Position numbers and translations under genes: made by a program | Part shown: piece by piece, positions 1 through 64,000 of the stretch | Numbering within the stretch: the first letter of the stretch is position 1 | Layout of the letters: every line of letters starts with the position of its first letter | Virus record (IMG/VR): IMGVR_UViG_3300016478_000199 | DNA length: 64,000 nt | Source: an uncultured virus (IMG/VR IMGVR_UViG_3300016478_000199) | Lineage: Duplodnaviria; Heunggongvirae; Uroviricota; Caudoviricetes | Direction: 5' to 3' (one strand) | The notes under the pieces: generated by a model | The model's database searches: none | Told to the model about the DNA's origin: nothing | Seen by the model: the letters and a program-made list of their open reading frames with translations, nothing else

Positions 1-1
1 C

Positions 2-85
2 CTCGCCGGGCGCATGCCGCGCAAGCTCTACATGGCCGAACCTTCCTCGCCGACCGAGGGCTTGCTGACAGCGCACGCCGCGTGA
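2..85 (+). CDS. thiG: 3' end of host thiazole synthase (partial)
   Basis: Frame from nt 2 reads LAGRMPRKLYMAEPSSPTEGLLTAHAA*, matching the ThiG C-terminal pattern AGRMP(R/K)KLY..xSSP..G. Confidence 0.75.
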   Translation, partial: LAGRMPRKLYMAEPSSPTEGLLTAHAA

Positions 86-131
86 GGGTTTGCGGCCGGA
101 CCGTACCGGCGTTGGCGGGAAGAAGACGATC

Positions 132-265
132 ATGAGCAGCAAGATGAGCGGGACGATGTGGCAGCAGTTCTTCCAGCGCTCGACGTCGGCCGGTCTGAGC
201 CTGCAGGGGCAGATCCGCCAGATGCTGGTCAGCGCCATCCTCGATGGCCAGCTGCCGCTCGATGC
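132..265 (+). pseudogene. Truncated host GntR/MocR-family regulator (N-terminus only)
   Basis: SLQGQIRQMLVSAILDGQLPLD is the first helix of a GntR wHTH; the expected LPSxRELA never follows because the sequence switches to phage DNA. Confidence 0.65.
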
Positions 266-431
266 GGCTCTTCTCGGCGTACAGACCGGGCAACCGGCTG
301 AACCGGGTGCTGCCGCGCTTCTCGGCTTCCAGCTCACGCTGGATCGAGCTGTTGATGGTCAGCAGCTCGTCTTGCAGTTTCTCGATACTCACCTTTCTTT
401 CCTTGCCAGGCGGCGCCTGGCGTCACGTTGA

Positions 432-752
432 TCAGGGATAAGTCCAGGGGAACCGACCGACGATGGTGGTGCCGTTTGCCAGCAGGTACTCCATCTCGCG
501 GTCGCGCTTCTCGATGAAGCCGGTGCGTGTTGCCGCCATGAGCCGGCCGGGCGCCAGCTCGATCAGCAGAGGTGTTTCTACCGGCGGCAGGTGGTCTACT
601 GGGTTCAGGTGGATCTCGGTCGCGCCAAGGGCTGCGTCGATCTCCTGAATAGCCTTAAACTTGGCTTCTGCAGCGCGCTGGCTTGTTGGCTTCCAGTTGG
701 TCAACAGGCCGCGCACATTAGCCAGGGCCTTGATGGGGTTGCTCTCGCTCAA
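432..752 (-). CDS. Phage hypothetical protein
   Basis: 106-aa ORF with AGGAAAGG RBS, in a tight minus-strand operon. Confidence 0.7.
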   Translation of the reverse strand: MSESNPIKALANVRGLLTNWKPTSQRAAEAKFKAIQEIDAALGATEIHLNPVDHLPPVETPLLIELAPGRLMAATRTGFIEKRDREMEYLLANGTTIVGRFPWTYP

Positions 753-770
753 TTTCCTTTCCTCAGCGGG

Positions 771-980
771 TCATTCCGCGCACTTGTCGATGACGTGCAC
801 ATAGGTTTTCAGGTTACCGCCGACGCCGTGCACGAAGAACTTGTCGGGGCAGTTGTGCTGCATTGGGGGCAGTTTTACCGGGCCTGCGATTATCGGTGCA
901 AACACTGCCCAGGTCAGCCACAGCAGGCAAAAAAACACGGTGAATCCGGCGACCTGGCTGGAGAAGGTCGGTGCGCTCAT
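771..980 (-). CDS. Small membrane-anchored hypothetical protein
   Basis: MSAPTFSS...; hydrophobic segment VAGFTVFFCLLWLTWAVFAPII; ATGA overlap with upstream ORF. Confidence 0.55.
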   Translation of the reverse strand: MSAPTFSSQVAGFTVFFCLLWLTWAVFAPIIAGPVKLPPMQHNCPDKFFVHGVGGNLKTYVHVIDKCAE

Positions 981-1168
981 GCCTGCACCTGGCTGTAGTG
1001 CTTTCCGGCGCAGGTCATGGCGACGACGCGGCCGCACGCCGAGCTGTAGAATGTGGTGGCCAAAGGCTTGTTGTATTTTGCGCGCAGATTTCCGCTGGTG
1101 ATCAGTGGCAGCAGCTTCTTGTCGAGCTGTTCGCTGGTGATCTGGCTGAGGTAGGTTTTCTGTTTCAT
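977..1168 (-). CDS. Phage hypothetical protein
   Basis: 63 aa, AAGGGG RBS, downstream of the promoter at 1216-1245. Confidence 0.55.
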   Translation of the reverse strand: MKQKTYLSQITSEQLDKKLLPLITSGNLRAKYNKPLATTFYSSACGRVVAMTCAGKHYSQVQA

Positions 1169-1215
1169 GTCTTTTCCCCTTGTTTTACTTCGGCTTTACC
1201 TGCCGCTATGGGGCT

Positions 1216-1245
1216 ATTGTGCTTGAATTGCTCAAATCTGAGCAA
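1216..1245 (-). promoter_or_regulatory. Sigma70-like early promoter with palindromic operator
   Basis: TTGCTC-N18-CACAAT; perfect palindrome TTGCTCA-AATC-TGAGCAA at 1228-1245. Confidence 0.65.
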
Positions 1246-1302
1246 CAGCAAACACTACCGTTTGTCGGAAAATGAAAAACCCGGCACTGGGCCGGGTTGG
1301 GG

Positions 1303-1527
1303 TTATTGCTTGCTTTCAAGCGAGATCCGCACGATGCCAAACAGTAGATCGAGAATAACGGATCTTCCGCCGATGCTGATGCCCAGCTTGTAGTTCCATC
1401 CGCCACCAAAGCGGGCGCCTCCTGGGTTCAGCGGCGCGGTTTTTCCGTTGCCGTTCTTGTGAGGGAACCAGCCATATCCCTGCCATGGCCAGCGCGTCGC
1501 GGTGATCTTCAGTCTTCCGATTTGCAT
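1303..1527 (-). CDS. Phage hypothetical protein
   Basis: MQIGRLKITATRWPW..., GGAGAAAGG RBS; followed by a hairpin+T tract at ~1275-1298. Confidence 0.6.
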   Translation of the reverse strand: MQIGRLKITATRWPWQGYGWFPHKNGNGKTAPLNPGGARFGGGWNYKLGISIGGRSVILDLLFGIVRISLESKQ

Positions 1528-1642
1528 TTCCTTTCTCCAGGCTTTCCGGCCGGTCTTGTTGATTAGCGTGTCAAGTACAGGTAGGCGACCAGCGCGATCA
1601 GTGCCGCGCCGCTCCAAGCCAGGTCAGTGCAGGTCTGGCGGG

Positions 1643-1855
1643 TCATGCCTTCGGCTCCACGGTCAGCATCCAGTTTCCACCCGGTTGCTTCTCCAGGCGG
1701 ACAGCGTGACCAGCTTTGCCGGCCATGTAAGCGCGGGAGAATGCGTCAGCCGGGCGTTTGTGCTCGGTGGTGACCGGCGAAGAGATGCCAGACAGCACCT
1801 GCAGGTGCGCCTGCGTTGATGGCGTTTCGCGGATCTCGATTTTTTCACTTGTCAC
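1643..1855 (-). CDS. Phage hypothetical protein
   Basis: 70 aa, AGGAG RBS. Confidence 0.55.
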   Translation of the reverse strand: MTSEKIEIRETPSTQAHLQVLSGISSPVTTEHKRPADAFSRAYMAGKAGHAVRLEKQPGGNWMLTVEPKA

Positions 1856-1866
1856 GGCCTATCTCC

Positions 1867-2184
1867 TTAGAACGGCACAGCGTCATTCAGCGTACAGGGG
1901 TTATCGTCGTACAGGCCGGTTCCACTGCACGCCCAGCAATCGGGCGCCCGGCACTGACGCTTGGCTGGCGCTATCACTGCACGCTCAACCATGACCCAGC
2001 GCCCGACGATGACCTTGTTGCCCTTAATGGTGATCTGGCTCTGGTCGCTGAAGCGGTACTGCGAGAAGGTCAAGCGGCCCTTGCTGTCCCTTTCCTCCTG
2101 CATGCCGGCGCACTGACTGCGCCCGGCGTTGCGGATTTGGCCCAGGGTGTGAGCGGTGGCCAGGATGGTGGTGGCGATGGTCAT
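1867..2184 (-). CDS. Hypothetical protein with C-terminal Cys cluster
   Basis: CWACSGTG DnaJ-like zinc half-site near the C-terminus. Confidence 0.6.
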   Translation of the reverse strand: MTIATTILATAHTLGQIRNAGRSQCAGMQEERDSKGRLTFSQYRFSDQSQITIKGNKVIVGRWVMVERAVIAPAKRQCRAPDCWACSGTGLYDDNPCTLNDAVPF

Positions 2185-2194
2185 GGTGGTGGTC

Positions 2195-2728
2195 TCAGAA
2201 GTTGTAGTCGTAGAACTTTCGCGGTGCAGCCTCGCGGCGGAATTTGCTTCCGCAGTAGTAGAAGCAGCCGTCTTTGCGCTTGTGCAGGCGGATTACTGGC
2301 TCAGCCTCGTTGCTGGTGATATTCCAGCGCTGGCTGTGCTGGTTCGAGCAGTGGGCAGCGAATCCGCCAGCGTGCATCTCGGGCTTCCAGTTCGGATCCA
2401 GCTCGGCATTCATCCGGCGAACTTCTATGATCTTTTCGGATACCTCGCGCACCACCTCGAACGGCTCGATGTCGCTGTAGCCGATGCGGTTTGCGTAGTT
2501 CAGCGCAGGAACCTCAACAGCAGCAAAGGCGACGCCAGTTGCCGGCTTGCCGTTGGCGCCCTTGCACTCGGCCTGGGCACGCGCAGCTGCCGCTTCAGCC
2601 TCGTCTTTGGTGGCGAAGGTCATAGCCTGGCTGATAGCGCCAATGCAGGCGGTGCCGTACTGCTCGTCCCAGGCGTGCAGATAGTCCTTGCCGCTTTTGC
2701 CGTAGGTGCGCTGGATTGCGTAGGTCAT
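2195..2728 (-). CDS. Phage hypothetical protein
   Basis: MTYAIQRTYG... 177 aa, GAGGG RBS, first gene after the promoter at 2782-2811. Confidence 0.7.
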   Translation of the reverse strand: MTYAIQRTYGKSGKDYLHAWDEQYGTACIGAISQAMTFATKDEAEAAAARAQAECKGANGKPATGVAFAAVEVPALNYANRIGYSDIEPFEVVREVSEKIIEVRRMNAELDPNWKPEMHAGGFAAHCSNQHSQRWNITSNEAEPVIRLHKRKDGCFYYCGSKFRREAAPRKFYDYNF

Positions 2729-2781
2729 GGTGCATCCCTCTCGGTCGGTTGCTGTCGAGCGTTTGTCGCTCTGTTGGGGCA

Positions 2782-2811
2782 ATTCTGCATGAATTGATCA
2801 AATTAGAGCAA
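2782..2811 (-). promoter_or_regulatory. Sigma70-like early promoter with operator
   Basis: TTGCTC-N18-CAGAAT; TTGATCA-AATT-AGAGCAA at 2794-2811. Confidence 0.6.
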
Positions 2812-2853
2812 GCACTTGCGCGACCGCTTGTCGGGTTTTGCTTATTTTCGAGT

Positions 2854-2879
2854 AAAAAGAAGCCCGGCACGTGCCGGGC
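2854..2879 (-). terminator. Intrinsic terminator after primase
   Basis: GCCCGGC-acgt-GCCGGGC hairpin followed by TTCTTTTT on the minus strand. Confidence 0.7.
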
Positions 2880-2885
2880 AATTCT

Positions 2886-5741
2886 TCAAATCGGCAGATC
2901 ATCCTGCCCGTGATCGTCCGCATCATCCAATATCGGCTTCAACGGTACCGCGACGCCACGCATCAGCACGCCGTTGTACTTCTTCGGCGATACCCGGTGC
3001 GCGCCCTTCACTCGCAGCAACTGGCCGCGCAAATCGGTCACAAACGATTCACCTGATACAAGGTTTGCCAGGTTGGTCGACTGGATGCCAAACCACAGCT
3101 CGCCGCCCACCCCCTCGCCGTACTCCACCCGGATGCCGTGACGGATCAGGGCGTCGTCGGCGACGTTATTCTCGATGATGTTGTGCCGATGGGTCGGCGA
3201 GGTCTCACGGATCAGCTCATAGACGGTGAAGTCGCCCAGAGTGCCAACGCGGATCTTGGCGCTCAGAATGGCTTCCAGGGCCTTCATGGCGTCGTCCTGA
3301 TCGTGGTCTTCCGTGTGCTCGCGGAAGTCATAGCTGTTGAACATGGCCACGGCCTGGGCCTCGGTGACCGGCTCGCTGTGCGTCAGCGACCAGCAACCTG
3401 CCATCAGGGTGCCAAACTGATCACCTTCGCGCTGACTGCCGAACTTCAGCGCCCCGACGCGGCGAAACACGGCGATGTTTTCACGGATCACTGGCATCAG
3501 TGCCAGCGCTCTGGCCAGCAGCCGGCTGGCGATGGTTTCGTCGCTGTCGATCTTGTTCAGGTCGGCCTCCAGACTGGCCCAGTGCGCCTCGCTGGCAGCT
3601 GGGTTCTTCTTGTCCGGGGTCTTGATGTTGAGCATGGTCAGGCGGTCGATGTCGGCCTTTGTCGGCATGTTGGCGTTGATGGACGCCAAACAAAACATAG
3701 ACCGAATCTGAAACGACATGCTTTCGCCGGTGGCGGTACCCTTCAGGGTCTCGGCCCAGCTCTCGGACGAAGTCTTCCGCACCAGGCCGATGATGTTCTC
3801 GGTGCGCTTCTTGTCGGCGTCGTTGTTGCTCTCGATCTCGTCAATCAGCACCGGCAGGGCGTCTGCGCGCAGCTTCTGGCGAATGCCGGCCTCGGTACTG
3901 TCGCCCTGGGCATAGACCCCGATACCGCGCAGCAGCGCGGAAATGAACTTAGCCTGCACCGTAGACTTGCCGCTACCTGCAGCGCCGAGCAGCCAGATAT
4001 GCGGGCGCCATGGCAGCGCGCCGCATATAGGGGCGAGCATGACCCAGCCGGCCATCAGGGCAGCCGATGCCATCATCGACCAGCGAACCTTGCCGGCCAC
4101 GCTCAGCAGCCAGGTGCCCTCTTCGTCGGTCATGGCCGTGGCGGGTTCCGGCATCGAGCGGCCGAGCGGGTAGACATAGCCCGATCTGATGTCGGTAATC
4201 CGCATGTGCTGGCCGTCGACGGTCAGGTGTGACCCGTGGTGGTAGACCAGGCGGTTTTTGTCAATCCATGCTCCGCGCCCACGAATGCGCGTCGGGTCGT
4301 AGATGCCGCGCGCATGGGCGATGCTGAAAATCCAGTTGGCCACCATCTTCTTGTTGATGCCGCCGCGCCCGTCTGGAAAGTTGGATTCCCAGAAAAAAGG
4401 CTCCTGCAGCTCGATCAGACCCACGTCGCTCAGGTCGCGCTTGGTGATGGACATCACCTGCTGCTTGTTATGCGAGAACAGGAAATAGTCGCCGCCGTCA
4501 TAGCCCAGGATGGTGAAGCCGGACTGCTTGACCAGCTCGTCGTCGTCATGGCTGCCAGCCTCGGGCATGGTGGCCGGCAGCTGGTCTGGCGTGTCGTCAG
4601 GCTCTGGCTCGTAGTCTGGCATGCCATCCCAGGGCATGGTCTCGTCTTGCTCGACCTCGGCACAGGGCGAGGTCTGGTGCTTGGCCAGGAAGTCGGCCAT
4701 CAGCATGGCTTGGCTCTTGGTATGAGCCAGCAGGTTGAAGCCTTCTGGCAACTCGTCTGCCAAGTCCCACCCGTCAGCGACGCCTGCAGGAGGGCAGATC
4801 ATCTTGATCGCCTTGGCCACGCCTTCCAGGCGCTGGGCGATGTCGACCATGCAGGCCATGCCTGGCTGCTCAAGCAACGGCATGAGCACGCCAGCCTGAG
4901 GGTGTTGCTCGGGGTACGGCTTCTGGTCGGCGTCAGGCCATAAGCCCACGTTGCGGCCCTCCAGCGGCGACCAGTCGGTGAAGCGCACAGCTTTGCCGCC
5001 ACCTGCCCAGGAGACCACTACCAGCTTGTCGCGCGGAATGCCGGCAGCCTCATACAGGGCTTGGGCGGCATCGCAGGCCTTCTCGCCTTCTACGATGATC
5101 ACCTGGGCAAGCGGGTGCTTGGCCAACTTGTCGAGGCCGTACAGCGGACGCGGCTTGCTGAACGAGATCCAGCGCCAGCGCATCTCGCCGGTCTTCTGGT
5201 TGACGCAAAAGCTCTGTGGAATGACATCCTTGCCACCGCCAGGCAGCTCAAAACGGCAGATGTAGCCGATCAGGTCACCGTTGGCGTCGTGGTATGCCCA
5301 GCGCTTGCTGCAGGTCAGCTTCTCGAAGCTGTCACCACTGCGCCGGTTGAAAATATCCATAGGGCGCAGGGTGTTGTCCTTGGGAACCGGAACCACCGGA
5401 ACCCACTCGGCGGCCTCTTCCTGCTTCAGGCTCTTTCGCTGAACAGGCGCTGAACTACCAGCGCTGTCGATGTTCCCGGCAATCCGCTCGACGGCTTCGC
5501 GGAAGCTGACATTCTCATAGGCGCTGACAAAGTCGATGGGGTCGCCACCGGCGCCGCAGCCGAAGCAATAGTAGGCATTGCGCTTGGTGATAACGCTGAA
5601 CGACGGGGTCTTTTCTTTATGGAACGGGCAGATGCCCTTGTATTCGTCCCCGATCTTTTCCAGCTTGATGTACTTGCCGATCAGTTCGGCAATGTCAGTG
5701 TTTTTCGCAGCAGCAATAACGCTTTCACTGATTAGACTCAT
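2886..5741 (-). CDS. Primase-helicase fusion (CHC2 zinc finger + TOPRIM + P-loop ATPase)
   Basis: CPFHKEKTPSF/YYCFGCG DnaG zinc domain; IVEGEKA and WPDAD TOPRIM motifs; GAAGSGKST Walker A, LIDEIE Walker B. Confidence 0.9.
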   Translation of the reverse strand: MSLISESVIAAAKNTDIAELIGKYIKLEKIGDEYKGICPFHKEKTPSFSVITKRNAYYCFGCGAGGDPIDFVSAYENVSFREAVERIAGNIDSAGSSAPVQRKSLKQEEAAEWVPVVPVPKDNTLRPMDIFNRRSGDSFEKLTCSKRWAYHDANGDLIGYICRFELPGGGKDVIPQSFCVNQKTGEMRWRWISFSKPRPLYGLDKLAKHPLAQVIIVEGEKACDAAQALYEAAGIPRDKLVVVSWAGGGKAVRFTDWSPLEGRNVGLWPDADQKPYPEQHPQAGVLMPLLEQPGMACMVDIAQRLEGVAKAIKMICPPAGVADGWDLADELPEGFNLLAHTKSQAMLMADFLAKHQTSPCAEVEQDETMPWDGMPDYEPEPDDTPDQLPATMPEAGSHDDDELVKQSGFTILGYDGGDYFLFSHNKQQVMSITKRDLSDVGLIELQEPFFWESNFPDGRGGINKKMVANWIFSIAHARGIYDPTRIRGRGAWIDKNRLVYHHGSHLTVDGQHMRITDIRSGYVYPLGRSMPEPATAMTDEEGTWLLSVAGKVRWSMMASAALMAGWVMLAPICGALPWRPHIWLLGAAGSGKSTVQAKFISALLRGIGVYAQGDSTEAGIRQKLRADALPVLIDEIESNNDADKKRTENIIGLVRKTSSESWAETLKGTATGESMSFQIRSMFCLASINANMPTKADIDRLTMLNIKTPDKKNPAASEAHWASLEADLNKIDSDETIASRLLARALALMPVIRENIAVFRRVGALKFGSQREGDQFGTLMAGCWSLTHSEPVTEAQAVAMFNSYDFREHTEDHDQDDAMKALEAILSAKIRVGTLGDFTVYELIRETSPTHRHNIIENNVADDALIRHGIRVEYGEGVGGELWFGIQSTNLANLVSGESFVTDLRGQLLRVKGAHRVSPKKYNGVLMRGVAVPLKPILDDADDHGQDDLPI

Positions 5742-5953
5742 ATCCTTTCTGCCCCAGGATAGCTCTGCTAAAAAAAATGGGCAGGCGTCAGCAGAAACGC
5801 TCTTCGGCCCCGGTAGCTAGCCGGTTCCTAGCCCAAAACACAGTGGCTTATCACGCGACCGAGTCGCATGCTTAAAGCCGTGATTTGTAATGATTTTGCC
5901 GGAATAAAGCCGGGCGCTCGGCCCGGCCAATTCACTGCAGCGCGGCAATCGTA

Positions 5954-6400
5954 CTACAAATTTGCACCATTGCGGCTAGCCCATCCAGAAATTATTGCCT
6001 GGGCCTGCTCGGGCGAGCTGGCGATGCCGGCAATCCCGCCGGCAGCATCCACCTGCGTGCACCAGTTGGTCTGGTCTTCGCTGGTTTTGCCACCCTTGCT
6101 GCGCTTGGTCTCAATCGACGTAAAGACTGCGATGCGCTTTCCTACCATGGCAGGCGTCACCTCGACTGTCGTCCAACCAGGGAGGTCGCAGGCGCCGACC
6201 ACCGGATCGCCGTTGGGGTAGGACAGCCCGATGGAGATTGAGCGGGCAGCGTGGATCAGGACAGAACCGTCCTGCATGCGCTGCACCCCTTTCGGCCCCA
6301 GGTTAGACAGCCAGGCCCGCCCGGTATTGAGCCGGAAGAGCCGAGACACCTTGCCCAGGGCCAACCAGATTTGCCGCTGGACGACGCCTTCATTGGCCAT
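5954..6400 (-). CDS. VRR-NUC family nuclease
   Basis: NEGVVQRQI start, LFRLNTG, DL, IETKRSKGG..SEDQxxW..GG.AG motifs. Confidence 0.8.
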   Translation of the reverse strand: MANEGVVQRQIWLALGKVSRLFRLNTGRAWLSNLGPKGVQRMQDGSVLIHAARSISIGLSYPNGDPVVGACDLPGWTTVEVTPAMVGKRIAVFTSIETKRSKGGKTSEDQTNWCTQVDAAGGIAGIASSPEQAQAIISGWASRNGANL

Positions 6401-6740
6401 TGCGGCGCGCCTCGTGTTGACGACGATGCCAGATGATCATGCCAGCAATGTAGTTGATAGCCCCCAGCAGTTCGCGCTCCAGGCGGTCAAGTTCAGCAAA
6501 CTGGCGCCCCTCACGCACCTTCTTGATCACTTGGAACGCCAGGCCTGCGTCACTGCCCAGCATGTCGCTGCCGGTCTGCATGGGCTGCTCGTGGAAGGGC
6601 AGGTTATTCGCATGGCGCTCTGCGCCTTTGCCTAGCGCTGCTTGGTCATGCGCAGAGCGCAAGACTTCAGCCAGTTGCTCATAGCCCGGGTGTGCTGGCC
6701 AGGCTGGATTAAAGCCTTGGCCGTCGGTATTCGCGGTCAT
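6390..6740 (-). CDS. Phage hypothetical protein
   Basis: AHDQAALGKGAERHAN..PFHEQPM; overlaps downstream gene. Confidence 0.7.
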   Translation of the reverse strand: MTANTDGQGFNPAWPAHPGYEQLAEVLRSAHDQAALGKGAERHANNLPFHEQPMQTGSDMLGSDAGLAFQVIKKVREGRQFAELDRLERELLGAINYIAGMIIWHRRQHEARRNGQ

Positions 6741-6759
6741 AGTCCTTTCCTTGATCAAA

Positions 6760-7218
6760 TTAGAACGGAATATCGTCGTCGAAGCTATCTTGCGCTGCCG
6801 GCTGCTGGGCAGGCTGGCGCTGCTGCTGAGCGGGCTGCTGGCGCTGCGGAGTCGCTTGGCGCTGCTGACCGCCCTGGCTGGCGTCGTCCTTGTTGCCGAG
6901 CATCTTCATTTCGCTGGCGCGGATCTCGGTGGTGTAGCGCTTCTCGCCGTCCTTTTCCCACTGACGGGTCTCCAGCTTGCCTTGGAAAAAGGCCAGCGAC
7001 CCCTTGCGCAGATACTCGCCGGCGATCTCAGCGACCCTTCCGAACAGCACGACCCGATGCCATTCCGTTTTTTCTTTGCGCTCACCCGTCTGTTTGTCCT
7101 TCCAGCTTTCACTGGTGGCCAGGCTGATATTGCAAACGGCGTCGCCGTTGGGGAGGTACTTAACTTCGGGATCCTGGCCGAGGCGACCGATCAACTGAAC
7201 CTGATTGAGTGACGACAT
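6760..7218 (-). CDS. ssb: Single-stranded DNA-binding protein
   Basis: [16 protein letters not shown]-terminus, TEWHRVV, acidic tail DDDIPF. Confidence 0.97.
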
Positions 7219-7221
7219 GCT

Positions 7222-8886
7222 TTACTGCCCTCCGGGGGCTTGTTGGTTGAAAATGTCCGCACCCATGCCCTGGGTGTAGAAAAACTCGGATGGGAAGGTT
7301 CTTGGCCAGCCCTGCTCTTCGGTGACCTTCTGCAGCTCTTCCAGGCTCATGACCTTCATCTGCTCGACGGTAGGCTCAGGCGGGCGTGCTGGCCGGTACT
7401 TTTCTCGGGCGCGCTGCCTGGCTTCCCAGGTATGCTTCGCCCACGCAGATGAGTATCCGCGCTGGGCAGCAATGCGCTGCAGCTCTTCGAGAGACTTTGC
7501 GCCTTTGACCTCTTTCTGCTTGGTCTTGCGCATGGCCTCGGCCATTTCTTTGGTGATCTCGTGCAGCTCGCCGTCAACCTTCTCGACCTTGCGCGCCTTC
7601 ACCTCTATAGGAGCACCGCAATGCGGGCATGCCGGCGCGGGGCTGAATACGGCAAAGCACTTCTTGCACTGGGTCACCGGAACTGCCGGCTCACTGTCCT
7701 TCTTCTTGCGACTGCCCTTCACGCGGCCTTCCAGCGACCATTCGCGCTCTTCATCGATCAGCCCGTGCGTCAGGCATAGGCCGGCATGGTCGAGCAGAAC
7801 AGCGCGTGGCTTCGGCCCATTGGCCAGGGCGGCAAGCCGGCCTTCCTTGGTGGACAGGTCGTAGCCATCGGCATAGACCGGACGAATAGCGCGCCCTGCC
7901 TGCTGGATATACAGTCCAAGTGATTTTGTCGGGCGTAGGAAGATAGCGCAGCCGATGGTCGGAACGTCCGTGCCCTCCGAGATGATGTCGCACGACACCA
8001 GTCCCATATGAGTCTTGCCCAGGCCGCTGATCAAAGACTTGCGGGTGGCGTCATCCATCGTTCCGTCGATCACCCGGAAGTCGAACCCGGCTGACTGGAA
8101 CTCGGCGGCCACGTGTTTGCAGTGCTCGATTGACACGCAGAACACGACCGCTGGATAGGTCGGGCAGCGGCGCGCGTATTCCCTCACCGCGTCGCCGGTC
8201 ACCGTAGGCTTGTCGACCTGCTCTGCCAGCGCCTGCTTGTCGTAGTCGCCCATCTTGATCTTGATTCCAGACAGATCGATGGGCGTGCGTGGTGCGTACA
8301 CCACGAAGTCGGACAGGTAGCCGTTGTCGATGGACTCACGGACGCTCGGCCCCATGACCATGCTCTGGAATACCCCGCCCTGCCCTTCGCCAAGCCCCTT
8401 GCCGTCTGCGCGCTCTGGCGTTGCGGTAACGCCCAGGATGCGCGGCTTATCCAGCAGTGAGTAAACCTTGCCGAAGGTGTTGGTAGCCAGCAGGTGGTGC
8501 GCCTCGTCAAGAATCACCAAATCGAACATGCGGAAACGCTCAGGTATCTTCTTGAACCGAGCGTTCATTGTCGCAATCGAGGCAACCTGAACTGATTTTG
8601 TGTAGTTCGGCGTGAATTGCGGCGAGATAATCCCGTGATCAACACCGAAATTCCTCAGTGCCGATGAGATTTGACTGATCAGCTCTTGGCGGTGCGCCAG
8701 GATCAGCACTCGCCGCCCCTTAGAAGCGGCCGAGGCCACCACATAGCTGAACAGGATTGTTTTCCCGAATGCCGTATGAGCCACCAGCAGCACAGCCGTG
8801 TTGTCACGGAAAGCCACACGTACATCGTCGGCTGCCTGCTGCTGACGCGGGCGAAGCACAGGTATTTTGCTCATGATCTGACTCAA
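7222..8886 (-). CDS. SF2 DEAH-box DNA helicase
   Basis: LRPRQ Q-motif, TAFGKT, DEAHH, TATPER, QQAGRAIR, CxxC zinc cluster. Confidence 0.92.
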   Translation of the reverse strand: MSQIMSKIPVLRPRQQQAADDVRVAFRDNTAVLLVAHTAFGKTILFSYVVASAASKGRRVLILAHRQELISQISSALRNFGVDHGIISPQFTPNYTKSVQVASIATMNARFKKIPERFRMFDLVILDEAHHLLATNTFGKVYSLLDKPRILGVTATPERADGKGLGEGQGGVFQSMVMGPSVRESIDNGYLSDFVVYAPRTPIDLSGIKIKMGDYDKQALAEQVDKPTVTGDAVREYARRCPTYPAVVFCVSIEHCKHVAAEFQSAGFDFRVIDGTMDDATRKSLISGLGKTHMGLVSCDIISEGTDVPTIGCAIFLRPTKSLGLYIQQAGRAIRPVYADGYDLSTKEGRLAALANGPKPRAVLLDHAGLCLTHGLIDEEREWSLEGRVKGSRKKKDSEPAVPVTQCKKCFAVFSPAPACPHCGAPIEVKARKVEKVDGELHEITKEMAEAMRKTKQKEVKGAKSLEELQRIAAQRGYSSAWAKHTWEARQRAREKYRPARPPEPTVEQMKVMSLEELQKVTEEQGWPRTFPSEFFYTQGMGADIFNQQAPGGQ

Positions 8887-8928
8887 AGCAGCGCTTTATC
8901 GATAGGTCGCTGCCCTACTGTGTGATGT

Positions 8929-9171
8929 TCAGGATTTGGCCTGGCTCTTCTCTGCCTTGGCCACGACGGCTTCCATCTGGTCTATCAGCTGGACGGTCTT
9001 GGGCAGATTCGCGCGCCAGCGGTCTGGAGTAGCCCGCGCAACGCCGGAATCGCGGCAGATATGGGTCAGGGTGAGTCCGCAGGCCTTGCCGCGCGCTTCA
9101 AGTGCATCCAGGCGGCTATAGAAAGCCTCGCCGAAAGACCCCGGCTTCGAGGTGGTCTTTTTTTCGCTCAT
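8929..9171 (-). CDS. Small Cro/HTH-like regulator
   Basis: LTLTHICRDSGVARATPDRWR helix-turn-helix pattern; first gene at a divergent junction. Confidence 0.65.
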   Translation of the reverse strand: MSEKKTTSKPGSFGEAFYSRLDALEARGKACGLTLTHICRDSGVARATPDRWRANLPKTVQLIDQMEAVVAKAEKSQAKS

Positions 9172-9291
9172 ACGTACCTCAGAGAGTGGTTGGTGTGCTG
9201 AGATTATCGTATTTGCTTATCACGCGCCAGATTTGCTCAATGAATTTCCGTGAGTCTGAAGTAAACCCAATGAAAAAGCGGGTTGAAGTAG

Positions 9292-9321
9292 TTGCGCGTT
9301 ACTCTTTTTTGCAAGTAGACT
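9292..9321 (+). promoter_or_regulatory. Sigma70-like promoter of the recombination operon
   Basis: TTGCGC-N18-TAGACT upstream of 9352. Confidence 0.55.
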
Positions 9322-9351
9322 CGCCTCATTCACCTACATCGAGGGTCAAAT

Positions 9352-10356
9352 GTGAGCGGAAATAAACTGCATGGCCTCGTGCAATGCTCTAACAGCGAGT
9401 ACCACGGCGGCCCCGGCATCAGCAAAAGCATGCTCGATGCAATAGACGTCAGCCCGCTGAATTACTGGGACAAATACATAAACCCCGACCGCGAGCCGGA
9501 AGAATACAAGCACTGCTTTGCTGTAGGCGATGGCACCCACAAGCTGGTGCTGGAGCCGGGCACCTTCGAGCAGACCTATGCTGTCGGATTTGACAAGAGC
9601 GCCCACCCGGACGCCCTGAACACTGTCGACGACATGAAGCAGGAACTTGCCAAGCTCAACGCCATGACCAGCGGCAGCAAGCCTGAGCTGGCCAGGCGTC
9701 TGGTCGAGGAAGAAGGCTTTTCCCGTGACAAGATCCTCATGTACTTGGAGCAGGACTACAACGCCACGCTGGGCAACAAGATCATAATCCCGGCGAAGGA
9801 CTACAAGGACATGCTCGCCATGCTGCGAGCTGTAAACCGCCACCCATGGGCTGGCGGCTTGCTGTCCGGTGCCGAGGTCGAGCAATCATTCTTTGTGACA
9901 CGCACCGTCGCCATCATCGACCACGACACTGGCCAGGTGGTCGGCGAGGAAGAGGTGTTGTGCAAGTGCCGAACCGACGCCATCACTTATGACGGCGGCT
10001 ACATTGTCGACCTGAAGACTACCGACGATGTCAGCCTGGCTGGCTTTGGCGCCACCATTGCGCGTCGCCGTTACGAGGTGCAGGCCGCTTGGTATCTGGA
10101 CATCCTGCGCGAACTGTACGGCCGCGATGCGCCACGAGGCTTTGCCTTCATCGCTGCGCAGAAGTCGCGCCCATACGACGTAGCCGTCCACTACCTGACC
10201 GAGGCTCATATCGAGCGCGGCCGCCAGCTTTACCAGAAGAACCTGAACCGCCTGTTGCTGTGCCAGCACAGGAATGAATGGCCGGGCGCCGATGGTGGCG
10301 ACCTGCTGCAAGCAAAGCTGCCCTATTGGGCTGAACGGGAGTTTGAGTATGCGTGA
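9352..10356 (+). CDS. Exonuclease VIII/RecE-like PD-(D/E)XK nuclease
   Basis: YH..PGISKSML, GDGTH.LVLEP, KCRTD..VDLKTT, YEVQAAWY. Confidence 0.88.
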   Translation: MSGNKLHGLVQCSNSEYHGGPGISKSMLDAIDVSPLNYWDKYINPDREPEEYKHCFAVGDGTHKLVLEPGTFEQTYAVGFDKSAHPDALNTVDDMKQELAKLNAMTSGSKPELARRLVEEEGFSRDKILMYLEQDYNATLGNKIIIPAKDYKDMLAMLRAVNRHPWAGGLLSGAEVEQSFFVTRTVAIIDHDTGQVVGEEEVLCKCRTDAITYDGGYIVDLKTTDDVSLAGFGATIARRRYEVQAAWYLDILRELYGRDAPRGFAFIAAQKSRPYDVAVHYLTEAHIERGRQLYQKNLNRLLLCQHRNEWPGADGGDLLQAKLPYWAEREFEYA

Positions 10357-10930
10357 GCAAGAAGGTGTGGTGGTTCTGGGCTTCGGCCCACAGCCCATTG
10401 ATTTCATCAGCAAGGCCGCCAAACTGTGCGGCAAGAACGCGGTCATGTGCCCAGACACGGCGCGCATGGCTGGCGCCAATATGGCGGCCGGGACGCCTAG
10501 CGAGCTGGCCAAGCTGCGCGCCCGACTGGCGGCCGGCACGCTGGCGATTGCCATGGAAGAGCACGGCGACCAACTCAGCACTAACGCAATCGCCTGGCTG
10601 GCGAATGGCGAGCGCGGTTTGAGCAGCAATACGCTGTTCACCATGACCACCGGCGTCGATGCCGAAGATGGTGACGGCCACAACTACCCGAGAGACCCCG
10701 CTGACCTGCGCCGTTGTCGCCTTTTGCTCGACCAGTGCCCCGAACTGGTCAGCTGTCTACCGCGCGTCGCCGCTGCCGGCCCTGAGTGGGCTGCCTTGGT
10801 CGCTCGCTGGGACGAGGTCTGCGCCCTAATGAACGAAGAGTCCCCCGAGTGGCGCGACGGACGCGGCAGCGCACCGAAGACTTACAAGCTGATGAAAGAC
10901 ATCTTCAGCAGCGCAAAAACCAACCAATAA
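10349..10930 (+). CDS. Phage hypothetical protein
   Basis: MREQEG...; WLANGERGLSS and YPRDPADLRRC motifs; overlaps upstream stop. Confidence 0.75.
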   Translation: MREQEGVVVLGFGPQPIDFISKAAKLCGKNAVMCPDTARMAGANMAAGTPSELAKLRARLAAGTLAIAMEEHGDQLSTNAIAWLANGERGLSSNTLFTMTTGVDAEDGDGHNYPRDPADLRRCRLLLDQCPELVSCLPRVAAAGPEWAALVARWDEVCALMNEESPEWRDGRGSAPKTYKLMKDIFSSAKTNQ

Positions 10931-10944
10931 GCAGGGAAACAACC

Positions 10945-12185
10945 ATGCGTATCGCACAAGTCAAGATCAACTCCATCCTGGGAATCAATGAACTGGAGTT
11001 CACCCCGGAAGGCTTCAACGAGATCAGTGGCCCGAACGGCGCCGGCAAGACCAGCGTTCTGGAAGCGATCAAGGCCGTGGTCACCGGCGGCCATGACGCC
11101 ACACTGCTGCGCAAGGGCGCAGAAAAGGGCGAAGTGGTGCTGGTGCTCGACGACGGAACACAGATCAGCAAGCGCGTCACGCCGAAAAGCAGTCCAGTCG
11201 AAGTGCTGCAGGAAGGCAAAAAGGTTCAGCGCCCCACCGACGTGATCAAGTCGTTGACTGACCTGTTGTCGGTAAACCCGGTGGACTTCCTGCGCGCTCG
11301 CAAAGCCGACCGTGTCAAGGTGCTGCTCGAAACGATGCCGCTGGAGGTTGACGCCGAGAAACTGTCGAAGCTGTCCGGCATCCCGGTGCATGTTGATCCT
11401 GGCACCCATGCACTTGGCGTTATCGATAGCGTGCGCAAGCAGGTGTTCGATGACCGCACCGGCACCAATCGCGCCGTTAAGGAGAAGGACGCAACGATCA
11501 ACCAGCTGCGCCTGGCCATGCCCGATGCCCCGGGTGGCGTCGATGGCAGCGAGGACGAGCTGCGCGAGCAGGTGACCGTGGCCACCGAGAACCGTGATGC
11601 GGAGCTGGAGCGCATTCGCACGAAGCTGGACGGCATCAAGGCAGAGAACCTGGGCAAGATCGAAGGCATCCGCGCCGAGTGCCAGCGGCAAATCGATGAG
11701 ATCAAAGCCAAGGCACTCGCCGAGGTCGAAGCCATCCAGGCGGCTGAGCGCGAGATCGAGGGCAAGGCCGCGCTGCAACGCGAGAAGACCATCCAGAAAC
11801 ACACGGAAACCGTGGCGCCGCTCAACCAGGCCATCGAGGCAATCAAGACCAACCGCAGCGCGCACGCGAAGCGCGAGCAAGCGATGGAAACCATCGAGCA
11901 GATGGAGAAGGAACTTGAAGGCCTGCAGGATGATGCCANNNNNNNNNNNNNNNNNNNNNNNNNNNNNNNNNNNNNNNNNNNNNNNNNNNNNNNNNNNNNN
12001 NNNNNNNNNNNNNNNNNNNNNNNNNNNNNNNNNNNNNNNNNNNNNNNNNNNNNNNNNNNNNNNNNNNNNNNNNNNNNNNNNNNNNNNNNNNNNNNNNNNN
12101 NNNNNNNNNNNNNNNNNNNNNNNNNCTGCAGCTGTTCGTCACCCGCGTTTCCGATGAACAATTTCAAGTAAAAACCAGCGCATAA
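10945..12185 (+). CDS. SMC/Rad50-like AAA ATPase (spans N gap)
   Basis: GPNGAGKTS Walker A, long coiled coil; after the gap LQLFVTRVSD...KTSA* in a different frame, so gap length is probably imprecise. Confidence 0.8.
11939..12125. other. Assembly gap (N run)
   Basis: 187 N. Confidence 1.
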
Positions 12186-12229
12186 GCCTATTATTTGAGT
12201 ATAATCAGGCAACACCCCCACAGGAGAAC

Positions 12230-13300
12230 GTGATGTCTCAAGAACTGATGCAAGCCGGTCAGCAAACTCCGGCGTTCCTGCAGCGCAATACCATGCCAAG
12301 CACCGCCAACGTGGGCGCCGTTACTATCGAGGTGGAACGTGCGGTCGCCGAGGCAAAGGGCCAGATGCAGCTGGCCAAGATGTTCCCCCGCGACCTGAAC
12401 AGCGCCTATGCCGAGCTGATGGAAGCCTGCAAACTGCAGGCCCTGGCTCAGGTCGCGTTCTACTCGGTACCGCAAGGCGGCCAGAAGGTCACCGGCCCCA
12501 GCATCCGCCTGGCCGAGGAAATTGCCCGCGTCTACGGCAACTTCGAGTTTGGCCACCGCGAACTGTCCCGCATCGAGGCAGGCCCAGGGTCTAAAGACTT
12601 CGGTCGCTCCGAGATCGAGGTTTATGCCTGGGACAAGCAGACCAACAACCGCAGCATCCGCCAGATCACCGTCCTGCACGTGATGGACACCAAGGAAGGC
12701 CCGCGCAAGCTGCGCGACCAGAAGGACATCGACAACAAGATCGCCAACGTGGCCAGCAAGCAGGCGCGCGGACGCATCCTGGCGATGATGCCGAAGTGGA
12801 TGGTCGAGGCCGCCATCGAAGAGTGCAAGAAGACCCTGGCCGGCAACAACAACGAGCCGCTGTCGGTGCGTGCTCGCAAGATGACCCAGGCCTTCGCCTC
12901 CTACGGCGTCACCACCGAGCACTTGGAGCGTTACCTGGGGCACTCGCTCGATACCATCCTGCTCGACGAGCTTGCCGACCTGACCGGCGTCTTCAACGCC
13001 CTGCGCGAAGGCACCGCCCCGTCCGAGTTCTTCGGCGAAGCCGAGAAGGAAGATACTGCCGTCAAGACGGCTGAAGACTTGGCAAAGTCCGCACAGGCTG
13101 GTGCTGCAGTCGGCAAGCGTGCCCCGCGTGCCGCCGCAAAGCCTGCCGCCGAGCCGAAGCCTGAACCCGAGCCAGAGAGCAAGGCTGCGGAAAACAACAG
13201 CAATCCTGCTGAAGAAACCGCACAGGAAGTCACCGAAAGTCCTGATCAGCCGGCGGAAGACGCCCCGGCCGACAAACAGGCGGAAGACGACGTCTTCTGA
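12230..13300 (+). CDS. Conserved phage protein, possible ssDNA-annealing partner
   Basis: AKMFPRD, GPSIRLAEE motifs; low-complexity linker and acidic tail EDDVF; in the recombination operon. Confidence 0.6.
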   Translation: MMSQELMQAGQQTPAFLQRNTMPSTANVGAVTIEVERAVAEAKGQMQLAKMFPRDLNSAYAELMEACKLQALAQVAFYSVPQGGQKVTGPSIRLAEEIARVYGNFEFGHRELSRIEAGPGSKDFGRSEIEVYAWDKQTNNRSIRQITVLHVMDTKEGPRKLRDQKDIDNKIANVASKQARGRILAMMPKWMVEAAIEECKKTLAGNNNEPLSVRARKMTQAFASYGVTTEHLERYLGHSLDTILLDELADLTGVFNALREGTAPSEFFGEAEKEDTAVKTAEDLAKSAQAGAAVGKRAPRAAAKPAAEPKPEPEPESKAAENNSNPAEETAQEVTESPDQPAEDAPADKQAEDDVF

Positions 13301-13332
13301 CCAAGGGCAACACCTGGCCACGGAAGGCTGAA

Positions 13333-13548
13333 ATGCACGAGAAAAAGTTCCTGACGCCAAAGGAGCTATCGGATCGCTGGGGCGGGCGGATCACCACCCG
13401 TACCCTGGCGAACTGGAGAAGCACCCAGTCAGGCCCACTGTTCGTAAAAATCGGCGGCGGGATCCTCTACAGGATCACCGACGTCGAAGAATACGAGAAA
13501 CGCAACACCGTTACATCGACAAGCCAATATCGCGGCACGTCCGCATAG
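13333..13548 (+). CDS. Excisionase/AlpA-like HTH protein
   Basis: FLTPKELSDRW..TLANWRS..GP.FVKIGG..YRITDV. Confidence 0.85.
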   Translation: MHEKKFLTPKELSDRWGGRITTRTLANWRSTQSGPLFVKIGGGILYRITDVEEYEKRNTVTSTSQYRGTSA

Positions 13549-13556
13549 GAGAAACA

Positions 13557-13835
13557 ATGAGCATCAACACCAAAGTCCTGATCGACCTCGTCAGTGCTGA
13601 AACCGACCTCCCCAAAGCTGACGTGAAGCGCGTCTTCGACAGCCTTGCCAACCAGATCGGCAAAGGCCTCAGCGACAAGGGCGAAGTCAACCTGGCCAAC
13701 ATCGGCAAGTTCAAGGCCAGCTACAAGGCCGCACGCACTGGGCGCAATCCGCAGACCGGCGAAGCTGTCGAGATCCCGGCCCGCACCGCCGTGAAACTTA
13801 CCGTGGCCAAAACCCTGAAAGAAGCGGTCAACTGA
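13557..13835 (+). CDS. HU family DNA-binding protein
   Basis: IGKF...AARTGRNPQTGEAVEIPA signature; terminator hairpin at 13854-13878. Confidence 0.93.
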   Translation: MSINTKVLIDLVSAETDLPKADVKRVFDSLANQIGKGLSDKGEVNLANIGKFKASYKAARTGRNPQTGEAVEIPARTAVKLTVAKTLKEAVN

Positions 13836-13914
13836 TCACGCCTGGCACTGCACAGAGAGGGGCCGCTGGCCCCTCTTTCCATGTGCCCGGCATAGCCCGA
13901 CAGGAGAAAGGAAC

Positions 13915-14307
13915 GTGAAAACGCCCGAGCAAGCGCTGGCCGAGATCCGGCGCATTGTGAGCAAATGGCTTACCGACACCACCACCGACAACGCGCAGAC
14001 CCTGCAGATCATAGCGGCCGCGCTGATTGAGCCAGTGGAAGCAACCGCAGAGACTGTTGAAGAACTGCGAGCCACCATCAGTCGACTGTCCAATGAAAAC
14101 AGCGTCCTGGCCCGCAGCCTGGCCGAGCAGACCGCTAAGCTGGATGCCCTGCGCAGTCGGCTGGAGATTTGCACCTACCCAACCAAGAAAGAAGGCGTCG
14201 ACGTCAGCTTCGACGGTGAGCACCGCATCGAGAGCGGCGGAATTGGCCAGAACGGCAACAATGCAGAGCACTATGGAGTGCTGGCTACCACTCAGTCTGT
14301 GCCGTGA
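13915..14307 (+). CDS. Hypothetical coiled-coil protein
   Basis: 130 aa, AGGAGAAAGG RBS. Confidence 0.65.
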   Translation: MKTPEQALAEIRRIVSKWLTDTTTDNAQTLQIIAAALIEPVEATAETVEELRATISRLSNENSVLARSLAEQTAKLDALRSRLEICTYPTKKEGVDVSFDGEHRIESGGIGQNGNNAEHYGVLATTQSVP

Positions 14308-14340
14308 GCTGCGAGCTGGCCCATACCACGCCATAACCTC

Positions 14341-14529
14341 CCCAAAACTACAGCGGCGCGGCGCCGACCAGTTCACCTATGGCTATCCCTTACATGTCAT
14401 AAGGCCCAAGGCAGTCAATGGAGTCATCCGGTGGTTTTCGACGAGTCTGCGGTTTTCCGCGAGGACGCAGCCAAGTGGCTGTATACGGCCATCACCCGGG
14501 CAGCCGATAAGGTCACGGTGATCGTTTAG
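14341..14529 (+). pseudogene. Frameshifted C-terminal fragment of a RecD-like SF1 helicase
   Basis: FTYGYPL then, after a frameshift, TCHKAQGSQW..VVFDESAVFREDAAKWLYTAITRAADKVTVIV*. Confidence 0.8.
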
Positions 14530-14530
14530 C

Positions 14531-14976
14531 CTGCGCCCGAACCTGCGCCCGAAGCCAGAAAGTCGGGCGCAGAGCCTGGCGACGATGGGCGGCCAGGTTC
14601 ACTCCGCTTCACGCTCCATATCCCTTGTTTGCTTTGGTTCCCGCCGATTCTTGCGCCCTATCTGCGCCCGAAAGCCTTGCCGCGCAACGGAATGCGCCCG
14701 ATTGACAGAGGCTCTTCCGGTGTGCAAAGCGTTGTTCTGTAAGGGTTTTTGGAAGGAGAAAATGGCGCGCCCGAAAGGATTCGAACCTCTGACCCCCAGA
14801 TTCGTAGTCTTTTTGGCCAAGGTTCTCGCTTTTTCACCGTTGATCATTTATGATAATACTTACAACGGGTTAGCAGCGAGACGCGCTACCGCTTGATCCC
14901 CCAAAATCACGCCCGGCCACTGATTTTTGCGCCCGACCTGCGCCCGAAATCATGGCCGCGATCAGAGCACCAGACT
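14531..14976. other. Putative attP: tRNA-Arg core flanked by arm-type repeats
   Basis: TGCGCCC(G/T)A copies near 14532, 14544, 14563 (inverted), 14652, 14663, 14693, 14928, 14939, on both sides of a tRNA 3' half and directly upstream of the integrase. Confidence 0.75.
14763..14810 (-). tRNA. 3' half of tRNA-Arg(ACG), fragment (att core)
   Basis: Minus strand AGA-CTACGAA-TCTGG-GGGTC-AGAGG-TTCGAAT-CCTTT-CGGGCGC-G-CCA; no contiguous 5' half. Confidence 0.85.
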
Positions 14977-15017
14977 GGCCTTACCCGGCGGCGCTCAATG
15001 ACAAAAAGGTGATGAAA

Positions 15018-16415
15018 ATGCCGAAACTGACAAAGACGATTGTGGATAACCTGAAGGCGCCAGCCGGTGGTGATGCCTGGGTATGGGACAGCGAAGTCGA
15101 AGGCTTTGGCGTCCGCATCCAGGCAAGCGGGCGCAAGACCTACGTGGTGCGCTACCGCACCAAGGACGCCAGCCGCACCCAACGCAAGCTGACCCTGTGC
15201 CGCTGCAGCGACATGCCGCCGGACAAGGCCCGCGAGCAGGCCCGCAAGGTGTTCGCCCAGGTAGCTGAGGGCATAGACCCGGCCGCCGAGCGCAAGCCGG
15301 CCAAGGAGAAGACCACCAAGGCCACGGTGGAGAACCTGTTCAAGGGCTACGTGGCCAGCCTGCAGGCCAAAGGCCGGGCCAGCGCCAGCGAGGTCGAGCG
15401 GCAGCTGCTGAAGGCCAAGGACAATGCAGCAGATGCCCTTGGCCGCGACCGGGCGGCCGCCGACGTGGTGCCGCAAGACGTCGTTGCCTATGTGTCCGGC
15501 TTCTTCAAGCGCGGCAAGCGCGGAGCTGCCGACAAAGCCCGCAGCTACATCGCCAGCGCCTACGCCTGGGGCATTGCATCGGCAAACGACTACACGGTCG
15601 AGCATCGGCAGGACTGGGGCATCGTGCGCAATCCGGCCGCTGACGTGGCCAAGGATACCGGCGCTATCCAGGCCCGCGACCGCAACCTGCAGGCTGACGA
15701 GATCCGCCAGCTGTGGGAAGCCACCTTGTCGCCTGATGGGGGCTTTGGCGAGACGGGCGCCTGCGTCCGACTACTGATTGCCTGCGGCCAGCGCGTGCAG
15801 GAGACCCTTCGCATCGAAGGTGCCGAGGTCGACCTTGCCGCGAAGGTGTGGCGCATGCCAGCGCACAAGACCAAGGGACGCAAGCGCCCGCATGCCATCC
15901 CCTTACCGGCAGTGATCATGCCCACGCTTGAGCTGCTGGTTGCCCGCCATGGCGACGGCCCGCTCTTCCCCGGGAGATCCGGCAGCGGCGAATATCTGCT
16001 GTGCCATCGCAGCGTCAACCAGGCCATCGGCCGATGGCTGGATCGCCAGGACGTGAACGTCGAGCACTTACAGACCCGCGACCTGCGACGGACTTGGAAG
16101 TCGCGCAGCCATGACGCAGGGATGGACAGATTCACCCGAGACCTTATCCAGCAGCATGCTCGTGGAGGCGATACAGGAAGCAAACATTATGATCGTGCCG
16201 ACTATTTTGGTAGCATGCGATCAGAAATGAATAAATGGAGTAATTACCTTGAGCAAATCCTTGGCATACACGACACGGTCTCAAGCAAAGTCGTTGGGAT
16301 TGTTGAGGTACTACACGGGAAAGCCTTGCATTCAGGGGCACATAGCGGATCGATACACGTCAACGGGCCAGTGCACTGCATGCCTGAAGTTGCAAACAAC
16401 AGCGTGGCGACTTGA
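15018..16415 (+). CDS. int: Tyrosine integrase with N-terminal arm-binding domain
   Basis: WDSEVEGFGVRI..SGRKTY arm domain; GQRVQE (R), RDLRRT, QQH, KHYDR (Y). Confidence 0.93.
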   Translation: MPKLTKTIVDNLKAPAGGDAWVWDSEVEGFGVRIQASGRKTYVVRYRTKDASRTQRKLTLCRCSDMPPDKAREQARKVFAQVAEGIDPAAERKPAKEKTTKATVENLFKGYVASLQAKGRASASEVERQLLKAKDNAADALGRDRAAADVVPQDVVAYVSGFFKRGKRGAADKARSYIASAYAWGIASANDYTVEHRQDWGIVRNPAADVAKDTGAIQARDRNLQADEIRQLWEATLSPDGGFGETGACVRLLIACGQRVQETLRIEGAEVDLAAKVWRMPAHKTKGRKRPHAIPLPAVIMPTLELLVARHGDGPLFPGRSGSGEYLLCHRSVNQAIGRWLDRQDVNVEHLQTRDLRRTWKSRSHDAGMDRFTRDLIQQHARGGDTGSKHYDRADYFGSMRSEMNKWSNYLEQILGIHDTVSSKVVGIVEVLHGKALHSGAHSGSIHVNGPVHCMPEVANNSVAT

Positions 16416-16992
16416 TAACAAGGAGAAAGCCTATGCAAGCACAAGGCGCTGGCTTGAGCGTCAGCCAAAAAAAGAAAGAAAGACCAAGCCAAAAAAAACT
16501 CGTCAAGAGATATTGAGAAAGCACGCATTGAAGAAGCGCGGCTTTCCCAATGCAAACACTTCTATTTTCTGCATTCCAATCGATCCGAAAGTTCGCTGGG
16601 AAATTTATTACTGGAGAAAGAAAGGCCAGATCGCTGAAAATCAAAGGCTATACAGAGAGAAAAATCGTGAGCGCCTGAAAGCGGCATGGGTGGAATGGTA
16701 CTCAAATAATAGAGTGAGCCAGATCGAAAGAGCCGCCATGCGAAGAAAGAAGGTAATTGACGCAACGCCATCGTGGCTGACTTCTGAACATAGACAGCAG
16801 ATTAGCGCCATATATTTCTTGTCAGTACAGATGACCGAGGAAACAGGTATCAAGCACGAGGTAGACCACATTGTACCAATTAGCGGAAAGCTGGTTTGCG
16901 GGTTGCATGTTCCGTGGAACATGAGAGTCATACCAAAGCTGGAGAATATCAGAAAAAGCAACAAGCTCTGCCAGACACTGGCCGTCGCGTGA
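16249..16992 (+). CDS. HNH endonuclease
   Basis: YYTGKPC..GH..RY....C..C; ATPSWL; HEVDHIVPISGKLVCGLHVPWNM....N..KSNK; AT-rich; terminator at 17011-17038. Confidence 0.9.
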   Translation: MSKSLAYTTRSQAKSLGLLRYYTGKPCIQGHIADRYTSTGQCTACLKLQTTAWRLDNKEKAYASTRRWLERQPKKERKTKPKKTRQEILRKHALKKRGFPNANTSIFCIPIDPKVRWEIYYWRKKGQIAENQRLYREKNRERLKAAWVEWYSNNRVSQIERAAMRRKKVIDATPSWLTSEHRQQISAIYFLSVQMTEETGIKHEVDHIVPISGKLVCGLHVPWNMRVIPKLENIRKSNKLCQTLAVA

Positions 16993-17058
16993 AGCAAGAA
17001 TAACCGCCAGGCGCCGGGATCAACCGGCGCCGTTTTTATGACCATAGGGAGGCCAGAC

Positions 17059-17289
17059 ATGGCTGATGAAGATCGCGCGCAGGAGGTCGAGCTGCGCGAA
17101 TGGGAACGCAACAATTCACGGGTACCGGGTCAGGTGCGCTTCAAACCGGACGAGTCTGGGTATGGCCCTGAGTTTTGCCAGGTGGAGACTTGCGGGATGG
17201 AGCTGCCTGTTCAGCGCCGCGAATGGGGCTTCACGATCTGCTTTGATTGCAAGCGCCTCGCAGAAGAGCGCGCCGGCCGATTGCGCTAG
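17059..17289 (+). CDS. TraR/DksA C4 zinc-finger protein
   Basis: MADEDRAQE N-terminus, C..C...RR....C..C; GGGAGG RBS. Confidence 0.8.
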   Translation: MADEDRAQEVELREWERNNSRVPGQVRFKPDESGYGPEFCQVETCGMELPVQRREWGFTICFDCKRLAEERAGRLR

Positions 17290-17576
17290 GGCTTTGCCGG
17301 CTGCTTGAGCGTCTTGCAGCCGGCTGCAGCTGCCTCCCAGTCGGTTCCATACTGCTCGGCTTTCTCGAAGTCGTCGGCCAGGATCATTGCAGCAGCCTTG
17401 TCGCCTGGCCACTCGCCTTTGCCGAATCCGTATACCGGCCGGGCCGGGTACTTCTCGATGCACGGAACTGCCACCGGAACCTTTACCTCGACAACCTTCT
17501 GCTCAGGCTCCAGACGGCCTGCACAGCCCGCCAGCGTGATGATCGCGCCAAAGATGACCCAACGTACTGCCTTCAC
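17286..17576 (-). CDS. Outer-membrane spanin (Rz1-like lipoprotein)
   Basis: Lipobox LAGC, VKVPVAVPC, Pro-rich; last gene of the lysis cassette. Confidence 0.8.
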   Translation of the reverse strand: MKAVRWVIFGAIITLAGCAGRLEPEQKVVEVKVPVAVPCIEKYPARPVYGFGKGEWPGDKAAAMILADDFEKAEQYGTDWEAAAAGCKTLKQPAKP

Positions 17577-17929
17577 TTGCGAAGCTCCCAGTAGGCCTTC
17601 AGGACTTGCTCTGACGTCTCGGCCATGAACTGCTCCAACTTATCCATGCGCGACTTGCTGAATGCGGCCAGCGCGGCAGCGTGCTGCTCTGCCTGTGCCT
17701 GTGCATGCGCAGCAGACTCGGTCTTGGCTTGGGCGACGGCGACGTTCTTGTTCTGCTCGGCAATGGCCAGTTCGAGCTGGGCTTTCTCAGCAGTCAGGGT
17801 GGCGATCTGCGCATGCAGCTGAGTAGTGACCTGCCCACAAGCTGCGTCGGCCTTCCACGTGGCGGCCAGGCCAGCAAGCGCGGCGCAGATTGCACCAGCG
17901 ATGACGGCGACAATGACGTAGGTTTTCAC
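17573..17929 (-). CDS. Inner-membrane spanin (Rz-like)
   Basis: GTG start MKTYVIVAVIAG, N-terminal TM followed by Ala-rich coiled coil. Confidence 0.75.
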   Translation of the reverse strand: MKTYVIVAVIAGAICAALAGLAATWKADAACGQVTTQLHAQIATLTAEKAQLELAIAEQNKNVAVAQAKTESAAHAQAQAEQHAAALAAFSKSRMDKLEQFMAETSEQVLKAYWELRK

Positions 17930-18384
17930 TGAATGATCTCCAGGCTGATCGGCGCCAGCTCGGCGTACTGGTCTCGGCCGACGAGGTTGTCCTGAAAGCG
18001 CAAGGTGTTGACGTAGGAATAGCTGCCAGGTGGTAGCGGAGGAATCCTGAACGCATAACTGCCGGCGGCGCACCCCTTGCTGACCTCGATCAGGCCGTTG
18101 CTAAGAGCGTACAACACGCCGTCTGCACTGCGCAGAGATGGGAAATACTCGATACCGACGTCGCGGGTGGCGCACCACGTTCGGCTGACCTTGACCACCT
18201 CGCCAGCACGGAAATGCTGCTCGACCTGACCTGAAAGGCCCTGCAAGACCGGATCATGCGCTGTCACCGGCGTCCCACCGAAGAGGACAAGCCACCACAT
18301 GGTTATGGTCGACAGAAACAGCGCACCCAGGTAGCAGCAGGCAAGGAAAATGGCGACTTCGCGCCGGTTCATAGTGATCGTCAT
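17926..18384 (-). CDS. Membrane-anchored lysis-region protein
   Basis: One N-terminal TM plus a beta-rich domain with 2 Cys; coupled to neighbours. Confidence 0.6.
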   Translation of the reverse strand: MTITMNRREVAIFLACCYLGALFLSTITMWWLVLFGGTPVTAHDPVLQGLSGQVEQHFRAGEVVKVSRTWCATRDVGIEYFPSLRSADGVLYALSNGLIEVSKGCAAGSYAFRIPPLPPGSYSYVNTLRFQDNLVGRDQYAELAPISLEIIQ

Positions 18385-18605
18385 TGCACGATTACCTTGG
18401 CCAGAATGGCCATCAAAACCGACGACATGACCGCCGTAGCCATGCCGTAGGCGATCATTTTGACCGGCGCGAACTCGGCACGAGTAATGAACTCTTCGAT
18501 GTCACCCTGCATGGCCTTCATCTGCTCCTGCAGCCGCACCATGTTGGTGTTGCAGTCGGACAGGTCTTTCTCCAGCTTGCGAAGCTCTGCGCGATCAATA
18601 TCCAT
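18381..18605 (-). CDS. Small coiled-coil + C-terminal TM protein (holin/XhlA-like)
   Basis: MDIDRAELRK...ITRAEFAPVK + hydrophobic tail. Confidence 0.6.
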   Translation of the reverse strand: MDIDRAELRKLEKDLSDCNTNMVRLQEQMKAMQGDIEEFITRAEFAPVKMIAYGMATAVMSSVLMAILAKVIVQ

Positions 18606-19308
18606 GCTGCGCGCCCTGCCCTGTTGTGAAGTAGCTTTCATATTTCATCCGCCGAGGCCCAAGTATTGTGACGACGTATTCTCGGTTGATCTGAAAAAAA
18701 GATTTTCCGTAGCCGGGCTTGGCGACCTTGGCCTTCAAACTTGTGTGCTCGACGTGGCCAGACCAACGCGACGGGTCACAGCCCTTTGTGTTGGCGCACA
18801 TGCGCCGGTCTTGCAGCAGCCCGCCCTCGCCGCCGTTGTAGGCCGACAGAGTGAACTTGAGCCGGTCAAGCTCGGTGGCTGCGTCGCGCTGTCTAGCCCA
18901 AATCCCCTTGTCCATCTCGACCAGGGCAATCAGCTGCAGGCGCGGATCGTACCGGCGTTCCCACGTCCAATCACGCAAACTGGCGTGCGCCTGGCGCAGC
19001 TCGGCCTGTTTGTTGAACCTGACGGAGCCATCCGCACGATAGGCGATGGTGGTCTGGCCGAAGCCAAAGCCATACTCACGACTGGTCTTCAGCTCTGCTC
19101 TGGGGTTCCAGCAGCGCGAGTGCTTCAGCGTGATGCAGGACTCCTTCTCGACCTGGGCGGCCAAGAAAGACGGCATCGGCGCGTCTGGCCAAATTTGCTG
19201 CTGCACCTGCACCAGCACAGGCAGGTGCTCGACGGCGCCTTTCGGCAACGTCTCAGCCTGGGCGAATGTCGCCACTAAGGCGAGCGGCAGGGGCAGCAGC
19301 CGGCGCAT
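18595..19308 (-). CDS. Endolysin, lytic transglycosylase with signal peptide
   Basis: Signal peptide ending AQA-E; QVEKES catalytic Glu, GFGQ, LSAYNGG, NREYV. Confidence 0.88.
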   Translation of the reverse strand: MRRLLPLPLALVATFAQAETLPKGAVEHLPVLVQVQQQIWPDAPMPSFLAAQVEKESCITLKHSRCWNPRAELKTSREYGFGFGQTTIAYRADGSVRFNKQAELRQAHASLRDWTWERRYDPRLQLIALVEMDKGIWARQRDAATELDRLKFTLSAYNGGEGGLLQDRRMCANTKGCDPSRWSGHVEHTSLKAKVAKPGYGKSFFQINREYVVTILGPRRMKYESYFTTGQGAQHGY

Positions 19309-19310
19309 GG

Positions 19311-19625
19311 TCAGGCCTTGGCCCAGGTGACCAGAGCAAGGATCAGCAGGGCAACGAACAGCAGCAGCGCGCCAGCCAGGATGCCGGCGGCTCGGTTCTG
19401 TTCCTTCACCACCTGCTCAACCAGCAGGCTGAGGTTGATCTGCGGGAACACGATGCGGCTGACAATGATCGCCACACCAGCCATCACTGGCGCGAAGATC
19501 AGCCACTGCAGCAGGGTCAGTGCCATGGCCTTGTCGACCCAGAACAGAGCCAGGATAAACGGCGCGATCAGCAGCCAGGCCGACTTGTCGAGCAGGGCAG
19601 AAAAGCGGGAAATGAGCGATTGCAT
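19311..19625 (-). CDS. Putative holin (3 TM)
   Basis: Highly hydrophobic 104 aa directly upstream of the endolysin. Confidence 0.7.
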   Translation of the reverse strand: MQSLISRFSALLDKSAWLLIAPFILALFWVDKAMALTLLQWLIFAPVMAGVAIIVSRIVFPQINLSLLVEQVVKEQNRAAGILAGALLLFVALLILALVTWAKA

Positions 19626-19700
19626 GGGAAAATCCACCTGATTTGACTCAGGTGGATTGTGGCGTCACGACATCATGTGGCTAATGGTGGATGTTGGCTG

Positions 19701-19739
19701 GTGCCTTGGCCTGCGTTACGTCGCGGCCACCCTCGTTTT
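19701..19739. repeat. Repeat copy A downstream of tailspike
   Basis: gtgccttggcctgcgttacgtcgcggccaccctcgtttt; 37/39 identical to 23891-23929. Confidence 0.9.
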
Positions 19740-19759
19740 GGGTAGGGTTAGGTTATTTA

Positions 19760-21571
19760 TTAAGACCCCGTCATCGTCCGCTGCGGCACCCATGTCCCTG
19801 GCGTCCCCGCTACGGTACAAACCCAACCCTGTACGATAAACTGGCTCCCTGCTGTACCTAGGACTGCGGGCAGTCGGTTTTCGACCCGATCCCCGACATT
19901 GTGAGTACCGGTCGTGGGTTGATCCCCGAAACCCCGTAGCTTCCCGTTGGCCATAGTAGGCATAAGCGAGGCGGCAAAAGAGCGGGTGCTACCAGATGGC
20001 CCGAGCACAAGACCAAGGCCCGAATTACCGCTAATTGATATGCCACTGAAGTTGTTAACGTCAAGGCGCACTGCGTTATTACCGCCAACTGTTGTCAGTC
20101 CTACGACATGCCCCTTGGAGTCTGTAGGCAGTATCTGCACCAAGTTTAAGGTGGCGGGGGTAATGTTTGTAGACACCCGGACATTGCTGACCTGCGGAGA
20201 CGCGCCTGTAAGCACCAGGGCTTCGTACCCTGTTGATTCATCTGCAACGACTACTCCATCCAGCGTTGGGCGGTCTGCACCATCAACTCCAGACACCCCG
20301 CCGTAAAATCCACCAACCATATAGGTATCTGGTGAACCTCTAAAGGTAGCCCGTTTTTCGGCGCGGCAGCGGATAAATTGAGGACGGGTAACTTTCTCCG
20401 CGTTGATCTCCGCCGCATAGGCGTTCCCGCTGGCACTACAGTCCTCAAAAAGCACGTCAGCACTCAGAGACACGTCAGGCAATTCTGTCGCCGTGTCATA
20501 CGTTGTGGCGGTTATACCTGACCTCGCGTTGCCTACGCCGCGACAGCGTATGAAGCGACCACGAGTAGTATTGACAAGAGCTAGGCCGTCCCCCGTCCCC
20601 GTGCCGGCAGGGCTTGGGTTAGCACCACAACTATACCCAACGCAATCCTCAAAGGTAATATCTGTGTATGTCAATGCTAACGCCACCGACCTATTCCCCA
20701 GGCCGTGTCCATAAGTGCGGGTTGCTGTGCAACGCCTTGCGATAGAGTAGCTGTCGAGCGCAATACCTAGTTCGCGTATGCTAGAGCCAGCAACGCCAGC
20801 CCCATTACGACCATCTACATGCAAATCCTCAATGATCGAGTGCATTCCGGCAGATACCAACGGTTCAGGTAACTGCGCTTGGCGTTCGATTAGCGCATTA
20901 TTCCCCCGGATGACTGCATAGGCAGGTGCGGCAAAGCGGGTCGCTCTGTATGTTGCGCGAGGGTGCATCTGTACTACCGCGCATTGAGTCATTGCCTCGG
21001 CCAGTGCCGTAAATTGTCGTGAGCTGTTGCCCGGCGCTGGGATAGCCCCCGCCATCTCAGGGGACAGTACCGTAACACCCACACGGACGAAGCATCCCTC
21101 TCCAGCAGTGGAAGCCGAAAACCACTCCGCAACGTCAGAATCAACGCCCCAGTCTACAGGGAATGGGCGGCCCGGATCAAAAACCAAAACACCCTCATGG
21201 GTGGCCTTTGGGCGGGACGCCTCCCACTGGAACAACCCGCCGCCGAGCCCAGTGCCAGCGTGGTATGATTTAACCAGAAATAGGGCGTCATTCTTAGGGA
21301 GTTGTTCCAGTAGCTGCGCGATGCTTGGAACAACTGTTACTGCACGGCCAATCAGCGCCGCCCCCTTCGCCGGGTCTGTAGAGTTCGCAAGATCCCCTGC
21401 AAGCGGCGCAAACGCCTGCTTAAACCGCTTCGCCAGCGTCGGCTGATCAACGAACCCGGGCACCGGGATGTCCGTGTTCTCGTCGCCGGTCAGGATGCCG
21501 AAAGCGGCGTCCTTGGCATCTTCAAACTGGGAGACAGCGGCTTCGATCCGCTGGTTGTACTCGTCGGTCAT
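19760..21571 (-). CDS. Tailspike/depolymerase-like protein 2
   Basis: N-terminus shared with tailspike 1 (DLANSTDPAKGA); Gly/Asn-rich beta-helix-like body; C-terminal GWVCTVAGTPGTW. Confidence 0.8.
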   Translation of the reverse strand: MTDEYNQRIEAAVSQFEDAKDAAFGILTGDENTDIPVPGFVDQPTLAKRFKQAFAPLAGDLANSTDPAKGAALIGRAVTVVPSIAQLLEQLPKNDALFLVKSYHAGTGLGGGLFQWEASRPKATHEGVLVFDPGRPFPVDWGVDSDVAEWFSASTAGEGCFVRVGVTVLSPEMAGAIPAPGNSSRQFTALAEAMTQCAVVQMHPRATYRATRFAAPAYAVIRGNNALIERQAQLPEPLVSAGMHSIIEDLHVDGRNGAGVAGSSIRELGIALDSYSIARRCTATRTYGHGLGNRSVALALTYTDITFEDCVGYSCGANPSPAGTGTGDGLALVNTTRGRFIRCRGVGNARSGITATTYDTATELPDVSLSADVLFEDCSASGNAYAAEINAEKVTRPQFIRCRAEKRATFRGSPDTYMVGGFYGGVSGVDGADRPTLDGVVVADESTGYEALVLTGASPQVSNVRVSTNITPATLNLVQILPTDSKGHVVGLTTVGGNNAVRLDVNNFSGISISGNSGLGLVLGPSGSTRSFAASLMPTMANGKLRGFGDQPTTGTHNVGDRVENRLPAVLGTAGSQFIVQGWVCTVAGTPGTWVPQRTMTGS

Positions 21572-21574
21572 AGA

Positions 21575-21979
21575 TTACTCGCTTGCAGGCCAGGGATACT
21601 GGGCTTGAATCTCTTGGTAGCGCATAGCGCCCAGGTCGCGGCGGGCCTCCCAGTCCGGCTCACCCATGAATTGCATGCGCTGGGCCTCGGCGAAGTAGCG
21701 GTCGCTGCCGTTGACCGGGTCAGCGTAGGCGCGCAGGCGCAGCTGCTCGATCTCGGCGCGGGTCAGCGGCGCGGGCGGCTGCGGGTCAGCCAGGACGGGC
21801 TTGCCCTTGCTGTCGGGCACGATGACCTTGCCAGCATCGCGGCCAGCGCGCAGCGCCAGATACTGTGCGTCGGTCAGCTTGATGGCGTCAGCCGGCCAGG
21901 TGCCGGCCTTCTCGTAATCCGCGCGCATGTCTTCGGGGTAGAAGGCGCCGGTCGTTGCGCTGCAAAAGAACTTGATCAT
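21575..21979 (-). CDS. Tail fiber assembly chaperone
   Basis: FFC.ATTGAFYP...GTWPADA...Y.AL...G..I.PD..G.P.L. Confidence 0.85.
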   Translation of the reverse strand: MIKFFCSATTGAFYPEDMRADYEKAGTWPADAIKLTDAQYLALRAGRDAGKVIVPDSKGKPVLADPQPPAPLTRAEIEQLRLRAYADPVNGSDRYFAEAQRMQFMGEPDWEARRDLGAMRYQEIQAQYPWPASE

Positions 21980-21991
21980 AGCGGTTCCCGG

Positions 21992-23365
21992 TTAGTGGCC
22001 GATGGCGATCCAAGTAAATGGCCCGCCGGCGGTAGAGGATTCTGCGCTCAGGGTGAATCCCGTCGCCGACATGTTTTTGATCATGACAATCGCAAAGCCA
22101 GAAGTGGATATACTGTTCGCTGTTACCGAAAAGATTGCGTTGGGGAATGCGATTGGCGGCGACACGTTGATATTGTTTCCGCTCGAAGTGATACCCCACT
22201 GGATGATCAGGCCGCTCGGCAGCCGCTGGTAGCCAGTTGATGCCAGGGAAGAACCAAAAAGAGCGCTATCCTTGAGTCCCATCGTTCCGCCGGCGATCAT
22301 CCAAGTATTCGCTGGCCCAGCAACGAGGGTCACTGTCTCGCCAGTCCGCAGCCTATTGTCGCTGATCGCTGCCCCGTTCGAGGAAATCTTGTCCGACCCC
22401 TGGCAGGCCAGGGTAATGGGGTTGTTTGCCGTGCTGACAAGCGTGATCACCGAGCGCAGCGGAACCGAAGTGGTCAGCGGCAGAGTGATGGTGAGCGTGC
22501 CGGTCAAGCTGCTGACCTGAATGAATTTGCCAATATGCGCAGCGCCAAGCGTCGCGTTGGTATCAGTGATCTGGACGTAGTCAGCGAACTCGACGCCGCG
22601 CCGGGTGACCCATTCAGTGTTGGCCAGCGACGTGTCGTTGTCGAACTGCGGCGCTGTCGGCGCAGTCGGGTTGCCAGTGAACGCCGGACTTGCCAGGGTG
22701 GCGTCCTCGATCCAGGGATACCACGTGGAATCGTGCTTCACGCGCTTGAACGAGCGACCGCGCACAGTGCCTACGCCGAAAACCTCGACAGCAATCTGCA
22801 CGGTACGGGTAGGCTCACCAAAGGTCAGGACGCGCCAGCTGCGCGAAGACGTGCCGACGCCACCCAGGGCCGGGAGGTTCAGAGCAACCGATGCAGACTC
22901 GGAGGCATCGATCCCCATGAAGGAGCCGATGGTGTAGTTGTCTGCCGACCCGGTGTTACTCAGGGAGTTGCCGCCCCAGCCCAGGGCGCCCAGCACCATA
23001 AGCGCGCCGGCAGTGGTGTCCGACGCTGTGGTCATGCGGTCAGCTTCAGCTGCCGTGCCAAGCAGTTTCGTCCACTGACTGGGGTTAAAAGCACCAGGGC
23101 TTACGTTGGTGTTGGCGCGCCAGATGTTTTTGAGATGCGAGACGATCTCGCCAGCCAGGTAGCTGTTGGCGATAGAGAAGGCCGGGATGGTCTTGCCCTT
23201 CAGGTTGTTCAGGATGTCGACCTGATCCTTCAGCCAGCGCGTCCGATTGGCCAGCTGCCGACCCTGGCGGTTCGAGATGCCATCAGCGCCACCGACAACC
23301 TCGTCGGTCAGCTCGATCTGGTAAACGCCAGCTTCAAAGTCGGAGTTTTCGGGCAAGTTAGCCAT
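21992..23365 (-). CDS. Tail fiber protein
   Basis: MANLPE...GVYQIE..D.V.GG..GISN.Q..QLANRT.WLK; SPAFTGNPTAPT; GYQRLPSGLIIQWG. Confidence 0.92.
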   Translation of the reverse strand: MANLPENSDFEAGVYQIELTDEVVGGADGISNRQGRQLANRTRWLKDQVDILNNLKGKTIPAFSIANSYLAGEIVSHLKNIWRANTNVSPGAFNPSQWTKLLGTAAEADRMTTASDTTAGALMVLGALGWGGNSLSNTGSADNYTIGSFMGIDASESASVALNLPALGGVGTSSRSWRVLTFGEPTRTVQIAVEVFGVGTVRGRSFKRVKHDSTWYPWIEDATLASPAFTGNPTAPTAPQFDNDTSLANTEWVTRRGVEFADYVQITDTNATLGAAHIGKFIQVSSLTGTLTITLPLTTSVPLRSVITLVSTANNPITLACQGSDKISSNGAAISDNRLRTGETVTLVAGPANTWMIAGGTMGLKDSALFGSSLASTGYQRLPSGLIIQWGITSSGNNINVSPPIAFPNAIFSVTANSISTSGFAIVMIKNMSATGFTLSAESSTAGGPFTWIAIGH

Positions 23366-23377
23366 GCGTCATGTCTC

Positions 23378-23824
23378 TCAGAATTGGATTTTCCACGTGC
23401 CACGGATGCTCAGCTCAGAATCCTTCTCCAGCGCAGCGCCGGTGGCGCGCACCTTGCGGGCGAACAGGGTGCCGTTGTCGGCAAGCAGCCCGAACTCACG
23501 GATGGCCATGCCGTTTGCTTCTTCCTTTGCCAGCGAGAAGAAGAAAACGACGGATGTGTCGGAGGGGTATTCGACCTTGTCGATAGCTTTGACGAAGGCG
23601 CCTGCCAGGGCGCTGTCGCCTGGCGCTGTAGGCGTGCCACTGGTGCCCACAGCAAACTTGGTCACGCTCCAGCCTGAGTCACCGCCCAGCAGGCGTGATT
23701 GGATCTGCTTGGACAGATCGACGACAAGGTTCAGGCCCACTTCCTCGACGCATACGTCGTCGCGGAAAACCTGAATGGACAGGGTTCCGGTCGGCCGGTC
23801 GCGGGCGTGGTCTGTGATGTGCAT
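23378..23824 (-). CDS. Tail fiber anchor/collar-like protein
   Basis: NLVVD, VGT.GT....D.AL, EANG..I.EFGL....LFARK. Confidence 0.75.
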   Translation of the reverse strand: MHITDHARDRPTGTLSIQVFRDDVCVEEVGLNLVVDLSKQIQSRLLGGDSGWSVTKFAVGTSGTPTAPGDSALAGAFVKAIDKVEYPSDTSVVFFFSLAKEEANGMAIREFGLLADNGTLFARKVRATGAALEKDSELSIRGTWKIQF

Positions 23825-23890
23825 CGTGTGGGCTACCCTCGTTTTGGTAGAGGGTAGCGTCACGACGATGGGGGCTGATTGTGGATGTTT

Positions 23891-23929
23891 GTGCCTGGGC
23901 CTGCGCTACGTCGCGGCCACCCTCGTTTT
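23891..23929. repeat. Repeat copy B downstream of tailspike
   Basis: gtgcctgggcctgcgctacgtcgcggccaccctcgtttt. Confidence 0.9.
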
Positions 23930-24098
23930 TTTGGGAGGGTGGGGGTATGTTAGGTCATATGCTACATAAGCAGCCGGGGCACTAAGCCCCAGCACTAAGA
24001 ATGCTGCTATTGGTTTTGTTTAGTGTCTGTTTCATTTAATTGGGGACGTTGGTTGTCATTTGTTATTCATTACCCGCTCAGTGTGGTGTCATTTAGCA

Positions 24099-25928
24099 TC
24101 AACGATAATTGATTTTAAGTTTGAATGTCCCAGATGTAGCAGTCGTGCCGGTTGTGCTGAAAGACAGGCGACTGCTTGTGCGCAGTGCTGCAACACTAAT
24201 CGGCACTGTGGATTTCCCGCGAACAGGGGACAGCGCGGAAAGATCAACGCTCGCATGCTCTGCTATGTTGGCACTATTGCCGATTCGCAGCGTTCCTGAA
24301 AGCGTGCCGGTCGCCTCTATGATTTCGATGGACTCAATAATCCCGCCGAATCCGCCAGTCGTGACAAGCTCTGTTTCAGAGATATTTGACGCTGTTTGAA
24401 TTGGGCCTGCGATGATTGACTTCCGATTGCCAATGACTTCATAGCCTTCAACGTCAATGACGTTACGCTCGCGTGGGATAAAGTTAAGGGTTGTTGGCGT
24501 GCCCGAGAACTGCCCGGAAGTCTTGTAAAGACCTGCACCGATATTTGTTACGCACAGATTACTAATGCTAAAGTCCTCCATGCTTTGCGTTGCGGCAGCG
24601 GTGCTAAGACGGTAGAGATTGAATAGGTACTCCGTGGGGTGCAAGTCAACTACAAGACCTTTAATGTACCCGCCCTTCAAGCGGCCAAGCAGTATTGCCC
24701 AATCTCGGTTGGGGATTACGCTGGTTGAAGAGTTGCTTATATACCCACCATCCATAGTGAAGCCTTGGACGGAGTATTGTGCTCCGACACTTAAAGGTGC
24801 TTCACACTGCTCCCACTGCATATTTGAAAGCCGAATTGCATTGCAGCTGCCGCCGAGTAGTGCGTCAGGGTTTGCGCCGAATTGCAGGCCCAGCTTGGTG
24901 GACTCCATGACCCAGCTGTCGAAGTGCAAGGCATAAGACCTGCTAACATCAGCTACGCCACCGCTAGAGCCGCCTGACGCTTGAATGCCGGCGAACACAC
25001 CAGCATTCACGTTATCGACTAGCTGCATGCACCAAGAGCCTGCGCCGCTGGAGTTAAGGCGGCAATCTGCCATATACGGACGAACCGATAGCTCTGCGTA
25101 AACAGCGCGTCCACCAGATGACTCTAGCCGGCTGTGCACAACGCTCCAATCCGGGGAGTTCTTAATATACAGCGCATCCCCGCCTGTGTTTTTTAAGAAC
25201 ACTCCGCGCAATGCGTTTCGGCGGTCGGTTATATTTGAATCATTACCGAATCGAACGATTGGCAAGGCCATGTCCGCAATGATGCCCGGATAGTTCTTGC
25301 CAGGGCCATGAATCTCCTGAGTATTTACGAGCTGGATAGTGTCTTCCACATGCCAACCATCAGGATGATATGGGTATGTGATATTTTGCCCTTCGGCCGC
25401 GGCCCTCAAAAATGCCTCGGTGGTAGCTGACGCACCAGCGGCGCCCGGCACTGCTCCCGCGTCCGCAATATCCACGGTCTTTTTCCGTCGCTTCCAGCGG
25501 CCAGTGTGAATAGCTGGAGCCTGAAAGATATTGATCAGGTCTTCATCTTCTTCGCTTGTCGCATCCCAATATAATGAGCCGCCGCCTTGTTCTTGCCCAC
25601 CATTGTAGCTGCGCACTTCAAATTGCTTGTCTTCTTCTTGAGGCTGTAGGAGAAGATCAGCAATACTATCAACCGCCACAACCCCGCGCCCAACCAACCC
25701 CGCCCCCTTCGCCGGGTCTGTAGAGTTGGCAAGGTCGGCACGAGTGGTCGCGTCAGCCACAACGTCAAACGCCTGTTTAAACCGCTTCGCCAGGCTCGGT
25801 TGCGCTGGGTAGCCGGTAACTGGAACGTCGCTGTTCTCGTCGGCAGTCAGGATGCCGAAGGCGCTGCCCTTGGCGTCTTGAAGCTCAGCGACTACGGCCT
25901 GCAGCTCGCTGTACGCATCGGTGCTCAT
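24099..25928 (-). CDS. Tailspike/depolymerase-like protein 1
   Basis: Start MSTDAYSELQ; shared N-terminal anchor; GGG.LYWD, ADAGAV pectate-lyase-like entry; visibly lower-GC body. Confidence 0.8.
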   Translation of the reverse strand: MSTDAYSELQAVVAELQDAKGSAFGILTADENSDVPVTGYPAQPSLAKRFKQAFDVVADATTRADLANSTDPAKGAGLVGRGVVAVDSIADLLLQPQEEDKQFEVRSYNGGQEQGGGSLYWDATSEEDEDLINIFQAPAIHTGRWKRRKKTVDIADAGAVPGAAGASATTEAFLRAAAEGQNITYPYHPDGWHVEDTIQLVNTQEIHGPGKNYPGIIADMALPIVRFGNDSNITDRRNALRGVFLKNTGGDALYIKNSPDWSVVHSRLESSGGRAVYAELSVRPYMADCRLNSSGAGSWCMQLVDNVNAGVFAGIQASGGSSGGVADVSRSYALHFDSWVMESTKLGLQFGANPDALLGGSCNAIRLSNMQWEQCEAPLSVGAQYSVQGFTMDGGYISNSSTSVIPNRDWAILLGRLKGGYIKGLVVDLHPTEYLFNLYRLSTAAATQSMEDFSISNLCVTNIGAGLYKTSGQFSGTPTTLNFIPRERNVIDVEGYEVIGNRKSIIAGPIQTASNISETELVTTGGFGGIIESIEIIEATGTLSGTLRIGNSANIAEHASVDLSALSPVRGKSTVPISVAALRTSSRLSFSTTGTTATSGTFKLKINYR

Positions 25929-25930
25929 TA

Positions 25931-27073
25931 CTATCCTCCAAAGCCCAGCCTGCAGAAATCGCGCAGGATCTGGGACTGTCTGTGAACTTCGCTGATTTGG
26001 TCGGGCGTTGCGTAGAAGCCGAGGTGGCAGCAGACCGCGATCCGGTGGCTGAAGCCGTCCAGATAGCCGTACTCGCACTCACCCTCGTGGGTGGCTACGC
26101 CGCCGTTGTAGTAGGCGATCTGTGCGTCGCCCCCGTAGGTGCGCCGGCCGTTGTACAGGTGGTGCTGAAACACCTCCATGCACATGAACGGGTCTTCCTG
26201 GGTGTCCAGGGAGTCATCTTCCAGTGCGCCGGTCAGCGTGATCTGGCGCAGGTGCGTGCCGCCGGAGCGGAACTTGTCGATCAACAGGCCGACCCAATAT
26301 CTGTACAGCGCGATATTGTCGGTGGTTTCCAGATCCAGGGCGTATTCCACGTCGAACAGGCACCGGACAGGCTTGCCGGTTGTGTTGTAGACGTAGTCGC
26401 CATTGTGCAGGATGCCGCTGCCGTAGGTCGGGAACAGGTCGCCAGGCAACACCACGTCGACGACACGTGACGGCAGCCCGCCGGTGGCCCGGGTAATTGC
26501 GGTCTCGATGGCCTTGTTGTTGTTCCTGGGCGTCAGAACCTCGTAGATGATGCGCGGGCCGTAGGCCTCGTCAGGCTCATCCACGTAGCGATCCACGTTG
26601 TAGTAGCTGCCGATCAAGTCGAGCCATTCGCCCTTGCCGGTTTTCGTGGTCATCTGCCGCAGGGCTTTGTCGATCTGCTGGTTTGCCTCGATCAGCTCGA
26701 CCGACACAGCATCCTGATAGGCCCACTCCAGTGACGTGAAGCCGTACAGGTGGTCGCCATTGGTGCTGAACTGGTCTTTGCTGCCTTCAATCAGCACCCT
26801 AGCGCTCAGGCCAGCATACGCAGCAGGCGGCACCTGAAGCACCGTGTACCCGGTCTGTGTGCCGATAAAGGCGCTCAGGCTTGCCAGGGTGTGCTGCGAC
26901 AGGTCGATCCGCAGGCTGGTGCCGGCACCGCCGGTCACCTGGGTAGTCAGCACCGATTCATCGATGCGCCAGGTCATCGTGCCGCTGTAGCGGAAGCGCA
27001 GGGCGAGGAAAGGCACGGGATCCTTCGAGAATACCCGGTGCAGGTATCTGACCAGCCGCTGGCGCAAACTCAT
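25931..27073 (-). CDS. Baseplate wedge protein (gpI-like)
   Basis: GEWLDLIGSYYNVDR...E.DE.Y..RI; follows baseplate J. Confidence 0.75.
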   Translation of the reverse strand: MSLRQRLVRYLHRVFSKDPVPFLALRFRYSGTMTWRIDESVLTTQVTGGAGTSLRIDLSQHTLASLSAFIGTQTGYTVLQVPPAAYAGLSARVLIEGSKDQFSTNGDHLYGFTSLEWAYQDAVSVELIEANQQIDKALRQMTTKTGKGEWLDLIGSYYNVDRYVDEPDEAYGPRIIYEVLTPRNNNKAIETAITRATGGLPSRVVDVVLPGDLFPTYGSGILHNGDYVYNTTGKPVRCLFDVEYALDLETTDNIALYRYWVGLLIDKFRSGGTHLRQITLTGALEDDSLDTQEDPFMCMEVFQHHLYNGRRTYGGDAQIAYYNGGVATHEGECEYGYLDGFSHRIAVCCHLGFYATPDQISEVHRQSQILRDFCRLGFGG

Positions 27074-28197
27074 GTCAGGTCAACCACCCCAGGCACGATC
27101 TTTTGCGAGCTGCTGACCGTAGTGTCGGCCACTGGTGCGGTAAGCGCGACGTTGTAGATCCCCTCGATAGTCATGATACGTTCGATGATCTCGGCGTGCA
27201 CAGCCTTTGCGCCAATGGGCAGCGACAGCAGGTAGTCGCGGACGGCAGTCACGCACGAAGCAAGGATGTCGGCCTGCTGATCGACGTCGTAGCCTGGCAA
27301 AAACTCCACGGTGCCGGTCACGTTCAGCGCCACCTCGGCAGCCGAGAACACATTCACCTCGACGCCAGCCGCCTTGTAGCCTGGCACTGGCGTCCCGTCG
27401 GCCAAGTAGTAGCCATCTATGATGCGCTGCGCCTCGGTGACCAGCGACGGAGACGTACCACCCACACCGTTGTGCACGTACAGCAGCACCAGGCCCGGGT
27501 TATTGGCTACCGGATCGACCGCATACGGCTCAACGTGATTGATCAACGCGACCGACTCGATAATGACGCCGTTGGCGTCGCGCACGGTGGCCGTTTTGGC
27601 GCCGTAGTAGAGCGCTGCGATGGTGCCGCGCTGCAGGGTGCTGATGTATTCGCGGAACCGCTGCTTGCGCTCGTCCTCGTTCTCGGTGTCGCGCCCACCG
27701 ACAAATGCCGTCAGGTTGGCTACCCCACTGACGCCGGTGATGTTGTCCACCATCGTGGTGATGGTGTTCGCGTCGGCATTGCCGATGAAGCCGATGGCCT
27801 CTGCCCTGGCAGGTATAGATACCTGGGTCTGGCCCACGGCAATCGTGGCGGCCCGGGTGGTCACGTAGGTCTGGTCAGTGGAGGAATTGCGCGCAGACGT
27901 GCCTGCCGGAATGGTAATGGTGCTGCTGTGGCCATTCAGCGCGTAGAAGGTCAGCACGCCAGACGACGAAGAGGCAGGCAGCAGGCTGAAGTCGAAGCTG
28001 GTGTAGGTCGCCACCGGAATGGCCTCGACCAGGCCCTGAAACATTTTCAGGTAAAGCTCTTCGATCTCAACAGCTGGCGCCTCGACAAGAGTGCGCGCGA
28101 CGCTGCCCGGCTGAAAGTCGGTGATCTTCTTGGTGTTGCCTCGCATGTGGTTGATCATGCTGGCAACAATGCTGGTGAAGTCTTTCAGCTGGAACAT
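27070..28197 (-). CDS. Baseplate J-like protein
   Basis: TDFQPGSVARTLVEA, TIPAGT, G..GN, GGRDTE.EDE...RF. Confidence 0.92.
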   Translation of the reverse strand: MFQLKDFTSIVASMINHMRGNTKKITDFQPGSVARTLVEAPAVEIEELYLKMFQGLVEAIPVATYTSFDFSLLPASSSSGVLTFYALNGHSSTITIPAGTSARNSSTDQTYVTTRAATIAVGQTQVSIPARAEAIGFIGNADANTITTMVDNITGVSGVANLTAFVGGRDTENEDERKQRFREYISTLQRGTIAALYYGAKTATVRDANGVIIESVALINHVEPYAVDPVANNPGLVLLYVHNGVGGTSPSLVTEAQRIIDGYYLADGTPVPGYKAAGVEVNVFSAAEVALNVTGTVEFLPGYDVDQQADILASCVTAVRDYLLSLPIGAKAVHAEIIERIMTIEGIYNVALTAPVADTTVSSSQKIVPGVVDLT

Positions 28198-28251
28198 GGG
28201 AGACCGGATAAGGCAATTTGTGCTTGCGCCATGATGGCGTCACGACAGCCG

Positions 28252-28872
28252 CTATTCGTTGGTCTCGCGGATCTGGATGGTGCCGCCAAACAGGGCTTGA
28301 GCTTCTGCGGTCACCCGGATGACGTCACCCTCGACGGCGGCCGCCGAGTAGCTGACGTTGCTGACCCTGTAATCGGCTGCCAGGGTGGACTTGACGTACT
28401 GGGCGCCAAGCGCGCCGGCCAATGGGCCGTTGACGGTGCCGAACAGCTGCCAGACTAAGCAGCCGTATTCTGGGTGGCGCTGCAGGTCACCACGCGGCGT
28501 AGATACGGCGTGCGACAGCTGCTGCGTCAGGTTGTCCACGCCGGACACGACAGCAAAATCCCCATTGCCATCATCAGCCAGGGCGCGACTAGAAAGCAGG
28601 ATGTCGCGCTCGTAGACGTCCTCGGTGCTGCTCTTGTCCTCGGTGAACCCGGCCGGCGACGGCACTTTGACCAGGCCGCCATTCAGCAGAACGCCTCGCC
28701 GTACAGAAGCAGGGTCATCCGTCAGGTAGGGGTGGATCAGCTCATTGATCCACACCAGCTCAGGCCAGCGGTTGGCGTCGCCCAGCTCACGATAGGCGAC
28801 GGTCTGTAGGTCATCGCCGTGATGGGTCTCCACCAGGCGGTAAGTCGGAAGCTCCCGCTCGAACTCGCTCAT
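28252..28872 (-). CDS. LysM-like + gp25/gpW-like baseplate protein
   Basis: GDDLQTVAYRELGDANRW..L..IN; GVDNL.Q....TPRG.L..HPEYG. Confidence 0.85.
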   Translation of the reverse strand: MSEFERELPTYRLVETHHGDDLQTVAYRELGDANRWPELVWINELIHPYLTDDPASVRRGVLLNGGLVKVPSPAGFTEDKSSTEDVYERDILLSSRALADDGNGDFAVVSGVDNLTQQLSHAVSTPRGDLQRHPEYGCLVWQLFGTVNGPLAGALGAQYVKSTLAADYRVSNVSYSAAAVEGDVIRVTAEAQALFGGTIQIRETNE

Positions 28873-30053
28873 TCTGCCACCGTAACGCCGTTGGCAATGA
28901 TTCCCGCGTGCCGGCCAATTTCCTGCAGCGGAGCCGGCGCCAGGACAGGATCATAACGATTCAGCGCCGAGGCGCTGGCAACTGCAGCGCTGCTGATCTC
29001 GACCGGCCCCTTCTCCATCTGCATGAGCGAAAAGGCGTTCATGTTGGCATACCGGCTCGGCCCGCGACCGCCAGTGGTCGAGGAACAGTTCGATGCGCCG
29101 TACAGGCCGTCGTAGTCGTCGTAGACCTTGCGGGGGCGCAGGGAGTTGCGCAGGATGCACAGGGCCTCATTGTAGGCCGTTGCCACACGCGAAAGCGCAG
29201 CCTTCAGGTGCGCCGGCAGGCTGGCAATCGACGAAATGGTGCGGAAGATGTTGATCCCCACCTGCGCGATGTCGCTGGCGATGCCGATCAGCTTGTTGGC
29301 CACCGCACTGATGCCGTTCTTCACCGCGTTGACGGTGGTAATCACGGCGTTCATGACCGACGCGGAGACCTCTACGAATTTGCGGATGGTCGAGGCAATA
29401 GGCTCCAGCGCTCGATCAACAAAGCTGACAGCCTCGGCGACCCAGTCCTGCACGTTGGCCGCGAACTCCCACAGAGCGCCAAGAACGCCTTCCAGCGCTC
29501 CAAGGCCGCCAGGGATGTTGCCAAGGAACGGCACAATCCGCAGCGGGTTGTCGATGCTGGTGTCGATAGCCTGCAGGCGAATGTTGTACTGAAACAGCAG
29601 CGGGCGAGAACGCGAACGCCGCAGCTGAAACATCATCGGCACCACGCTCCACGTGAAGTTGTCGAGCATGTCGACGAAGATCAGCTTCACCGTGGCCGGA
29701 TCGCGCCCGCTCTCGATGGCGAGCTGCTTGGCCGAGTGGTACTGGTGCGCGACAAGGTCATTCAGCGCCTCGAACGACTGCGCACCGTCCATGCCAGACC
29801 CGCCGCCTGCACGCCAGCCGGTGTGACCGGAAATTGTCACCGAAGGCAGGCCCTCACCAAAGTTGTCTACCCAGCCGTTTGTCACACGGCCAAGCGTCTG
29901 GTGCACGGTAGCCCGCGAAGGCTCGTCGCGCTGCAGATCCTCAGGCCTGACTTTCAGTGTCACAGGCGCGCCGATGATCCCCCCGTTGTTGAGCACAAAG
30001 GCGATTGGCCGGACGCCGGCACGCTGGTCAGTTGGGGGCGCGGTCTGGAGCAT
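28869..30053 (-). CDS. Baseplate/tail tube initiator-like protein
   Basis: QTLG...WVDNFGEGL..TISGHTG; position in the baseplate operon. Confidence 0.65.
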   Translation of the reverse strand: MLQTAPPTDQRAGVRPIAFVLNNGGIIGAPVTLKVRPEDLQRDEPSRATVHQTLGRVTNGWVDNFGEGLPSVTISGHTGWRAGGGSGMDGAQSFEALNDLVAHQYHSAKQLAIESGRDPATVKLIFVDMLDNFTWSVVPMMFQLRRSRSRPLLFQYNIRLQAIDTSIDNPLRIVPFLGNIPGGLGALEGVLGALWEFAANVQDWVAEAVSFVDRALEPIASTIRKFVEVSASVMNAVITTVNAVKNGISAVANKLIGIASDIAQVGINIFRTISSIASLPAHLKAALSRVATAYNEALCILRNSLRPRKVYDDYDGLYGASNCSSTTGGRGPSRYANMNAFSLMQMEKGPVEISSAAVASASALNRYDPVLAPAPLQEIGRHAGIIANGVTVAE

Positions 30054-30076
30054 GGCTGCAGTGTAGGCTCACGACA

Positions 30077-30370
30077 CTAGCCGCCGGCGAACACGTTGGC
30101 GCTGCCTGTGGCGACCGTCGAGCCACACGCCACCGGATCGCCAATGCGTCCGATCTGTTTACCGTTGACGTAGACGGTCGAGCTGCCGGCGGCCAGCACG
30201 CTATCGTGGGTCTCGGGAATGGTCGGGCAAGTGTGCGGCGCCCATGCGTCGCCCTGACGGTGCACCGCTATTCCGTTGACGAACACGTCCGGCGATGCCC
30301 CGGTGCTGGGCCTTGGTGGCCAGCATCCATGACCGCTGCAGCTATCCCCAAGGCGAGTGACAGCAGGCAT
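30077..30370 (-). CDS. PAAR-domain spike tip protein
   Basis: MPAVTRLGD..SGH...VFVNG..RQGD....H...GSSTVYVNGK..RIGD. Confidence 0.93.
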   Translation of the reverse strand: MPAVTRLGDSCSGHGCWPPRPSTGASPDVFVNGIAVHRQGDAWAPHTCPTIPETHDSVLAAGSSTVYVNGKQIGRIGDPVACGSTVATGSANVFAGG

Positions 30371-31029
30371 CAGTTCAGATCCACGCGAGCGGCAGTGACC
30401 TTGAAATTCCCCACAGCCGTGATGTCCACGTTTCCGCCGGCACCGATGGCCACGTTTCCACCGGCCTGAATAGTCAGGTCGGTATCCAGCTCCAGAGATA
30501 CATTGCCATCCGGCGCCATGGTCAGCACCACGGCATTACCGGCCAGGCCAATTCGCACGTTTACCTGGCGACCTGTGTTGCGATCTGCCGCTGCGCCACC
30601 GTCAGCATTGCTGTAGGGCACTTTGTCAGGCGTCTCGCCGATCCGCACATAGGCGCCGCCCGGGTGGCTCAGCTGGATGTTTCCGTCGCCATCGATCATC
30701 CACTCCACGTCGGATTGATGACGGCCATACCGAACCCTAGGATCAGTCGACAGAACCTGATTGACCTGCGGGAATAGGAAGCCGACCACCACCGGATTGC
30801 GGCCAAGGTAGCCGACGATGGCGATCTGATCCTGGCCTGTGCGCTGGCTTATGTCCCACTTGTTCGCCCGTTCTGGAACGGATGGCAGGTCGACCGTCCC
30901 GGTTCGAGTGCTACCGCTTGGGGTCAGCACCTGCACTCCGCTCAGGCGGGAGTTATCGTCGACCATTACCAGATCGACCGAGTAGTCTTCCGGGTGCGTG
31001 GCCACGACCACGCCCATACGCATGCTCAT
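30370..31029 (-). CDS. Baseplate central spike (gpV-like)
   Basis: OB-fold-like N-terminus, beta-helix repeats at C-terminus (IQAGGNVAIGAGGNVDITA), adjacent to PAAR. Confidence 0.8.
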   Translation of the reverse strand: MSMRMGVVVATHPEDYSVDLVMVDDNSRLSGVQVLTPSGSTRTGTVDLPSVPERANKWDISQRTGQDQIAIVGYLGRNPVVVGFLFPQVNQVLSTDPRVRYGRHQSDVEWMIDGDGNIQLSHPGGAYVRIGETPDKVPYSNADGGAAADRNTGRQVNVRIGLAGNAVVLTMAPDGNVSLELDTDLTIQAGGNVAIGAGGNVDITAVGNFKVTAARVDLN

Positions 31030-32585
31030 GTGTCATTCCTCGACTGCAGAGGCGAGCGCCGCACCTGCTCTGCCAGCCAGGGTGACGACACGCCGGCTTC
31101 CAGGGCAGTGCGCTTGGCAAAGCCTTCGCCACGCTCAAATTGCAAGGTTGTGGTGTAGCTCTGCAGCGGCAGAAACTCGTCTGTTATCGACACGACATAG
31201 GCCTGAAAGGCAATGTTCCCGGTGCGGAACAGAGCATAGTCACCGGCCTTCATCGCCTCGATGCCGTCCGGGCGCATGGGGCCGCCTTTGATCCGCGCTG
31301 ACCCGCGCTCAAGCACCACGTTGTCGCGGTTCATCTCCATCATGATCCGGCGGCGCTTGTCGATCCAGGCCTCGATTTGCCGGCTTCTGGCATCCTGCTC
31401 TGCAGCATCCTGACCGCTGCCCATGTTGACGATTGCGTCGTCGCCCTGCTGGGTGCCGCCGTACATGGGGCGGACGCCATAGAACTTGACGGCAGAGTTC
31501 GGGTATTCCTTCAGGTTGACAGTGTCGTTCTTCTCGCTGATCGCCGACAGCTTGCGGTACAGGTCATCGACCAGATCAAAGCGGCTGTTGTTGACCCAGT
31601 AGAAGTTGGCCACGTTGGCGTCTGAGCGTGCCACGGACAGGCTGACGATGTAGTCGTCTGGCACCTCGACCACGATAGGGTCTGGCGCATCCTCTTGGAT
31701 TTTACGGCTCTCGGCGCCGTCCGGTTTCGACAAATGAAGAGCCGGAATCGGGCGATAAACCACATGCACGCCGTCTTCACGGTCTTCGGTGTACAGCTCA
31801 TTCCAGACGCCGACATCGCCATAGAAGCGTAGGATGTCGTAGATCGAACCCTGCATGTTTTGGTAGCTGTTGTTCACCACCCCATGCTTGACCGCGATCC
31901 CATCGCCTACAATCAGCGAGCGCGGCATCGGTGACTTCTCGGGCATGAACTTCGAGATGTGCGGATTGATCACCTTCTCGATCATGCGCCGCACGAACTC
32001 GGCCGAGGCCAGCACGTTTTCAGCCTGAACGCCGAACATGTCCCACAGGTTGAAGCTGGTCAGCAGGGCCTTGCCCTCGGCATACGACGCCAGGTAGAGC
32101 ACCTGAAAGGTCTGCCAGATTTTGCCGTAGTCCTGGCCAGACACGACCACAGTCCTGACCGGGCGTCCGTCGCCGGTCATGCTCTGCGAGCGCTGCACCT
32201 CGGACACGAAGCCACGCATCTTGATGGGCAGCTCCAATGGGCGCGGGCCGATTCCGTTCCACATGCGGATCTCAACCACGTCCATAGGCTCAACCAGTCC
32301 GTAGACCGATTCCAGGGCCGCAATCATGCCCATGCCCATGCCGCTATAAATGCCAGCGTTCTGCGGCTTGTCCGAGAAAGTGATGCTGAACGCGCCGGCC
32401 GGCTCACGCACGGATTTGCTCGTGACCACGCTAGAACCATCGCCCAAATAAGAGGTCAGGTCGATGTACTCATCCTTGCCGGAATACCGGACGGAAACAG
32501 CCGTATTTCCGTCGATTGTCGTGCGACTGATCGTCTTGTACAGCCGCACGCTCACTTCTGGCAGTGCGTCCTTAAGCTGGGGCAT
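31026..32585 (-). CDS. Baseplate hub protein
   Basis: 519 aa between tape measure and spike genes; MRGFV, SGQDYGK. Confidence 0.65.
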   Translation of the reverse strand: MPQLKDALPEVSVRLYKTISRTTIDGNTAVSVRYSGKDEYIDLTSYLGDGSSVVTSKSVREPAGAFSITFSDKPQNAGIYSGMGMGMIAALESVYGLVEPMDVVEIRMWNGIGPRPLELPIKMRGFVSEVQRSQSMTGDGRPVRTVVVSGQDYGKIWQTFQVLYLASYAEGKALLTSFNLWDMFGVQAENVLASAEFVRRMIEKVINPHISKFMPEKSPMPRSLIVGDGIAVKHGVVNNSYQNMQGSIYDILRFYGDVGVWNELYTEDREDGVHVVYRPIPALHLSKPDGAESRKIQEDAPDPIVVEVPDDYIVSLSVARSDANVANFYWVNNSRFDLVDDLYRKLSAISEKNDTVNLKEYPNSAVKFYGVRPMYGGTQQGDDAIVNMGSGQDAAEQDARSRQIEAWIDKRRRIMMEMNRDNVVLERGSARIKGGPMRPDGIEAMKAGDYALFRTGNIAFQAYVVSITDEFLPLQSYTTTLQFERGEGFAKRTALEAGVSSPWLAEQVRRSPLQSRNDT

Positions 32586-35455
32586 CAGCCGATCCTCTCA
32601 GTGCCGAACGGCGTGGCCGGGCCGACACGGTAGGCCAGGGCCTGCGTCGGCCGGATCTGCTGGCCGTTCTCGTTCTTGTGGATGATCTCGATGGGCGCTG
32701 CATCGAACCGAATCCGGTGCTCACGGTCACCGCCAACTGCATCGTCGGGCAGCGGCATACCCTCACCGGCATTGCGGTTCATGATGCCACGGATCGACGG
32801 CACATAGGTCGAGGTCTCGGCGTTGCTCCAGCGGCTTTTTTTCCAACCGCCGTTGTAGGCGCGCAGCGCATCATCCCAGTTGCCGAACTTCTGCTTGTTC
32901 TCCCGCATGATCTCCTTCTGCAGAAACGCCGCGTCCTGCGGGTCGAACGGGTCGAACTTGCGGCCAAAACGGCGCTCCAGGCTGGCCAGCGTGTCCGGCA
33001 TGATCTGAGCAAGTCCCATGGCGCCTGCAGGGCTTACAGCCTTCGGGTTGTAACCGCTCTCCTGCTCCATCTGCGCCCACAGCATTCCTTCAGGTGCGCC
33101 AATCTCCCGCTCGTAGCCGGCCACCAGGGCGCGCAGCGCAGGATCGCCCGTAGCTCCACCTGCCGCACCGGCAGCTGCTGCCTGACCACCGCCTCGGCGA
33201 CCGTTGGCAAAGCGCCGGCGCGGGCCATAAGTAGGGCTGGCGGCTTCGCCAGGCGCCAGAATGCTCTGCTCCACCTCGGAGCGCATCTTGCGCACCCGTT
33301 CCTTGTGCTGTTCGTTTTCCTCTTCCAACAGCTCGGATTGCTCTTCCAGAAGGCGGGCAATCTCGGCGTTCGCCTCTTCCTGAATGCGACGGGAGTTCTC
33401 GATGGTGCTGTAGTCGGTCTGATCCTCGCTCAGGCGCGCATTCAGTATCCGCTCGTCTTGCTCATTGATCAGCGCCTTGTACTTACCCTTGATTGCTTGC
33501 TTCCGGCCGGCTGAGTCGCCCTCAAGCACCTTCTCCTGAATGTCGGCAGCAGACATCTCGCCCTTGCCGGCGATGTACATGATCCCGTGGCGCATCTCCT
33601 GCGTCAGCGGAATGAGCCGGTCGGCAATCGAGGTCTTGATGTTGTCCAGGGCATTCTTGCTGTCGCGGATGTCCTTGCCTTGGGTCATTTCCTGATCGCG
33701 CGAAGCAATCAGCCGGGTCAGAAGCTCTTTTTGCGCGCCGGACGAACCGGACGACATCGTCTCTTCCAAGCGGCGCTGTTCATCAGCCGTCAGTGCGCCG
33801 GCGCCGGTGCGGGATTGCAGGTCGCGGGCTACCGCCTGGCGATCAGCGTCACTGCCGAACATGACCTTGGACATGGACGCGATGCCGCCGGCATTCAGGT
33901 CGGTCAAGTTGACGCCTGCCGCCCGCATGCGTTTCTCCATCTCGCCGGTCTGGTTTGGGTCGATGGACAGCAGCGCCATCGCTTGGTGCATGTTCACACC
34001 AAGATGGTTGGCCGTTGCGTGGGCCAGCATGCCCTGATTGCCGCCATACTGCCGGCGCAGCTCGCTCAGCGATGCCCCAAGAAATGTTTCGCCGCCACCC
34101 GGGCCGCGCATGCCAAAGCGCGAGGCCATGCTGCCAGGCCCGAACGTGCTGTCGAGGGTAGAGAAAGCGCCACCTTCGCGCCAAAGCTGCATTTGGAACG
34201 GGTCAAGGCCTTGGCGAGCGCCAATGGTCGCAGAAAAGAACTGCGAGGCCTCGCCCTTGGCGCCGCCTGCGGACAGCGAGGCGTTTACCCGAGCAAGCAG
34301 TCCTGCGGCACCAGCCGGATCAAGGCCGGGGATGCCAGAACCGGCGAGCGCGGAGAACATGCCGGCATAGCCGCCCACGTTGGCGCCAAGGCTTGCCCGA
34401 GTCTGCTGGGTGGCGTAGCCGGCAATCGCATCCATGACCTCGTCGGCCTTGGCAAAGGCATTTGACCTGGCAATCGTCTCGCCGATCAGCAGCGCGAACT
34501 TGCGACTGTCCTGCTCATTGCTGGTCAGTCGCAGGCCTCGCATGGTGCCCAGCGTGCCAACACCCTGCGAGGGGTCGAGGCCATAGGCACGCGACAGTCC
34601 AACGCCGGTTTCCAGCTCACTGGACAGCGTCTTATACTGGTCTGAGGTCAGGTTGCCCAGCTTGGCAAACTGGGTGCCGAGACGGCCCGCCTCGTCAAAA
34701 GTGATCTTGACGTTTCCTGCAGCGCCTTCGACAACAGACTTCAGTGCCCCAAAGGACACATTCACGTCGCCGATCATGCGCTTCAGACGGTCATAGGCGA
34801 CCGCGTTATCCTCGGCCTGGCCCATCTTCTCGGTGGCCGCGCCAATCAGCTTGGTGATGCCAAGTGCGCCCAGGCCGCCAAGCAGCCCGATCAGGCCTGC
34901 ACCCATCCCCATCGACATACCCGTCGACAAAGAATTGGCAGCTACACCACCAACAGGCCCGAAGGCACGCAGGCCAGCACCAGCCCACTGCGCGCCAACA
35001 CCGCCCGCGCCACGGTTGCGGTTGCTTGTGGGCGGATCAGGGGCGCGATTAGGCTGCGATTGGCCGCTGCCAGAGCCACCCTGCCCTCCCGCAGGCGGAA
35101 CAGGCGTATGGAAGGCCTGGCCGGTGACGTAGCTGAACGCCTTGGCCATCTGGCGCTGCCTTGAAGCCTGATCCGGGTACATTTTTGCCCAGTCAAGCTC
35201 AAAGAAGCCGGCACCGCCCTGCCCGGTGGTCTTGATCCGCTTGTTCAGGTCGCCAGAGACCCGCTTGAGCGTTTCGAACTGGGCAACGACCTTGCGCATG
35301 TCGTCGACAGTCGTCTTCCCAATCGGGTTGAACTGCACCTTGTTGGCCTGGGCGATCTGCTGCCCAAGGCTGTTCAACTGCTGGCGGAACTGCTGCAGCT
35401 GCTGCTCGATCTGGCTGGGATCAAAATCGGCGCTGACTGGAATTTTGATGCTCAT
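32585..35455 (-). CDS. Tape measure protein with C-terminal lytic transglycosylase domain
   Basis: Long Ala/Gly-rich helical ORF; QESGYNPKAVSPAGAMGLAQIMPDT...ALRAYNGG. Confidence 0.92.
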   Translation of the reverse strand: MSIKIPVSADFDPSQIEQQLQQFRQQLNSLGQQIAQANKVQFNPIGKTTVDDMRKVVAQFETLKRVSGDLNKRIKTTGQGGAGFFELDWAKMYPDQASRQRQMAKAFSYVTGQAFHTPVPPAGGQGGSGSGQSQPNRAPDPPTSNRNRGAGGVGAQWAGAGLRAFGPVGGVAANSLSTGMSMGMGAGLIGLLGGLGALGITKLIGAATEKMGQAEDNAVAYDRLKRMIGDVNVSFGALKSVVEGAAGNVKITFDEAGRLGTQFAKLGNLTSDQYKTLSSELETGVGLSRAYGLDPSQGVGTLGTMRGLRLTSNEQDSRKFALLIGETIARSNAFAKADEVMDAIAGYATQQTRASLGANVGGYAGMFSALAGSGIPGLDPAGAAGLLARVNASLSAGGAKGEASQFFSATIGARQGLDPFQMQLWREGGAFSTLDSTFGPGSMASRFGMRGPGGGETFLGASLSELRRQYGGNQGMLAHATANHLGVNMHQAMALLSIDPNQTGEMEKRMRAAGVNLTDLNAGGIASMSKVMFGSDADRQAVARDLQSRTGAGALTADEQRRLEETMSSGSSGAQKELLTRLIASRDQEMTQGKDIRDSKNALDNIKTSIADRLIPLTQEMRHGIMYIAGKGEMSAADIQEKVLEGDSAGRKQAIKGKYKALINEQDERILNARLSEDQTDYSTIENSRRIQEEANAEIARLLEEQSELLEEENEQHKERVRKMRSEVEQSILAPGEAASPTYGPRRRFANGRRGGGQAAAAGAAGGATGDPALRALVAGYEREIGAPEGMLWAQMEQESGYNPKAVSPAGAMGLAQIMPDTLASLERRFGRKFDPFDPQDAAFLQKEIMRENKQKFGNWDDALRAYNGGWKKSRWSNAETSTYVPSIRGIMNRNAGEGMPLPDDAVGGDREHRIRFDAAPIEIIHKNENGQQIRPTQALAYRVGPATPFGTERIG

Positions 35456-35456
35456 A

Positions 35457-35726
35457 TCAGCTCAGTGGCTCCCACTCTTCAGGGTTGTTTTCCAGCTTCG
35501 CCAGCTCGGCTTCCAGATCGAACTCGTCGTCTTCCACCTCTTCCGCAGCCTTGGGATCTTCGAAGAAGGTGTGCGCCCAGTAGTCGGTCAGCATCTCTTC
35601 CAGCGTGCAATCCAAGAAGCGCGGGTCTGTACTGGTCAGGCCGTACTTGCGCCGGAACCAGAACTCGACAGTCTTGCTGCGCTCTCGCCCGTTACTCTTT
35701 GCCGCCCGTCGCAGATTGTCCGCGAA
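35457..35726 (-). CDS. Tail assembly chaperone extension (gpT-like), probably reached by +1 frameshift
   Basis: No own RBS/ATG; WFRRKYGL..TDPRFL; overlaps the end of the upstream chaperone gene. Confidence 0.7.
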   Translation of the reverse strand, partial: FADNLRRAAKSNGRERSKTVEFWFRRKYGLTSTDPRFLDCTLEEMLTDYWAHTFFEDPKAAEEVEDDEFDLEAELAKLENNPEEWEPLS

Positions 35727-36027
35727 AAGACCGCTCCTTATCGCGCAGCTGGGTGTGTACCCGTGCCAGCTTCGCATAGGTTTCGTCGTCGAGCGGATCC
35801 AGCTCTTCGATGTTCCAGCCTTCAGGCGCCTCGACCGTCAGCACGCTCAGGTCAGCGATCCAGCCGCCAACAGTGGCCAGCCAGGCCGTCGGCTCCACGC
35901 CGTCGATGATCCGCGCAAACTCACGTTGAATCTTGATCTCGTCGCGCATGGTGCGGCGAGCAAAAACAAAGGTGCCGACGCCTTCAACGTCGACGGAGAA
36001 GTCAGTTTTCTGTGCTTCGCGTGCCAT
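35692..36027 (-). CDS. Tail assembly chaperone (gpG-like)
   Basis: 111 aa between tube and tape measure; ends ERSFRGQ. Confidence 0.8.
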   Translation of the reverse strand: MAREAQKTDFSVDVEGVGTFVFARRTMRDEIKIQREFARIIDGVEPTAWLATVGGWIADLSVLTVEAPEGWNIEELDPLDDETYAKLARVHTQLRDKERSFRGQSATGGKE

Positions 36028-36098
36028 TTTCTTTTCCTGTTCAAGTAAAAGGCCGCCAGCCTTCGCGGGCGTGGCGGCCTATATTAAAGCATCACTGA

Positions 36099-36521
36099 TC
36101 AGGCAGCGGTGCCAACAACATCCAGCGCGTAGAACTGGCCGGACTGCATGACGATGGCATGCTTGGAGAACTCCAAGTCGCCAGAGGCATACGAGCAGCC
36201 GATGTACTTGCGCAGCAGGGTGCCGTCGTCTTTGGAATAGACCTCGATGTCGAACACCAGGCCCTGCAGCATCTGCTCGCCGTTTTCAGCAGCGATGCCC
36301 GCCTCCATCATGGCGCCACGATTCAACAGCATGGCCGACACGCTCAGGGAGTGACGAGCCATGGTCGGCACGTACTCCTGAACATGGATGTCGCCAATGC
36401 CGCTGGCCGGCTCGGGGCTGTAGTCGTCGTTCGCACGGACGGACTGCAGCAGGCCGATCTGCTTACCATCGAGAACGATGGCAATCCGGTTACCGGAGCG
36501 GGTTTTCAGGTTCTGTCTCAT
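36099..36521 (-). CDS. Tail tube protein
   Basis: 140 aa after sheath; SGNRI..IG..QS....DY..EPASGIGDIHVQEYVP; terminator at 36047-36080. Confidence 0.85.
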   Translation of the reverse strand: MRQNLKTRSGNRIAIVLDGKQIGLLQSVRANDDYSPEPASGIGDIHVQEYVPTMARHSLSVSAMLLNRGAMMEAGIAAENGEQMLQGLVFDIEVYSKDDGTLLRKYIGCSYASGDLEFSKHAIVMQSGQFYALDVVGTAA

Positions 36522-36535
36522 AGTTGCGGCGCTCC

Positions 36536-38245
36536 TTACGCGCTAACCGTGCCGCTGTACGGAACAGCGAAAACGGTAACCAGAATGTAGTTGGCCGGGA
36601 TCACCGGGCTGCACTCGAACTCGATGCGGACGACATCGCCTTCCAGGCTGGCCTTGATGTTGCGGTAGGCCGGGCTGTTGGCGTCGCCGGCCAGTACACC
36701 GGGGCCTTGCGGCTCGGGACTGGCAAGTTCGCGCAGGGTGGATTCGGCAATGCTGATCGAGCGGGACAGAACCAGGGGGTTGCCCTTCTCGCCACGCAGC
36801 ACGTCGACCGCCTGACGGACGTTGCGCACCGTGAAGTCCAGGGCAAAGCCGGTGGACTGCTCAACGCGGTTGTAGTTGTCATTGACCAGCCAGGTGCTGA
36901 TCGACTTGACCACCTTGTAGCCGGTCTCGGTGTTCTCAACGCACAGCACGCCGCCGTTGATCAGAACATCGGTGTCGGTCGGATTGATCAGGTCGCGTTC
37001 CAGTCCGCGCACGGCAATGGTCTTGTTGGTCAGCGGGGTGCCCGGGTTCACGCCAGAGAACGCACCAGCGATCAGCGCAGCGGTCTGGTAAGGCTCAAAC
37101 AGAACCAGCGCGCCGCTGGCGTCGTAGTCGTAGTAACCCAGGTGTACCAGCGAGGTGCGGTCGGAGTTCAGCATCTTGGCGGCCGCAATCGCGTCGGCAT
37201 CCGAGGTGCCAGAAGCGGTACCGCAGATCGCGCGGCGCTCACGGCGCAGTTGGTTCGAGCTGAACTGCACATGAGCATCGGTCATCGCGTGAATGGCCGC
37301 ATCGCCACTCAGCGGAGTGACCCACTGAACATCCACAGCCTGCAGGGCATCGAAGGCGTCCGACCAGTCGCCGTTGGTGGTCACACCATCCGAACCGCCA
37401 GCCAGGAAGGTGTACGGGATGTTCTGTGGCAAGGTGCCCACGTTGCTGGCACGAGCAGCCGTGACGAAGCCTTCACCGTTGCCGTTGAACCAATCGACAA
37501 TCGCCTGCAGGTCGGCCTTGATGCTGCGGCGAGCGGTCTTGATGTCCGAGGCCGCCAGGAAGTCCAAGCCGTTAAGCGTCGGCTTGATGCCGCTGCGATC
37601 CTCGACCGAGGCGCTGAAGCCGTCGATGGAGTTGATGCGGTCGACCAAGGTGTCGACAGTCGAGAACTCGGCCAGCGGAATGGCGATAGTGTCGGAACCG
37701 GCGACCAGGGTAACCGTGGTGCCAGTCACCGCAATGGTGGCGGTCGCTTCAGCGCCCAGGTACTGCACGCTGAACGCGGTGCGACCCACGTTGTCAGCAG
37801 CGTAATAGTTGCTGCCGAGCTGGGTGGTCAGGCGCTTGCCAGACAGGGAGCCGTTCTCGATCCGCACCTTAATGAGGTTTTCGCCAAGGCCGTAGCCGGT
37901 CGAGGTCAGATTGATGACGGTGGCGTCGGCAGCATCTTTCAGCGCCAGGCTTGCCTGAGCAGCCGGATTGACGCGCATGGCTACGATGGTCTGCGGGCCG
38001 CCGGTCTGGTTGGACGGCGCAAAAGCCTTCAGCACGGCATCCAGCAGCTCGCCGCTACGCAGCACGCGCTTGGCTTCATCCGGGCTGCCAAAACGCAGCG
38101 GGGTCTTGGGCTTGCCACCGGCAGACTTGCCCACCAGGGCCAACACGTTGCCGACCGACAGGTTCTGGTTCCGCATGGCGTCGTCGTTGACAACGGATGC
38201 AGTAGTGGGCGTGACTAGCAACTGCCCGTTAAAGAAAACAGCCAT
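36536..38245 (-). CDS. Tail sheath protein
   Basis: MAVFFNG...VG...GGKP..F, LAGGSDG, TPLTNK, L...GV, P..PANYI. Confidence 0.92.
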   Translation of the reverse strand: MAVFFNGQLLVTPTTASVVNDDAMRNQNLSVGNVLALVGKSAGGKPKTPLRFGSPDEAKRVLRSGELLDAVLKAFAPSNQTGGPQTIVAMRVNPAAQASLALKDAADATVINLTSTGYGLGENLIKVRIENGSLSGKRLTTQLGSNYYAADNVGRTAFSVQYLGAEATATIAVTGTTVTLVAGSDTIAIPLAEFSTVDTLVDRINSIDGFSASVEDRSGIKPTLNGLDFLAASDIKTARRSIKADLQAIVDWFNGNGEGFVTAARASNVGTLPQNIPYTFLAGGSDGVTTNGDWSDAFDALQAVDVQWVTPLSGDAAIHAMTDAHVQFSSNQLRRERRAICGTASGTSDADAIAAAKMLNSDRTSLVHLGYYDYDASGALVLFEPYQTAALIAGAFSGVNPGTPLTNKTIAVRGLERDLINPTDTDVLINGGVLCVENTETGYKVVKSISTWLVNDNYNRVEQSTGFALDFTVRNVRQAVDVLRGEKGNPLVLSRSISIAESTLRELASPEPQGPGVLAGDANSPAYRNIKASLEGDVVRIEFECSPVIPANYILVTVFAVPYSGTVSA

Positions 38246-38257
38246 GGGTTACCTCTC

Positions 38258-38473
38258 TCAGGCAGGCTTGTTGACGAAGGCTTCGAAGCGTTCCTTGTAG
38301 GCCGCTTCGGTGTCCTTCACTCGGCCGGCGCTCTTCTCGGTGAACTCGAAGGCACCGATCAGCGGGACGCGCCGGTTGGTTTCGGACAGCCGAGTGCAAA
38401 ACTCGGTAAGGGTAAGCAGCGCGCTGCCCGCACCTTCGGCGGGGGCGGCCGCAACATTGGTTGCTTTAGCCAT
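38258..38473 (-). CDS. Small virion-associated protein
   Basis: 71 aa directly upstream of sheath; AGGAG RBS. Confidence 0.7.
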   Translation of the reverse strand: MAKATNVAAAPAEGAGSALLTLTEFCTRLSETNRRVPLIGAFEFTEKSAGRVKDTEAAYKERFEAFVNKPA

Positions 38474-39302
38474 TGGTGCTCCTGATGGTGACGTCGTTGA
38501 CGAGGTTGTTGATGCGACCGCCTACGCGGACTGGGGCCAGGCATGAAAACGTGCTCATGACCTGATACAGCGGCGCGCCGTACTCGCCATTCACGGCATC
38601 GACGTCCTGCTGGGTAAGGTTGATCTGCTGAAAACCCTTCGAGTCGAAGACAGGAAGGTTGGCGACCACCAGGCGACGGATAGCCTTGCGCAGCTCGATG
38701 CGTTCGTCGCTGTTCAACGACCAGCCGATGATGATCAGTTGCACCTGGGCAAGCCAGCCCTCGGACTCCAGCCAGTAGTCGCCCGGGGCGTCGAACTCAT
38801 CGCCAGAAATATCCTCGCCAAGCGCGCGAATGTCCGGTGACTCGTTTTCCAAATGGATCGTGACCAGAGGGAAGCGCAGGTCTCGCTCAAGCGATGGCGG
38901 CGCGGTGTAGACCTGCACATAGCCAATCTCGCTCGACAGGTTACCGCGCTGCACCTCGACCAGAAGGCCTGCTTCCAGGCGCTCACGCACAAAAGACAGC
39001 ACGTCGGTCGAGTGCTCTTCATAGACGGCAGCCGGCGTCCCGCTGGCCGTTGCGCCAGAGGCCCAGGCAGTGCCGTCGAAATAGAACGGCTTGTAGAAGG
39101 CCGCCTGTTCGTTCACCAGCATGTAGGCGTCGACGATCACGCGCTCATCGCCCTCATAGGCGACATAGGCGCTGGCGTCATCGATCCCGGTGAAGGTATC
39201 AGCACCCTTGCGCAGAATGCGCCAAGATACCGCCCCATTAGGCGGTTCCAAAAAAAGCCGTAGCGCATTGCCGGCGTGCAGAGGCTGAATCATGCTGATC
39301 AT
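38466..39302 (-). CDS. Tail terminator/neck-like protein
   Basis: Position upstream of sheath; FPLVTIHL motif; late promoter motif. Confidence 0.6.
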   Translation of the reverse strand: MISMIQPLHAGNALRLFLEPPNGAVSWRILRKGADTFTGIDDASAYVAYEGDERVIVDAYMLVNEQAAFYKPFYFDGTAWASGATASGTPAAVYEEHSTDVLSFVRERLEAGLLVEVQRGNLSSEIGYVQVYTAPPSLERDLRFPLVTIHLENESPDIRALGEDISGDEFDAPGDYWLESEGWLAQVQLIIIGWSLNSDERIELRKAIRRLVVANLPVFDSKGFQQINLTQQDVDAVNGEYGAPLYQVMSTFSCLAPVRVGGRINNLVNDVTIRSTNG

Positions 39303-39348
39303 GTTTTGATTGTGGCATCACGACGAGACGTGACGGCATGCTAGGCCT

Positions 39349-40164
39349 ATGGCCAACATCAGCTTTCAGATCAGCTTCGACCTCGGGTCTGTGCTCGACG
39401 TCACCGCCATGGTGAACAAGCAGGTCTTCCCCCTGCTCAGTCAGGCGGTGGCCGGCGTTGCACAGCAAACCGCCATCGACTGGCAGAAAGCCGTCTACGG
39501 GGCCAAGCTGTGGGGCGGTGAAAAGGACGCCTACGCCAAGTCGATCAGCTGGAAGATGACCGGCGACTTCAGCGCCGTAGTCGAGGCCACCTATAAGCAC
39601 GCCGAAGAGATCGAGACCGGCCGCCCGGCCCGCGATCTCAAGCGCATGCTGAACTACAGCCTCAAAGTTCGCACCTCGAAGACAGGCACTCGCTACCTGT
39701 ACATTCCGTTTCGCCACAATACCCCGGGAAATGACGCGCACGCCAAGGCGATGCCGCAGGACATCTACGACCTGGCAAAGCAACTGGCTCCGTCCAGCAT
39801 TACCGGGCAAGGAACACGCCTGTCAGGCACCGGGGCTTACGACGTCAAGACCAAGAAGCGGCTGGCCGTCAATCAGAACAAGTACCACTGGGGCCAGCGT
39901 CTGCCTGCCGGTCTGTCGCAGAAGATGAAGCCGCACCATGCCACGGACATCCATTCCGGCATGTACCGCTTCAACACGTCGACGCCAGGAGGCGGCAAGT
40001 CCAGTCAATACCTGACGTTCAGGACTATGTCTGAAAAGTCCAGGGGCTGGATCATCCCTGCTCAGCCGGGCCAGCACCTGGCTCAGGACGTGACCGAAGC
40101 CATGAAGCCGAAAGCGCACGCCGCATTCGCCGAAGCGATCAAGCGCACGCTTTCGAAGTCCTAG
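39349..40164 (+). CDS. Neck/tail completion-like protein (opposite strand)
   Basis: IETG...DLK..L, YLYIPFRH, YLTFRTMS..S.GWI.P; own copy of the late promoter. Confidence 0.65.
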   Translation: MANISFQISFDLGSVLDVTAMVNKQVFPLLSQAVAGVAQQTAIDWQKAVYGAKLWGGEKDAYAKSISWKMTGDFSAVVEATYKHAEEIETGRPARDLKRMLNYSLKVRTSKTGTRYLYIPFRHNTPGNDAHAKAMPQDIYDLAKQLAPSSITGQGTRLSGTGAYDVKTKKRLAVNQNKYHWGQRLPAGLSQKMKPHHATDIHSGMYRFNTSTPGGGKSSQYLTFRTMSEKSRGWIIPAQPGQHLAQDVTEAMKPKAHAAFAEAIKRTLSKS

Positions 40165-40799
40165 CGCCCGAACAGATCCCAGCGACGCAACACAACGCGC
40201 TTTGGCAGCTTCGCGCCTTGGTGCATGTTGCGGCTCGACGGAAAGTCGCCAAACACGAAGTATTCCGCATATTTCCAGCCGCTGAGCGAGTAAGTCATGC
40301 CTGGCGGCGGCTCACCGCCAGCCGGCCAGCTCAGGATGCCGTTGTCCGCGACATCTGGAATGCCGCCCTCGACCAGCGCCTGGGTTGTTGGGTGACGCCA
40401 GAACACCCGCTCAATGCGCTGCGGCACAAACAACAGGCGCTCGGTCGGCGCCCCACGCTGCAGCGGTTGGCTGAACTTGTCCGTCGCATTGAGCATGGTC
40501 ACCCGGTCGAACTGGCCCGCGTCCCACATGGGTGAATTGCCGGGGATAGTCACAACCAGATCACCGGCCTCCCACAAGCCGCTCTCTGCCCACTCGGCCT
40601 GGGTCTCCTGCTTGGCTACGCCGCAAACTGTCGCGTTCGGCACCTCCCAGATCCGCCCCTTTCCCGAGCACAGCTTGCACTTGGGGTCGGCGGCACCACT
40701 GGAAAGGTTGAAACACGAGCAGGCAAACGAAGGGCGCCAAGTGATGTCCTGGCCCATGTTTTTCAGGTGGCGATTAAAGCGTTGCGGGCTGAATCTCAC
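40161..40799 (-). CDS. Head closure/neck protein with zinc finger
   Basis: GQ.I.W...ACSC...C.LC.G.G. Confidence 0.7.
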   Translation of the reverse strand: MRFSPQRFNRHLKNMGQDITWRPSFACSCFNLSSGAADPKCKLCSGKGRIWEVPNATVCGVAKQETQAEWAESGLWEAGDLVVTIPGNSPMWDAGQFDRVTMLNATDKFSQPLQRGAPTERLLFVPQRIERVFWRHPTTQALVEGGIPDVADNGILSWPAGGEPPPGMTYSLSGWKYAEYFVFGDFPSSRNMHQGAKLPKRVVLRRWDLFGR

Positions 40800-40807
40800 G
40801 GTCTACC

Positions 40808-41896
40808 TCACATGACCATGGCACGGATGCCGTGGAAGTGCGCCATCAGGCCGCCATTGCTGCCGTCCGAGCCGTTGATGATGTGATCGATGGCCTCGTG
40901 ATACTTGGCCATATCCACGGACAAGGATTCGCTCAGGCCGTCGCCACTGATCGATCCAGACTGCGGCAGGTAGGCATCAGCCACCACCTTGAGCACCGCC
41001 TTCTTCTTGATGGCGTCAATCAGCTCAGGATACTTGTTTTCCACGTCGGTCAGGCCAGCGGTGTAGGTCAGCTGCACCATCGACGGAATAGTGCGACCGC
41101 CTGCGATATTCATCATGGTGAAGCCGGCCAGGCCGGTCAGCACAGCGTTGCTGGTCGGCACGATGCGGATGTGGCCGTACTTGGAGTCCACGGACAGCCA
41201 CTGGACAGGGATGTCGTAGAAGCCGTTCTGCTCGGTAGGGTAGACAAAGCGCATGGACTCAATCGAGATGATTGGCCGCTGCCGGGTGACGATATAGCCC
41301 CACTTGTCGCGCTCGAACATGTCCGGCATGTAGTCAGGCGACGACTCCACCTCCCAGGCCATGCCATCCAGGGCGTCAATCTGCTCTTGCGTCGGAGGCT
41401 TCGGGAAAATCCGTGTCGGAACCAGGGGGATGCGCAACGTGTGCGCCATCTCAGACTCTGCAGCGCGCACCTTGTCCCACAGATAGTCATCACTGACCTG
41501 CACGTCCTGCAGAACACCGGCGGCGGCCGCCATCAGTCGGTCATTGCGTATCTCGTCAACGACGATGTCGCGGATGAACAGCGAAGTCCGGGTTGGCTGG
41601 AACAGCGTCTCGACGGAAAGCCGGAAACGCTTGATGCCGAAGCTACCCTGCAGAACCAGCATGATGTCGCCAGGCTCAAGCGTAGCGGTCTGTGTATCGG
41701 TAAACGATACCGCGACGACGCCGGCCGGCCAGTTGGCGCCTGGCGCCGCGCCATCCAGCGTATGGGTGGTGATCAGCTCAGTCTTGCCATCCATGCTGAA
41801 CACGCGAGCAGTCGCCGACGTGACGGGCACAGGCTGGCCGTTTTCCTGAACAGTTACAGTGAATTGTGCCGCGCTGCCGGCGATGATCGTGCTCAT
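40808..41896 (-). CDS. Head-tail adaptor-like protein
   Basis: AAESE, RPI.SIES, YTAG, S.SISGDGLSES motifs; follows capsid genes. Confidence 0.7.
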   Translation of the reverse strand: MSTIIAGSAAQFTVTVQENGQPVPVTSATARVFSMDGKTELITTHTLDGAAPGANWPAGVVAVSFTDTQTATLEPGDIMLVLQGSFGIKRFRLSVETLFQPTRTSLFIRDIVVDEIRNDRLMAAAAGVLQDVQVSDDYLWDKVRAAESEMAHTLRIPLVPTRIFPKPPTQEQIDALDGMAWEVESSPDYMPDMFERDKWGYIVTRQRPIISIESMRFVYPTEQNGFYDIPVQWLSVDSKYGHIRIVPTSNAVLTGLAGFTMMNIAGGRTIPSMVQLTYTAGLTDVENKYPELIDAIKKKAVLKVVADAYLPQSGSISGDGLSESLSVDMAKYHEAIDHIINGSDGSNGGLMAHFHGIRAMVM

Positions 41897-41908
41897 GTGG
41901 TCACCCTA

Positions 41909-41935
41909 TAAAAAAGGCCGCACGCTGCGGCCTTT
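41909..41935 (-). terminator. Intrinsic terminator after the capsid operon
   Basis: AAAGGCCGCA-cgc-TGCGGCCTTT hairpin with T6 on minus strand. Confidence 0.75.
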
Positions 41936-41959
41936 CTTGATTGCCTGCCGAAGCCGGCG

Positions 41960-42166
41960 TTACGCAGTGGCGATCAGGCCGGCAGCGCGCAGACTGTCCA
42001 GCAGAGCCTTGAACTCGGCAGCAGTAGGCGCAGCCCCAGCTGCGTCGCTCACAGCAGCACCCTGGCGGGTGGATTGATCAACGAGGAAGTCGCCAACCTT
42101 CTCGTCGCGGGCCTCCAAGTTCAAGTTGTTGACGATCTTCTTGATGCGTTCTTTCTGAGTAGTCAT
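41960..42166 (-). CDS. Head fiber/decoration-like protein
   Basis: QGAAVSDA...PTAAEF.ALL.SLRAAGLIA. Confidence 0.75.
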   Translation of the reverse strand: MTTQKERIKKIVNNLNLEARDEKVGDFLVDQSTRQGAAVSDAAGAAPTAAEFKALLDSLRAAGLIATA

Positions 42167-42175
42167 GCGTCCCCC

Positions 42176-42499
42176 TTAGAAGACTTCTTCAGCGTTGGCG
42201 GCTTCAGCCTCAGCGGCCTGGGCGGGTTGCTCTTCAACGGCCTCGGCAGCCTTGGCTTCGGCAGCCTTGGCAGCCTTGGCCTGCTGTGCCTTGGTCTGCT
42301 TCGGCGCGGGCGCAGGCTCGACGGGTTTGGCTACTTCGATGCCTTCCTCGTCCAGCTCGTAGCCGGAAATGCTCGCAAAGCGATTGGCCTGCTCGTCGCT
42401 GATCTCGTCGGAGATCATGCGGCCATCATCGAGCTGGTGAAACTTGACGCCACTGATTTCGTCGCTGGCGTTGGGCAGATTGCAAATTACGCGGGGCAT
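42176..42499 (-). CDS. Small capsid-associated protein
   Basis: MPRVICNLPNAS..ISGVKF, Ala/Lys/Glu-rich tail; AGGAG RBS. Confidence 0.7.
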   Translation of the reverse strand: MPRVICNLPNASDEISGVKFHQLDDGRMISDEISDEQANRFASISGYELDEEGIEVAKPVEPAPAPKQTKAQQAKAAKAAEAKAAEAVEEQPAQAAEAEAANAEEVF

Positions 42500-42559
42500 T
42501 GTGCTCTCCTTAAAAGGCCGGGAGCCAGAAGGCCCCCGGCACATTTACCTGCTTGCCGA

Positions 42560-44071
42560 TCACTCGCCGACGTGCGGACGCCACTTGGCGTTGCTCGGGA
42601 GGATGTTCTTGATGTAGCCGTGGTGCTTCGGCTTGGTCACGCGCAGGTAACCGAACAAGAACTGGAACCAGCTGATCACCGGCATACCACCAACACCGAA
42701 GGGCAGCGGGATCTTGGTCATCGGCTGGAACTGGCGCCAACCAATGGCATCAGCGGACGGAGCCATGTTCAGCAGCGGTACCGACACGGTGCCCGGGATG
42801 TCGCGGTTCAGGTCGACGAAGGTGGTGGTGTCACCAGTCTTCTTGATTACCTTGACCAGGCGGAAGTCGTTGGTGGCGTTGGAGCCGTTCTGGCGGCTGC
42901 GATAGATCGCATAGCCAGACTCGGTGCCAGCCGAGGACTTGGTGATGGTCAGGGTCGCTTTCTCGCCGGCGGCGATGGCGGTCTGGGTCGACTTGACCAC
43001 TTCGGTCAGGCCCTGGCCCTGAGCACCGATGGCTGCTACCGCGTAGTAGTAGTTGCCGGCACGGGAGGCCTTGAACTGCGAAGAGGCGTCGGAAGCGGTA
43101 GCCACGGTCACGCTGGCCGGCTTGAAGGCCGCGTTCTGAGTGGCGATAGCCGCGTTGTTGACCTCGAACGGATAGACCATCGGGTTCTCTTCATCATGGA
43201 TGAAGGTGTCCATGTTGGTCTTCAGCACGCCGTTGGTCAGGCGAATGCCTTCCACGTGGCCGCCCAGCACCGGAGTGTTGCCACCGCCCGGAGTCCAGCG
43301 ATAGGCCGGGTCGAGGCCCATGTTCAGATCGTTCTGAACGCTGTTCGGCAGGAAGATGTCGGTGCTGCGGCCCCAGGAACCGTAACGGCTCACGGCGACG
43401 TTGATCTTCGACATGGCTTCCACGCTATCCAGCTTGGCGCACTGCAGGTCGACCACGTTGTCTTCGGACATCTGGCCGGCAGCGATTTCCTTGTCGATCT
43501 GCGCGAAGATGCCGTCAAACTGGGTCGGGCAAGCATCAGCGTTGCCGTGGAACAGCAGGTATTCGGCGTCGGTCAGCAGCTGCAGGGCGCCGTTGCGCTC
43601 TTCGACTGCGGTGGCTTCCACGATGTTCTTGCCGATGTTCAGCACGTAGCCGACTTGGCGCAGAGTCATCAGGAACTTGACCAGGCCGACTTCACGGCTG
43701 TACTCGCCCTGTGCGGAGCGAACCACACCCATTTGGGAGTTGGTCGAACCACCCAGGAAGCCGCCGACATTGGTTTGACGGACGTATTCGTCAACGATGT
43801 TGGTGGCGCTGGTCTGTTGCAGGCGATTGAACAGAGTGAAGTGCTCGTTCTCCTGCACAGTGGTTTTCATTGCGGTATCCAGCGACTGCACGCCGAGCGC
43901 ACCACCACCGGACAGGGTGGCGACGTCGGTTTGGTAGTTGCTGGCTTCCAGGGCTTTGATCAGCTCGGCGTTGTTGCCGCCGATGGAACCGCCCAGGACG
44001 GGGGCGCCGCCGGGCAAGATACCGCCGGGGGCAGAACCCGCGAGCTGCTGCAGAAGTGCTTGTGCGTCCAT
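42560..44071 (-). CDS. Major capsid protein
   Basis: 503 aa, GGGAL.VQSLD N-terminal motif, E..LFHG....P.QFDG; follows protease and scaffold. Confidence 0.9.
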   Translation of the reverse strand: MDAQALLQQLAGSAPGGILPGGAPVLGGSIGGNNAELIKALEASNYQTDVATLSGGGALGVQSLDTAMKTTVQENEHFTLFNRLQQTSATNIVDEYVRQTNVGGFLGGSTNSQMGVVRSAQGEYSREVGLVKFLMTLRQVGYVLNIGKNIVEATAVEERNGALQLLTDAEYLLFHGNADACPTQFDGIFAQIDKEIAAGQMSEDNVVDLQCAKLDSVEAMSKINVAVSRYGSWGRSTDIFLPNSVQNDLNMGLDPAYRWTPGGGNTPVLGGHVEGIRLTNGVLKTNMDTFIHDEENPMVYPFEVNNAAIATQNAAFKPASVTVATASDASSQFKASRAGNYYYAVAAIGAQGQGLTEVVKSTQTAIAAGEKATLTITKSSAGTESGYAIYRSRQNGSNATNDFRLVKVIKKTGDTTTFVDLNRDIPGTVSVPLLNMAPSADAIGWRQFQPMTKIPLPFGVGGMPVISWFQFLFGYLRVTKPKHHGYIKNILPSNAKWRPHVGE

Positions 44072-44115
44072 TTATGTCTTATCCTCAATGGATATGGGTT
44101 TGTGCCTGCCGGCGG

Positions 44116-44751
44116 TTACGAAAGAGCCTTGGCCAGGAGGCCTTGGTCGATCTGTTGGTTTTGACGGAGGGCCACGTCGATGGTGGTCAGCTCCAGTCCG
44201 TTGATCTTGCCAGCACCGAAGGCAGCGGTAGCCTTGGCCAGCACGTCGCCAGCGGTGAGCTGGGGCTGCTGGGACTTGGCCAGCTGCTGCTCGCCAGCGG
44301 CGGGCTTATCGACGACGGTGAGCACGGTCTTGCGGCCAGTGCCGGTGCCAGCCAGCTTGGCCACCTGGCCCTGCAGCGACTTGATCAGCTCGCCTTGGGA
44401 CTTCAGGGTGTCCAGCGTCGAGGCCAATGCCTTGGCCAGCACGCCTTCGTTGGTTTCAACGCGGTCGGACAGGTCAGTCAGCGACTTGATCAGCAGCTCA
44501 GCGTCAACGACCTGAACTTCCTCGTCGCCGATCTTCATGGACTTGGCCATCGGCGCGCCTTCCTGATCGTCGTCCAGCTCTTCGTCTTCGGGGTTAAGCT
44601 CTTCGTCACCCTCGGCAGCCGCAGCAGCGATCTGATCGTCGTCGTTGCCTTCCTCGACCGGCGGCATCGCCTTGGCGAGGGTTTCATTTTCGGCTGCAGC
44701 ACCCTGAAGCTCGGCGAGCAGCTGTTCGAAGTTGTTGTCTTGTTTGCTCAT
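44116..44751 (-). CDS. Putative capsid scaffolding protein
   Basis: Acidic coiled-coil with 8 (L/M)xK(S/A) repeats, between protease and capsid. Confidence 0.7.
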   Translation of the reverse strand: MSKQDNNFEQLLAELQGAAAENETLAKAMPPVEEGNDDDQIAAAAAEGDEELNPEDEELDDDQEGAPMAKSMKIGDEEVQVVDAELLIKSLTDLSDRVETNEGVLAKALASTLDTLKSQGELIKSLQGQVAKLAGTGTGRKTVLTVVDKPAAGEQQLAKSQQPQLTAGDVLAKATAAFGAGKINGLELTTIDVALRQNQQIDQGLLAKALS

Positions 44752-45650
44752 CACGAGCCTCTTTTCTGGAGTGCAGATTTAAGATCGCCCATGAAGCGAT
44801 CCACCCATTCCGCCGCCTCATCTGGCGACAGTCCGAAGTGTTTCACGGAATAGGCAGTAAGGCCGTCCGCCGTGTGTATCTTCGCCTCACGACTTTGAAT
44901 TGCGCGAGCCAACATGTCGCGGAAGCTAAAGTAAGAGTGCGGCGAGCCGGTATCTAAGGACTGCATTCCGAGGGCTGCGCCGCCTGTTTTCATGGCTGAA
45001 TCGGTGGCGTAACTGGCTTCGAGGGCCTTTGCCATGTCGAAGCCATCAGGCGTCCAGCACTTGGCCAGGGCGCCAAACGGAATAGTGCTAACCGGCGACA
45101 CGTGCTGATTTACCGGCTGCTGGCTGATTGCCAGGTTAGACCAGCGAACCTTGGTAACCAGATCAACCGCAGACTTGCTCTTCGGATCAATTACACGAGA
45201 TTTGGCGAGGGTCGCACCACCGACAGAGGCATACCAGCGCTTCGGTGGGTTCAACTTGGTCATCGAGTCCCAGACCATGTTGGCGTTGGCGGCAAGCGGT
45301 GTGTCGCCCTTGTAGAGGCGCGCCTTTACCAGCACCGACTTGCCATCGACGCGAACATCTTCCGGCACGCCGATTTCATGGTTTTGTGACTCGGCAGCAG
45401 ACAGGCCATAGGCCTTGGCAATAACCGGCATCGTCTTGTGGTCGATGTCGATATTCCCAAACTTCAAAAAATGTTCAGCGGAATCTTCCAGCGCCTTAGC
45501 CAGCACGCATTCATTCTGCTGATCTACGCCTTCACGAGCAGCTTCCAGATAGATGAAGCGCTCGCCACCCTCTTCGGAGGGGCGAGCTTTCAGCATCGTT
45601 CCAATGCTCAGGTATTCCGGGGATGCGCCAATGCGCTGCTCTTCGTTCAT
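44751..45650 (-). CDS. Prohead protease
   Basis: A..E.VDQQNE, GNIDIDH, IG, ASVGG (Ser), AIS.QPVN. Confidence 0.8.
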   Translation of the reverse strand: MNEEQRIGASPEYLSIGTMLKARPSEEGGERFIYLEAAREGVDQQNECVLAKALEDSAEHFLKFGNIDIDHKTMPVIAKAYGLSAAESQNHEIGVPEDVRVDGKSVLVKARLYKGDTPLAANANMVWDSMTKLNPPKRWYASVGGATLAKSRVIDPKSKSAVDLVTKVRWSNLAISQQPVNQHVSPVSTIPFGALAKCWTPDGFDMAKALEASYATDSAMKTGGAALGMQSLDTGSPHSYFSFRDMLARAIQSREAKIHTADGLTAYSVKHFGLSPDEAAEWVDRFMGDLKSALQKRGS

Positions 45651-45751
45651 GCGCAAATGTTGTCATCACGACGAGCAGACCTGGGATATGCGAACACAAA
45701 AAAGCCGCCCCGTAGGGCGGCATGAGTAGGCATTGCAAGCAGGAGACTGGA

Positions 45752-46006
45752 TTATGCCAGGGCTTGCCGCGCCTTCGCAACAACCGTATGCAACTGGCCG
45801 CGCTCGGCTACCAAATCAAGATAGCGCTGCTGTCCGGCGTCATCTGCAGCCTCGACGCCCGGGCGCAGCTTGTCCAGTTCGGCATCTACCTGCTGCAGGC
45901 GCTGCTCGGCAGCGGCCAGGATGTTGCGCTCGGCAGCCTCGGTCTTGGCCGCCAGGCCGCCAAGTTCACCCAACTGGACGTGAGCCTTGTCAATGTGAGC
46001 CTTCAC
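45752..46006 (-). CDS. Hypothetical protein
   Basis: 84 aa helical; GTGA overlap; terminator at 45697-45721. Confidence 0.65.
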   Translation of the reverse strand: MKAHIDKAHVQLGELGGLAAKTEAAERNILAAAEQRLQQVDAELDKLRPGVEAADDAGQQRYLDLVAERGQLHTVVAKARQALA

Positions 46007-46266
46007 CGACGCACCTCAGTAAGACACAGCGCCCGCAGGTCTGGCGACTGAATTGCGTAGCACTGCCCAGGCTCGCCCCGGGCCTTCGCCAAGCAATACT
46101 GGCGGGCATCCGCGCTTTGGACGGCGTAGCAACTGCCGGCATCGGCAGCCTTAACCGGCGGGGCGAAGAACGCCATCGCGGCCACGATCAAAATACCAAT
46201 GACAGGCGGAACAAAGTCGGAGTGCAGAAAGCGCATAGCCATTCCCTCTTGGTTTTGGTTGCTCAA
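46003..46266 (-). CDS. Small exported Cys-repeat protein
   Basis: Signal-like segment then two repeats CYA(V/I)QS.D.R..CL; start may be the ATG at 46236 or 46242. Confidence 0.65.
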   Translation of the reverse strand: MSNQNQEGMAMRFLHSDFVPPVIGILIVAAMAFFAPPVKAADAGSCYAVQSADARQYCLAKARGEPGQCYAIQSPDLRALCLTEVRR

Positions 46267-49200
46267 TTATAGCGAAAGCTCGCCATTTTGGGCAGCCTTG
46301 CGACGGGCGCTTATTGCACCAGCAACGCCGGTATCGTCCAGGCCATCCATCGGGTCGGCCATCATGTTCTTCAGGTCATACTTGTTGGTAAGCCGCTGCC
46401 GTGCCCGCGCTTCTTCCGGGTGGTCGCCGACCAGATCAATCAGCTCGATGCCGTTCTTCTGCCCAATGCGGTCGATCCGCGCGTTGCGCTGGCTGTGCGT
46501 CTTGGCCGTCTGGCTGACATCATGCTGGATCAGGTATTGCCCCGATTGCAGGTTCATGCCCACGGCGCCGGCATCAGAGGCAATCAGGATGTCCGCCTGG
46601 GCCTCGCCGCTTTCCGGGTTGAACATCCGGCGCTTCTTGTCCTTATCTGTCGCGCTGTCGCTTCCGGTGATGGTTACCACCCGCTTGCCGGCCTTCTCCA
46701 GGGCAGCCTTGTACTGTTCGATACTTTCCCGGTTGCGGGCAAAGATCACCCCTTGCTTGCCCTCACGCTGCTTCACCAGCTCGATGGCGTGCGCCACCTT
46801 GGCATTGTCCGGGTGCGTGTTGATGATCCGGTTGATGGCTGAAGACTTCAGGATGCCAATCGACTTCTGCAGGGCAGCCGCCACCTTCTCGTGATCTGCT
46901 TCCGGCACGCCCTCGAACGAACCAGGCGAGATCGCCTTGCAAGCCTCGATGTCGACCTTTCCGGCGCGACGCGCCAGGCGGGCATTGGCCAGATTCTTGC
47001 TCAGCTCTGCCAGGGCCTGTTGCTGGCCAGAAGACAGCGGCACGGTCTCCACCTTGCGGTCGCGCTGCACGTCCGGCGTGATGCTGGTCGGGAACATATA
47101 ACGGGCCATCTCACGCTTCAGCGCATCCTTGCTGGCGATGGTGTCAGCGCCGTACCGACGCATGAACTCAGCGCGGTCGGCGTAGCGCTCGGGATCCATT
47201 TTCTGCAGCATGGAATGGATCTCGCTGGGATCGTTCTTTATCGGGTCACCCGACGCATATACGTGGTACGGCGTGTTGTGGCCTACGGCCTCGATGACGT
47301 TGGACAGGCTGGAGTTTTCCTTACCTGCTCGGTTCAGGGTGTCGTGCGCCTCGTCAACGAAACTGGCGTCGAAGTTGATGCCCTCCTTGGCCATCACGTC
47401 GGCAGCCCAAGCCTTGCGCTCTGCCGTTGTCATCTGGGCCAGCTTCTGTGTCATCTGGGACTCGTGGATGCCCGCCTGCTCGGCGCCCAGGTGAATCATG
47501 TCGTCGCGGAAAGACTGGTGCGTCATGACGCAAATGTGGTTATCCGGGTCTTTGTACGCAGCGATCCGCTCAGCCTGGCTGGCGCCCGGCTGAATGTGTG
47601 TCTTGAATTTGCCGGCTTCCAGCAGGCGCAGAGCCTCGCCGTTGAACTGGCCTTGAACAATGCTCGGCACCAACATGATCGAGCGCTTGACCTTGCCCAA
47701 GCCAGCAAGGTGAGCATGGGCGCCAAGCATCATGTTGGTCTTGCCAGAGCCTGCACCGGCGGCCAGCACGACGCGCTTGTTGGCGGCGATCAACTTGATC
47801 GAACGCTGCTGGGCAACGTACTTACCGGACATCGACACGTTCCACAGCTTGGTTGGCTGGCCCGGTTTGAAGTTCTGACCTACGACGCCCATCATGCCGG
47901 CGATCTGGCGCTCAGCTGCGTGACCAAGGCTGTGACGCTCGTCACCAGCCAGCGCTGCAGGCTCTCCCCCAGCCTGTGCCGCCGGGGCTTCCTCGGTAGA
48001 GAAGAACCCCATCTGCGCCTGTTCGAAGGCCGCCTGTTGCTCCTTCGCCTGGGTGATCTTGTCGGAGACGCTGCCGGATGCGTACTTGCCATCCACGCGA
48101 TTGCGCAGGCTATCGACCAGCGCCTTGTCCTTCTCCATCCGAGCAGCGCGCGCAGCAGGGTCTACCGCGTCGAGGTGGTTCAGGTTGTTGCGGATGATTG
48201 CCCGGCCCAGCTTTAACGGTTTGTCCGGGTTCAGCCTGTTGTGTGCGTCAACGAAGGTCTTGGCCACCTTCGAGCGGATCATGTCTTGCACGGCTTCATA
48301 GGCCTTGGCGTTTCCGCCCATGGAAGCCACATACTTGCCCCAGGTCAGTGAGCCGCTATTCAGCTTCTCTGCCAGGTTGTCGCGGTGCGCGCGCCAGTCC
48401 TTCCATTCGGGATTGGCAACGGTGTCGCCAAACATGTCGGTGGTCTCTTTTTCCGGCTCTGCCTTCTCGTGCGCTTCGAGGTCAGCGCGCAGTTGCGCCA
48501 CCTCGGGAGATTCCTTGGCGACGTTGCGGTGAAAGAACTCACGCAAGGCACGCTGATCCTTGTGCCCCAGCTCGCCAATCTGCTTGTAGGCTGCCACGCC
48601 TTCCGGTGTATCCGACAGGGCGCGATGCAGTGCGTCGACAGCTTTCTGGTCGACGGTGAATTTCTGGCGGTTCACCGTAGTGATGTCGCCGCCCATCTTG
48701 CCGACGTAGGCGTCAGCGTATTTATCGAAGCTCTCAGCCAGGGCCTCGGCGCGCTGCTGCTTGCCATTGGCATCCTTGAGCGGTGCAACTTGATCGAGGG
48801 CTTCCCGGTATTCCTTCGCACGATCAGGCCCGACCTTTTGGAAGAAGTCAGCCGACTGGATGTCAGCCAGGATGTCAGCCGCGTGGTCGCCGTCCGCAGC
48901 CCGGCCGCCGATGTAGTCGCGCAAGGACTCGGCCAGGTCTTCGCCAGGGTTGAACGGCTTCGCCAGCTGGGGTGCGACGCCGGGCTTCACGTCCATTACA
49001 AGATCAGGGCGATTAGCCACGCCTAACGGAAGCCAACCATCCTCGTCGTGGTCGCCACGAATGATCGACAGGTTGCGACGAACCTGCTGAATGTCTTCAC
49101 GCGCGACCGGCTTGGCCAGGCGATCCATGCCGCTGGCATGCACAGTCAGAAACGTGTCGCCGGCCACGCGCTCCAGGGTGTAGTCGCCCGGCATCAGGCC

Positions 49201-50808
49201 GATGGCGCGAACCTGCTTGATTGCCTGCTCAGGCCCGGTCTTGCCCAGGGATACCTGCAGGCTATCCTGTTTGCCCTGCTTCAGCGCAACGACAAGAGCC
49301 GCGTTGGCCTCCATTTCTCCAAGCGCTTGTCCGAGGATTCGCTGCGCGTCTCCAATCGCCGCCCGACGCCGGGCATTGAGTTCCTGCGCCACGGCCAGAT
49401 CCGCACCATTCTGCGCTTCCTCGGAAAGTTCAATGGCTTTCGCCGCCTCGGTCAGATCGCGGGCTTTCTTCAGCGCCTCGGTCGACGTTTGCATGTAGTG
49501 GTTGACGTGCCAGTCCTGCATGCCGTCGGCCACGTGTTGAACATCGTCCGGCTGCAGATCGCTGTGCACCCGGCGAGCAAGCACCTGAGCGGCACCAGCT
49601 ATGCCGAGGACGTCAACAACAGATCGATCAACTAGCGCCTCGCCGCCCACGGCCAGGGCCAGGGAGTTGATGCTGTTATAAGCACCCACGCCGATATGGC
49701 CGCCAAGAGTTTCTTCCGGCTTGCCGCCTGCAATCTTGCCTACCTCGGACAGAAAGGCGACGGTCTGTGCTGTACGCAGGTCATTTGCAACCGCTTCACG
49801 TGCCTGGGCGTCAAGGTCTGCATCGCCGGTGGCCTCGATGACAAAGGCTTTCGGCTCGGTAGGCGACTTGTCGATGTCGGCTGCTGCAGCTCTGGCCTGT
49901 TTCTCGATCTCAGCCAGCCGCTTCCCTTCCTTGACCAGATCAAGCGCATCCTTGGCGCTAAGCAGGGTAGCGTCGGCGTTCGGCGCTGCAGGCTCCTTGA
50001 TCCCTTCCAGTTCTTGCTTGATCAGCGCAGCGGCCTGGCCTCGTGCAAAGGCGGCTTGCTTCTGCTCTGGCGTCATCTCGGCCAGCTTGCCCTGCTTGAC
50101 CTGCTGGGCCTCCATGGAAAGCTGCTCTTCGGTCAGCCCACTGGCCTCAGCCCGGCCTTTGTAGTCGGGATTGAAGCCCAAGCCGCTGACCTGCTTTGGT
50201 ACTGGCGCAAGGTCTTGCACAGAAAGCGCTCCGGGTTCCTCGCTGAATAGCGGAACCTCACCAACACCCGCGTCTGCGCGCGCAGCGGCATCGTTGACCA
50301 GCTTTTCCCGGCTCTGCTGAATTACTTCCTTGGCGCGGCTCAGCAGCTTGGCATGGTGGCGCTCCTTAACCTTGGCAAAAGCCTTTTCGGACAGGTGCGC
50401 GTAGTCTTCCTCGGGGAACTCAAGCTCCTTTTCATCCCAGCCGGCCTTCTTGGCCACAGCCTGAATGACTTCCCGCTCAGCCTGGCGCTTCTGTTCTTTC
50501 AGAGCCTTGCGCGCCTCCTGCTTGGCGCCATGGATGCCGGCCGCTTTGTCAGCCTGAGTCTGGGCTTTTTTCTGCTGCCGACGCTCTGCCGCCTTGGACT
50601 CGGCCTCGGCCTTGTATTCGGCCTTGGACTTAACGCCTCGCAGGCGCAGATGGTTGAGACTGCCTCCCGCGCCGCCAATAACCTTTGCTGATCCGTCAGC
50701 TTGCGGCTGGATCAGCACGGGCTGGCCCTTGCCGGTACCGTTCGGGTGAACAGTGATCCAATGGCTTCCAGGCGGTATAGATTTGGCAAGCAGGACAAGT
50801 CTTTTCAT
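46267..50808 (-). CDS. Large SF2/SNF2-like helicase, probable internal head protein
   Basis: AGAGSGKT, VDEAH, ASGDP, SDAGAVGMNLQ, QRNARIDRIGQ; located among head genes with late promoter. Confidence 0.85.
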   Translation of the reverse strand: MKRLVLLAKSIPPGSHWITVHPNGTGKGQPVLIQPQADGSAKVIGGAGGSLNHLRLRGVKSKAEYKAEAESKAAERRQQKKAQTQADKAAGIHGAKQEARKALKEQKRQAEREVIQAVAKKAGWDEKELEFPEEDYAHLSEKAFAKVKERHHAKLLSRAKEVIQQSREKLVNDAAARADAGVGEVPLFSEEPGALSVQDLAPVPKQVSGLGFNPDYKGRAEASGLTEEQLSMEAQQVKQGKLAEMTPEQKQAAFARGQAAALIKQELEGIKEPAAPNADATLLSAKDALDLVKEGKRLAEIEKQARAAAADIDKSPTEPKAFVIEATGDADLDAQAREAVANDLRTAQTVAFLSEVGKIAGGKPEETLGGHIGVGAYNSINSLALAVGGEALVDRSVVDVLGIAGAAQVLARRVHSDLQPDDVQHVADGMQDWHVNHYMQTSTEALKKARDLTEAAKAIELSEEAQNGADLAVAQELNARRRAAIGDAQRILGQALGEMEANAALVVALKQGKQDSLQVSLGKTGPEQAIKQVRAIGLMPGDYTLERVAGDTFLTVHASGMDRLAKPVAREDIQQVRRNLSIIRGDHDEDGWLPLGVANRPDLVMDVKPGVAPQLAKPFNPGEDLAESLRDYIGGRAADGDHAADILADIQSADFFQKVGPDRAKEYREALDQVAPLKDANGKQQRAEALAESFDKYADAYVGKMGGDITTVNRQKFTVDQKAVDALHRALSDTPEGVAAYKQIGELGHKDQRALREFFHRNVAKESPEVAQLRADLEAHEKAEPEKETTDMFGDTVANPEWKDWRAHRDNLAEKLNSGSLTWGKYVASMGGNAKAYEAVQDMIRSKVAKTFVDAHNRLNPDKPLKLGRAIIRNNLNHLDAVDPAARAARMEKDKALVDSLRNRVDGKYASGSVSDKITQAKEQQAAFEQAQMGFFSTEEAPAAQAGGEPAALAGDERHSLGHAAERQIAGMMGVVGQNFKPGQPTKLWNVSMSGKYVAQQRSIKLIAANKRVVLAAGAGSGKTNMMLGAHAHLAGLGKVKRSIMLVPSIVQGQFNGEALRLLEAGKFKTHIQPGASQAERIAAYKDPDNHICVMTHQSFRDDMIHLGAEQAGIHESQMTQKLAQMTTAERKAWAADVMAKEGINFDASFVDEAHDTLNRAGKENSSLSNVIEAVGHNTPYHVYASGDPIKNDPSEIHSMLQKMDPERYADRAEFMRRYGADTIASKDALKREMARYMFPTSITPDVQRDRKVETVPLSSGQQQALAELSKNLANARLARRAGKVDIEACKAISPGSFEGVPEADHEKVAAALQKSIGILKSSAINRIINTHPDNAKVAHAIELVKQREGKQGVIFARNRESIEQYKAALEKAGKRVVTITGSDSATDKDKKRRMFNPESGEAQADILIASDAGAVGMNLQSGQYLIQHDVSQTAKTHSQRNARIDRIGQKNGIELIDLVGDHPEEARARQRLTNKYDLKNMMADPMDGLDDTGVAGAISARRKAAQNGELSL

Positions 50809-50831
50809 GGAGCTATTCTGGGGTCACGACG

Positions 50832-51989
50832 CTAACCCAGCGTCGCGCGCAGCCAGTCTCCAAAATCCTTGTCATCGCCTGGCGCATCTTCAAGAACCGG
50901 AACCCAGCGCCCCCTGCAATGGGGGTGTGCCAGACCGGCTGGGAGATGATACAGCTCATCAGGCGTTCTCGGAACAAGAACCCCACCCACTCGCTTCATT
51001 GGTGAAGCCGAACGCCCGACGTTGTTCTTCCCCACCCAGATCATGGTGTCGGGATCTTTGTCGGGATGATCAGGGCTGACCACCGTGGCGACGACATCAT
51101 GAATCTTGCGGCAAAAAGCGCATGCGTCCTGATACTGCTCGACGCGCCGCACCTTGGTTCCCGGCTCAAGGGCTGCAATGAACCCTTGGGTCTGTGCCTC
51201 GCCAGCTTCGGTCACCGCTATGCGTCGCCAGTCACGGTTAAGGGTGGCGAACTCGTCAAGCAGCTTACTCTGCAGGGTCTGGCCAGGGGCGCCTGGCGCT
51301 TTGGTTTGCTCATCCTGCAGGTGCTGCACGATGGTGCTGCGCATCCGGTGCCTGACGGACTCGGTCAAGGCTCGCACGTTTTCAGCTGTCCGCACCTTGG
51401 CAAACTCAAGCACCGCCCTTTCGCGGGCCGGCAGGTTGAACTGGCTGGTCGCGCTGCCGACAGTGGATGGCAGGGCCTGCAGAATCTTGTCAGCCACCTT
51501 GCCGGTCATGATGGCCACCGCTGCAGCCTCCATGTTCGCCTGCACCTTGCCCATTAGGCTGGCTCGGGTGCTGAGCCATTCGGCCTCTGTGCGCAGCTCG
51601 TCAGCCGGCATGTAGCGCTGCACAACGTAGTCTACCGCCATCATGTGATCATCCAGCGACCATTGCGCCGGCGGAAGGCTTTCGAGGTACAGTTTGACCA
51701 GCGACAGTTCCGCCTCAGTCCAGCGCTCCATCATGCCAGGCCGAGTCACAGGCAACGTGGTCGGCTTGTGGTGCGATCCAGACTCCCAGGCCAGCAGCTG
51801 CTCTTGAACAGCGTCCAGGCGGTCAAGTCCTCGCTTGGTGAATAGCTCGACCAGGCGACGGATCAGCGGCGACTCGTGCGGACGCCAAATACCATCACCA
51901 CCGTGGTCGTGAGTTGACTTAAAAATGTACTCCAGCGCGGCATTCGTCGTGCGCTCGGACAGCGGGTAGATGTCAAGAAATAGTGCCAT
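50832..51989 (-). CDS. Head morphogenesis protein (SPP1 gp7/Mu F-like)
   Basis: RDWRRIAVTE, CAFC...HPHCRG. Confidence 0.82.
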   Translation of the reverse strand: MALFLDIYPLSERTTNAALEYIFKSTHDHGGDGIWRPHESPLIRRLVELFTKRGLDRLDAVQEQLLAWESGSHHKPTTLPVTRPGMMERWTEAELSLVKLYLESLPPAQWSLDDHMMAVDYVVQRYMPADELRTEAEWLSTRASLMGKVQANMEAAAVAIMTGKVADKILQALPSTVGSATSQFNLPARERAVLEFAKVRTAENVRALTESVRHRMRSTIVQHLQDEQTKAPGAPGQTLQSKLLDEFATLNRDWRRIAVTEAGEAQTQGFIAALEPGTKVRRVEQYQDACAFCRKIHDVVATVVSPDHPDKDPDTMIWVGKNNVGRSASPMKRVGGVLVPRTPDELYHLPAGLAHPHCRGRWVPVLEDAPGDDKDFGDWLRATLG

Positions 51990-52233
51990 GGGGTGACGGT
52001 ACGCTCACGACTGGAGAAGGACGCCCGGCCGGCTGCAATAGCCAGCAACCGGCCAGGACTTCCCCGATACGACTACCGGCTTCCATTCCGGCTCAGGGCT
52101 GCGCTCTCAGCTTTGCCTGCTGAATCGCGTTTCCGCGTCCAAACCACGAGCCGCGCGCGGTGGAAATTGCCCCGGCCATTTAGCCCTGGCCAGGCCCTGC
52201 CAGGCTTTCAGGGGTATGCTGGGCGTGAGAAGG

Positions 52234-52545
52234 TCACTTGTGGACGCCCTTGATCTGCTGAGGCGTCAGGTGCAGGCGCTCGGCCCTGGCTTCCGGTGGA
52301 ATGCCCAGGTAACGGCGCTTGCCGTGTTGGTTCTCGACGATAATACCGTCTTCGCCGTGGTGTAGCACCTTGTAACTCTGCTGCGTGCGGCTTTTGTGGC
52401 CGGCAATGTGCTCCCACTTCAGCTTGTGGCGCTCGCCTTCATGCTCGACCGTGCAGCCATGCCGGCCAGTGCACAGGACTTTTCCGCACTTCGGCTCACC
52501 CTTGTGGTGAAAGAAAACTTCGTCGCCAGGGTATGCACGGCTCAT
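52234..52545 (-). CDS. Hypothetical protein downstream of portal
   Basis: 103 aa, SH3-like beta pattern PGDEVFF...GKV...GRHG. Confidence 0.6.
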   Translation of the reverse strand: MSRAYPGDEVFFHHKGEPKCGKVLCTGRHGCTVEHEGERHKLKWEHIAGHKSRTQQSYKVLHHGEDGIIVENQHGKRRYLGIPPEARAERLHLTPQQIKGVHK

Positions 52546-52572
52546 GTCAAAACCCTTCGTATTCTTCGCTCA

Positions 52573-54288
52573 TCACAGTTCCACCCGCCACACGGGGAGG
52601 CCAAAGCTCTTTTGCATGTCCTCGCCATTGTCTTCGGCAGGCTCTTCATCCTGCTCGCCAGGCTGCTGACCTTGCTCTTCGCCTTCAGGCTGGCCTGGCT
52701 GATCCTGCTGCCCCGGCTGACCGCCGAACTGGCCGCCAGGCGCGTCCGGGTTGCCGTAGTCTTCACCTTGGCCCTGCTTGCTCTGCATGTAGGCGCCCAT
52801 CAGGTTCTGGTTGAGCGGTGCGTCGCCCCAGTCCTCTTCGATCTCATCCCAGCCACGCGCTTTGCGAGCCTCGTTGACCTTGCACAGTGCCTGCTCTTCA
52901 ATCCAGGCCTGTTCCGGCGTCATCTCGTCGAGGCCAGTCCAGCGGAAAACGTATTTATCGCTGAAGCCGGAAACAATGTAGTCGCTGAACAGGTCTTCGA
53001 AGTGCGAAAGCAGCGGGCGCAGACCCTTGTCCTTCGAGTTGATCAGCTTTTCTTCAGTGTCACTGCCAGACAGCGAGCTGGTGCCGGCGGTGAAGCTCTC
53101 AAAGTTGATCTCGTCCGGGGCGATGCCGTAGATCGCGCAGATGATCGAGGTCAGGAACGTCATCCACTTGGCGAACATGATCTCGTCGACGTCGACGCCG
53201 AACTTCTCAAATGCCGCCTTCGACTCGCTGTTCTTGGATACCATCACCGGCAGCGACCAGGCATTGTTGATGCCCTTGACCATGGCGTTCCAGTAACGCT
53301 TGAAAGCATTCAGATCCTGTTCGGCATAGTCGCCAGACAGGTGCAGAAGTCCTTTCGGTATCGAGTTGCTGTCAAAATACTTCAGGTTGTAGGTCATGGC
53401 GTTGAGGAAGCCGGTGACCACCTTCACCAGCAGTTCGACCTCGCTCATGCCGTAACCGCCGACCATGACGTCGGTGCGTGGGTTGCGCGGGACGTAGATC
53501 AGATCGTCGTAGGTGTAGGCTGCGCGGATGTTCCCCTGAACCACCTGCAGGGCGTACAGCTCGTCATCGCCACGGTATCCCTCTTCGCTGCATAGACGGA
53601 TGGTTGCGCCGTCCACCGCGTAGAAGCCGTCAAGGCCAAGGCGTCGGTCACGCTTCCACTCGGTCTCGATAGGCGAGCTGTCCAGGGTCAGGCTGTCGCG
53701 CACCATCTTGGCCATGAAGCCAGAGAAGTTATCGCGCTTCAGTCGCATGCGCTGGCGCGGGTCTGACTCCCAGCCGCAGTTGGTGAAGAAGCCTTCCAAC
53801 AGCTGGATTGACTGCTGTTCGCTCTTGCCCAGCTTGGCGGCTGGATCACGCGGCTTGATGGCAAAGCCAGGCCCTTTGCCCGATTCCTGTACCCGGCAGA
53901 AACGCTTGATCTGGCGCTGGCGGGTCATGATCACGGCAGACAGGATTGGCACCTGATCGACCATCATCCGCAGCATGTCGAAATTGAACGCACCAGGGCG
54001 CTCGTAGTATTCACCGAGAAGCTGAATGCGCCGATCATCGAGATAGACCGACTGCATGCCCGGGGTGCCGTTCTTGATCGCCATGCTTGGGTACGGGATC
54101 GCGTTCGGCTTGGTCAGCGCCTTGGTCAGTTCTTGCTCTTCATACTGACGCTGCATGAACTCCACGAATGGCAGCATATCCGCCACCGTAGACGGCAAAG
54201 CATCCTGCTGAGCAACACGCATGGCGTCGCGCTGCTCGTCGGCAGGCGCTGCAGGGTTATGGGCAACTTCGATGGCTTTATCGGTCAT
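52573..54288 (-). CDS. Portal protein
   Basis: RDSLTLD, VDGATIR, GYG.SE.E, YF...SIPKGLL, ICAIYGI.P.EI, GLRPLL, VNEARK..G. Confidence 0.92.
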   Translation of the reverse strand: MTDKAIEVAHNPAAPADEQRDAMRVAQQDALPSTVADMLPFVEFMQRQYEEQELTKALTKPNAIPYPSMAIKNGTPGMQSVYLDDRRIQLLGEYYERPGAFNFDMLRMMVDQVPILSAVIMTRQRQIKRFCRVQESGKGPGFAIKPRDPAAKLGKSEQQSIQLLEGFFTNCGWESDPRQRMRLKRDNFSGFMAKMVRDSLTLDSSPIETEWKRDRRLGLDGFYAVDGATIRLCSEEGYRGDDELYALQVVQGNIRAAYTYDDLIYVPRNPRTDVMVGGYGMSEVELLVKVVTGFLNAMTYNLKYFDSNSIPKGLLHLSGDYAEQDLNAFKRYWNAMVKGINNAWSLPVMVSKNSESKAAFEKFGVDVDEIMFAKWMTFLTSIICAIYGIAPDEINFESFTAGTSSLSGSDTEEKLINSKDKGLRPLLSHFEDLFSDYIVSGFSDKYVFRWTGLDEMTPEQAWIEEQALCKVNEARKARGWDEIEEDWGDAPLNQNLMGAYMQSKQGQGEDYGNPDAPGGQFGGQPGQQDQPGQPEGEEQGQQPGEQDEEPAEDNGEDMQKSFGLPVWRVEL

Positions 54289-54384
54289 ATTGGGGAGCCT
54301 AGCGTCACGACATATTTTGCGGCTGGCGCTTGTATTGAATAAGCATTTTTGATTACCATCGCCGCCGGCATGAGGTTACACTAA

Positions 54385-54633
54385 ATGCTCAACAAGACAC
54401 AGAAACTATTGCGAAAGCCTTGGCCTGAACTCTCCAAGAGAAAGACAAGTGAAGGCATAGAGAAATTCTGTCCGCGCTGCTGCGAATGGTGGCCGCACGA
54501 CGACGAGTTCTTCACCTTTATTCAGTCCAGAGGCCACTATCACAGCCACTGCAACGCCTGCAGAGCAGAGTCCAGCAGGATCAGGCGCAAAAAAAATCAG
54601 ACCGAGGGTAAGCCCCTCATGGAGACAGCGTGA
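54385..54633 (+). CDS. Small zinc-finger protein
   Basis: KFCPRCCEW...FF...SHCNACR; preceded by TTGTAT-N18-TACCAT. Confidence 0.7.
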   Translation: MLNKTQKLLRKPWPELSKRKTSEGIEKFCPRCCEWWPHDDEFFTFIQSRGHYHSHCNACRAESSRIRRKKNQTEGKPLMETA

Positions 54634-55097
54634 AAAAGACCCCACTTTATATCAAGAAGCTGCACACCGACGCAAAGCTGCCTAAGTACGCTACGCCGGG
54701 CGCCGCATGCTTCGATCTGAACGCCATTGTGGAAGGCAACGGCATGATGAACAGCAACGAAAAGCTGGTCACTCCTTACCAGCCTGTTTCGTTCCGTACC
54801 GGCCTGGCGTTCGAAGTGCCAGAAGGCTACGCCATGTTGGTGTTCAGCCGCAGCGGGCACGGCTTCAATAATGGTGTTCGGCTGTCCAACTGCGTCGGCG
54901 TTATCGACAGCGATTACCGTGGCGAAGTGCTCGTGAAGCTCCACTGCGACGCCGAAGGCCAGGGCGTGCTTGTCAAGCACGGCGACCGCATCGCCCAGGC
55001 AGGCTTGGTGAAGATGGAGCAGGTCGAGATGTTTTTGACCGACGAACTGAGCGAGACTCAGCGCGGCGAAGGCGGCTTCGGGCACACTGGCCAGTAG
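54630..55097 (+). CDS. dut: Trimeric dUTPase
   Basis: AACFDL, SRSG, GVIDSDYRGE, GDRIAQ, RGEGGFGHTG (motifs I-V). Confidence 0.97.
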   Translation: MKKTPLYIKKLHTDAKLPKYATPGAACFDLNAIVEGNGMMNSNEKLVTPYQPVSFRTGLAFEVPEGYAMLVFSRSGHGFNNGVRLSNCVGVIDSDYRGEVLVKLHCDAEGQGVLVKHGDRIAQAGLVKMEQVEMFLTDELSETQRGEGGFGHTGQ

Positions 55098-55127
55098 TTG
55101 CATTATTCATTTTCAATGCGTTAGAAT
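55098..55127 (+). promoter_or_regulatory. Sigma70-like promoter of the ncRNA cluster
   Basis: TTGCAT-N18-TAGAAT. Confidence 0.7.
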
Positions 55128-55487
55128 TTGGTTGTACCGCCCATGGCCACCTGGCCAGCGTAAGGGCCGCCGGATGCGGTAACCGGCCTGATCACCTGCT
55201 TTGCGTTGGGAGAACCTGGCGGGCAGGCTGTATCGGAGTGGTGATTGACTCAGCGCACAGCCGGCATTCTGCCGGGACAGTCACCACTACCGATGCAGAG
55301 CGGTGTGGAAAGCAGACACACAGCGCAATGTCGCTCCGAGCGTACCTGAACAACCGGAGGCGTGGTTTTCGCGTGGTGACGCGCGAAGTAAATAAAATCG
55401 GCGGATCAAGCGGCTCCACGACCGCCCGCAGGGAGTAAGGCTTTGACGGCCTAAGAGGATAGGCGGAGTTGCGACCGGCCTCTGCAC

Positions 55488-55784
55488 AAGAATTGCTGTA
55501 ACCCCCCTAACGGGGAAACGTGGCGGACGGGGGTTCGATTCCCCCCAGCTCCACCAAAAGCGCTTTGTGGCAAGCCGACCTCGGTGCACCGGGTAAGCGG
55601 CAAAGCGCTCCTGATGGGGCTGATCAGGATTCGACGCCGCGCGTAGTCGGATGGGGCAGCACGAGAGGCGACCGACGTAATCGGCGCAAAAGCGATAAAT
55701 GCCAATGACGAAAGTTACGGCCTGCGTCTTGTAGCCTAACCGCTACTGATGCCGGGTTCGCCCCACCTGGGAACAGAACGGGGC
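55488..55784 (+). ncRNA. ssrA: Circularly permuted (two-piece) tmRNA
   Basis: T-arm and CAGCTCC-A-CCA (ends 55556) precede the 5' end GGGGCTG..GGATTCGAC (55616); G3:U70; tag ORF 55701-55739 ANDESYGLRLVA*; outer ends approximate. Confidence 0.9.
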
Positions 55785-56675
55785 TTCGATTTCAGGATTC
55801 CTGTCGTTGGGAACTGACAGCCGGGAAAGACCGGCGAGACACGCTCCCGTGAGTCGTCAGATCGGGCAACAGCCGTAGAGCCTGGTCGCATTAAGTTGCG
55901 GCGGGTCGGCGGGGATAACGCCAAATAAGCGCCCCTGACAACAGCAAATGCTGCAAGCCGGTGGAAGGCCGGCACCATCACCCCGAAAGGGGCTGTATGG
56001 GACAGCGAGCGAAACAGCGTGGGAAAGGGCTGATCAACTGGCGGGGAATGGCTGGTGCCGCATGGGCGAGCAAACCACACCCAAGCCAGATGCCGGGTTC
56101 GACACCACACGCTTGGCGCTGTACGGGGGACGCCCTGGATTCGCTCGCTGTCCCATGCAGGCGAGTAAGGGAAACGGACGATGGGATAGGGGTCGCGCCC
56201 CGGTGTACCTAGAGCCGTGACTGGCGGAAAGCCTGCAGCCGTCGAGCAGCTGGGACTGCGCATACCGCGCAGCAGAGAGCCTGCACTGGTGCCTGATTAG
56301 CTATCAGGCCGCGCCCACTGCGAAAGTGTGGGTTGTATGGGAGAGTGATCTACCGGGTTCGATCCCCGGAGGTCGGGAAACGGGTAACGGGCCGTCCTGG
56401 CCGGAAGTGGCGACGATCACTCCCCCATGCAGGTATCGCGCAAGCTGAAGCGCTACAACTGGCAGGCGGTGCGTAAGTCCGGGGCCAGGGTATGAAAGCC
56501 GCCGGGGATCAGCGCCGGCCCTGCAGCAAATTGCTGGCACCGCCTGTACCAATCATTCTTTGGTCGGAAGCGAAAAAGTCGGGCGGTGCCGGCATCCAAA
56601 TCCCCGACGCCAACCGGGGAACCTCTGGAATGGGGTATCTGCGAAACTTGCCAGAAAGGTGATGGCGACTGGATT

Positions 56676-56704
56676 AAAAGCCCGCTTTTGCGGGCTTTTT
56701 CTTT
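56676..56704 (+). terminator. Intrinsic terminator of the ncRNA cluster
   Basis: AAAAGCCCGC-tttt-GCGGGCTTTTCTTT. Confidence 0.85.
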
Positions 56705-56802
56705 GCTCAACCTGTTGCAATACTCTGTTTTGATCAACTATTATTTGATTAAGCCGCGAAAACGGCTCAACCACCCGACGAATACTTAAGCAGGAAAGGA
56801 AA

Positions 56803-57726
56803 ATGCTCAAACTCATTACCAACGCCATCGTTTACAAGGCCGAACTGCCTTCCGCACAACTGCTCGCCAAGCACCTTGCCGAGTTTCCCTATCACCCTAT
56901 CGCCGATACCGCTTTGTCCCAGGCCAGCTTCGTACCGAACAAGACCAGCAACGAGCTGGTGACCGAGTTCACGGACGGCTTCGCATTTCACCTGCGCTAC
57001 GACGAGAAGATCCTGCCGGCCAGCGTCGTCAAGGCCAAGTCTGACGAGCGCATCGCCAAGTTCGAAGCAGAGCAAGGCGTCCGCCTGAAGAAGGCAGAGC
57101 GCGAAGCGATCCGCGAACAAACTCTGGTCGACCTGGCCAAGACTGCGCTGGTCAAGACCTCGATCATTCCTGCTTTCTACAGCACCAAGGACAACCTGCT
57201 GATCGTGAACACCGGCGGCAAAAAGTTTGCTGACCGGGTAACCTCCTATCTGATCCACGCGGTTGGCAGCGTGAAGACCACCACCATCCACGTCAGCAAT
57301 ATCAAGCACGGCTTGACCACCCGCCTGAAGTCGCACCTGTGGCGCGACGACAATGCCTTCGACGGGTTCGAGGTTGGCGCCAGCGTTGCGCTGAAGAGCG
57401 GCAGCCAAAAAGTCAGCTACAGCCTCGAAGACCTTGAAACGGCTCGCGCAGGCATTCTGGAAGCTATCGACAAGGGCTTCGAAGTTGAGCGCCTGGCCAT
57501 GGTTCACCACGGCGTCGAGTTCAAGCTGACCAGCGACTTTCACTTCAAGGCCGTGCGCTTTGAGGATTCCGAGCGCGAAGACGATGACGAAGTTACCGAC
57601 GCTGTGCACTTCTGGAAGCATGAAGCCGGCGTGCAGGTGCTGCAGTTCTCTGCTGCGCTGAATCAGCTGTGCGATCTGCTGGGCTACAAAGCCGAGGAAG
57701 AGGCCGAGGCCGAGCAGACCGCTTAA
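56803..57726 (+). CDS. rdgC: Recombination-associated protein RdgC
   Basis: N.IVY, FVP, DEKILPASVV, E..QG....K.E...I.E....L...A; promoter TTGCAA-N18-TATTAT at 56715-56744. Confidence 0.85.
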   Translation: MLKLITNAIVYKAELPSAQLLAKHLAEFPYHPIADTALSQASFVPNKTSNELVTEFTDGFAFHLRYDEKILPASVVKAKSDERIAKFEAEQGVRLKKAEREAIREQTLVDLAKTALVKTSIIPAFYSTKDNLLIVNTGGKKFADRVTSYLIHAVGSVKTTTIHVSNIKHGLTTRLKSHLWRDDNAFDGFEVGASVALKSGSQKVSYSLEDLETARAGILEAIDKGFEVERLAMVHHGVEFKLTSDFHFKAVRFEDSEREDDDEVTDAVHFWKHEAGVQVLQFSAALNQLCDLLGYKAEEEAEAEQTA

Positions 57727-57771
57727 CCATCCACCTTCCCGGCTTCGGCCGGGCACTCACCGAGACAGAAC

Positions 57772-57891
57772 ATGCGACGCATGACCAACACCCGTGCGGC
57801 CCAGCGCCGCCGTCAATCCTGGCCTGAGCTGCAGCGTCAGCCGGCCAATACAGAGCAAGCCGGGCAGCGCTCGGAAGGGGAAGAGAAGTGA
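57772..57891 (+). CDS. 39-aa Arg-rich peptide
   Basis: MRRMTNTRAAQRRRQSWPELQ...; stop overlaps the next start (GTGA). Confidence 0.45.
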   Translation: MRRMTNTRAAQRRRQSWPELQRQPANTEQAGQRSEGEEK

Positions 57892-58412
57892 ATGCGGCAG
57901 AGCGCAAGGCCTTCGCCAGTTCTATCAAACCTGCTGTTAAGGGGCATTCTGACAAATTCTCCTGGCGTCTGTACCAGCGTGCCCTGAAGCGCGGGCGCGA
58001 ACGTGTTTACATTAGTGCCTGGAACAACATTTTAGGACAGCCATTCGAACCGAATCTTGCCGCGCTGAAAGCTGGCTGCAAACACCAGCGCGCCTGGCTG
58101 ATGATTGGCGAGGCTATTGGCGACGACGGATGGTTCCACGGCCTTCGGATGCAGAGTGCTACACGCACGGGCCAGCGCGTTGACGAGTCATTTGCGTACA
58201 GCCCGGCCTTCAACACTGGCGCCTGGCTCGATGTAACTGACTGGTTTTGGAAGTCCTACCTAGAGCGCGGTCGCTGCATAATCCACGGCGACTTGTCGCA
58301 CAAGTGGCTTCAGATCAACCGGAATGCGCGCAAGTGCGCCTACTGTGACAAGCACGAGCGACGCACTGTGCGAACGATCAAGAAGGTCGAGCGCCTGGAG
58401 GTGTGGGCATGA
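57888..58412 (+). CDS. Hypothetical protein
   Basis: 174 aa, coupled to neighbours, C/H zinc-like C-terminus. Confidence 0.7.
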   Translation: MNAAERKAFASSIKPAVKGHSDKFSWRLYQRALKRGRERVYISAWNNILGQPFEPNLAALKAGCKHQRAWLMIGEAIGDDGWFHGLRMQSATRTGQRVDESFAYSPAFNTGAWLDVTDWFWKSYLERGRCIIHGDLSHKWLQINRNARKCAYCDKHERRTVRTIKKVERLEVWA

Positions 58413-58675
58413 GCCAGTCCCGCCGCGCCTCGGCCATCGAGGCGATTGTCAACGTGCTGATCGGCTACTGGGTTGCTGTCATTGCCCAGGCTGCCATTTT
58501 CCCAATCTTCGGCTTTCACGCCAGCACCAGTCAGCACATGGCCATCGCCGGGCTGTTCACGGTGGTCAGCCTGCTGCGCAGCTATGTTCTTCGGCGCGTG
58601 TTCAACTGGTTCACCCGGCGAGCAGCGTCGACATCACTGCAAAACTCAGCTATCACACCCGCGAAAGGGGATTGA
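58409..58675 (+). CDS. Small 2-TM phage protein
   Basis: MSQSRRAS.IEA..NV.IG...FT.VS..RSY..RR.FN. Confidence 0.75.
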   Translation: MSQSRRASAIEAIVNVLIGYWVAVIAQAAIFPIFGFHASTSQHMAIAGLFTVVSLLRSYVLRRVFNWFTRRAASTSLQNSAITPAKGD

Positions 58676-58677
58676 CC

Positions 58678-58863
58678 ATGGAATACCTGGGCAAATTACT
58701 GTTCGGAGTTGGCGGCGCAGTCCTGCTTTACGCTGCGTATATGGCCGTAAAGCTGTCCGACAACGTACAAAACAATGCCGAGCACATTTTCATTCCGGCC
58801 ATTGCCCTGTTTGCTGCTGCAGCTGCAGCAGAGCTGATCTGGGGCGACCGCGACCGCGCCTGA
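58678..58863 (+). CDS. Small membrane protein
   Basis: MEYLGKLL..., two hydrophobic segments, AGGGG RBS. Confidence 0.55.
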   Translation: MEYLGKLLFGVGGAVLLYAAYMAVKLSDNVQNNAEHIFIPAIALFAAAAAAELIWGDRDRA

Positions 58864-61458
58864 TCACTCCCGTGCGATAAATGCCCAGCAGCCCGGATCT
58901 GCTGGGCGCACCTTGTAGCCGTTTTCGTTGCACATACCCGTGTCCGGGTCAAAGCTGGCGCAGCAGCGGCAAATCTCTTCCCGCGACACTTCCAACTGCT
59001 CAAGCACCGAAACGATCTCTTCCGGCACCTGAATATCCGTCGGGCTGAGCGGGCGCGTCGGTGCCTGCTGCACCTGTGGCAAGATGAAAGTGCTGGTGCC
59101 ATGGGCGCGTGACCAGGCTACGTCGCAGAGCATGTTGGCGTAGCTGAAGTGCGGGTCGATACCGACCTTCTTAACGCTGCGCTTGTACTGGTTGGTCTCG
59201 TCGTCCTTCTCGGCCACCAGGGCGGTCTTGGTGAAATGGTGGAACACCCTCGGGAGAACCGCCACGACTTGCTTCTGCCCCTTCTCCAGCACCTCCTGCA
59301 CCAAGCCCTGCGGGTCAGGGAACAGGCAGGTAGGAATGTCGGTGGTGAACCGGCTCATGCTCACCTGCATGCACTTGTACTGATCCATGCGCAGGGTGAA
59401 GCGATCCTGCGCCTCTTCATCAGTGCGTCGGTCGGATGCGTTCTGCTTTGGCGTGTCGCCCCAGTGAATCATGCCGTCGGCAACGCTGCCAAAGCTGTTG
59501 CATATAAAGACCTTGCCCGGGTGGCGCTGGGCAAACTTCTTGGCGTCGTTGTAGTTCGGGTTGATCTCGACCACGCAAACCGAAACGCCGTACAGCTCCA
59601 TCAGCTCGCTCGATCTGGCGAACGGGTCGGCGCTGTAGGTTTCCTCGACGTGGATCACGGCCTGGCGTCCATCAGGCAGGCGCTCCTTGATCACGTGCAC
59701 GTTGAAGTTACCCATTTGGTCGATGCCCATAAACGTGCCGCGTGCGCGGGACTTCCAGACGACGCCAGCCTGCCGGCCAGCCTCGACACAGCGCGCCAGG
59801 TGCTCCAGCGACACAGGAACCTGCGACGGGTCGAGATACGGCTTGCCCAGCTTACGGTTGAAGAAGTTCTTCATGTCCGTAGCGGTGTTGTAGGCAAACA
59901 TGATGTCGCCAGGGCTGATCGTCGGCGACAGGAACTGCGGGAAGTGGATCGAGCGGATAGGCGATTCCCCGCGCTCGTTCTCTGGCGCGTCTGCAATCCA
60001 CTCGCCGCGCTGCGGATCATCGATCCAGCCACTGCAGCTGTGGCAAACGTAGCGGTGGATCTCCTGTTCGGCGTCATACCGGATGCAGTCTGGGAAATAC
60101 TCATCCAGCGGCTTGCGCGCCAGGCAGTGCGGGCATTCCGTGTGGAAGCGGAACTGGCTGCCGCGCTTGTACCAGTGGTGGATGTCGGCATCAGGCCAGT
60201 TGGCCGTCGAACCCATCAGGGTGTAGCGGATCGCGGAAGCAGACAGACGCTCACGTGTCTTTTCCATCTGCTCCAGGGTCATTTCCTGCACCTCGTCGAA
60301 GGACAGGATGTCCATCGGAATCGACTCGGTGGTGGCCCGGCCAGACGTCCAGCTGAACACGAACATGGCCTCGCCAATACGGCGGGTTCGCACGTTACCT
60401 TCGCCAACCTTGCGGCCACTGCCATCCGGCGCGTCCATGGTCATCAGCCGGTGTACGTCGGGCACAGTTCGCACGATAGGCATGAAGCGCTCAGATGACT
60501 TCAAGCCGGCCAGGTTCATGTCGGGCAGGAACATACCGACGGTCGCAGGCTGGAACTTCAGTCCAAGGAAAATCACCGCCAGCATCTCCATGACGGTGAA
60601 GCCCACCTGGGCGCACTTCATCAGCACCAGCGTCTTGCGGAATGCGTCATCGACGGTGCTTGGGATCTGGTCATAAATCCACGCCATCGCCGGACGGTCA
60701 TCCAGACGGAACGGGCGACCGTCCACCTTCAGGCCTTCATCACCCAGCCGCACGCACCACTGCCGGAAGGTCTCGTCGCGGCCGATTACGCGCATTGATG
60801 GCGTCAGCTCGATGGCGACATCCAAGAACTCGGCCCCGAACCGCTGCCGGTATTCCGGTTCGGTCGCAGCCAGCATGTCTGCCTGGGTTTCCTCGGGCAG
60901 GTGCGGGTTGCACTCCGAGCTGAACTGCCAGCACGACCAATCCTCATCGAGCAAGCCCTGCTGGAACATGCGGTAGAAGTCGTTCTTCTTGCCATAAGCG
61001 CCAGACAGGAACCATGCCTGGCCCTGCTGCTCGCGGATGCACTCGCTCAGGGTGTCCTCGAAGGCTGACAGGAAGTCCGGCACGTGGCGCACGTCGTCTA
61101 CCACGATCAGTCCGTATTGCGGGAACGCCTTTGGCAGATCGTCGAATGAGTAGAAGTCGATGGCGTTGCCGTTCAGCAACTGCAGGCGCCGTGAGTTCAC
61201 CTGTCGCTTGATGAATGGGTCAATCGCGCGCTTGATGATGCGCTTGACCTCGGTCAGATCATCCTTTTTCGGCGAGAACCAGGCGACAGGCGCCTTGCCG
61301 GAAATTGCGCCGTGACTAGAAGCAATCAGCACCTCGATGCCAAGGGTAGTCTTGCCGCCTTTCTCCCCCATGCACACGGCATTGAAGCGGCTGGCCTTGG
61401 ATAGGATCTTTCGCTGTACGGGGTGCGGCGCCGGGAGGCGTATCTTGAGTTCTGGCAT
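58864..61458 (-). CDS. Terminase large subunit (GpA-like) with an extra N-terminal terminase-like ATPase domain
   Basis: LMKCAQVGFT, LSFDEVQEM, CPHC/CHSC, FFN..LG.PY, MGIDQ nuclease motif. Confidence 0.88.
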   Translation of the reverse strand: MPELKIRLPAPHPVQRKILSKASRFNAVCMGEKGGKTTLGIEVLIASSHGAISGKAPVAWFSPKKDDLTEVKRIIKRAIDPFIKRQVNSRRLQLLNGNAIDFYSFDDLPKAFPQYGLIVVDDVRHVPDFLSAFEDTLSECIREQQGQAWFLSGAYGKKNDFYRMFQQGLLDEDWSCWQFSSECNPHLPEETQADMLAATEPEYRQRFGAEFLDVAIELTPSMRVIGRDETFRQWCVRLGDEGLKVDGRPFRLDDRPAMAWIYDQIPSTVDDAFRKTLVLMKCAQVGFTVMEMLAVIFLGLKFQPATVGMFLPDMNLAGLKSSERFMPIVRTVPDVHRLMTMDAPDGSGRKVGEGNVRTRRIGEAMFVFSWTSGRATTESIPMDILSFDEVQEMTLEQMEKTRERLSASAIRYTLMGSTANWPDADIHHWYKRGSQFRFHTECPHCLARKPLDEYFPDCIRYDAEQEIHRYVCHSCSGWIDDPQRGEWIADAPENERGESPIRSIHFPQFLSPTISPGDIMFAYNTATDMKNFFNRKLGKPYLDPSQVPVSLEHLARCVEAGRQAGVVWKSRARGTFMGIDQMGNFNVHVIKERLPDGRQAVIHVEETYSADPFARSSELMELYGVSVCVVEINPNYNDAKKFAQRHPGKVFICNSFGSVADGMIHWGDTPKQNASDRRTDEEAQDRFTLRMDQYKCMQVSMSRFTTDIPTCLFPDPQGLVQEVLEKGQKQVVAVLPRVFHHFTKTALVAEKDDETNQYKRSVKKVGIDPHFSYANMLCDVAWSRAHGTSTFILPQVQQAPTRPLSPTDIQVPEEIVSVLEQLEVSREEICRCCASFDPDTGMCNENGYKVRPADPGCWAFIARE

Positions 61459-61485
61459 GCTGCAATTTTGCAGTCACGACATGCC

Positions 61486-61779
61486 TTAACCCGCCCCGCG
61501 TCGATGCCTTGCCAGCGCTTTCTGCCTGATTTTTTCCTTGGTCGCTTCGCTCAGCGGCTTGCGATTTTTCTGGACTATGCAGCTTCCGTGCGCCGGCCAG
61601 GCGATGCTGACCTCATGACGTTTAATCAGCGACCTGAACTGGCGCGGAGACTGGTAACCCAGAATCCGCGCCGTGGTATCGCAGCCATACCCATCGGAGG
61701 CAAAGCCACGAACAACATCCCAAAATGGCTGACCGAACTCGCCTTCAGTATCCCGAATGACGCTTCGCCTGCCGCCCAT
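61486..61779 (-). CDS. Basic HTH-like protein
   Basis: TTARILGY...FR.L; basic tail LSEATKEKIRQ. Confidence 0.6.
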   Translation of the reverse strand: MGGRRSVIRDTEGEFGQPFWDVVRGFASDGYGCDTTARILGYQSPRQFRSLIKRHEVSIAWPAHGSCIVQKNRKPLSEATKEKIRQKALARHRRGAG

Positions 61780-61968
61780 CTACCGCCCCTGGCGCAGGTC
61801 AGACAGCTTGCGGGTCAAGTCCATGCTGGCGCGCTTGGCGGCGCCACATTCGCGCGGGTGAGTGCCTGGCTCGCCATATTTGCGAACGCGGCGTAGCTCG
61901 CGGGCCGCCTTGATGAATCGGGCCGCCTCGATAATTGCTTGATCAAGCGTGTGGTCTTTCATGGGCAT
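61780..61968 (-). CDS. Hypothetical protein
   Basis: AI.EA.RF...GAAKRASMDLTR.L..LR; GAGG RBS. Confidence 0.65.
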   Translation of the reverse strand: MPMKDHTLDQAIIEAARFIKAARELRRVRKYGEPGTHPRECGAAKRASMDLTRKLSDLRQGR

Positions 61969-62009
61969 TCGCCTCGTTGTTGGGGCGCCGCGTGGGCGCC
62001 CAGTGCTGA

Positions 62010-62432
62010 TCAATTCAGGCGATCAATCGCTTGGTCGATGTCGGATGGAGTGATGCACTGCGCCAGTGACTTGGCGATCTCTGCCGGCCGGTAGCAGGCG
62101 CCATCACGCCATTTGCGGTAGCGCTCGGCGTCTTCCGTGTCAGGGTTCAAGCCCGGATCAAAACCGTGGTTGTCGCCTACCGGATCATCGCCCGCCTCTT
62201 CGGCCAGAGTGCGGATCATGCCGGCCAGCACCTGAGCTGTCACGGCGAACGACTCTGGCGTGAGCTGCACTCGCGTGGCGTGGACGGCATTGCTTGAAGA
62301 ATCTGCGTCAGGGCGCAGCCACTCGATCTGAAAGCCGTCATTGTCCAGCAGGTAGGCGGTGACCTCGCGCCCGTCATCGTCCACTGCGGCCCGAACAGAG
62401 CGCACCACTTTTACAATTTGCTTCTCGCTCAC
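62010..62432 (-). CDS. Hypothetical protein
   Basis: GAGGAAAGG RBS; DAERYR.WR..ID.AID phage motif. Confidence 0.65.
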   Translation of the reverse strand: MSEKQIVKVVRSVRAAVDDDGREVTAYLLDNDGFQIEWLRPDADSSSNAVHATRVQLTPESFAVTAQVLAGMIRTLAEEAGDDPVGDNHGFDPGLNPDTEDAERYRKWRDGACYRPAEIAKSLAQCITPSDIDQAIDRLN

Positions 62433-62549
62433 TTTCCTTTCCTCGGTTGATGGAGCGCCCTATACGCGCCCTAAACAATCGCCGGACGTCTACAGCCTTG
62501 CTGCGCTGTGCTGTCCGGCCTGTTGTTGCCCTGATACAGGATCAGGTAT

Positions 62550-62906
62550 TCAATCCACGATTGATACAACGCTCATGCCCTTCACCACCGCCTTGCCGCC
62601 GGACGTGAGCGGGTACTTGCCAGACCCAAGCGTCTTGATCGCCTTTACTGTGGTCGGCGTCAGGATGCTGGCCTTGATCTCTTCCAAGTTGATGCCATAG
62701 ACCCGCTCAACGTATCGCAGCAGCGCGTGCTCTGTGACCACTGGCTCTTTCATGGCCTCGCTCAAGCGGCTGTTCAGAACAGCAATGCGATCTGATACTT
62801 CTTTGTGCTCGCGCTGCGCACTGATCATAGCCTCTCGCTTTACTTGCTCGTCGGCTTTCGCTTTGCTCAGTTGCACCTGCAGCGCTTTAAGCTCGTGCGG
62901 ACTCAT
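62550..62906 (-). CDS. Hypothetical protein
   Basis: Coiled coil then VTEHALLRYVERV.G. Confidence 0.7.
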   Translation of the reverse strand: MSPHELKALQVQLSKAKADEQVKREAMISAQREHKEVSDRIAVLNSRLSEAMKEPVVTEHALLRYVERVYGINLEEIKASILTPTTVKAIKTLGSGKYPLTSGGKAVVKGMSVVSIVD

Positions 62907-63334
62907 TCACCACCCCGCTCAGCCCGTACCCAGCCAAGCGCGCGCATGGCGGCCTCGTCCAGGGCTTTCATGTCGTTGTCGCCCTCGCGGAAAAACGCCA
63001 CCAGCGTCTGCGGCCCGCAGCGCTTCTGGATAGCCATCACCAGCGACTCGGCTTCCGGCCTGTGCTCAGGCAGGATGTCACAGAAGAACGCCAACATGGT
63101 CGCATCCGTTGGGATCTGCTCAATGCGCGCAGCGGCCAAGCCCTCAGCCGCACTAAGCCGGCGCACCAGATCGATCATGACTTGGGGAGACGCTGCAGCA
63201 ATGAACTCACGATCTTCTTTGTCGTAGCCAGGGAACGCGTCGCCGTCGAACCAAGGTTCTTCAGGCCCTTTGCTGATCGCAGCCTGGGCAGCAGCCACCA
63301 GCGCGTCCAAATTCAGGTTGATTTCTACTACCAC
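62903..63334 (-). CDS. Ead/Ea22-like protein
   Basis: DREFIAAASPQVMIDLVRRL; GTG start after AGGAAAGGAA. Confidence 0.6.
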   Translation of the reverse strand: MVVEINLNLDALVAAAQAAISKGPEEPWFDGDAFPGYDKEDREFIAAASPQVMIDLVRRLSAAEGLAAARIEQIPTDATMLAFFCDILPEHRPEAESLVMAIQKRCGPQTLVAFFREGDNDMKALDEAAMRALGWVRAERGGE

Positions 63335-63381
63335 CTTCCTTTCCTTGCCGGGCGATGCCCGGCTTCTGTCGTTTTGCCTGA

Positions 63382-63411
63382 ATTGTACTTGCAATGCTCA
63401 GATATGAGCAA
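63382..63411 (-). promoter_or_regulatory. Sigma70-like early promoter with operator
   Basis: TTGCTC-N18-TACAAT; ATGCTCA-GATA-TGAGCAA at 63394-63411. Confidence 0.65.
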
Positions 63412-63413
63412 GA

Positions 63414-64000
63414 TCAAGGGAATGAACGGGTGGCCGTCAGGATCACCACGTCTACGCTCGTGCCGGAAAACTCGTTCTTGAAGACCGCCGAATACTGATG
63501 GTCGAAGCCTTCCAGCAGCAGCTTGCCCTTGGCACTGGCCGGCAGGATCGCCACCAAGCGCCCGTCAGGGAAGAGCATGGTCGCCGCGTGCTGCAGGTGC
63601 GCCTGCCAGCGCCCTTCGCTGAATGGCGGATTCATGCAGATGCGGTGAAATGCCCCAATCCCGCGCCACTTCAGAAAGTCCGCTTCGATGACGTTGTGAC
63701 CCTTGGCCTTGAGTATCTGGCAGTGCAGCGGGCTGATCTCGATGCAGCAAGTGTCATCCTTCGGCATCAGGTCAGCCAGGCCGCCCTGCCCTGCGCTCGG
63801 TTCCAGCCAGTTCATGCCCGGCGTTGCACCCTCATGCGCCAGCTCGACCACCTTCTCGGCCAAGGTATCCGGTGTCGGGTAGAACTGGTGAGACTTCTGG
63901 TCAGGGATGCGGCCGCTACACACAACCTGATCCAGCACATCGGAAGGGTTGTAGCCGAACGCCCAGTGCTCACAGTGACCAAACTCTGCACGATCAGCCG
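63414..64000 (-). CDS. DNA N6-adenine methyltransferase (5' end outside window)
   Basis: QFYPTP, LEPSAGQG (motif I), MNPPFS (motif IV). Confidence 0.88.
   Translation of the reverse strand, partial: ADRAEFGHCEHWAFGYNPSDVLDQVVCSGRIPDQKSHQFYPTPDTLAEKVVELAHEGATPGMNWLEPSAGQGGLADLMPKDDTCCIEISPLHCQILKAKGHNVIEADFLKWRGIGAFHRICMNPPFSEGRWQAHLQHAATMLFPDGRLVAILPASAKGKLLLEGFDHQYSAVFKNEFSGTSVDVVILTATRSFP

Follow-up and report, generated by a model that had tools for sequence, protein, structure and literature searches.

Analysis of the window, a 64,000-nucleotide stretch of DNA from an uncultured Caudoviricetes virus (IMG/VR IMGVR_UViG_3300016478_000199), led us to a reading to which we assign a probability of roughly two in three: the element GTCGTGA-N3-NANNNT would be the late promoter of PHB04-like phages, at which a zinc protein (hereafter b) would act as an activator that replaces the -35 element, and from which transcripts would start either leaderless or within a hairpin. 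The window comes from a PHB04-like temperate myovirus, a member of a widespread, barely studied family whose cultured relatives have genomes of 86–96 kb. The proposal of b, an unannotated protein, as the likely activator, shared with plasmid satellites, is new here; the literature covered, with supplements and subscription papers outside its scope, held no description of the promoter, of protein b or of the satellite family, and an earlier account may exist.

An earlier note on this DNA had listed 11 copies of GTCGTGA-N3-YANNNT, and we found each of them in its place with the hexamer assigned to it, ten on the minus strand and one a plus-strand GACGTGA variant (Table 1). In the window, GTCGTGANNNYANNNT was matched exactly 10 times, always on the minus strand, as compared to a mean of 0.09 and a maximum of 1 in 100 dinucleotide shuffles. 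Changing the spacer between heptamer and hexamer left a single match at 0 nt and none at 1, 2 or 4–8 nt, versus 10 at 3 nt. Taken alone, the heptamer shows no more than mild enrichment (15 seen; ~8.8 expected), and the signal consists of heptamer and hexamer together; the four heptamers without a hexamer lie within called genes (21016, 51906 and 19076–19082) or within ORF 24099–26078 (24358). A twelfth copy, GTCGTGA-ggc-GAAGAT, had been missed, and the window total is 10 exact copies, the variant and this extra copy. The pyrimidine proposed at the first hexamer base did not hold across the family (C57, T16, G19, A8; n = 100). A-11 and T-7 are fixed, G-14 is favoured, and the base composition is flat where a -35 would lie, in line with the remark that none is evident. 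The orientation of the motif strictly matches gene direction. For three of the downstream genes, all of which had been described as packaging, structural or lysis genes, a structural role is not shown: those that start at 50808 (an SF2 helicase) and at 51989 and 39349 (no named function).

Table 1. Predicted late promoters, hairpins and an activator candidate in the window
Feature	Position	Strand	Hexamer	Remarks
80-aa core Cro-like HTH	8929..9171	-		second-ranked activator candidate
Putative lysis-operon late promoter	19656..19671	-	CACAAT	leadered; holin ATG 19625, endolysin 18595-19308
11-bp hairpin over holin SD (AGGTGG) in read-through RNA	19631..19658	-		predicted; -17.8 kcal/mol, z -6.1
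Putative late promoter, 148-aa ORF (ATG 23824) and tail-fibre genes	23851..23866	-	TACCCT	leadered
9-bp hairpin over GAGGG SD-like sequence	23832..23858	-		predicted; -16.2 kcal/mol, z -6.9
Putative late promoter, baseplate wedge gene (ATG 28197)	28231..28246	-	CATCAT	predicted 27-nt leader, weak SD
Putative late promoter, 394-aa virion protein	30060..30075	-	TACACT	predicted leaderless, ATG 30053
Putative late promoter, 278-aa gene, first before sheath, tube and tape measure	39309..39324	-	CACAAT	predicted leaderless, ATG 39302
Divergent variant promoter GACGTGA, 271-aa core gene	39327..39342	+	CATGCT	predicted leaderless, ATG 39349
Extra copy	44878..44893	-	GAAGAT	3' end of protease gene; 123 nt ahead of ORF 44754 and major capsid gene
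Putative late promoter, head maturation protease	45657..45672	-	CAACAT	predicted leaderless, ATG 45650
Putative late promoter, 1513-aa SF2 helicase	50815..50830	-	CAGAAT	predicted leaderless, ATG 50808
Putative late promoter, 385-aa core gene without named function	51996..52011	-	TACCGT	predicted leaderless, ATG 51989
Putative late promoter, portal	54296..54311	-	TAGGCT	predicted leaderless, ATG 54288, spacing 7 nt
Putative late promoter, terminase large subunit	61465..61480	-	CAAAAT	predicted leaderless, ATG 61458

The motif was present in eight of nine cultured relatives, with a reversed-pattern control giving 0, and when 80 IMG/VR loci from a pattern scan were examined, 72 belonged to the PHB04-like clade; a GTDB scan yielded one locus. 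It is unchanged in phages of alpha-, beta- and gammaproteobacterial hosts. Mecenats66 has only a few degenerate sites although it encodes b (36% identity); we recognised no late motif of another kind in this phage, and the main text of its paper uses neither 'promoter' nor 'motif'. A CRP half-site was rejected as an explanation of the heptamer: a CRP half-site is TGTGA, while the core here is CGTGA and no second half is present.

Leaderless mRNA is uncommon in gammaproteobacteria. All eight ATG positions for which it had been proposed were confirmed, 6 nt past the hexamer at seven sites and 7 nt at the portal. Among 235 distinct family sites, in whose selection the ATG played no part, an ATG followed the hexamer at an offset of 6 in 82 and of 7 in 30 (together 112), and any other offset within 0–24 was seen in at most 8 sites each. 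An ORF of at least 80 codons was opened by 105 of these 112 ATGs, and only one long GTG or TTG start stood at offset 6–7 among the other 122 sites. Anti-SD pairing ranged from +0.7 to -3.1 kcal/mol for the eight leaderless window genes versus -2.4 to -11.1 kcal/mol for 24 other window genes. Genes of the leaderless type have an AUG start, no SD and no better start downstream, and in most relatives homology begins at residue 1–5. AUG is the preferred start of leaderless mRNA in E. coli (PMC9031893). Both the promoter and the leaderless readings of the earlier note were thus borne out by conservation, fixed geometry, AUG-only use, absence of an SD and homology from near residue 1, and we consider it strongly supported, at the level of sequence, that the 16-base signal is a promoter specific to the phage, with the message often beginning at the start codon.

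It is very unlikely, in our judgement, that the heptamer is a repressor operator instead, or that the element acts in translation or RNA processing. Repressors classically sit between -35 and -10; however, there is no -35 to repress, and the rigid 3-nt spacer, the fixed A-11 and T-7 and the strict gene orientation count against these readings, as does the A favoured at offset 6 even where no ATG stands (54 of 122 sites).

Hairpins with z < -2.5 occurred at 29 of 122 leadered versus 6 of 113 leaderless family sites. In the window, the predicted start site falls within the 5' arm of a stem that would hide the ribosome-binding site at two of the four leadered sites. The predicted start at 19649 lies within the 5' arm of the holin hairpin, and ST4, ECML-606-1, fHe-Yen8-01 and PHB04 have hairpins of different sequence in the same place; in the 23832..23858 hairpin, the predicted start at 23844 is downstream of the 5' arm. 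According to these models, transcripts from the two leadered promoters would not form the SD-hiding hairpins.

The activators that had been proposed, namely the TraR-like protein at 17038, the zinc finger at 54385 and the protein at 61486, are not core genes, and we regard a role for any of them as highly improbable. DksA-like proteins act on RNA polymerase, and 17038 matches a DksA-like PHROG (E 1.9e-7), but this gene is found in only six of nine genomes and is missing from the motif-bearing ECML-606-1 and fHe-Yen8-01 and from all nine satellite loci (see below), while 54385 and 61486 occur in two of nine genomes each and 61486 has no PHROG or Pfam match. No sigma-like match was obtained among the window and core genes, which were the scope of the scan.

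We consider b the most likely switch for the late promoter, judging from sequence comparisons. This protein of 174 amino acids (Dolphis 66689–67213; PHB04 gp072) has an invariant finger, CxRC...RL...CxSCxNRxxE, with a basic stretch after it; its last residues are QGELF, QGDLF or QLRLW. At the sequence level, a C-terminal Qxx[LMI][FWL] occurs in 91 of 120 b homologues and in 13 of 812 conserved ORFs, seven of the 13 being b itself. All 27 contigs chosen by motif or portal encode b, and all 39 b-bearing records have the motif. In relatives, b is encoded outside the region equivalent to the window; b was not seen in the window phage because the window stops short of its expected position, some 4–7 kb to the left of the window start. 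The finger substitutions in b of Mecenats66 are shared by a minority of the remaining homologues, and covariation of the finger with motif loss was therefore set aside as not diagnostic. The structural model of b (pLDDT 92, pTM 0.75) gave no match in the PDB at E ≤ 0.001 and only its own family in BFVD, with a best Z of 2.6 in a comparison with 48,161 chains; b thus has no resemblance to a known DNA-binding fold. Sequence searches of the PDB returned nothing below E 0.17, an Atlas search only unnamed clusters, and neither b (Pfam, PHROG) nor its satellite forms (Pfam) had a match. The b gene adjoins a probable replication origin, and b could be a replication factor.

Every core gene tracks the motif within the clade, and so only the satellite-like loci discriminate: b was the sole helper family, of 27, found in all nine such loci tested. 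Plasmids make up most of these elements, and several of the elements have a tape measure gene of the helper type; each locus has 1–4 promoter copies. Across ten satellite-like loci (134 kb), we counted 26 motif copies at spacer 3, one of them within an IS903B gene, no other spacer having more than 3; four control plasmids without b (43 kb) had 0, few being expected by chance at that size. The satellite b gene often belongs to an operon that the promoter drives, in one case following a coiled-coil gene, and is downstream of a same-strand motif copy in L238, L239, L335, L339 and G024, the last a contig whose island repeats the pattern of b plus promoter. A coiled-coil late gene is common to the satellite elements, which may therefore stem from one acquisition; its product gave a low-confidence single-sequence model without a fold match, and Psu and Sid had no match among the satellite proteins scanned. 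Two of the examined plasmids have beta-lactamase genes. The 'non-mobilizable' enterobacterial plasmids with this promoter are probably phage satellites, as far as their sequences indicate, and this would explain how such plasmids move.

The second-ranked candidate, the 80-amino-acid HTH protein, is encoded by a core gene, has one CII-like Atlas row and has a recognition helix, R[AS]TP[DN]RW, that is near-invariant in 118 homologues and altered in the motif-less Mecenats66. The profile search itself accounts for part of this conservation, however, and the nine satellite loci gave no profile match to the HTH, apart from one marginal tblastn match (E 0.003, L338). Moreover, a TGATCAAA-type palindrome, which is enriched between genes, overlaps the HTH gene's own promoter and is absent from Mecenats66, suits a Cro-like dimer better than the asymmetric heptamer does. 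That this protein binds GTCGTGA and activates late genes thus seems quite unlikely, and it is more likely, from these sequence features, a binder of a separate palindromic operator.

An alternative that we hold unlikely, but worth keeping in view, retains the promoter and the leaderless starts and makes b a co-factor, a replication factor or a satellite decoy, with the heptamer read by c (the Cys-rich product of the neighbouring gene), by a host factor or by a modified sigma. The b gene overlaps c in all cultured relatives checked, c has a weak match to an antiterminator Q-like PHROG (E 0.042), b adjoins an origin-like repeat region, and clamp-type motifs are common among replication proteins. 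Yet c is missing from all nine satellite loci, the position of b downstream of the motif in five loci fits a late-type autoactivator, and the motif is identical across the three host classes.

The motif, its geometry, its conservation and its co-occurrence are direct observations, and the activator reading would join them as follows. Host RNA polymerase with the housekeeping sigma would recognise a minimal -10, and a phage activator, seated on the asymmetric heptamer between about -22 and -16, would substitute for the missing -35. That activator is most likely b; its C-terminal QxxLF-type motif is probably a tether to the host beta clamp, as shown for MuC. Late in infection, transcription would begin 6–7 nt past the hexamer, usually at an A, which at about half of the sites would be the first base of the AUG, giving a leaderless mRNA; at many remaining sites, it would start within the 5' arm of a hairpin by which the SD is hidden or read-through RNA is ended. 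Under both designs, translation of the first gene would depend mainly on the late transcript of that gene. A more extended version, which we offer only tentatively and think doubtful as a whole, is that b is a zinc-finger activator of non-PDB fold, bound as a monomer at -22 to -16 and tethered to the clamp, that couples the leaderless transcription of late genes to replication across a large phage family with alpha-, beta- and gammaproteobacterial hosts, and that plasmid satellites of 8–27 kb carry a b without the clamp motif to start helper late genes without helper replication, swapping in their own tape measure and small terminase. The work names a testable activator for a promoter common to this phage family. 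A compact, orthogonal activator-promoter pair of this kind would be likely to work in many proteobacteria, and the leaderless portal, terminase and protease genes of the regulon would be natural substrates for leaderless translation.

Among known systems, Ogr sites lie at about -55 in the P2/P4 pair. As here, the satellite carries helper-type late promoters and an activator homologue, P4 Delta corresponding to P2 Ogr (PMC8628076), and the helper-satellite sharing of promoter and b follows that pattern as a pattern of co-occurrence only; b and its satellite forms had no Pfam match to the Ogr/Delta zinc finger (PF04606). MuC, a late activator that works with host sigma70, has Qx[DE][LM]F clamp-binding motifs (PMC12867686). 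MuC and b have a clamp-type motif in common, for b at the sequence level with clamp contact predicted. Mor reportedly binds an inverted repeat centred at -43.5, and searches of Pfam, of PHROG and of PDB sequences and folds matched b to no member of the Mor family.

The Thermus phage Lalka27a, whose capsid protein is distantly related (33% identity), is described as having sixteen late promoters with a distinct -10 and a start 6 nt after it, mostly leaderless and with one divergent pair (bioRxiv 10.64898/2026.04.20.719267). Its consensus is TAGGGT with a C at -25, no GTCGTGA being reported in the available part of the same preprint, and no b homologue was found in Thermus phages. In T4, hairpins that hide the ribosome-binding sites of e, soc, 49 and I-TevI are cut by late promoters, and the late start within the 5' arm makes the ribosome site of a lysis gene accessible (PMC3014915), as predicted for the holin hairpin here. 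The T4 late promoters use the gp55 sigma and TATAAATA, from which the window consensus differs.

The Lpa promoters of P1 need host SspA. P1 has about 11 dispersed late promoters under the activator Lpa, with a box that is a 9-bp inverted repeat (PMC10695390). Like those of the window, they combine a -10 hexamer with a box near -22, and no -35 is annotated (NC_005856), and the LPpac hexamer, TACCCT, is that of the window site at 23851. The P1 box lies 4 nt (LPpac) or 9 nt (LPhot, as annotated) from the hexamer, whereas the window has an asymmetric 7-mer at a spacer of 3; the two P1 promoters examined are leadered, unlike the leaderless window sites, and phmmer found no Lpa homologue at E ≤ 10 among ORFs of at least 45 amino acids in the window and eight relatives. 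The window promoter would work like the Lpa promoters of P1 but is not a member of that group.

Each of the eleven copies of the element GTCGTGA-N3-YANNNT claimed in the earlier note was found in the window as written, and a twelfth is listed in the table. The sequence GTCGTGANNNYANNNT had 10 exact matches in the window, compared with 0.09 in shuffles, and the combined signal of heptamer and -10-like hexamer was limited to a 3-nt spacer when spacer lengths were compared there; the heptamer by itself was scarcely enriched (15 observed vs 8.8 expected), and its four hexamer-less copies all lay within ORFs. Downstream of the sites are the genes for terminase, portal, a 385-aa core protein, an SF2 helicase and protease, the divergent pair 39302/39349, two baseplate-region operons, the tail fibres and the lysis genes. 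PHROG and Pfam scans of the window identified virion and packaging genes (tail fibres, baseplate, tape measure, sheath, capsid, protease, portal, terminase) as well as replication, integration and lysis genes (primase, helicase, SSB, integrase, holin, endolysin). The 1513-aa SF2 helicase gene, with a predicted late leaderless promoter, sits between the portal and protease operons, is found in PHB04 and is missing from most cultured relatives; it may encode an anti-restriction protein that is packaged.

Among capsid proteins, those of PHB04 (Bordetella) and ST4 (Aeromonas) share 82-86% identity with the window's, those of Jeremy, Dolphis, ECML-606-1, phiT5282EW and fHe-Yen8-01 share 67-74%, those of Touem01 and Mecenats66 38-42%, and those of the Thermus Lalka phages 33%. 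The strict pattern occurred 5-10 times in each of 8/9 cultured relatives and was absent from Mecenats66, while the reversed-pattern control gave no copies in the nine. A matrix of 100 sites revealed spacer preferences (Y-G-S) and no information upstream of the heptamer, indicating that the promoter has no -35 element. In PHB04, an ATG 6-7 nt past the hexamer is the annotated start of 8 genes. A pattern scan of IMG/VR returned at least 123 stretches; among the 80 examined, 68 open an ORF homologous to the clade, 4 more lie within clade DNA and 8 lie outside. We conclude, with a probability of roughly 0.92, that the element is a late promoter. ST4 carries a 1177-aa gene that is kept in most relatives, with a late promoter ahead of it in several and a weak ADP-ribosyltransferase match (E 0.013) at its end.

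Start positions were counted at 235 distinct sites, which come from related phages and so are not independent, in genomes and loci not chosen by ATG. An ATG lay 6 nt past the hexamer end at 82 sites and 7 nt past it at 30, and no other offset up to 24 had one at more than 8 sites; a GTG or TTG opening a long ORF at offset 6-7 was seen once among the remaining 122. AUG is preferred in E. coli leaderless initiation (PMC9031893, in part). Anti-SD pairing ranged from +0.7 to -3.1 kcal/mol for the 8 window genes predicted to be leaderless and from -2.4 to -11.1 kcal/mol for 24 other window genes. Those 8 genes have no clearly better start codon downstream, and their alignment to most relatives begins at residue 1-5. 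In the distant relative Lalka27a, mapped starts lie 6 nt past the -10 and transcripts are mostly leaderless, according to part of the report (bioRxiv 10.64898/2026.04.20.719267). Transcripts at the 8 window sites are very likely to be mostly leaderless.

Leadered sites are commoner among enterobacterial members, and at some of them a two-codon ORF occupies the start position. ATG TTT TGA holds this place at the ECML-606-1 and fHe-Yen8-01 protease promoters, as either a remnant or a regulatory mini-ORF of enterobacterial phages, and the protease gene begins further downstream with an SD. Strong hairpins were found at 29/122 leadered vs 6/113 leaderless sites (mononucleotide shuffles). In the window, an 11-bp stem at the holin promoter and a 9-bp stem at the 23824 promoter are predicted to mask SD-like sequences, with the predicted transcription start within or past the stem's 5' arm. 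Stems of other sequence occupy the equivalent position upstream of the holins of ST4, ECML-606-1, fHe-Yen8-01 and PHB04, some carrying a U run. T4 gene e is under the same kind of control (PMC3014915, in part). With either a leaderless start or an SD-masking hairpin, the first gene would be translated mainly from its own late transcript.

The activators proposed in the earlier note (TraR-like, zinc-finger and HTH proteins) fell away, being present in 6/9, 2/9 and 2/9 genomes, respectively. Two core genes without assigned function were left: an 80-aa HTH protein and b, a 174-aa zinc protein. The HTH protein has an almost invariant recognition helix; it is an unlikely reader of GTCGTGA, as a second, palindromic motif overlaps its own promoter and suits it better. 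This intergenic quasi-palindrome of the non-virion part (TGATCAAA/TACTCAAA half-sites) is probably the operator of the HTH protein or of the repressor. Protein b is present in 8/8 relatives compared and in 27/27 further contigs picked by motif or portal, and is not found within the window, which does not span its expected position; the motif is present in 39/39 b-bearing records. Its homologues form 1163 clusters, and its structure model is confident, with no family or fold match in Pfam, PHROG, and PDB sequence and fold searches. Mecenats66 has b with few motif sites, and the finger changes of its b are not unique to it. Protein b is probably the late activator. A QxxLF-like C-terminal end occurs in 91/120 homologues and is missing in all 4 satellite forms checked; in MuC, a motif of this kind enables beta clamp use in late transcription (PMC12867686, in part). 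If b is the activator, clamp coupling is slightly more likely than not. A phage of the window's clade is filed as a Rhodovastum plasmid; it encodes a b homologue and carries the motif 14 times.

What sets b apart from the other core genes is its distribution on satellite-like elements. A search of plasmid records for b homologues gave 43, of which 42 are enterobacterial (53 with a satellite-form query), the small ones measuring 7.5-14 kb among the matches listed. We read ten satellite-like loci (8 plasmids, 2 metagenome contigs), none with capsid, portal, large terminase or sheath genes. Besides a b homologue and 1-4 helper late promoters, elements of the family encode a primase/helicase, a serine recombinase or integrase and a protein resembling a small terminase, and a helper-type tape measure gene is frequent; blaCTX-M-14 (L335) and blaTEM-1 (L338) are also present. 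In nine loci (L225 outside the test), b was the only one of 27 helper families found in 9/9, with tape measure in 5/9, small terminase in 4/9, and the 80-aa HTH and b's Cys-rich neighbour c in 0/9. The ten loci hold 26 full promoters at spacer 3 (1-4 per locus vs 0.03-0.2 expected), none leaderless and one within an IS gene; four satellite-like control plasmids, a small set, with a related helicase and without b had none. An island adjoining an unrelated prophage (contig G024) has one promoter copy, and the operon downstream ends in an HTH-b fusion. The elements have a coiled-coil late gene in common and therefore may descend from one acquisition. Three small plasmids (L348, L349, L350) that lack b and the motif and encode a tape measure, baseplate protein or small terminase are probably satellites of other phages.

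Locations of features in the window and in compared loci
Feature	Location	Remark
Twelfth motif copy	window 44878-44893	hexamer GAAGAT; ahead of capsid gene region
Second (palindromic) motif	window 2795-2802, 9212-9241, 12194-12201, 16699-16706, 56729-56751	
80-aa HTH gene	window 8929-9171 (-)	
SF2 helicase gene	window 46267-50808	
187-N run	window 11939-12125	at AAA ATPase gene end; no bearing on motif
ATG TTT TGA	L024/L022 (ECML-606-1 34491); L026 (fHe-Yen8-01 3726)	
1177-aa gene	L015:3422-6955 (ST4)	
Rhodovastum plasmid	L226 (NZ_OW485606)	112 kb
Satellite-like plasmid/island family	L223-L225, L227-L239, L335-L339; G024 44000-53094 (L342)	8-27 kb

A literature search covering the main text of openly accessible papers found no published description of the promoter, b or the satellite family. 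In sequence searches b matched neither Ogr nor Mor, and by sequence the window promoter is not of the gp55 type. P4 delta acts without helper replication. P2 Ogr and P4 delta show the same helper-satellite pattern as b (PMC8628076, in part). The P1 Lpa promoters, as partly described in PMC10695390 and the P1 record, work similarly to the window promoter; however, the heptamer is not an inverted repeat and no Lpa homologue was found in the ORFs of 9 genomes, and the promoter is therefore not classed with them.

Follow-up and report, generated by a model that had tools for sequence, protein, structure and literature searches.

A phage-borne non-coding RNA locus that combines a two-piece tmRNA, modular long-stem RNAs and an apparently undescribed, widespread structured RNA

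Positions 55098-56704 of the window, by which we mean the whole 64,000-nucleotide stretch of viral DNA analysed here, hold a phage-borne non-coding RNA locus that is read on the + strand. From 5' to 3' it consists of a leader, a hairpin with the long-stem module M1, an element that we call X, a two-piece tmRNA, a hairpin with module M2, a hairpin with module M3 and a terminator. These are autonomous folded domains that lie end to end. The sequence-only reading had described a promoter-to-terminator non-coding RNA locus without a credible open reading frame, and both statements are supported. ORFs of the region have a flat GC content over the codon positions (about 0.6/0.6/0.6, compared with about 0.62/0.40/0.77 in seven real genes), and none of the 85 ORFs that pass the coding filter falls within 55098-56802. 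The + strand is the likely sense strand, because terminator and tmRNA both lie on it and because its fold over the whole region is more stable (-733.7 kcal/mol versus -672.5 kcal/mol on the - strand). The terminator at 56676-56699, which had been placed at 56676-56704, is a stem of 10 pairs with 6 G-C pairs and a 4-nt loop, followed by a T run. For the promoter at 55098-55127 the picture is mixed. The promoter-like site TTGCAT-17 nt-TAGAAT (+ strand) keeps both hexamers in the syntenic locus L001 with a different spacer, but a consensus promoter scan did not list it. The leader element that follows (55134-55194, + strand) recurs as a nearly identical block in L001 (CCGCCCATGGCCA...GCCAGCGTAAGGGCCG.CGGATGCGGTAACCG), and 55134-55225 does not outperform shuffled sequences in folding (z +0.55). 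L001 also carries a module of the CUGCAU type, a mini-X and a homologous terminator ahead of rdgC. A search for synteny based on RdgC gave four loci, none of them with a tmRNA or the exact 5' motif.

The centre of the locus is a two-piece, circularly permuted tmRNA gene (55464-55830, + strand), the sole element that is identified by Rfam and ARAGORN. Rfam RF04321 matches at 55494-55739 with 131.8 bits (gathering threshold 47) and RF01850 at 55446-55794 with 127.2 bits (gathering threshold 84). ARAGORN calls a permuted tmRNA with the tag reading frame ANDESYGLRLVA, and in the alignment the permuted order reads ...CUCCACCA, a 46-nt insert and then GGGGCUG. With full-length matches and a tag frame the element is a member of the tmRNA family. 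However, it covers only about 370 of 1570 nt, and neither the modules nor X belong to a tmRNA model. By eye, the base of the module stems (CUGUAU...AUGCAG) resembles the base of the long helix of tmRNA (UGCUGUAA...GGCAGCA); an Rfam search at E up to 10 shows no similarity at the level of the models. Related tmRNA copies are found in Pseudomonas phages of the PaMx31/SM1 type, and two-piece tmRNAs of phages are already in the literature (PMC9004378). A Pfam scan of 75 window ORFs found no SmpB family member, the window being smaller than the whole phage, and this partner of tmRNA is presumably supplied by the host.

Three long stems that share the ends YTGTAT(C/G)GG and CC(G/C)ATGCAG had been reported in this locus, each with a small hairpin ahead of it. 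All of these are present on the + strand, and every hairpin directly adjoins its stem. M1 (55228-55298) has a 20-bp stem (55228-55247/55278-55298) around a small hairpin and follows a hairpin at 55195-55227 with the closing pairs CCUGC...GCAGG. At this place relatives carry short hairpins with the loops CGUAA, CGUGA, GCAA or UUCG, and their stems covary. M2 (55993-56160) has a perfect 21-bp stem (55993-56013/56140-56160) around about 125 nt. The hairpin in front of it (55981-55992) is CCCC-GAAA-GGGG with a GAAA tetraloop, and loose ends and joint letters of relatives read CCCC-GCAA-GG.. at the matching place. M3 (56333-56432) has a 17-bp stem with an A-C mismatch (56333-56350/56415-56432) behind the hairpin CCCACUGC-GAAA-GUGUGGG with a GAAA loop (56314-56332). 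The head of M3 is composed of a T-arm-like hairpin (56353-56369, loop UUCGAUC), an 8+3-bp hairpin and then GGAAGUGGCGAC; ARAGORN calls no tRNA in M3. Minimum free energies are -42.4 kcal/mol for M1 (z -4.09), -94.3 kcal/mol for M2 (z -5.36) and -55.6 kcal/mol for M3 (z -2.96), and in each case 0 of 200 shuffles was as good. TGTATSGG has three of its four window sites in this locus and CCSATGCAG three of its five, on the + strand and in matching order. A U-G wobble stands at stem position 4 in all three modules and favours one strand. The claim that G-U wobbles in general favour the + strand holds for M1 and M2, with stem duplex energies of -33.0 versus -24.9 and -41.9 versus -37.2 kcal/mol, but not for M3 (-28.0 versus -28.5 kcal/mol). 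The inner stems differ in sequence and stay complementary. Compensatory changes, and the same stem type in other phages, support the single recurring RNA architecture that had been proposed, and the long stems of M1 to M3 are RNA closing helices of one family. A comparison with Rfam had been suggested as a check, and the modules match no Rfam family. With Rfam 15 nothing in the modules or X reaches a gathering threshold, and at E up to 10 there are only weak terminator-driven matches and naRNA4 on the - strand (20.5 bits versus a gathering threshold of 59.5). Rfam scans of six other loci (L026, L064, L073, L124, L126 and L127) likewise gave no family for modules or X.

X occupies 55286-55498 on the + strand, as delimited by our covariance model R1. 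It is defined by a closing helix P1, a hairpin H1 (GCGUG-GAAAGCAGA-CACGC), a variable middle and a hairpin H2 with the loop RKUAGCGN. In the window P1 pairs UGCAGAG (55294-55300) with CUCUGCA (55480-55486), and H1 lies at 55303-55321, with the loop GAAAGCAGA, ahead of the variable middle. H2 (about 55462-55480) is degenerate, with AGUUGCG and one stem mismatch, and its pairs are marked as non-standard in the R1 alignment. R1 scores 42.8 bits here (E 1.1e-10) with P1 and H1 intact, the only convincing match in 64 kb. Over window positions 55300-55480 X is 72.8% identical to Pseudomonas phage PotUPM1. Viral contigs with the 24-nt core of X number at least 120, and the core is also present in 27 bacterial genomes from several phyla. 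A covariance model matches all 100 loci searched, and the 3' motif is present in 105 of 139 distinct copies among the matches listed. The helices covary: 98.3% of the alignment cells are paired, compared with 76.1% after shuffling and 30-40% when the partner is slid. Changes on both sides affect 341 cells (91 after shuffling) and are seen in 12 of the 18 pairs. Most copies close with only about 8 bp. Carriers are phages and prophages of Alpha-, Beta- and Gammaproteobacteria, and by their record titles also assemblies labelled Verrucomicrobia, Acidobacteria, Planctomycetes and Bdellovibrionales; E. coli genomes gave no match. Only 10 of 50,697 cultured phage records contain X. Cultured carriers include the Pseudomonas phages PotUPM1, D14H, Persinger and Orimi01 and the Ochrobactrum phage POI1126. 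Among 150 adjoining ORFs from 75 loci no protein family recurs, so that X has no constant neighbour there; some of these ORFs are probably spurious because the longest ORF on each side was taken. X is a phylum-spanning structured phage RNA without an Rfam family. As a full-text literature term its core retrieves only unrelated papers. Passages of PMC10690425, a study of 2023, report a catalogue of 10,006 candidates for structured RNAs in viruses and phages, tRNA-like ones included, that were mined from IMG/VR intergenic regions, the same kind of data from which X comes. The core is absent from the six supplementary files of that study that were searched, and X may be listed among its unnamed candidates. 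Overall, X is widespread and apparently undescribed.

At least 12 other phage loci (L026, L064, L073, L135, L144, L154, L177, L201, L261, L267, L369 and L391) carry stems of the module type, with inner sequences that differ and are still complementary. These modules come from broad motif scans in which most matches are due to chance, and a stem was counted only if it passed a pairing filter. L026, L073, L369 and L391 were found in part by a pattern that contains GGTTCGA, L026 and L073 having first been found without it. L115/L121, with 17 pairs, was dropped since it reads as coding sequence, and L024, L051, L075, L266 (- strand), L331, L335 and L358 passed the energy filter and were not counted, having no upstream hairpin or family features. 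In PotUPM1, L146 and D14H a stem of the module type has X inside, and in the Pseudomonas phages PotUPM1 and D14H it is the closing helix of X. Homologous modules lie directly 5' of X in L026, L135, L144, L154, L177, L201, L261 and L267. Hence, the same helix closes X in PotUPM1 and D14H, and it closes other heads in the window and at least eight other phage contigs, where X follows immediately downstream. An unpaired A/C position just inside the stem base is seen in 8 of 15 sense modules, and 7 of the 15 sense-strand sequences of modules contain the hexamer GTTCRA. In the MFE folds of M3, L135, L267 and L154 it provides the 7-nt loop of a hairpin with 4-5 bp, while M2 has only the hexamer GTTCGA outside any hairpin. 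A T-arm-like hairpin is absent from M1, L064, L144, L177, L201 and L261. Within X such hairpins are found in 8 of 97 distinct variable regions among the matches listed, and their density is 0.86 per kb in the variable regions versus 0.17 per kb in the flanks. ARAGORN finds whole tRNA-like cloverleafs inside X of L213 and L266, and all 18 tRNAs near X lie on its strand. We also considered a likeness of the upstream hairpins to CRISPR repeats, as in RNA anti-CRISPRs. This was rejected because the hairpin stems covary freely and because L026 has no match to a CRISPR-DR family.

Between related metagenome contigs there are insertions, deletions and swaps whose borders coincide exactly with the stem ends. 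The joints come from contigs, among them two libraries labelled RNA-Seq that were flagged as probably DNA. One relative joins 55993 to 56334 and so goes without 55994-56333 (M2), with 9 letters shared at the joint; another joint connects 56002 to 56415 with 50 other letters between. A joint of 55835 to 55226 places M1 behind the tmRNA, and a further relative has X inside a module stem. One head can replace another, and what distinguishes related contigs is whole cassettes, cut at the conserved helix ends. Besides its stem partner, the 3' motif AUGCAG can also pair with a downstream CUGCA and thereby close an element after each module. The sequence-only reading had recorded neither X nor this second pairing. 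After M2 this is the element Y2 (56156-56237, + strand), a weak, post hoc assignment made by eye in which UGCAGGC (56156-56162) pairs with GCCUGCA (56231-56237). After M3 it is Y3 (56428-56525, + strand), where UGCAGG pairs with CCUGCA, likewise by eye and post hoc. Y3 contains the X-like hairpins GCGC-AAGCUGAA-GCGC and GCCGG-GGAUCAGCG-CCGGC, and relatives skip 56434-56500 of it and keep both ends. As extra copies of X both elements were discarded, as R1 matches neither.

The explanation that fits best, and whose truth we regard as evenly poised, is a modular + strand RNA locus whose precursor is cut at the stems and whose heads mimic tRNA. The precursor would be cut into separate small RNAs, and a two-piece tmRNA needs cleavage anyway. 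A host nuclease of the RNase III type, specific for double strands, would probably enter at the 18-21-bp helices, and the remaining helix stubs, together with the stable hairpins next to them, would protect the ends of each product. The heads, which are T-loop hairpins and in M3 a T-arm with a closed acceptor-like hairpin behind it, would then act as mimics of the tRNA elbow towards a host tRNA-binding machine. Since the window encodes no RNA enzyme (none among its 75 ORFs scanned with Pfam), host factors would have to do the processing. RNase III cleavage at the module stems is plausible, and the stems of 20, 21 and 17 pairs offer the required length of about two helical turns. In rRNA operons, RNase III processing stems flank 16S and 23S rRNA. 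Those are likewise helices of about 20 bp around structured RNA in a polycistronic non-coding transcript. In contrast to them, the stems described here have a base whose sequence is conserved across phages, they are an integral part of a conserved RNA in some phages, and they leave the tmRNA unflanked. The tmRNA had been counted among the products that the stems cut out. It is real, as the Rfam and ARAGORN matches attest, but it lies at 55464-55830 between modules and is enclosed by none of their stems. The 9-bp conserved stem base also goes beyond the sequence conservation that RNase III is known to require, and the closure of about 8 bp in most X copies is too short for this enzyme. Stem energetics likewise speak against a simple processing view: the sense strand is not always favoured, with M3 equal and the antisense duplex stronger in L201, L261, L124 and L146. 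The long stem of PotUPM1 and D14H has the look of an integral X helix; as the closure of X it may equally be part of the mature RNA or a removable signal.

This last point leads to the opposite view, in which the stems stay uncut and modules and X are mature small RNAs like bacterial Y RNA. The stem would be a handle for a protein and an end protection, with the protein on the conserved base and the A-C mismatch, and the head would mimic part of a tRNA. We consider this rather unlikely, although a credible contender. It accounts for the stem as X's own closing helix in the two Pseudomonas phages, for a 9-bp base that is kept across phages while the inner stem covaries, and for the unpaired A/C in 8 of 15 modules. 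As described in passages of PMC4201824, the bacterial Y RNA YrlA, which is bound by Ro60/Rsr, has a long stem of its 5' and 3' ends around a permuted tRNA-like domain. M3 has the same layout and order, namely 5' strand, T-arm, closed hairpin, short segment and 3' strand. The same passages place YrlA-type RNAs also in phages, cut from a common precursor, and state that YrlA is encoded on the strand of a Ro60/Rsr gene and no more than about 4 kb away from it. The 75 ORFs scanned in the 64-kb window, however, include no TROVE/Ro60 gene, and X has no constant protein neighbour. Of the YrlA motif GNCGAAN0-1G, the form GNCGAANG occurs in the region only at 55707, inside the tmRNA and thus in no module 5' strand, and by eye the N0 form is absent from the three 5' strands. 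M3 has a T-arm and a hairpin without a recognisable D-arm, M1 has neither, M2 has the hexamer only, and several modules are devoid of a T-arm-like hairpin. Rfam likewise gave no match at E up to 10. A different phage small-RNA motif, Proteo-phage-1 RNA (RF03044), lies about 70 nt upstream of a module-plus-X pair in L026 (71.6 bits). It is unrelated to modules or X in sequence and fold, the Rfam scan did not detect it in the window, and a literature search by its name found nothing. Its position next to module and X shows that module loci are arrays of small structured RNAs.

The inverted ends might instead work mainly in DNA, as short homologies or recombinase sites, with the RNA stems as a by-product. 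The whole-cassette differences with joints at the motifs, one of which shares 9 letters, would suit this idea, as would the variable placement of X, which some phages have within the stem and others behind it. We nevertheless think it improbable. Inner stems stay paired through two-sided changes, whereas plain homology sites need no pairing, the U-G wobble at position 4 of all three window modules favours one strand, and T-loop hairpins, tmRNA and terminator all lie on that same strand. No recombinase adjoins the locus, the sole integrase being about 40 kb away, and identical joints are expected from any conserved RNA sequence. We give equally little chance to a folding switch, in which AUGCAG would toggle between the upstream CUGYAU and the downstream CUGCA and so time processing or read-through. 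CUGCAU is indeed the reverse complement of AUGCAG. GAUGCAG stands between CUGYAUC upstream and CUGCAUC after X in L135, L144, L154, L177, L201, L261 and L267, such a partner lies downstream of all three window modules at a distance of up to about 100 nt, or about 190 nt in the case of X, and covariation supports P1 of X across the family. However, only about 5 nt are common to the two pairings, and both helices could therefore coexist in shortened form. Closures of Y2 and Y3 are of 6-7 bp and post hoc, and the alternative fold controls no terminator or ribosome-binding site. Finally, inverted repeats by chance or a missed protein-coding region have next to no likelihood, and we regard them as effectively refuted. 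Short ORFs of 18-22 codons do begin at each AUGCAG, and ORFs on the - strand reach 175 aa. Yet the codon-position GC signature is absent, the 175-aa ORF, the largest of the region, has no Pfam match, and the AUGs are buried in stems with no ribosome-binding site ahead of them. The z-scores of the module folds and their recurrence in other phages speak against chance as well.

Returning to the modular + strand RNA locus, we offer a tentative reading that goes further and that we consider rather unlikely. X and the modules would be undescribed, phylum-spanning carrier RNAs, in which a platform made of the closing helix and two invariant hairpins shows exchangeable heads that decoy or hijack a host tRNA-binding machine. 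T-loop hairpins, cloverleafs and, in this locus, the neighbouring tmRNA would serve as such heads, and the helix ends would be processing points and DNA homologies at once. Candidate targets would be a tRNA-targeting defence nuclease, RNase P or a ribosome-rescue system. That X is so widely conserved without a fixed protein neighbour suggests a universal host target. Phage non-coding RNAs are poorly charted, and the locus joins a known tmRNA to two things that seem to be undescribed: X, with its invariant core and covarying helices, and a modular scaffold of long stems on which tRNA-like pieces are displayed and which phages shuffle among themselves. As cultured carriers exist, the question is directly testable. 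If a tRNA-binding enzyme or a defence system turns out to be the target, this would be a new kind of RNA-based counter-measure of phages and also a natural scaffold for RNA display.

The 64-kb window is metagenome phage DNA that encodes an integrase, tail sheath, baseplate, portal and large terminase, together with primase-type and SNF2-type helicases, SSB and HU. Between the dUTPase gene (54630-55097, plus strand) and rdgC (56803-57726, plus strand) lies a non-coding plus-strand locus of autonomous folded domains (55098-56704). The sequence-only reading had seen no credible ORF there, and this holds: GC content by codon position is flat in the ORFs of the region (about 0.6/0.6/0.6; seven real genes give about 0.62/0.40/0.77), and none of the 85 window ORFs that pass the coding filter falls within 55098-56802. 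The terminator is clear at 56676-56699. The proposed promoter is absent from a consensus scan, but its TTGCA and TTAGAAT boxes are kept, with a differing spacer, in a syntenic locus on another contig (L001), whose RdgC is 64% identical to that of the window. There, the same promoter boxes and leader are followed by an inserted ORF of about 150 codons (L001 2620-3080), one long-stem module, a mini-X (a form of the structured RNA element X) and a terminator; no tmRNA was found in this locus. A contig of the public run X2 has the same leader/ORF junction, a loose end at 55185.

The three long stems lie where they had been proposed, at 55228-55247/55278-55298 (module M1), 55993-56013/56140-56160 (M2) and 56333-56350/56415-56432 (M3), and each is indeed directly preceded by a small plus-strand hairpin (55195-55227 before M1; 55981-55992, CCCC-GAAA-GGGG, before M2; 56314-56332, with a GAAA loop, before M3). 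The modules fold with -42.4 kcal/mol (M1, z -4.09), -94.3 kcal/mol (M2, z -5.36) and -55.6 kcal/mol (M3, z -2.96), and for each of them none of 200 shuffles folds as well. Three of the four TGTATSGG sites of the window and three of its five CCSATGCAG sites fall in the region, all on the plus strand and in matching order. The claim that energetics favour the plus strand is borne out for M1 and M2 and fails for M3. Rfam gave no credible family match to the modules at E up to 10. One wastewater library yielded a short contig, at a depth of about 895, that corresponds to the 3' half of M2 as far as the end of the stem (56091-56162); the depths of other contigs on the region are 3-64. It may stem from an abundant relative; the library is labelled RNA-Seq and flagged 'probably DNA', and the contig by itself does not show expression.

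A motif scan of viral contigs returned mostly chance matches, from which a pairing filter kept the real homologues, and later scans added more. Sense-strand homologues are found at L026, L064, L073, L135 (counted together with the near-identical L137), L144, L154, L177, L201, L261, L267, L369 and L391, while Pseudomonas phage PotUPM1 (L124), L146 and the Pseudomonas phage D14H type carry the module stem with a different payload. Across the family the outer 9 bp are constant (CUGYAUSGG/CCSAUGCAG) and the inner stems vary but stay paired (for example GAGUGAUCUG, GAUGGCGAU, GCUUGAC, GUGGACG and AUGCAUCAGG), as had been claimed for the window. Just within the stem base, 8 of 15 module sequences have an unpaired A/C position. 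The 5' strand is always abutted by a short stable-loop hairpin with a covarying stem (loops CGUAA, CGUGA, GCAA, GAAA and UUCG). Stem energetics alone cannot fix the strand: in L201, L261, L124 and L146 the sense duplex is the weaker of the two. In L026, the Proteo-phage-1 RNA (RF03044, 71.6 bits; 2660-2739, minus strand) lies about 70 nt upstream of module and X, which makes a row of three small structured RNAs, bounded by a small ORF on either side. Just upstream of the PotUPM1 hairpin and module is a 70-nt stretch (L124 2382-2450; L126 1501-1570) that is 95.7% identical in eight JBD44-type Pseudomonas phage records without module or X, where it is unannotated or overlaps a 'hypothetical protein'; possibly it is another small RNA.

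Window positions 55300-55480 are 72.8% identical to PotUPM1, in which the homologous stretch lies within a module-type stem. The 5' core of this element X, GCGGYGUGGAAAGCNNACACRCAG, occurs in at least 120 viral contigs and 27 species genomes, by record titles including Caulobacteraceae, Rhodobacterales, Pseudomonas, Comamonas, Pusillimonas, Verrucomicrobia, Acidobacteria, Phycisphaerae and Bdellovibrionales, and a 3' motif (AGCCGGAGUAGCGNCCGGCC) follows 25-253 nt downstream in 105 of 139 distinct copies. Alignment of 23 compact copies gave the layout: helix P1 closes the element, and a variable middle separates hairpin H1 from hairpin H2. The covariance model built from it (R1) matches 100 of 100 loci searched and the window once (55286-55498, 42.8 bits, E 1.1e-10), where P1 is UGCAGAG/CUCUGCA and H2 is degenerate. 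Pairing holds in 98.3% of cells over 93 distinct rows, compared with 76.1% in shuffles and 30-40% when the partner is slid; changes on both sides affect 341 cells (91 in shuffles) and are seen in 12 of 18 pairs. The loci were retrieved through the H1 sequence and hence H1 is invariant by construction, while the covariation of P1 and H2 is free of such selection. The H2 loop reads RKUAGCGN, and the 12 nt behind P1 (columns 411-421 of the copy alignment A2) are C/A-rich and G-poor across the 93 copies. One subfamily has CAUCACC(C/U)CC as its tail; the same CAUCACCCC recurs in the window as the 5' half of the hairpin that precedes M2. No Rfam family matches X, E. coli genomes gave no copy, no protein neighbour is constant, and among cultured phages it is rare, with 10 of 50,697 records (Pseudomonas and Ochrobactrum). 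X is apparently a widespread structured phage RNA that has not been described; no account of it was found in the searchable literature, and it may be listed in a 2023 catalogue of viral structured RNAs that is only partly searchable.

In PotUPM1, L146 and D14H, the long stem is P1 of X. In the window and eight loci (L026, L135, L144, L154, L177, L201, L261 and L267) a module lies directly 5' of X, which is closed there by (G)AUGCAG(W) paired with (W)CUGCAU(C). CUGCAU is the reverse complement of AUGCAG, so that this 3' motif could pair with either of two partners. A complementary CCUGCA also lies 70-95 nt downstream of the M2 and M3 3' motifs (56231-56237 and 56520-56525), and the stretch that is closed in this way behind M3 has X-like hairpins; both closures were recognised post hoc, and neither has an R1 match. 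The module scaffold appears to be an undescribed relative of the closing helix of X.

Contigs of four public runs, compared with the region, are related sequences that differ from the window at module ends; being contigs, they document sequence forms and carry no information on RNA. There are skips of 55994-56333, with 9 letters common to both sides, and of 55204-56329; in two runs the M2 5' motif is joined to the M3 3' strand with 50 other letters between. M1 also occurs behind the tmRNA with CCCAUCACCCCGCAAGG between, and one relative has X inside a module stem. In a relative from run X3 the segment between the tmRNA pieces (55556-55611) is replaced by 73 other letters, as expected if this segment is excised and unconstrained.

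At gathering thresholds, tmRNA is the only Rfam match in the region (RF04321, 55494-55739, 131.8 bits; RF01850, 55446-55794, 127.2 bits). ARAGORN places a permuted tmRNA at 55464-55830 with the tag ANDESYGLRLVA and detects no tRNA in the whole window. The tmRNA of the sequence-only reading is present, but no module stem encloses it. It is an already known RNA: two-piece tmRNAs carried by phages are published (PMC9004378), and Pseudomonas phages of the PaMx31/SM1 type have a tmRNA part similar to the one in the window. The tmRNA has CGCUACU just past the tag stop (55739-55746). This heptamer is complementary to AGUAGCG, the core of the H2 loop in canonical X; H2 of the window is AGUUGCG, and a match of seven letters may be chance. 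In Pseudomonas phage SM1 (L125), a sequence that by eye looks like a tRNA (about 2396-2470) sits directly 5' of the two-piece tmRNA in a 1.4-kb unannotated gap, in which no module-type stem was seen.

The M3 head, the payload inside the stem, consists of a canonical-looking T-arm (5 bp, loop UUCGAUC, 56353-56369), an 8+3-bp hairpin and a short segment, the order given for the tRNA-like domain with closed acceptor end of YrlA in PMC4201824. GTTCRA is present in 7 of 15 module sequences and is a hairpin loop in the MFE fold of four (M3, L135, L267 and L154). T-arm-like hairpins occur in 8 of 97 distinct X variable regions, each about 20 nt before H2 (0.86 per kb versus 0.17 per kb in flanks). 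ARAGORN also finds cloverleafs within X (L213, L266) and tRNAs right behind it (L205, L254, L263), and the 18 tRNAs near X all share its strand. A module stem with a tRNA-like head resembles the layout of Y RNAs, but the defining features of that family are lacking, and membership was rejected, with no Ro60 gene among the 75 window ORFs scanned and no GNCGAANG in the stems. Likewise, the operon idea resembles rRNA/tRNA clusters without their defining features.

We infer that a single transcript would run from the conserved promoter to the terminator and would be cut into small RNAs; a two-piece tmRNA needs cutting anyway. A host enzyme of the RNase III type would probably act on the 17-21-bp helices, and the products would be stabilised by the flanking hairpins and by helix stubs. 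Host factors are implied, as none of the 75 window ORFs scanned encodes an RNA enzyme. Taken as a whole, this processing reading has in our view about an even chance of being right. Its main rival, in which the stems are left uncut and bind proteins as handles, in the manner of Y RNAs, is possible and rather unlikely. A role of the elements at the DNA level is improbable, and a folding switch equally so. In the region, the closing helices of the domains belong to one family and their heads are exchangeable; these heads would serve as tRNA-elbow mimics.

Follow-up and report, generated by a model that had tools for sequence, protein, structure and literature searches.

A complete gene for a two-piece tmRNA of a catalogued class in an uncultured phage genome

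Introduction

The founding paper on the native two-piece tmRNA of betaproteobacteria is said to be that of Sharkady and Williams in 2004. This RNA is represented by Rfam family RF01850 (Rhodocyclales such as Azoarcus and Methyloversatilis); in three Rhodocyclales genomes (all MAGs) standard tmRNA was over the cut-off in none, and the two-piece form appears to be the sole tmRNA there, with spacers of 20-38 nt and tags of the form ANDER[FY]A[LIV]AA. Two-piece tmRNAs of the alpha type, found in Caulobacter, the OM43 phage Melnitz and pelagimyophages, form a lineage different from the one described here; their principle, as set out in sections of PMC9004378 and PMC11915505, is a permuted gene giving one precursor and two base-paired RNAs. 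According to a section of PMC9004378, the two-piece tmRNA of Melnitz is mismatched to the lineage of its host. Phage ssrA genes without a phage smpB are described in part of PMC4131195 for Bxz1-group mycobacteriophages and Bacillus phage G, and those tmRNAs, unlike the present one, are standard and unpermuted and belong to phages of Gram-positive hosts. Pseudomonas phage SM1, Stenotrophomonas phage DLP_6 and others are marked "Permuted" in Table S1 of Buchholz 2022, and the tmRNA of the Stenotrophomonas phage Marzo is termed "Betaproteobacter-class" in a passage of its announcement (PMC8928761). Phage tmRNA genes routinely go unannotated, and the records of SM1 (GenBank), DLP_6 and Xanthomonas phage Rb1 hold no feature at the site. 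Searches of the literature found no functional work on two-piece tmRNAs from phages. The tmRNA database of PMC11915505 has 79 phage entries.

Here a tmRNA gene is described from an uncultured virus (IMG/VR IMGVR_UViG_3300016478_000199), of which a stretch of 64,000 nucleotides (the window) was analysed. All coordinates refer to the window.

Identification and architecture of the tmRNA gene

One permuted tmRNA (ssrA) gene was called by ARAGORN at 55464-55830 on the + strand, with the tag ANDESYGLRLVA* and the tag-coding part at gene positions 238-276, corresponding to 55701-55739. In Rfam, RF04321 (tmRNA_permuted) matched over its full model length at 55494-55739 with 131.8 bits (cut-off 47), and RF01850 (beta_tmRNA) matched at 55446-55794 with 127.2 bits (cut-off 84), model positions 1-331 and again the full length; within its clan the beta model scored best, in scans that suppress lower-scoring clan members such as the alpha and cyano models. 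The original prediction had named a phage-encoded, circularly permuted tmRNA with this tag and structure and had proposed ARAGORN and Rfam covariance models as checks. Both were run and both call a permuted or beta-type tmRNA, the neighbouring genes are those of a phage, and every element that had been listed was found in place when the sequence was read directly, so that the identification is confirmed. In a permissive Rfam scan of 55050-56850 the only matches besides tmRNA were sub-threshold, including an rsmX candidate at 26.3 bits (cut-off 56) that was treated as chance, and no riboswitch attached to the tmRNA was found in the Rfam scans. A scan of 55100-56300 returned 0 sites for a sigma-70-like promoter and 0 sites for an intrinsic terminator.

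The order of the parts is permuted, with the encoded CCA (55554-55556) upstream of the 5' G (55616) and an intervening segment of 59 nt, predicted to be discarded, between them (55557-55615, + strand). The acceptor piece core (55494-55556, + strand), delimited by sequence, Rfam alignment and covariation, comprises the 5' strands of P2c (55494-55498) and P2a (55519-55524), the T-arm (55529-55545, with GGGGG at 55529-55533, the loop TTCGATT and CCCCC at 55541-55545), the acceptor 3' strand CAGCTCC (55546-55552), the discriminator A (55553) and the CCA, the last four read directly. The 5' part of the coding piece (55616-55700, + strand), delimited in the same way, comprises the acceptor 5' strand GGGGCTG (55616-55622, read directly), a D-loop analogue (55623-55635), the 3' strands of P2a (55636-55641) and P2c (55657-55661), a hairpin (55662-55677) and the upstream box ATAAAT (55695-55700, read directly). 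The tRNA-like domain thus has an acceptor stem of 7 bp, in which G55618 and U55550 form G3:U70, a T-arm with a GGUUCGAUUCC-type loop, a discriminator A and a 3' CCA. As a two-piece tmRNA gene the locus is complete and well formed.

Resumption context was found as ATAAAT-GCC at 55695-55703, with the resume codon GCC at 55701 and the tag frame GCC..GCC TAA at 55701-55739 (+ strand); its product, ANDESYGLRLVA*, aligns in both Rfam models to the "AUAAAUGCcAAcGA" of the tag region. Compared with the commonest tags of the family, the tag has two extra residues and ends in LVA, not LAA. Of 261 sequences extracted for the family, ARAGORN recognised 252 as permuted tmRNAs; 85 different tags occur among them, and the majority end in LAA-like residues. 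It had been proposed that LVA retunes degradation; the LVA terminus is present, but it speaks only weakly for retuning because LVA is still a strong degron, the half-lives given in part of PMC3511798 for E. coli at 37°C being about 13 min for LacI-LVA and about 8 min for LacI-LAA.

Downstream of the tag, an H-type pseudoknot was placed at 55752-55785 (+ strand) by layout search, with S1 formed by CCGGGT/ACCTGG (55752-55757/55765-55770) and S2 by GCCCC/GGGGC (55760-55764/55781-55785); S1 is shown in the minimum free energy (MFE) fold, and S2 aligns to a hairpin of RF01850. The remaining predicted 3' tail of the coding piece (55786-55830, + strand) holds small hairpins by Rfam alignment and MFE fold, the fold of 55740-55850 not being distinctive (z = -0.5). 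Two elements of the native beta model are missing, namely its terminal hairpin (positions 308-328), which is deleted in the window alignment, and the TATAAT of the upstream promoter-like TTGA..TATAAT, whose positions are unmatched. Both are peripheral, and their absence fits a phage variant of the beta lineage.

Support for the RNA structure from relatives

Structure statistics were computed on 283 unique relatives, collected with a pattern that demanded the first three acceptor pairs and the permuted order; acceptor pairs 1-3 are invariant (283/283) only because of that demand. Acceptor pair 5 varies (GC in 151, AT in 71 and CG in 37 of the 283 unique rows). In P2a (55519-55524/55636-55641) and P2c (55494-55498/55657-55661), 81-96% of the pairs are canonical, and of several types, against 21-57% in shifted controls; when the T-stem is taken together with them, the range is 81-96%, with compensatory pair types, against 21-81%. 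Over the same 283 rows, covariation gave no gain over shifted controls for the middle helix 2 (55502-55505/55653-55656), nor was any gain seen for an alternative local hairpin (55504-55507/55512-55515). The pseudoknot region was not alignable by MAFFT across the 38-row clade described below and was scored by an alignment-free layout search, in which an H-type layout of at least 11 bp in total was present in 81% of 200 unique relatives and in 9% of shuffles. Selection acts on RNA structure in the relatives, which lend support to the acceptor stem with G3:U70, the T-arm, helix 2, the spacer hairpin, the ATAAAT-GCC resume site and the pseudoknot that had been predicted and that are present here.

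The intervening segment

Folded together, the acceptor stem and the spacer reach an MFE of -41.5 kcal/mol (z = -4.3), with 0 of 200 shuffles as good, and the spacer is closed by a stem of 55559-55568 with 55600-55609 (+ strand); the fold-back of the 59-nt spacer was correctly anticipated. Spacers of the relatives are between 20 and about 150 nt long; 83% of 275 unique ones, and 42% of shuffles, have a terminal stem of 6 bp or more, and these closing stems are built from unrelated sequences. In one metagenomic contig from another study (X3), 73 different letters stand in place of 55557-55610 between retained flanks, the acceptor piece being identical and the coding piece kept. A second contig, also from another study (X2), is near-identical over 55300-55993, and the changes listed for it within the gene span lie only at 55469 and 55502. 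In the four contig runs that were aligned to the window, a depth spike at 55483-55573 is due to the conserved tmRNA 3' ends of other organisms. The spacer is dispensable in sequence and conserved in shape. Unconstrained in sequence and bounded by the predicted mature ends, the intervening segment is, on this indirect ground, probably absent from the mature RNA.

Relatives and descent

At least 257 IMG/VR contigs share the permuted arrangement, as do SM1, DLP_6 and Rb1; gene order, spacer position, the P2 helices and a single post-tag pseudoknot are common to the window and these viral contigs. The nearest sequence is that of SM1, which is 92.9% identical in the acceptor piece (70 nt) and 78% identical in the coding piece. 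SM1 belongs to the SM1/PaMx31 group (Samunavirus) of about 93-kb siphophages of P. aeruginosa, and its host genus, like the probable host genus of the present phage, has a one-piece tmRNA. Its gene has the same order of parts and the same P2 helices; its spacer, too, is closed by a stem but measures 112 nt rather than 59, and its tag, ANDTSFDVRLAA, follows the same ANDxx[FY]..RL.A pattern but ends in LAA. At megablast level the SM1 genome is otherwise unrelated to the window, and its tmRNA follows dCTP deaminase/PhoH and adjoins a tRNA-Arg, unlike the neighbourhood described below. The T4-like Stenotrophomonas phages (DLP_6, Marzo, Moby, Mendera and IME-SM1) and Rb1 fall in the same 22-row clade as the window; their genes score 136.8 and 103.4 bits with RF04321, and 103.7 bits with RF01850 for DLP_6. 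The hosts of these phages have standard tmRNA. Their tmRNAs, unlike the present one, sit among clustered tRNA genes in far larger genomes, and their tags resemble that of the host (ANDDSFAPMAIAA, against ANDDNYAPVALAA in the host).

A tree was built from 233 columns with FastTree local supports, on rows that were all gathered with the permuted-order pattern. The window pairs with SM1 (support 98) within the 22-row clade (97), and the 38-row clade (99) consists of 15 Rhodocyclales-type rows and a 23-row phage/Stenotrophomonas group, the window's clade being sister to the native two-piece tmRNAs of Rhodocyclales. The 38-row clade argues with moderate strength for common descent with the native Rhodocyclales genes, which have the same piece order and a single post-tag pseudoknot. 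With its ladder-like shape and supports of 48-67, the family backbone does not tell in which direction the gene was transferred.

In bacteria, a permuted tmRNA was found in 101 of about 185,000 species genomes with a looser pattern. A second, stand-alone permuted chromosomal gene beside the standard tmRNA was present in 5/5 Stenotrophomonas and 5/5 Oxalobacteraceae genomes tested, and one Gallionellaceae genome likewise carries a permuted chromosomal gene alongside its standard tmRNA. A prophage origin of the Stenotrophomonas copies was considered and rejected, the Pfam-annotated neighbours within 10 kb being ordinary chromosomal genes. The predominance of viral contigs over bacterial genomes, the occurrence in phages of one-piece hosts (Pseudomonas, Stenotrophomonas, Xanthomonas), the second chromosomal copies and the drift of phage tags toward the host's own tag are observations that would allow the wider reading given under Implications. 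The lineage is large, is found mainly on phages and is already in surveys; the gene is what would be expected of this catalogued class and not a new invention.

Phage context

The carrier is an uncultured myophage of about 93 kb, of the Dolphis/Jeremy/PHB04 group, and its host is probably Pseudomonas, a placement taken solely from relatives at 73-80% nucleotide identity. The tmRNA lies between the portal and terminase genes, which identifies the window as phage. The portal protein gene (52573-54288, - strand; PF04860) forms the left boundary of a variable slot, followed by a dUTPase gene on the same strand as the tmRNA and shared with Jeremy (54630-55097, + strand; phrog_135 4e-55, PF00692). 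By blastn, the stretch 55001-56773, which holds the tmRNA, is without counterpart in Dolphis and Jeremy. Downstream lie an RdgC-like recombination-associated gene (56803-57726, + strand; PF04381 9.4e-38, phrog_724) and the large terminase gene (58864-61458, - strand; PF05876), the right boundary of the module.

RF04321 was not found in the whole records of Dolphis and Jeremy, the closest isolates. Since these do without it, the tmRNA is a sporadic accessory gene and dispensable. Among 38 IMG/VR portal relatives only one has a tmRNA, a different one at a different site. No match to SmpB was found among the 77 ORFs of the 64-kb window (Pfam for 25 and 43, with PHROGs listing 9 further), the remaining genome being perhaps about 30 kb; the predicted absence of smpB is borne out within the window, and host SmpB is assumed for this reason.

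Proposed mode of action and alternative explanations

We consider it probable that this is an intact accessory ssrA of the beta-type permuted class that acts in host-assisted rescue as follows. The dUTPase, tmRNA and RdgC-like genes would be transcribed together as a + strand module. In the precursor, the spacer hairpin would stack on the acceptor stem, host RNase P would cut at the 5' G (55616), host 3' processing would trim to the encoded CCA (55556), and the spacer would then be thrown away. The two resulting RNAs would be held together by the acceptor stem (7 bp), P2a (6 bp) and P2c (5 bp). Host AlaRS would charge the RNA via G3:U70, and host SmpB and EF-Tu would carry it to ribosomes stalled on broken mRNAs, where translation would resume at GCC 55701 and ANDESYGLRLVA would be added as a ClpXP-type degron. 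The most likely role of the gene is thus the rescue, with the help of host SmpB and AlaRS, of ribosomes that stall in the infected cell. The likely benefit would be that more ribosomes can be rescued at a time when host mRNA is being degraded by the phage and translation is driven hard. The original prediction had further suggested that the RNA may provide cleavage-resistant rescue.

The original prediction took the E. coli-like termini as a sign of a possible independent permutation, a rival that would mean a recent permutation, inside the phage, of a host-like one-piece tmRNA of the Pseudomonas or E. coli type. The termini do resemble those of one-piece tmRNAs, and the likely host genus has the one-piece form (part of PMC9004378), yet these termini are universal motifs of the tRNA-like domain, and the gene had no blastn match with E <= 0.01 in 5,426 E. 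coli genomes and none in E. coli plasmids. The only long match of the coding piece in 400 sampled GTDB-class genomes was to another permuted copy, with no long one-piece match. The full-length match to the beta two-piece model tells against a local origin, as do the break point, P2 helices and pseudoknot, which recur in several isolate phages and in no fewer than 257 viral contigs, and the position as sister to SM1, nested beside the native Rhodocyclales genes among nearest relatives that are all permuted. An independent permutation is thus largely refuted already and scarcely credible; the gene is better read as gained by horizontal transfer among phages than as a fresh permutation of a host gene.

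Two other readings concern the function. The RNA might serve mainly to inhibit, as a decoy that binds up host SmpB or stops the host's own trans-translation, or it might send tagged products to an altered fate, in either case without adding rescue capacity. A tmRNA of the mycobacteriophage DS6A that consists of the tRNA-like domain only has been discussed as a tmRNA inhibitor (in parts of PMC4131195 and PMC11915505), the window holds no phage SmpB, and the tag has the LVA end and the extra length noted above. A pure decoy would not need the tag frame, the resume context or the pseudoknot, all kept here and in the family, and LVA is still quickly degraded (part of PMC3511798); this reading is unlikely. 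Less likely again is a passenger, or attachment-site relic with no role of its own, left by integration at a host ssrA. The window does encode a P4-type tyrosine integrase (14952-16415) in which an Arm-DNA-bind_3 domain was identified, tmRNA genes are common integration sites (as stated in a portion of PMC11915505), and the gene is sporadic in its phage group. That integrase, however, is a conserved core gene of the tmRNA-less relatives and lies 40 kb from the tmRNA; a search of the window for a second copy of the tmRNA 3' end (up to 3 mismatches) found none, and in a search for att duplication the direct repeats around the gene were unremarkable. The gene is moreover complete and not a 3' fragment, its helices show covariation, and both pieces persist in close relatives even where the spacer has been exchanged. 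Host-assisted rescue by an intact accessory ssrA is accordingly the reading that we prefer.

Implications

The locus is a clean example of the two-piece form from a phage with a probable one-piece host, and it offers natural evidence that the tmRNA spacer is expendable. For annotation, phage genomes warrant a scan with Rfam RF04321 or ARAGORN -m. A more speculative reading, to which we give a small but appreciable chance, is that the beta-type two-piece tmRNA is above all a phage-adapted mobile family, and less a trait of a bacterial lineage, which phages have spread between bacterial classes, the Rhodocyclales copy possibly being phage-derived. If true, the "native" Rhodocyclales gene could go back to a copy that came from a phage and took the place of the earlier one, and the split form would be favoured in phages, for example with the spacer as a tolerant site for recombination or processing. 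The broader question is why phages that infect one-piece hosts have the two-piece form, and whether they move it into bacterial chromosomes.

Anatomy of the tmRNA gene

Across the 64-kb window, ARAGORN called just one gene. It is a permuted tmRNA on the plus strand (55464-55830), and its tag, ANDESYGLRLVA*, is read from 55701-55739. Rfam matched the same gene to RF04321 (tmRNA_permuted; 131.8 bits, above the gathering score) and to RF01850 (beta_tmRNA; 127.2 bits versus a cut-off of 84), each with the full model covered. The elements, all on the plus strand, include the T-arm (55529-45, read from the sequence) and the acceptor 3' strand (55546-52), followed by the discriminator A and an encoded CCA whose last base is 55556. 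Between this CCA and the acceptor 5' strand (55616-22), in which G55618:U55550 forms the G3:U70 pair, lie the 59 nt of the intervening segment, the spacer (55557-55615). Helix 2 is made of strands 55519-24/55636-41 (P2a) and 55494-98/55657-61 (P2c), an ATAAAT box stands directly 5' of the GCC resume codon at the start of the tag, and an H-type pseudoknot with stems of 6 and 5 bp lies at 55752-85. The original prediction had claimed a permuted tmRNA gene and proposed ARAGORN and Rfam as checks; both call a permuted tmRNA, and every element listed is in place. It is almost certain that the gene is genuine.

Genomic context

Judged by its sequence, the window is phage DNA. The portal (52573-54288) and gpA-type terminase (58864-61458) genes were identified on the minus strand by profile match, together with genes for a tail sheath, tail tube initiator, tail fibre C-terminal domain, SLT-domain protein, primase zinc finger, helicases, HU-like protein and tyrosine integrase. 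The tmRNA gene sits inside the divergent portal/terminase gap, between a dUTPase gene upstream (54630-55097) and an RdgC-like gene downstream (56803-57726), both on the plus strand. A Pfam scan of 77 ORFs of the window gave no match to the SmpB family, in agreement with the earlier observation that no smpB is seen. Neither a sigma-70-like promoter nor an intrinsic terminator was found around the tmRNA gene, from which we infer co-transcription with the plus-strand module and subsequent processing.

Just 3' of the tmRNA gene, about 340-410 bases of window 55993-56415 are skipped or replaced in three related metagenomic contigs (X2, X3 and X8), which marks an indel hot spot; the stretch holds only unsupported short ORFs (e.g. 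55948-56220) with no Pfam or PHROG match. An Rfam match to rsmX at 56595-56700, just upstream of the RdgC-like gene, scored 26.3 bits versus a cut-off of 56 (E = 0.02) and is probably due to chance. A run of 187 N at 11939-12125, within the replication-gene region, is either an assembly gap or sequence that was withheld. The tyrosine integrase (14952-16415) has a P4-type arm-binding domain and is a conserved core gene of the ~90-95-kb myophage group (Dolphis, Jeremy, Touem01, PHB04, ST4), which is unexpected in phages otherwise described as virulent-looking. A 1513-aa ORF (46267-50808) among the head-morphogenesis genes, adjoining the portal region, has an SNF2/DEAD-type helicase module in its C-terminal part, at residues ~1000-1450, and its N-terminal 1000 residues gave no Pfam match. 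Direct repeats of 50-133 nt (76-88% identity) at 21345-21541 and 25687-25898 join two tail-fibre-region ORFs ~4.3 kb apart, and upstream of these ORFs a 39-nt motif occurs repeatedly (19701-19739, 23807-23845 and 23891-23929); together the repeats suggest fibre modules that have been duplicated or can be exchanged.

Structure and selection across relatives

Relatives were gathered with a motif pattern in which a CCA must be followed, after a spacer, by the tmRNA 5' end. Scans of IMG/VR by spacer length matched 34 contigs at 20-50 nt, at least 120 at 51-81 nt, 84 at 82-112 nt and 19 at 113-143 nt, and at least 257 loci with the permuted order were obtained. Together with the window and three isolate phages, the 257 IMG/VR loci made a set of 261 sequences, and ARAGORN called a permuted tmRNA in 252 of them; the set has 85 distinct tags, mostly ANDxx[FY]ALAA-like. 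Across 283 unique rows, acceptor pair 5 was GC in 151, AT in 71 and CG in 37, and the T-stem, P2a and P2c were 81-96% canonical with several compensatory pair types, compared with 21-81% for control columns shifted by 1-2 positions; acceptor pairs 1-3 were invariant because the collecting pattern fixed them. Of 200 unique sequences, 81% have an H-type pseudoknot of at least 11 bp in total directly 3' of the tag, versus 9% of shuffles. The stems and tag frame, whose loss in homologous phages the original prediction had named as telling against it, are thus kept, by both the covariation and the ARAGORN calls. Two further candidates, a mid-helix-2 pairing (CCCC/GGGG) and an alternative local hairpin in the helix 2 region, were rejected, as the 283 rows gave neither any covariation support.

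The acceptor stem and spacer are predicted to form a single long hairpin (-41.5 kcal/mol, z = -4.3, equalled by 0 of 200 shuffles). Among relatives, a closing terminal stem of at least 6 bp occurred in 83% of 275 unique spacers versus 42% of shuffles, and these stems are formed from unrelated sequences. Contigs from four public metagenome runs were aligned to window 54300-57000. The X2 contig (731 nt) spans 55300-55993 and differs in the tmRNA area at 55463, 55469 and 55502 only. The X3 contig (12.7 kb) matches 55169-55556 with four differences, every one upstream of 55464; 73 other letters then replace 55557-55610, and the match resumes at 55611. Conservation in X3 breaks off at the CCA, the predicted 3' end, and returns 5 nt ahead of the predicted 5' end, exactly the pattern expected of a discarded spacer. 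This evidence for its removal is indirect; the spacer is expendable in sequence.

Origin of the permuted gene

The same permuted form was found, unannotated in the records, in Pseudomonas phage SM1 and its relatives PaMx31, FBPa45, UF_RH6 and PA_L9, and in Stenotrophomonas phage DLP_6 and Xanthomonas phage Rb1. A FastTree phylogeny, rooted on four Stenotrophomonas one-piece tmRNAs, was built from 287 unique rows, each joining the 75 nt that end in CCA to 150 nt counted from the 5' end, with 233 columns retained. In this tree, which has a short alignment, FastTree local supports and rows gathered by a pattern presupposing permutation, the window pairs with SM1 (98) inside a 22-row clade (97) of phage and Stenotrophomonas chromosomal copies, itself nested in a 38-row clade (99). 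Short spacers and tags of the form ANDER[FY]A[LIV]AA mark the 15 Rhodocyclales-type genes that are the other rows of the 38-row clade; the deep backbone of the tree lacks resolution.

The original prediction had proposed that the gene may be an independent permutation of an E. coli-like tmRNA. That proposal is opposed by the permuted relatives in SM1, DLP_6 and Rb1 and by the 38-row clade shared with Rhodocyclales-type genes. When 400 genomes sampled across the GTDB class were searched by BLAST with the coding piece, the one long match (80% over 100 nt) was itself a permuted copy, from Stenotrophomonas, and the remaining four were of 21-26 nt each; neither the PLSDB plasmids nor 5,426 E. coli genomes gave a match to the gene. 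A fresh permutation inside the window phage is therefore extremely improbable, and independent permutation is essentially excluded.

Distribution among close phage relatives

The nearest isolates are the Pseudomonas putida phages Dolphis and Jeremy (73-80% nucleotide identity in conserved blocks), and more distant group members have Bordetella, Aeromonas, Escherichia and Enterobacter as hosts. No permuted tmRNA was found anywhere in the Dolphis or Jeremy records, on whose loci ARAGORN was run, and both lack a counterpart of window 55001-56773. A tmRNA is present in just one, L413, of 38 IMG/VR contigs that share a related portal (57-74% amino-acid identity); it is permuted (L413:6696-7096, tag ANDSSFLMAANA), lies on the opposite side of the portal gene and adjoins a tRNA-Met. 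It has only universal motifs in common with the window tmRNA, and this difference in sequence and site points to at least two separate tmRNA acquisitions in the phage group. A tRNA-Asn lies upstream of and divergent from the portal in two relatives (L396:6072-6147 and L403:6444-6519), in the slot and orientation of the window tmRNA, and tRNA-Met, Gly or Tyr is found near the portal in many others; ARAGORN found no tRNA gene in the whole 64 kb of the window. Given the absence from the closest isolates, the single occurrence among portal relatives and the tRNAs in the slot, the window tmRNA is, on these comparisons, a sporadic accessory gene in a variable small-RNA slot.

Proposed function

Following established tmRNA biology, a precursor would be transcribed from the plus-strand module, cut by RNase P at 55616 and trimmed by 3' processing to the encoded CCA at 55556, with the two pieces held paired via the acceptor stem, P2a and P2c. 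Host AlaRS would charge the tmRNA through G3:U70, host SmpB and EF-Tu would carry it to stalled ribosomes, and translation would resume at GCC, appending ANDESYGLRLVA. The N-terminal ANDxxY and C-terminal L-V-A of this tag keep the adaptor/ClpX recognition positions of the E. coli tag. As LacI half-lives in E. coli at 37°C are given as ~13 min with an LVA tag versus ~8 min with LAA (PMC3511798), the window tag is probably still a degron, perhaps a slightly weaker one. The benefit would plausibly be extra ribosome-rescue capacity during infection. The main rival to a rescue role, in which the RNA serves as a decoy or titrates SmpB, is improbable, and a mere passenger or att relic is unlikelier still.

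Phage-borne two-piece tmRNAs and the wider family

Two-piece tmRNAs were reportedly first described by Keiler (2000) and by Sharkady and Williams (2004). A 2014 survey knew of one-piece phage tmRNAs only (PMC4131195). Buchholz et al. 2022 count 133 unique structures among phage tmRNAs, of which ARAGORN classed 53 as two-piece, note that the two-piece tmRNA of phage Melnitz is mismatched to its host lineage, and in Table S1 mark as 'Permuted' those of Pseudomonas SM1, Stenotrophomonas DLP_6, Mendera, Moby, YB07 and IME-SM1, and Xanthomonas XacN1 (PMC9004378). The Marzo announcement describes a tmRNA highly similar to the S. maltophilia 'Betaproteobacter-class' SsrA (PMC8928761), and a 2025 tmRNA database paper, which introduced RF04321, counts 79 bacteriophage sequences (PMC11915505). 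Literature searches turned up no work on the function of a two-piece tmRNA from a phage. The window gene joins a known, catalogued and functionally unstudied class, the phage-borne beta-type two-piece tmRNAs. In SM1, a tRNA-Arg(TCT) (L002:3894-3965) lies directly upstream of the permuted tmRNA and is overlapped by a spurious one-piece 'tmRNA' ARAGORN call, which the Buchholz table gives as a second 'linear' tmRNA (PMC9004378).

A looser pattern gave 101 matches among ~185,000 bacterial and archaeal species genomes, mainly in Rhodocyclales, Gallionellaceae, Oxalobacteraceae, Stenotrophomonas and Mesorhizobium, and of 151 genomes sampled class-wide two had RF04321, including the Stenotrophomonas genome at the sample centre. 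None of three Rhodocyclales genomes tested (MAGs) had a standard tmRNA over the cut-off, so the permuted gene seems to be the native one there. Both forms occur in all five Stenotrophomonas genomes tested, the standard tmRNA scoring 189-192 bits and the permuted beta-type one 137-141 bits (loci L283, L285, L294, L296 and L313 in genomes G005, G002, G001, G004 and G003, respectively, with L373 and L374 for context); the permuted copies have divergent tags, among them ANADYYDQSEQDTLLAA and ANESVYDQPQERELLVA. The extra copy in two of these genomes has ordinary chromosomal neighbours (LysR, MBL-fold and TonB receptor genes), and neither phage genes nor a prophage were identified within 10 kb. A standard tmRNA likewise accompanies the permuted copy in 5/5 Oxalobacteraceae genomes (Herbaspirillum, Noviherbaspirillum and Duganella; loci L297, L301, L303, L326 and L271) and in one of two from Gallionellaceae (locus L272). 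ANEPQFVAYGT, a tag from Herbaspirillum, is not degron-like in appearance.

In a clade of 108 rows, the Oxalobacteraceae copies group with 88 rows from IMG/VR. Viral rows dominate the large tree clades, at 88/108, 55/55, 7/7, 9/38 and 3/18. The Stenotrophomonas phage tags ANDDSFAPMAIAA and ANDDIYAPVALAA are similar to the host standard tag ANDDNYAPVALAA. The data allow a family pattern of tmRNAs that are mostly phage-borne and mismatched to host tmRNA topology, with second chromosomal copies in several bacterial groups, and this pattern is a more interesting lead than the window gene alone.
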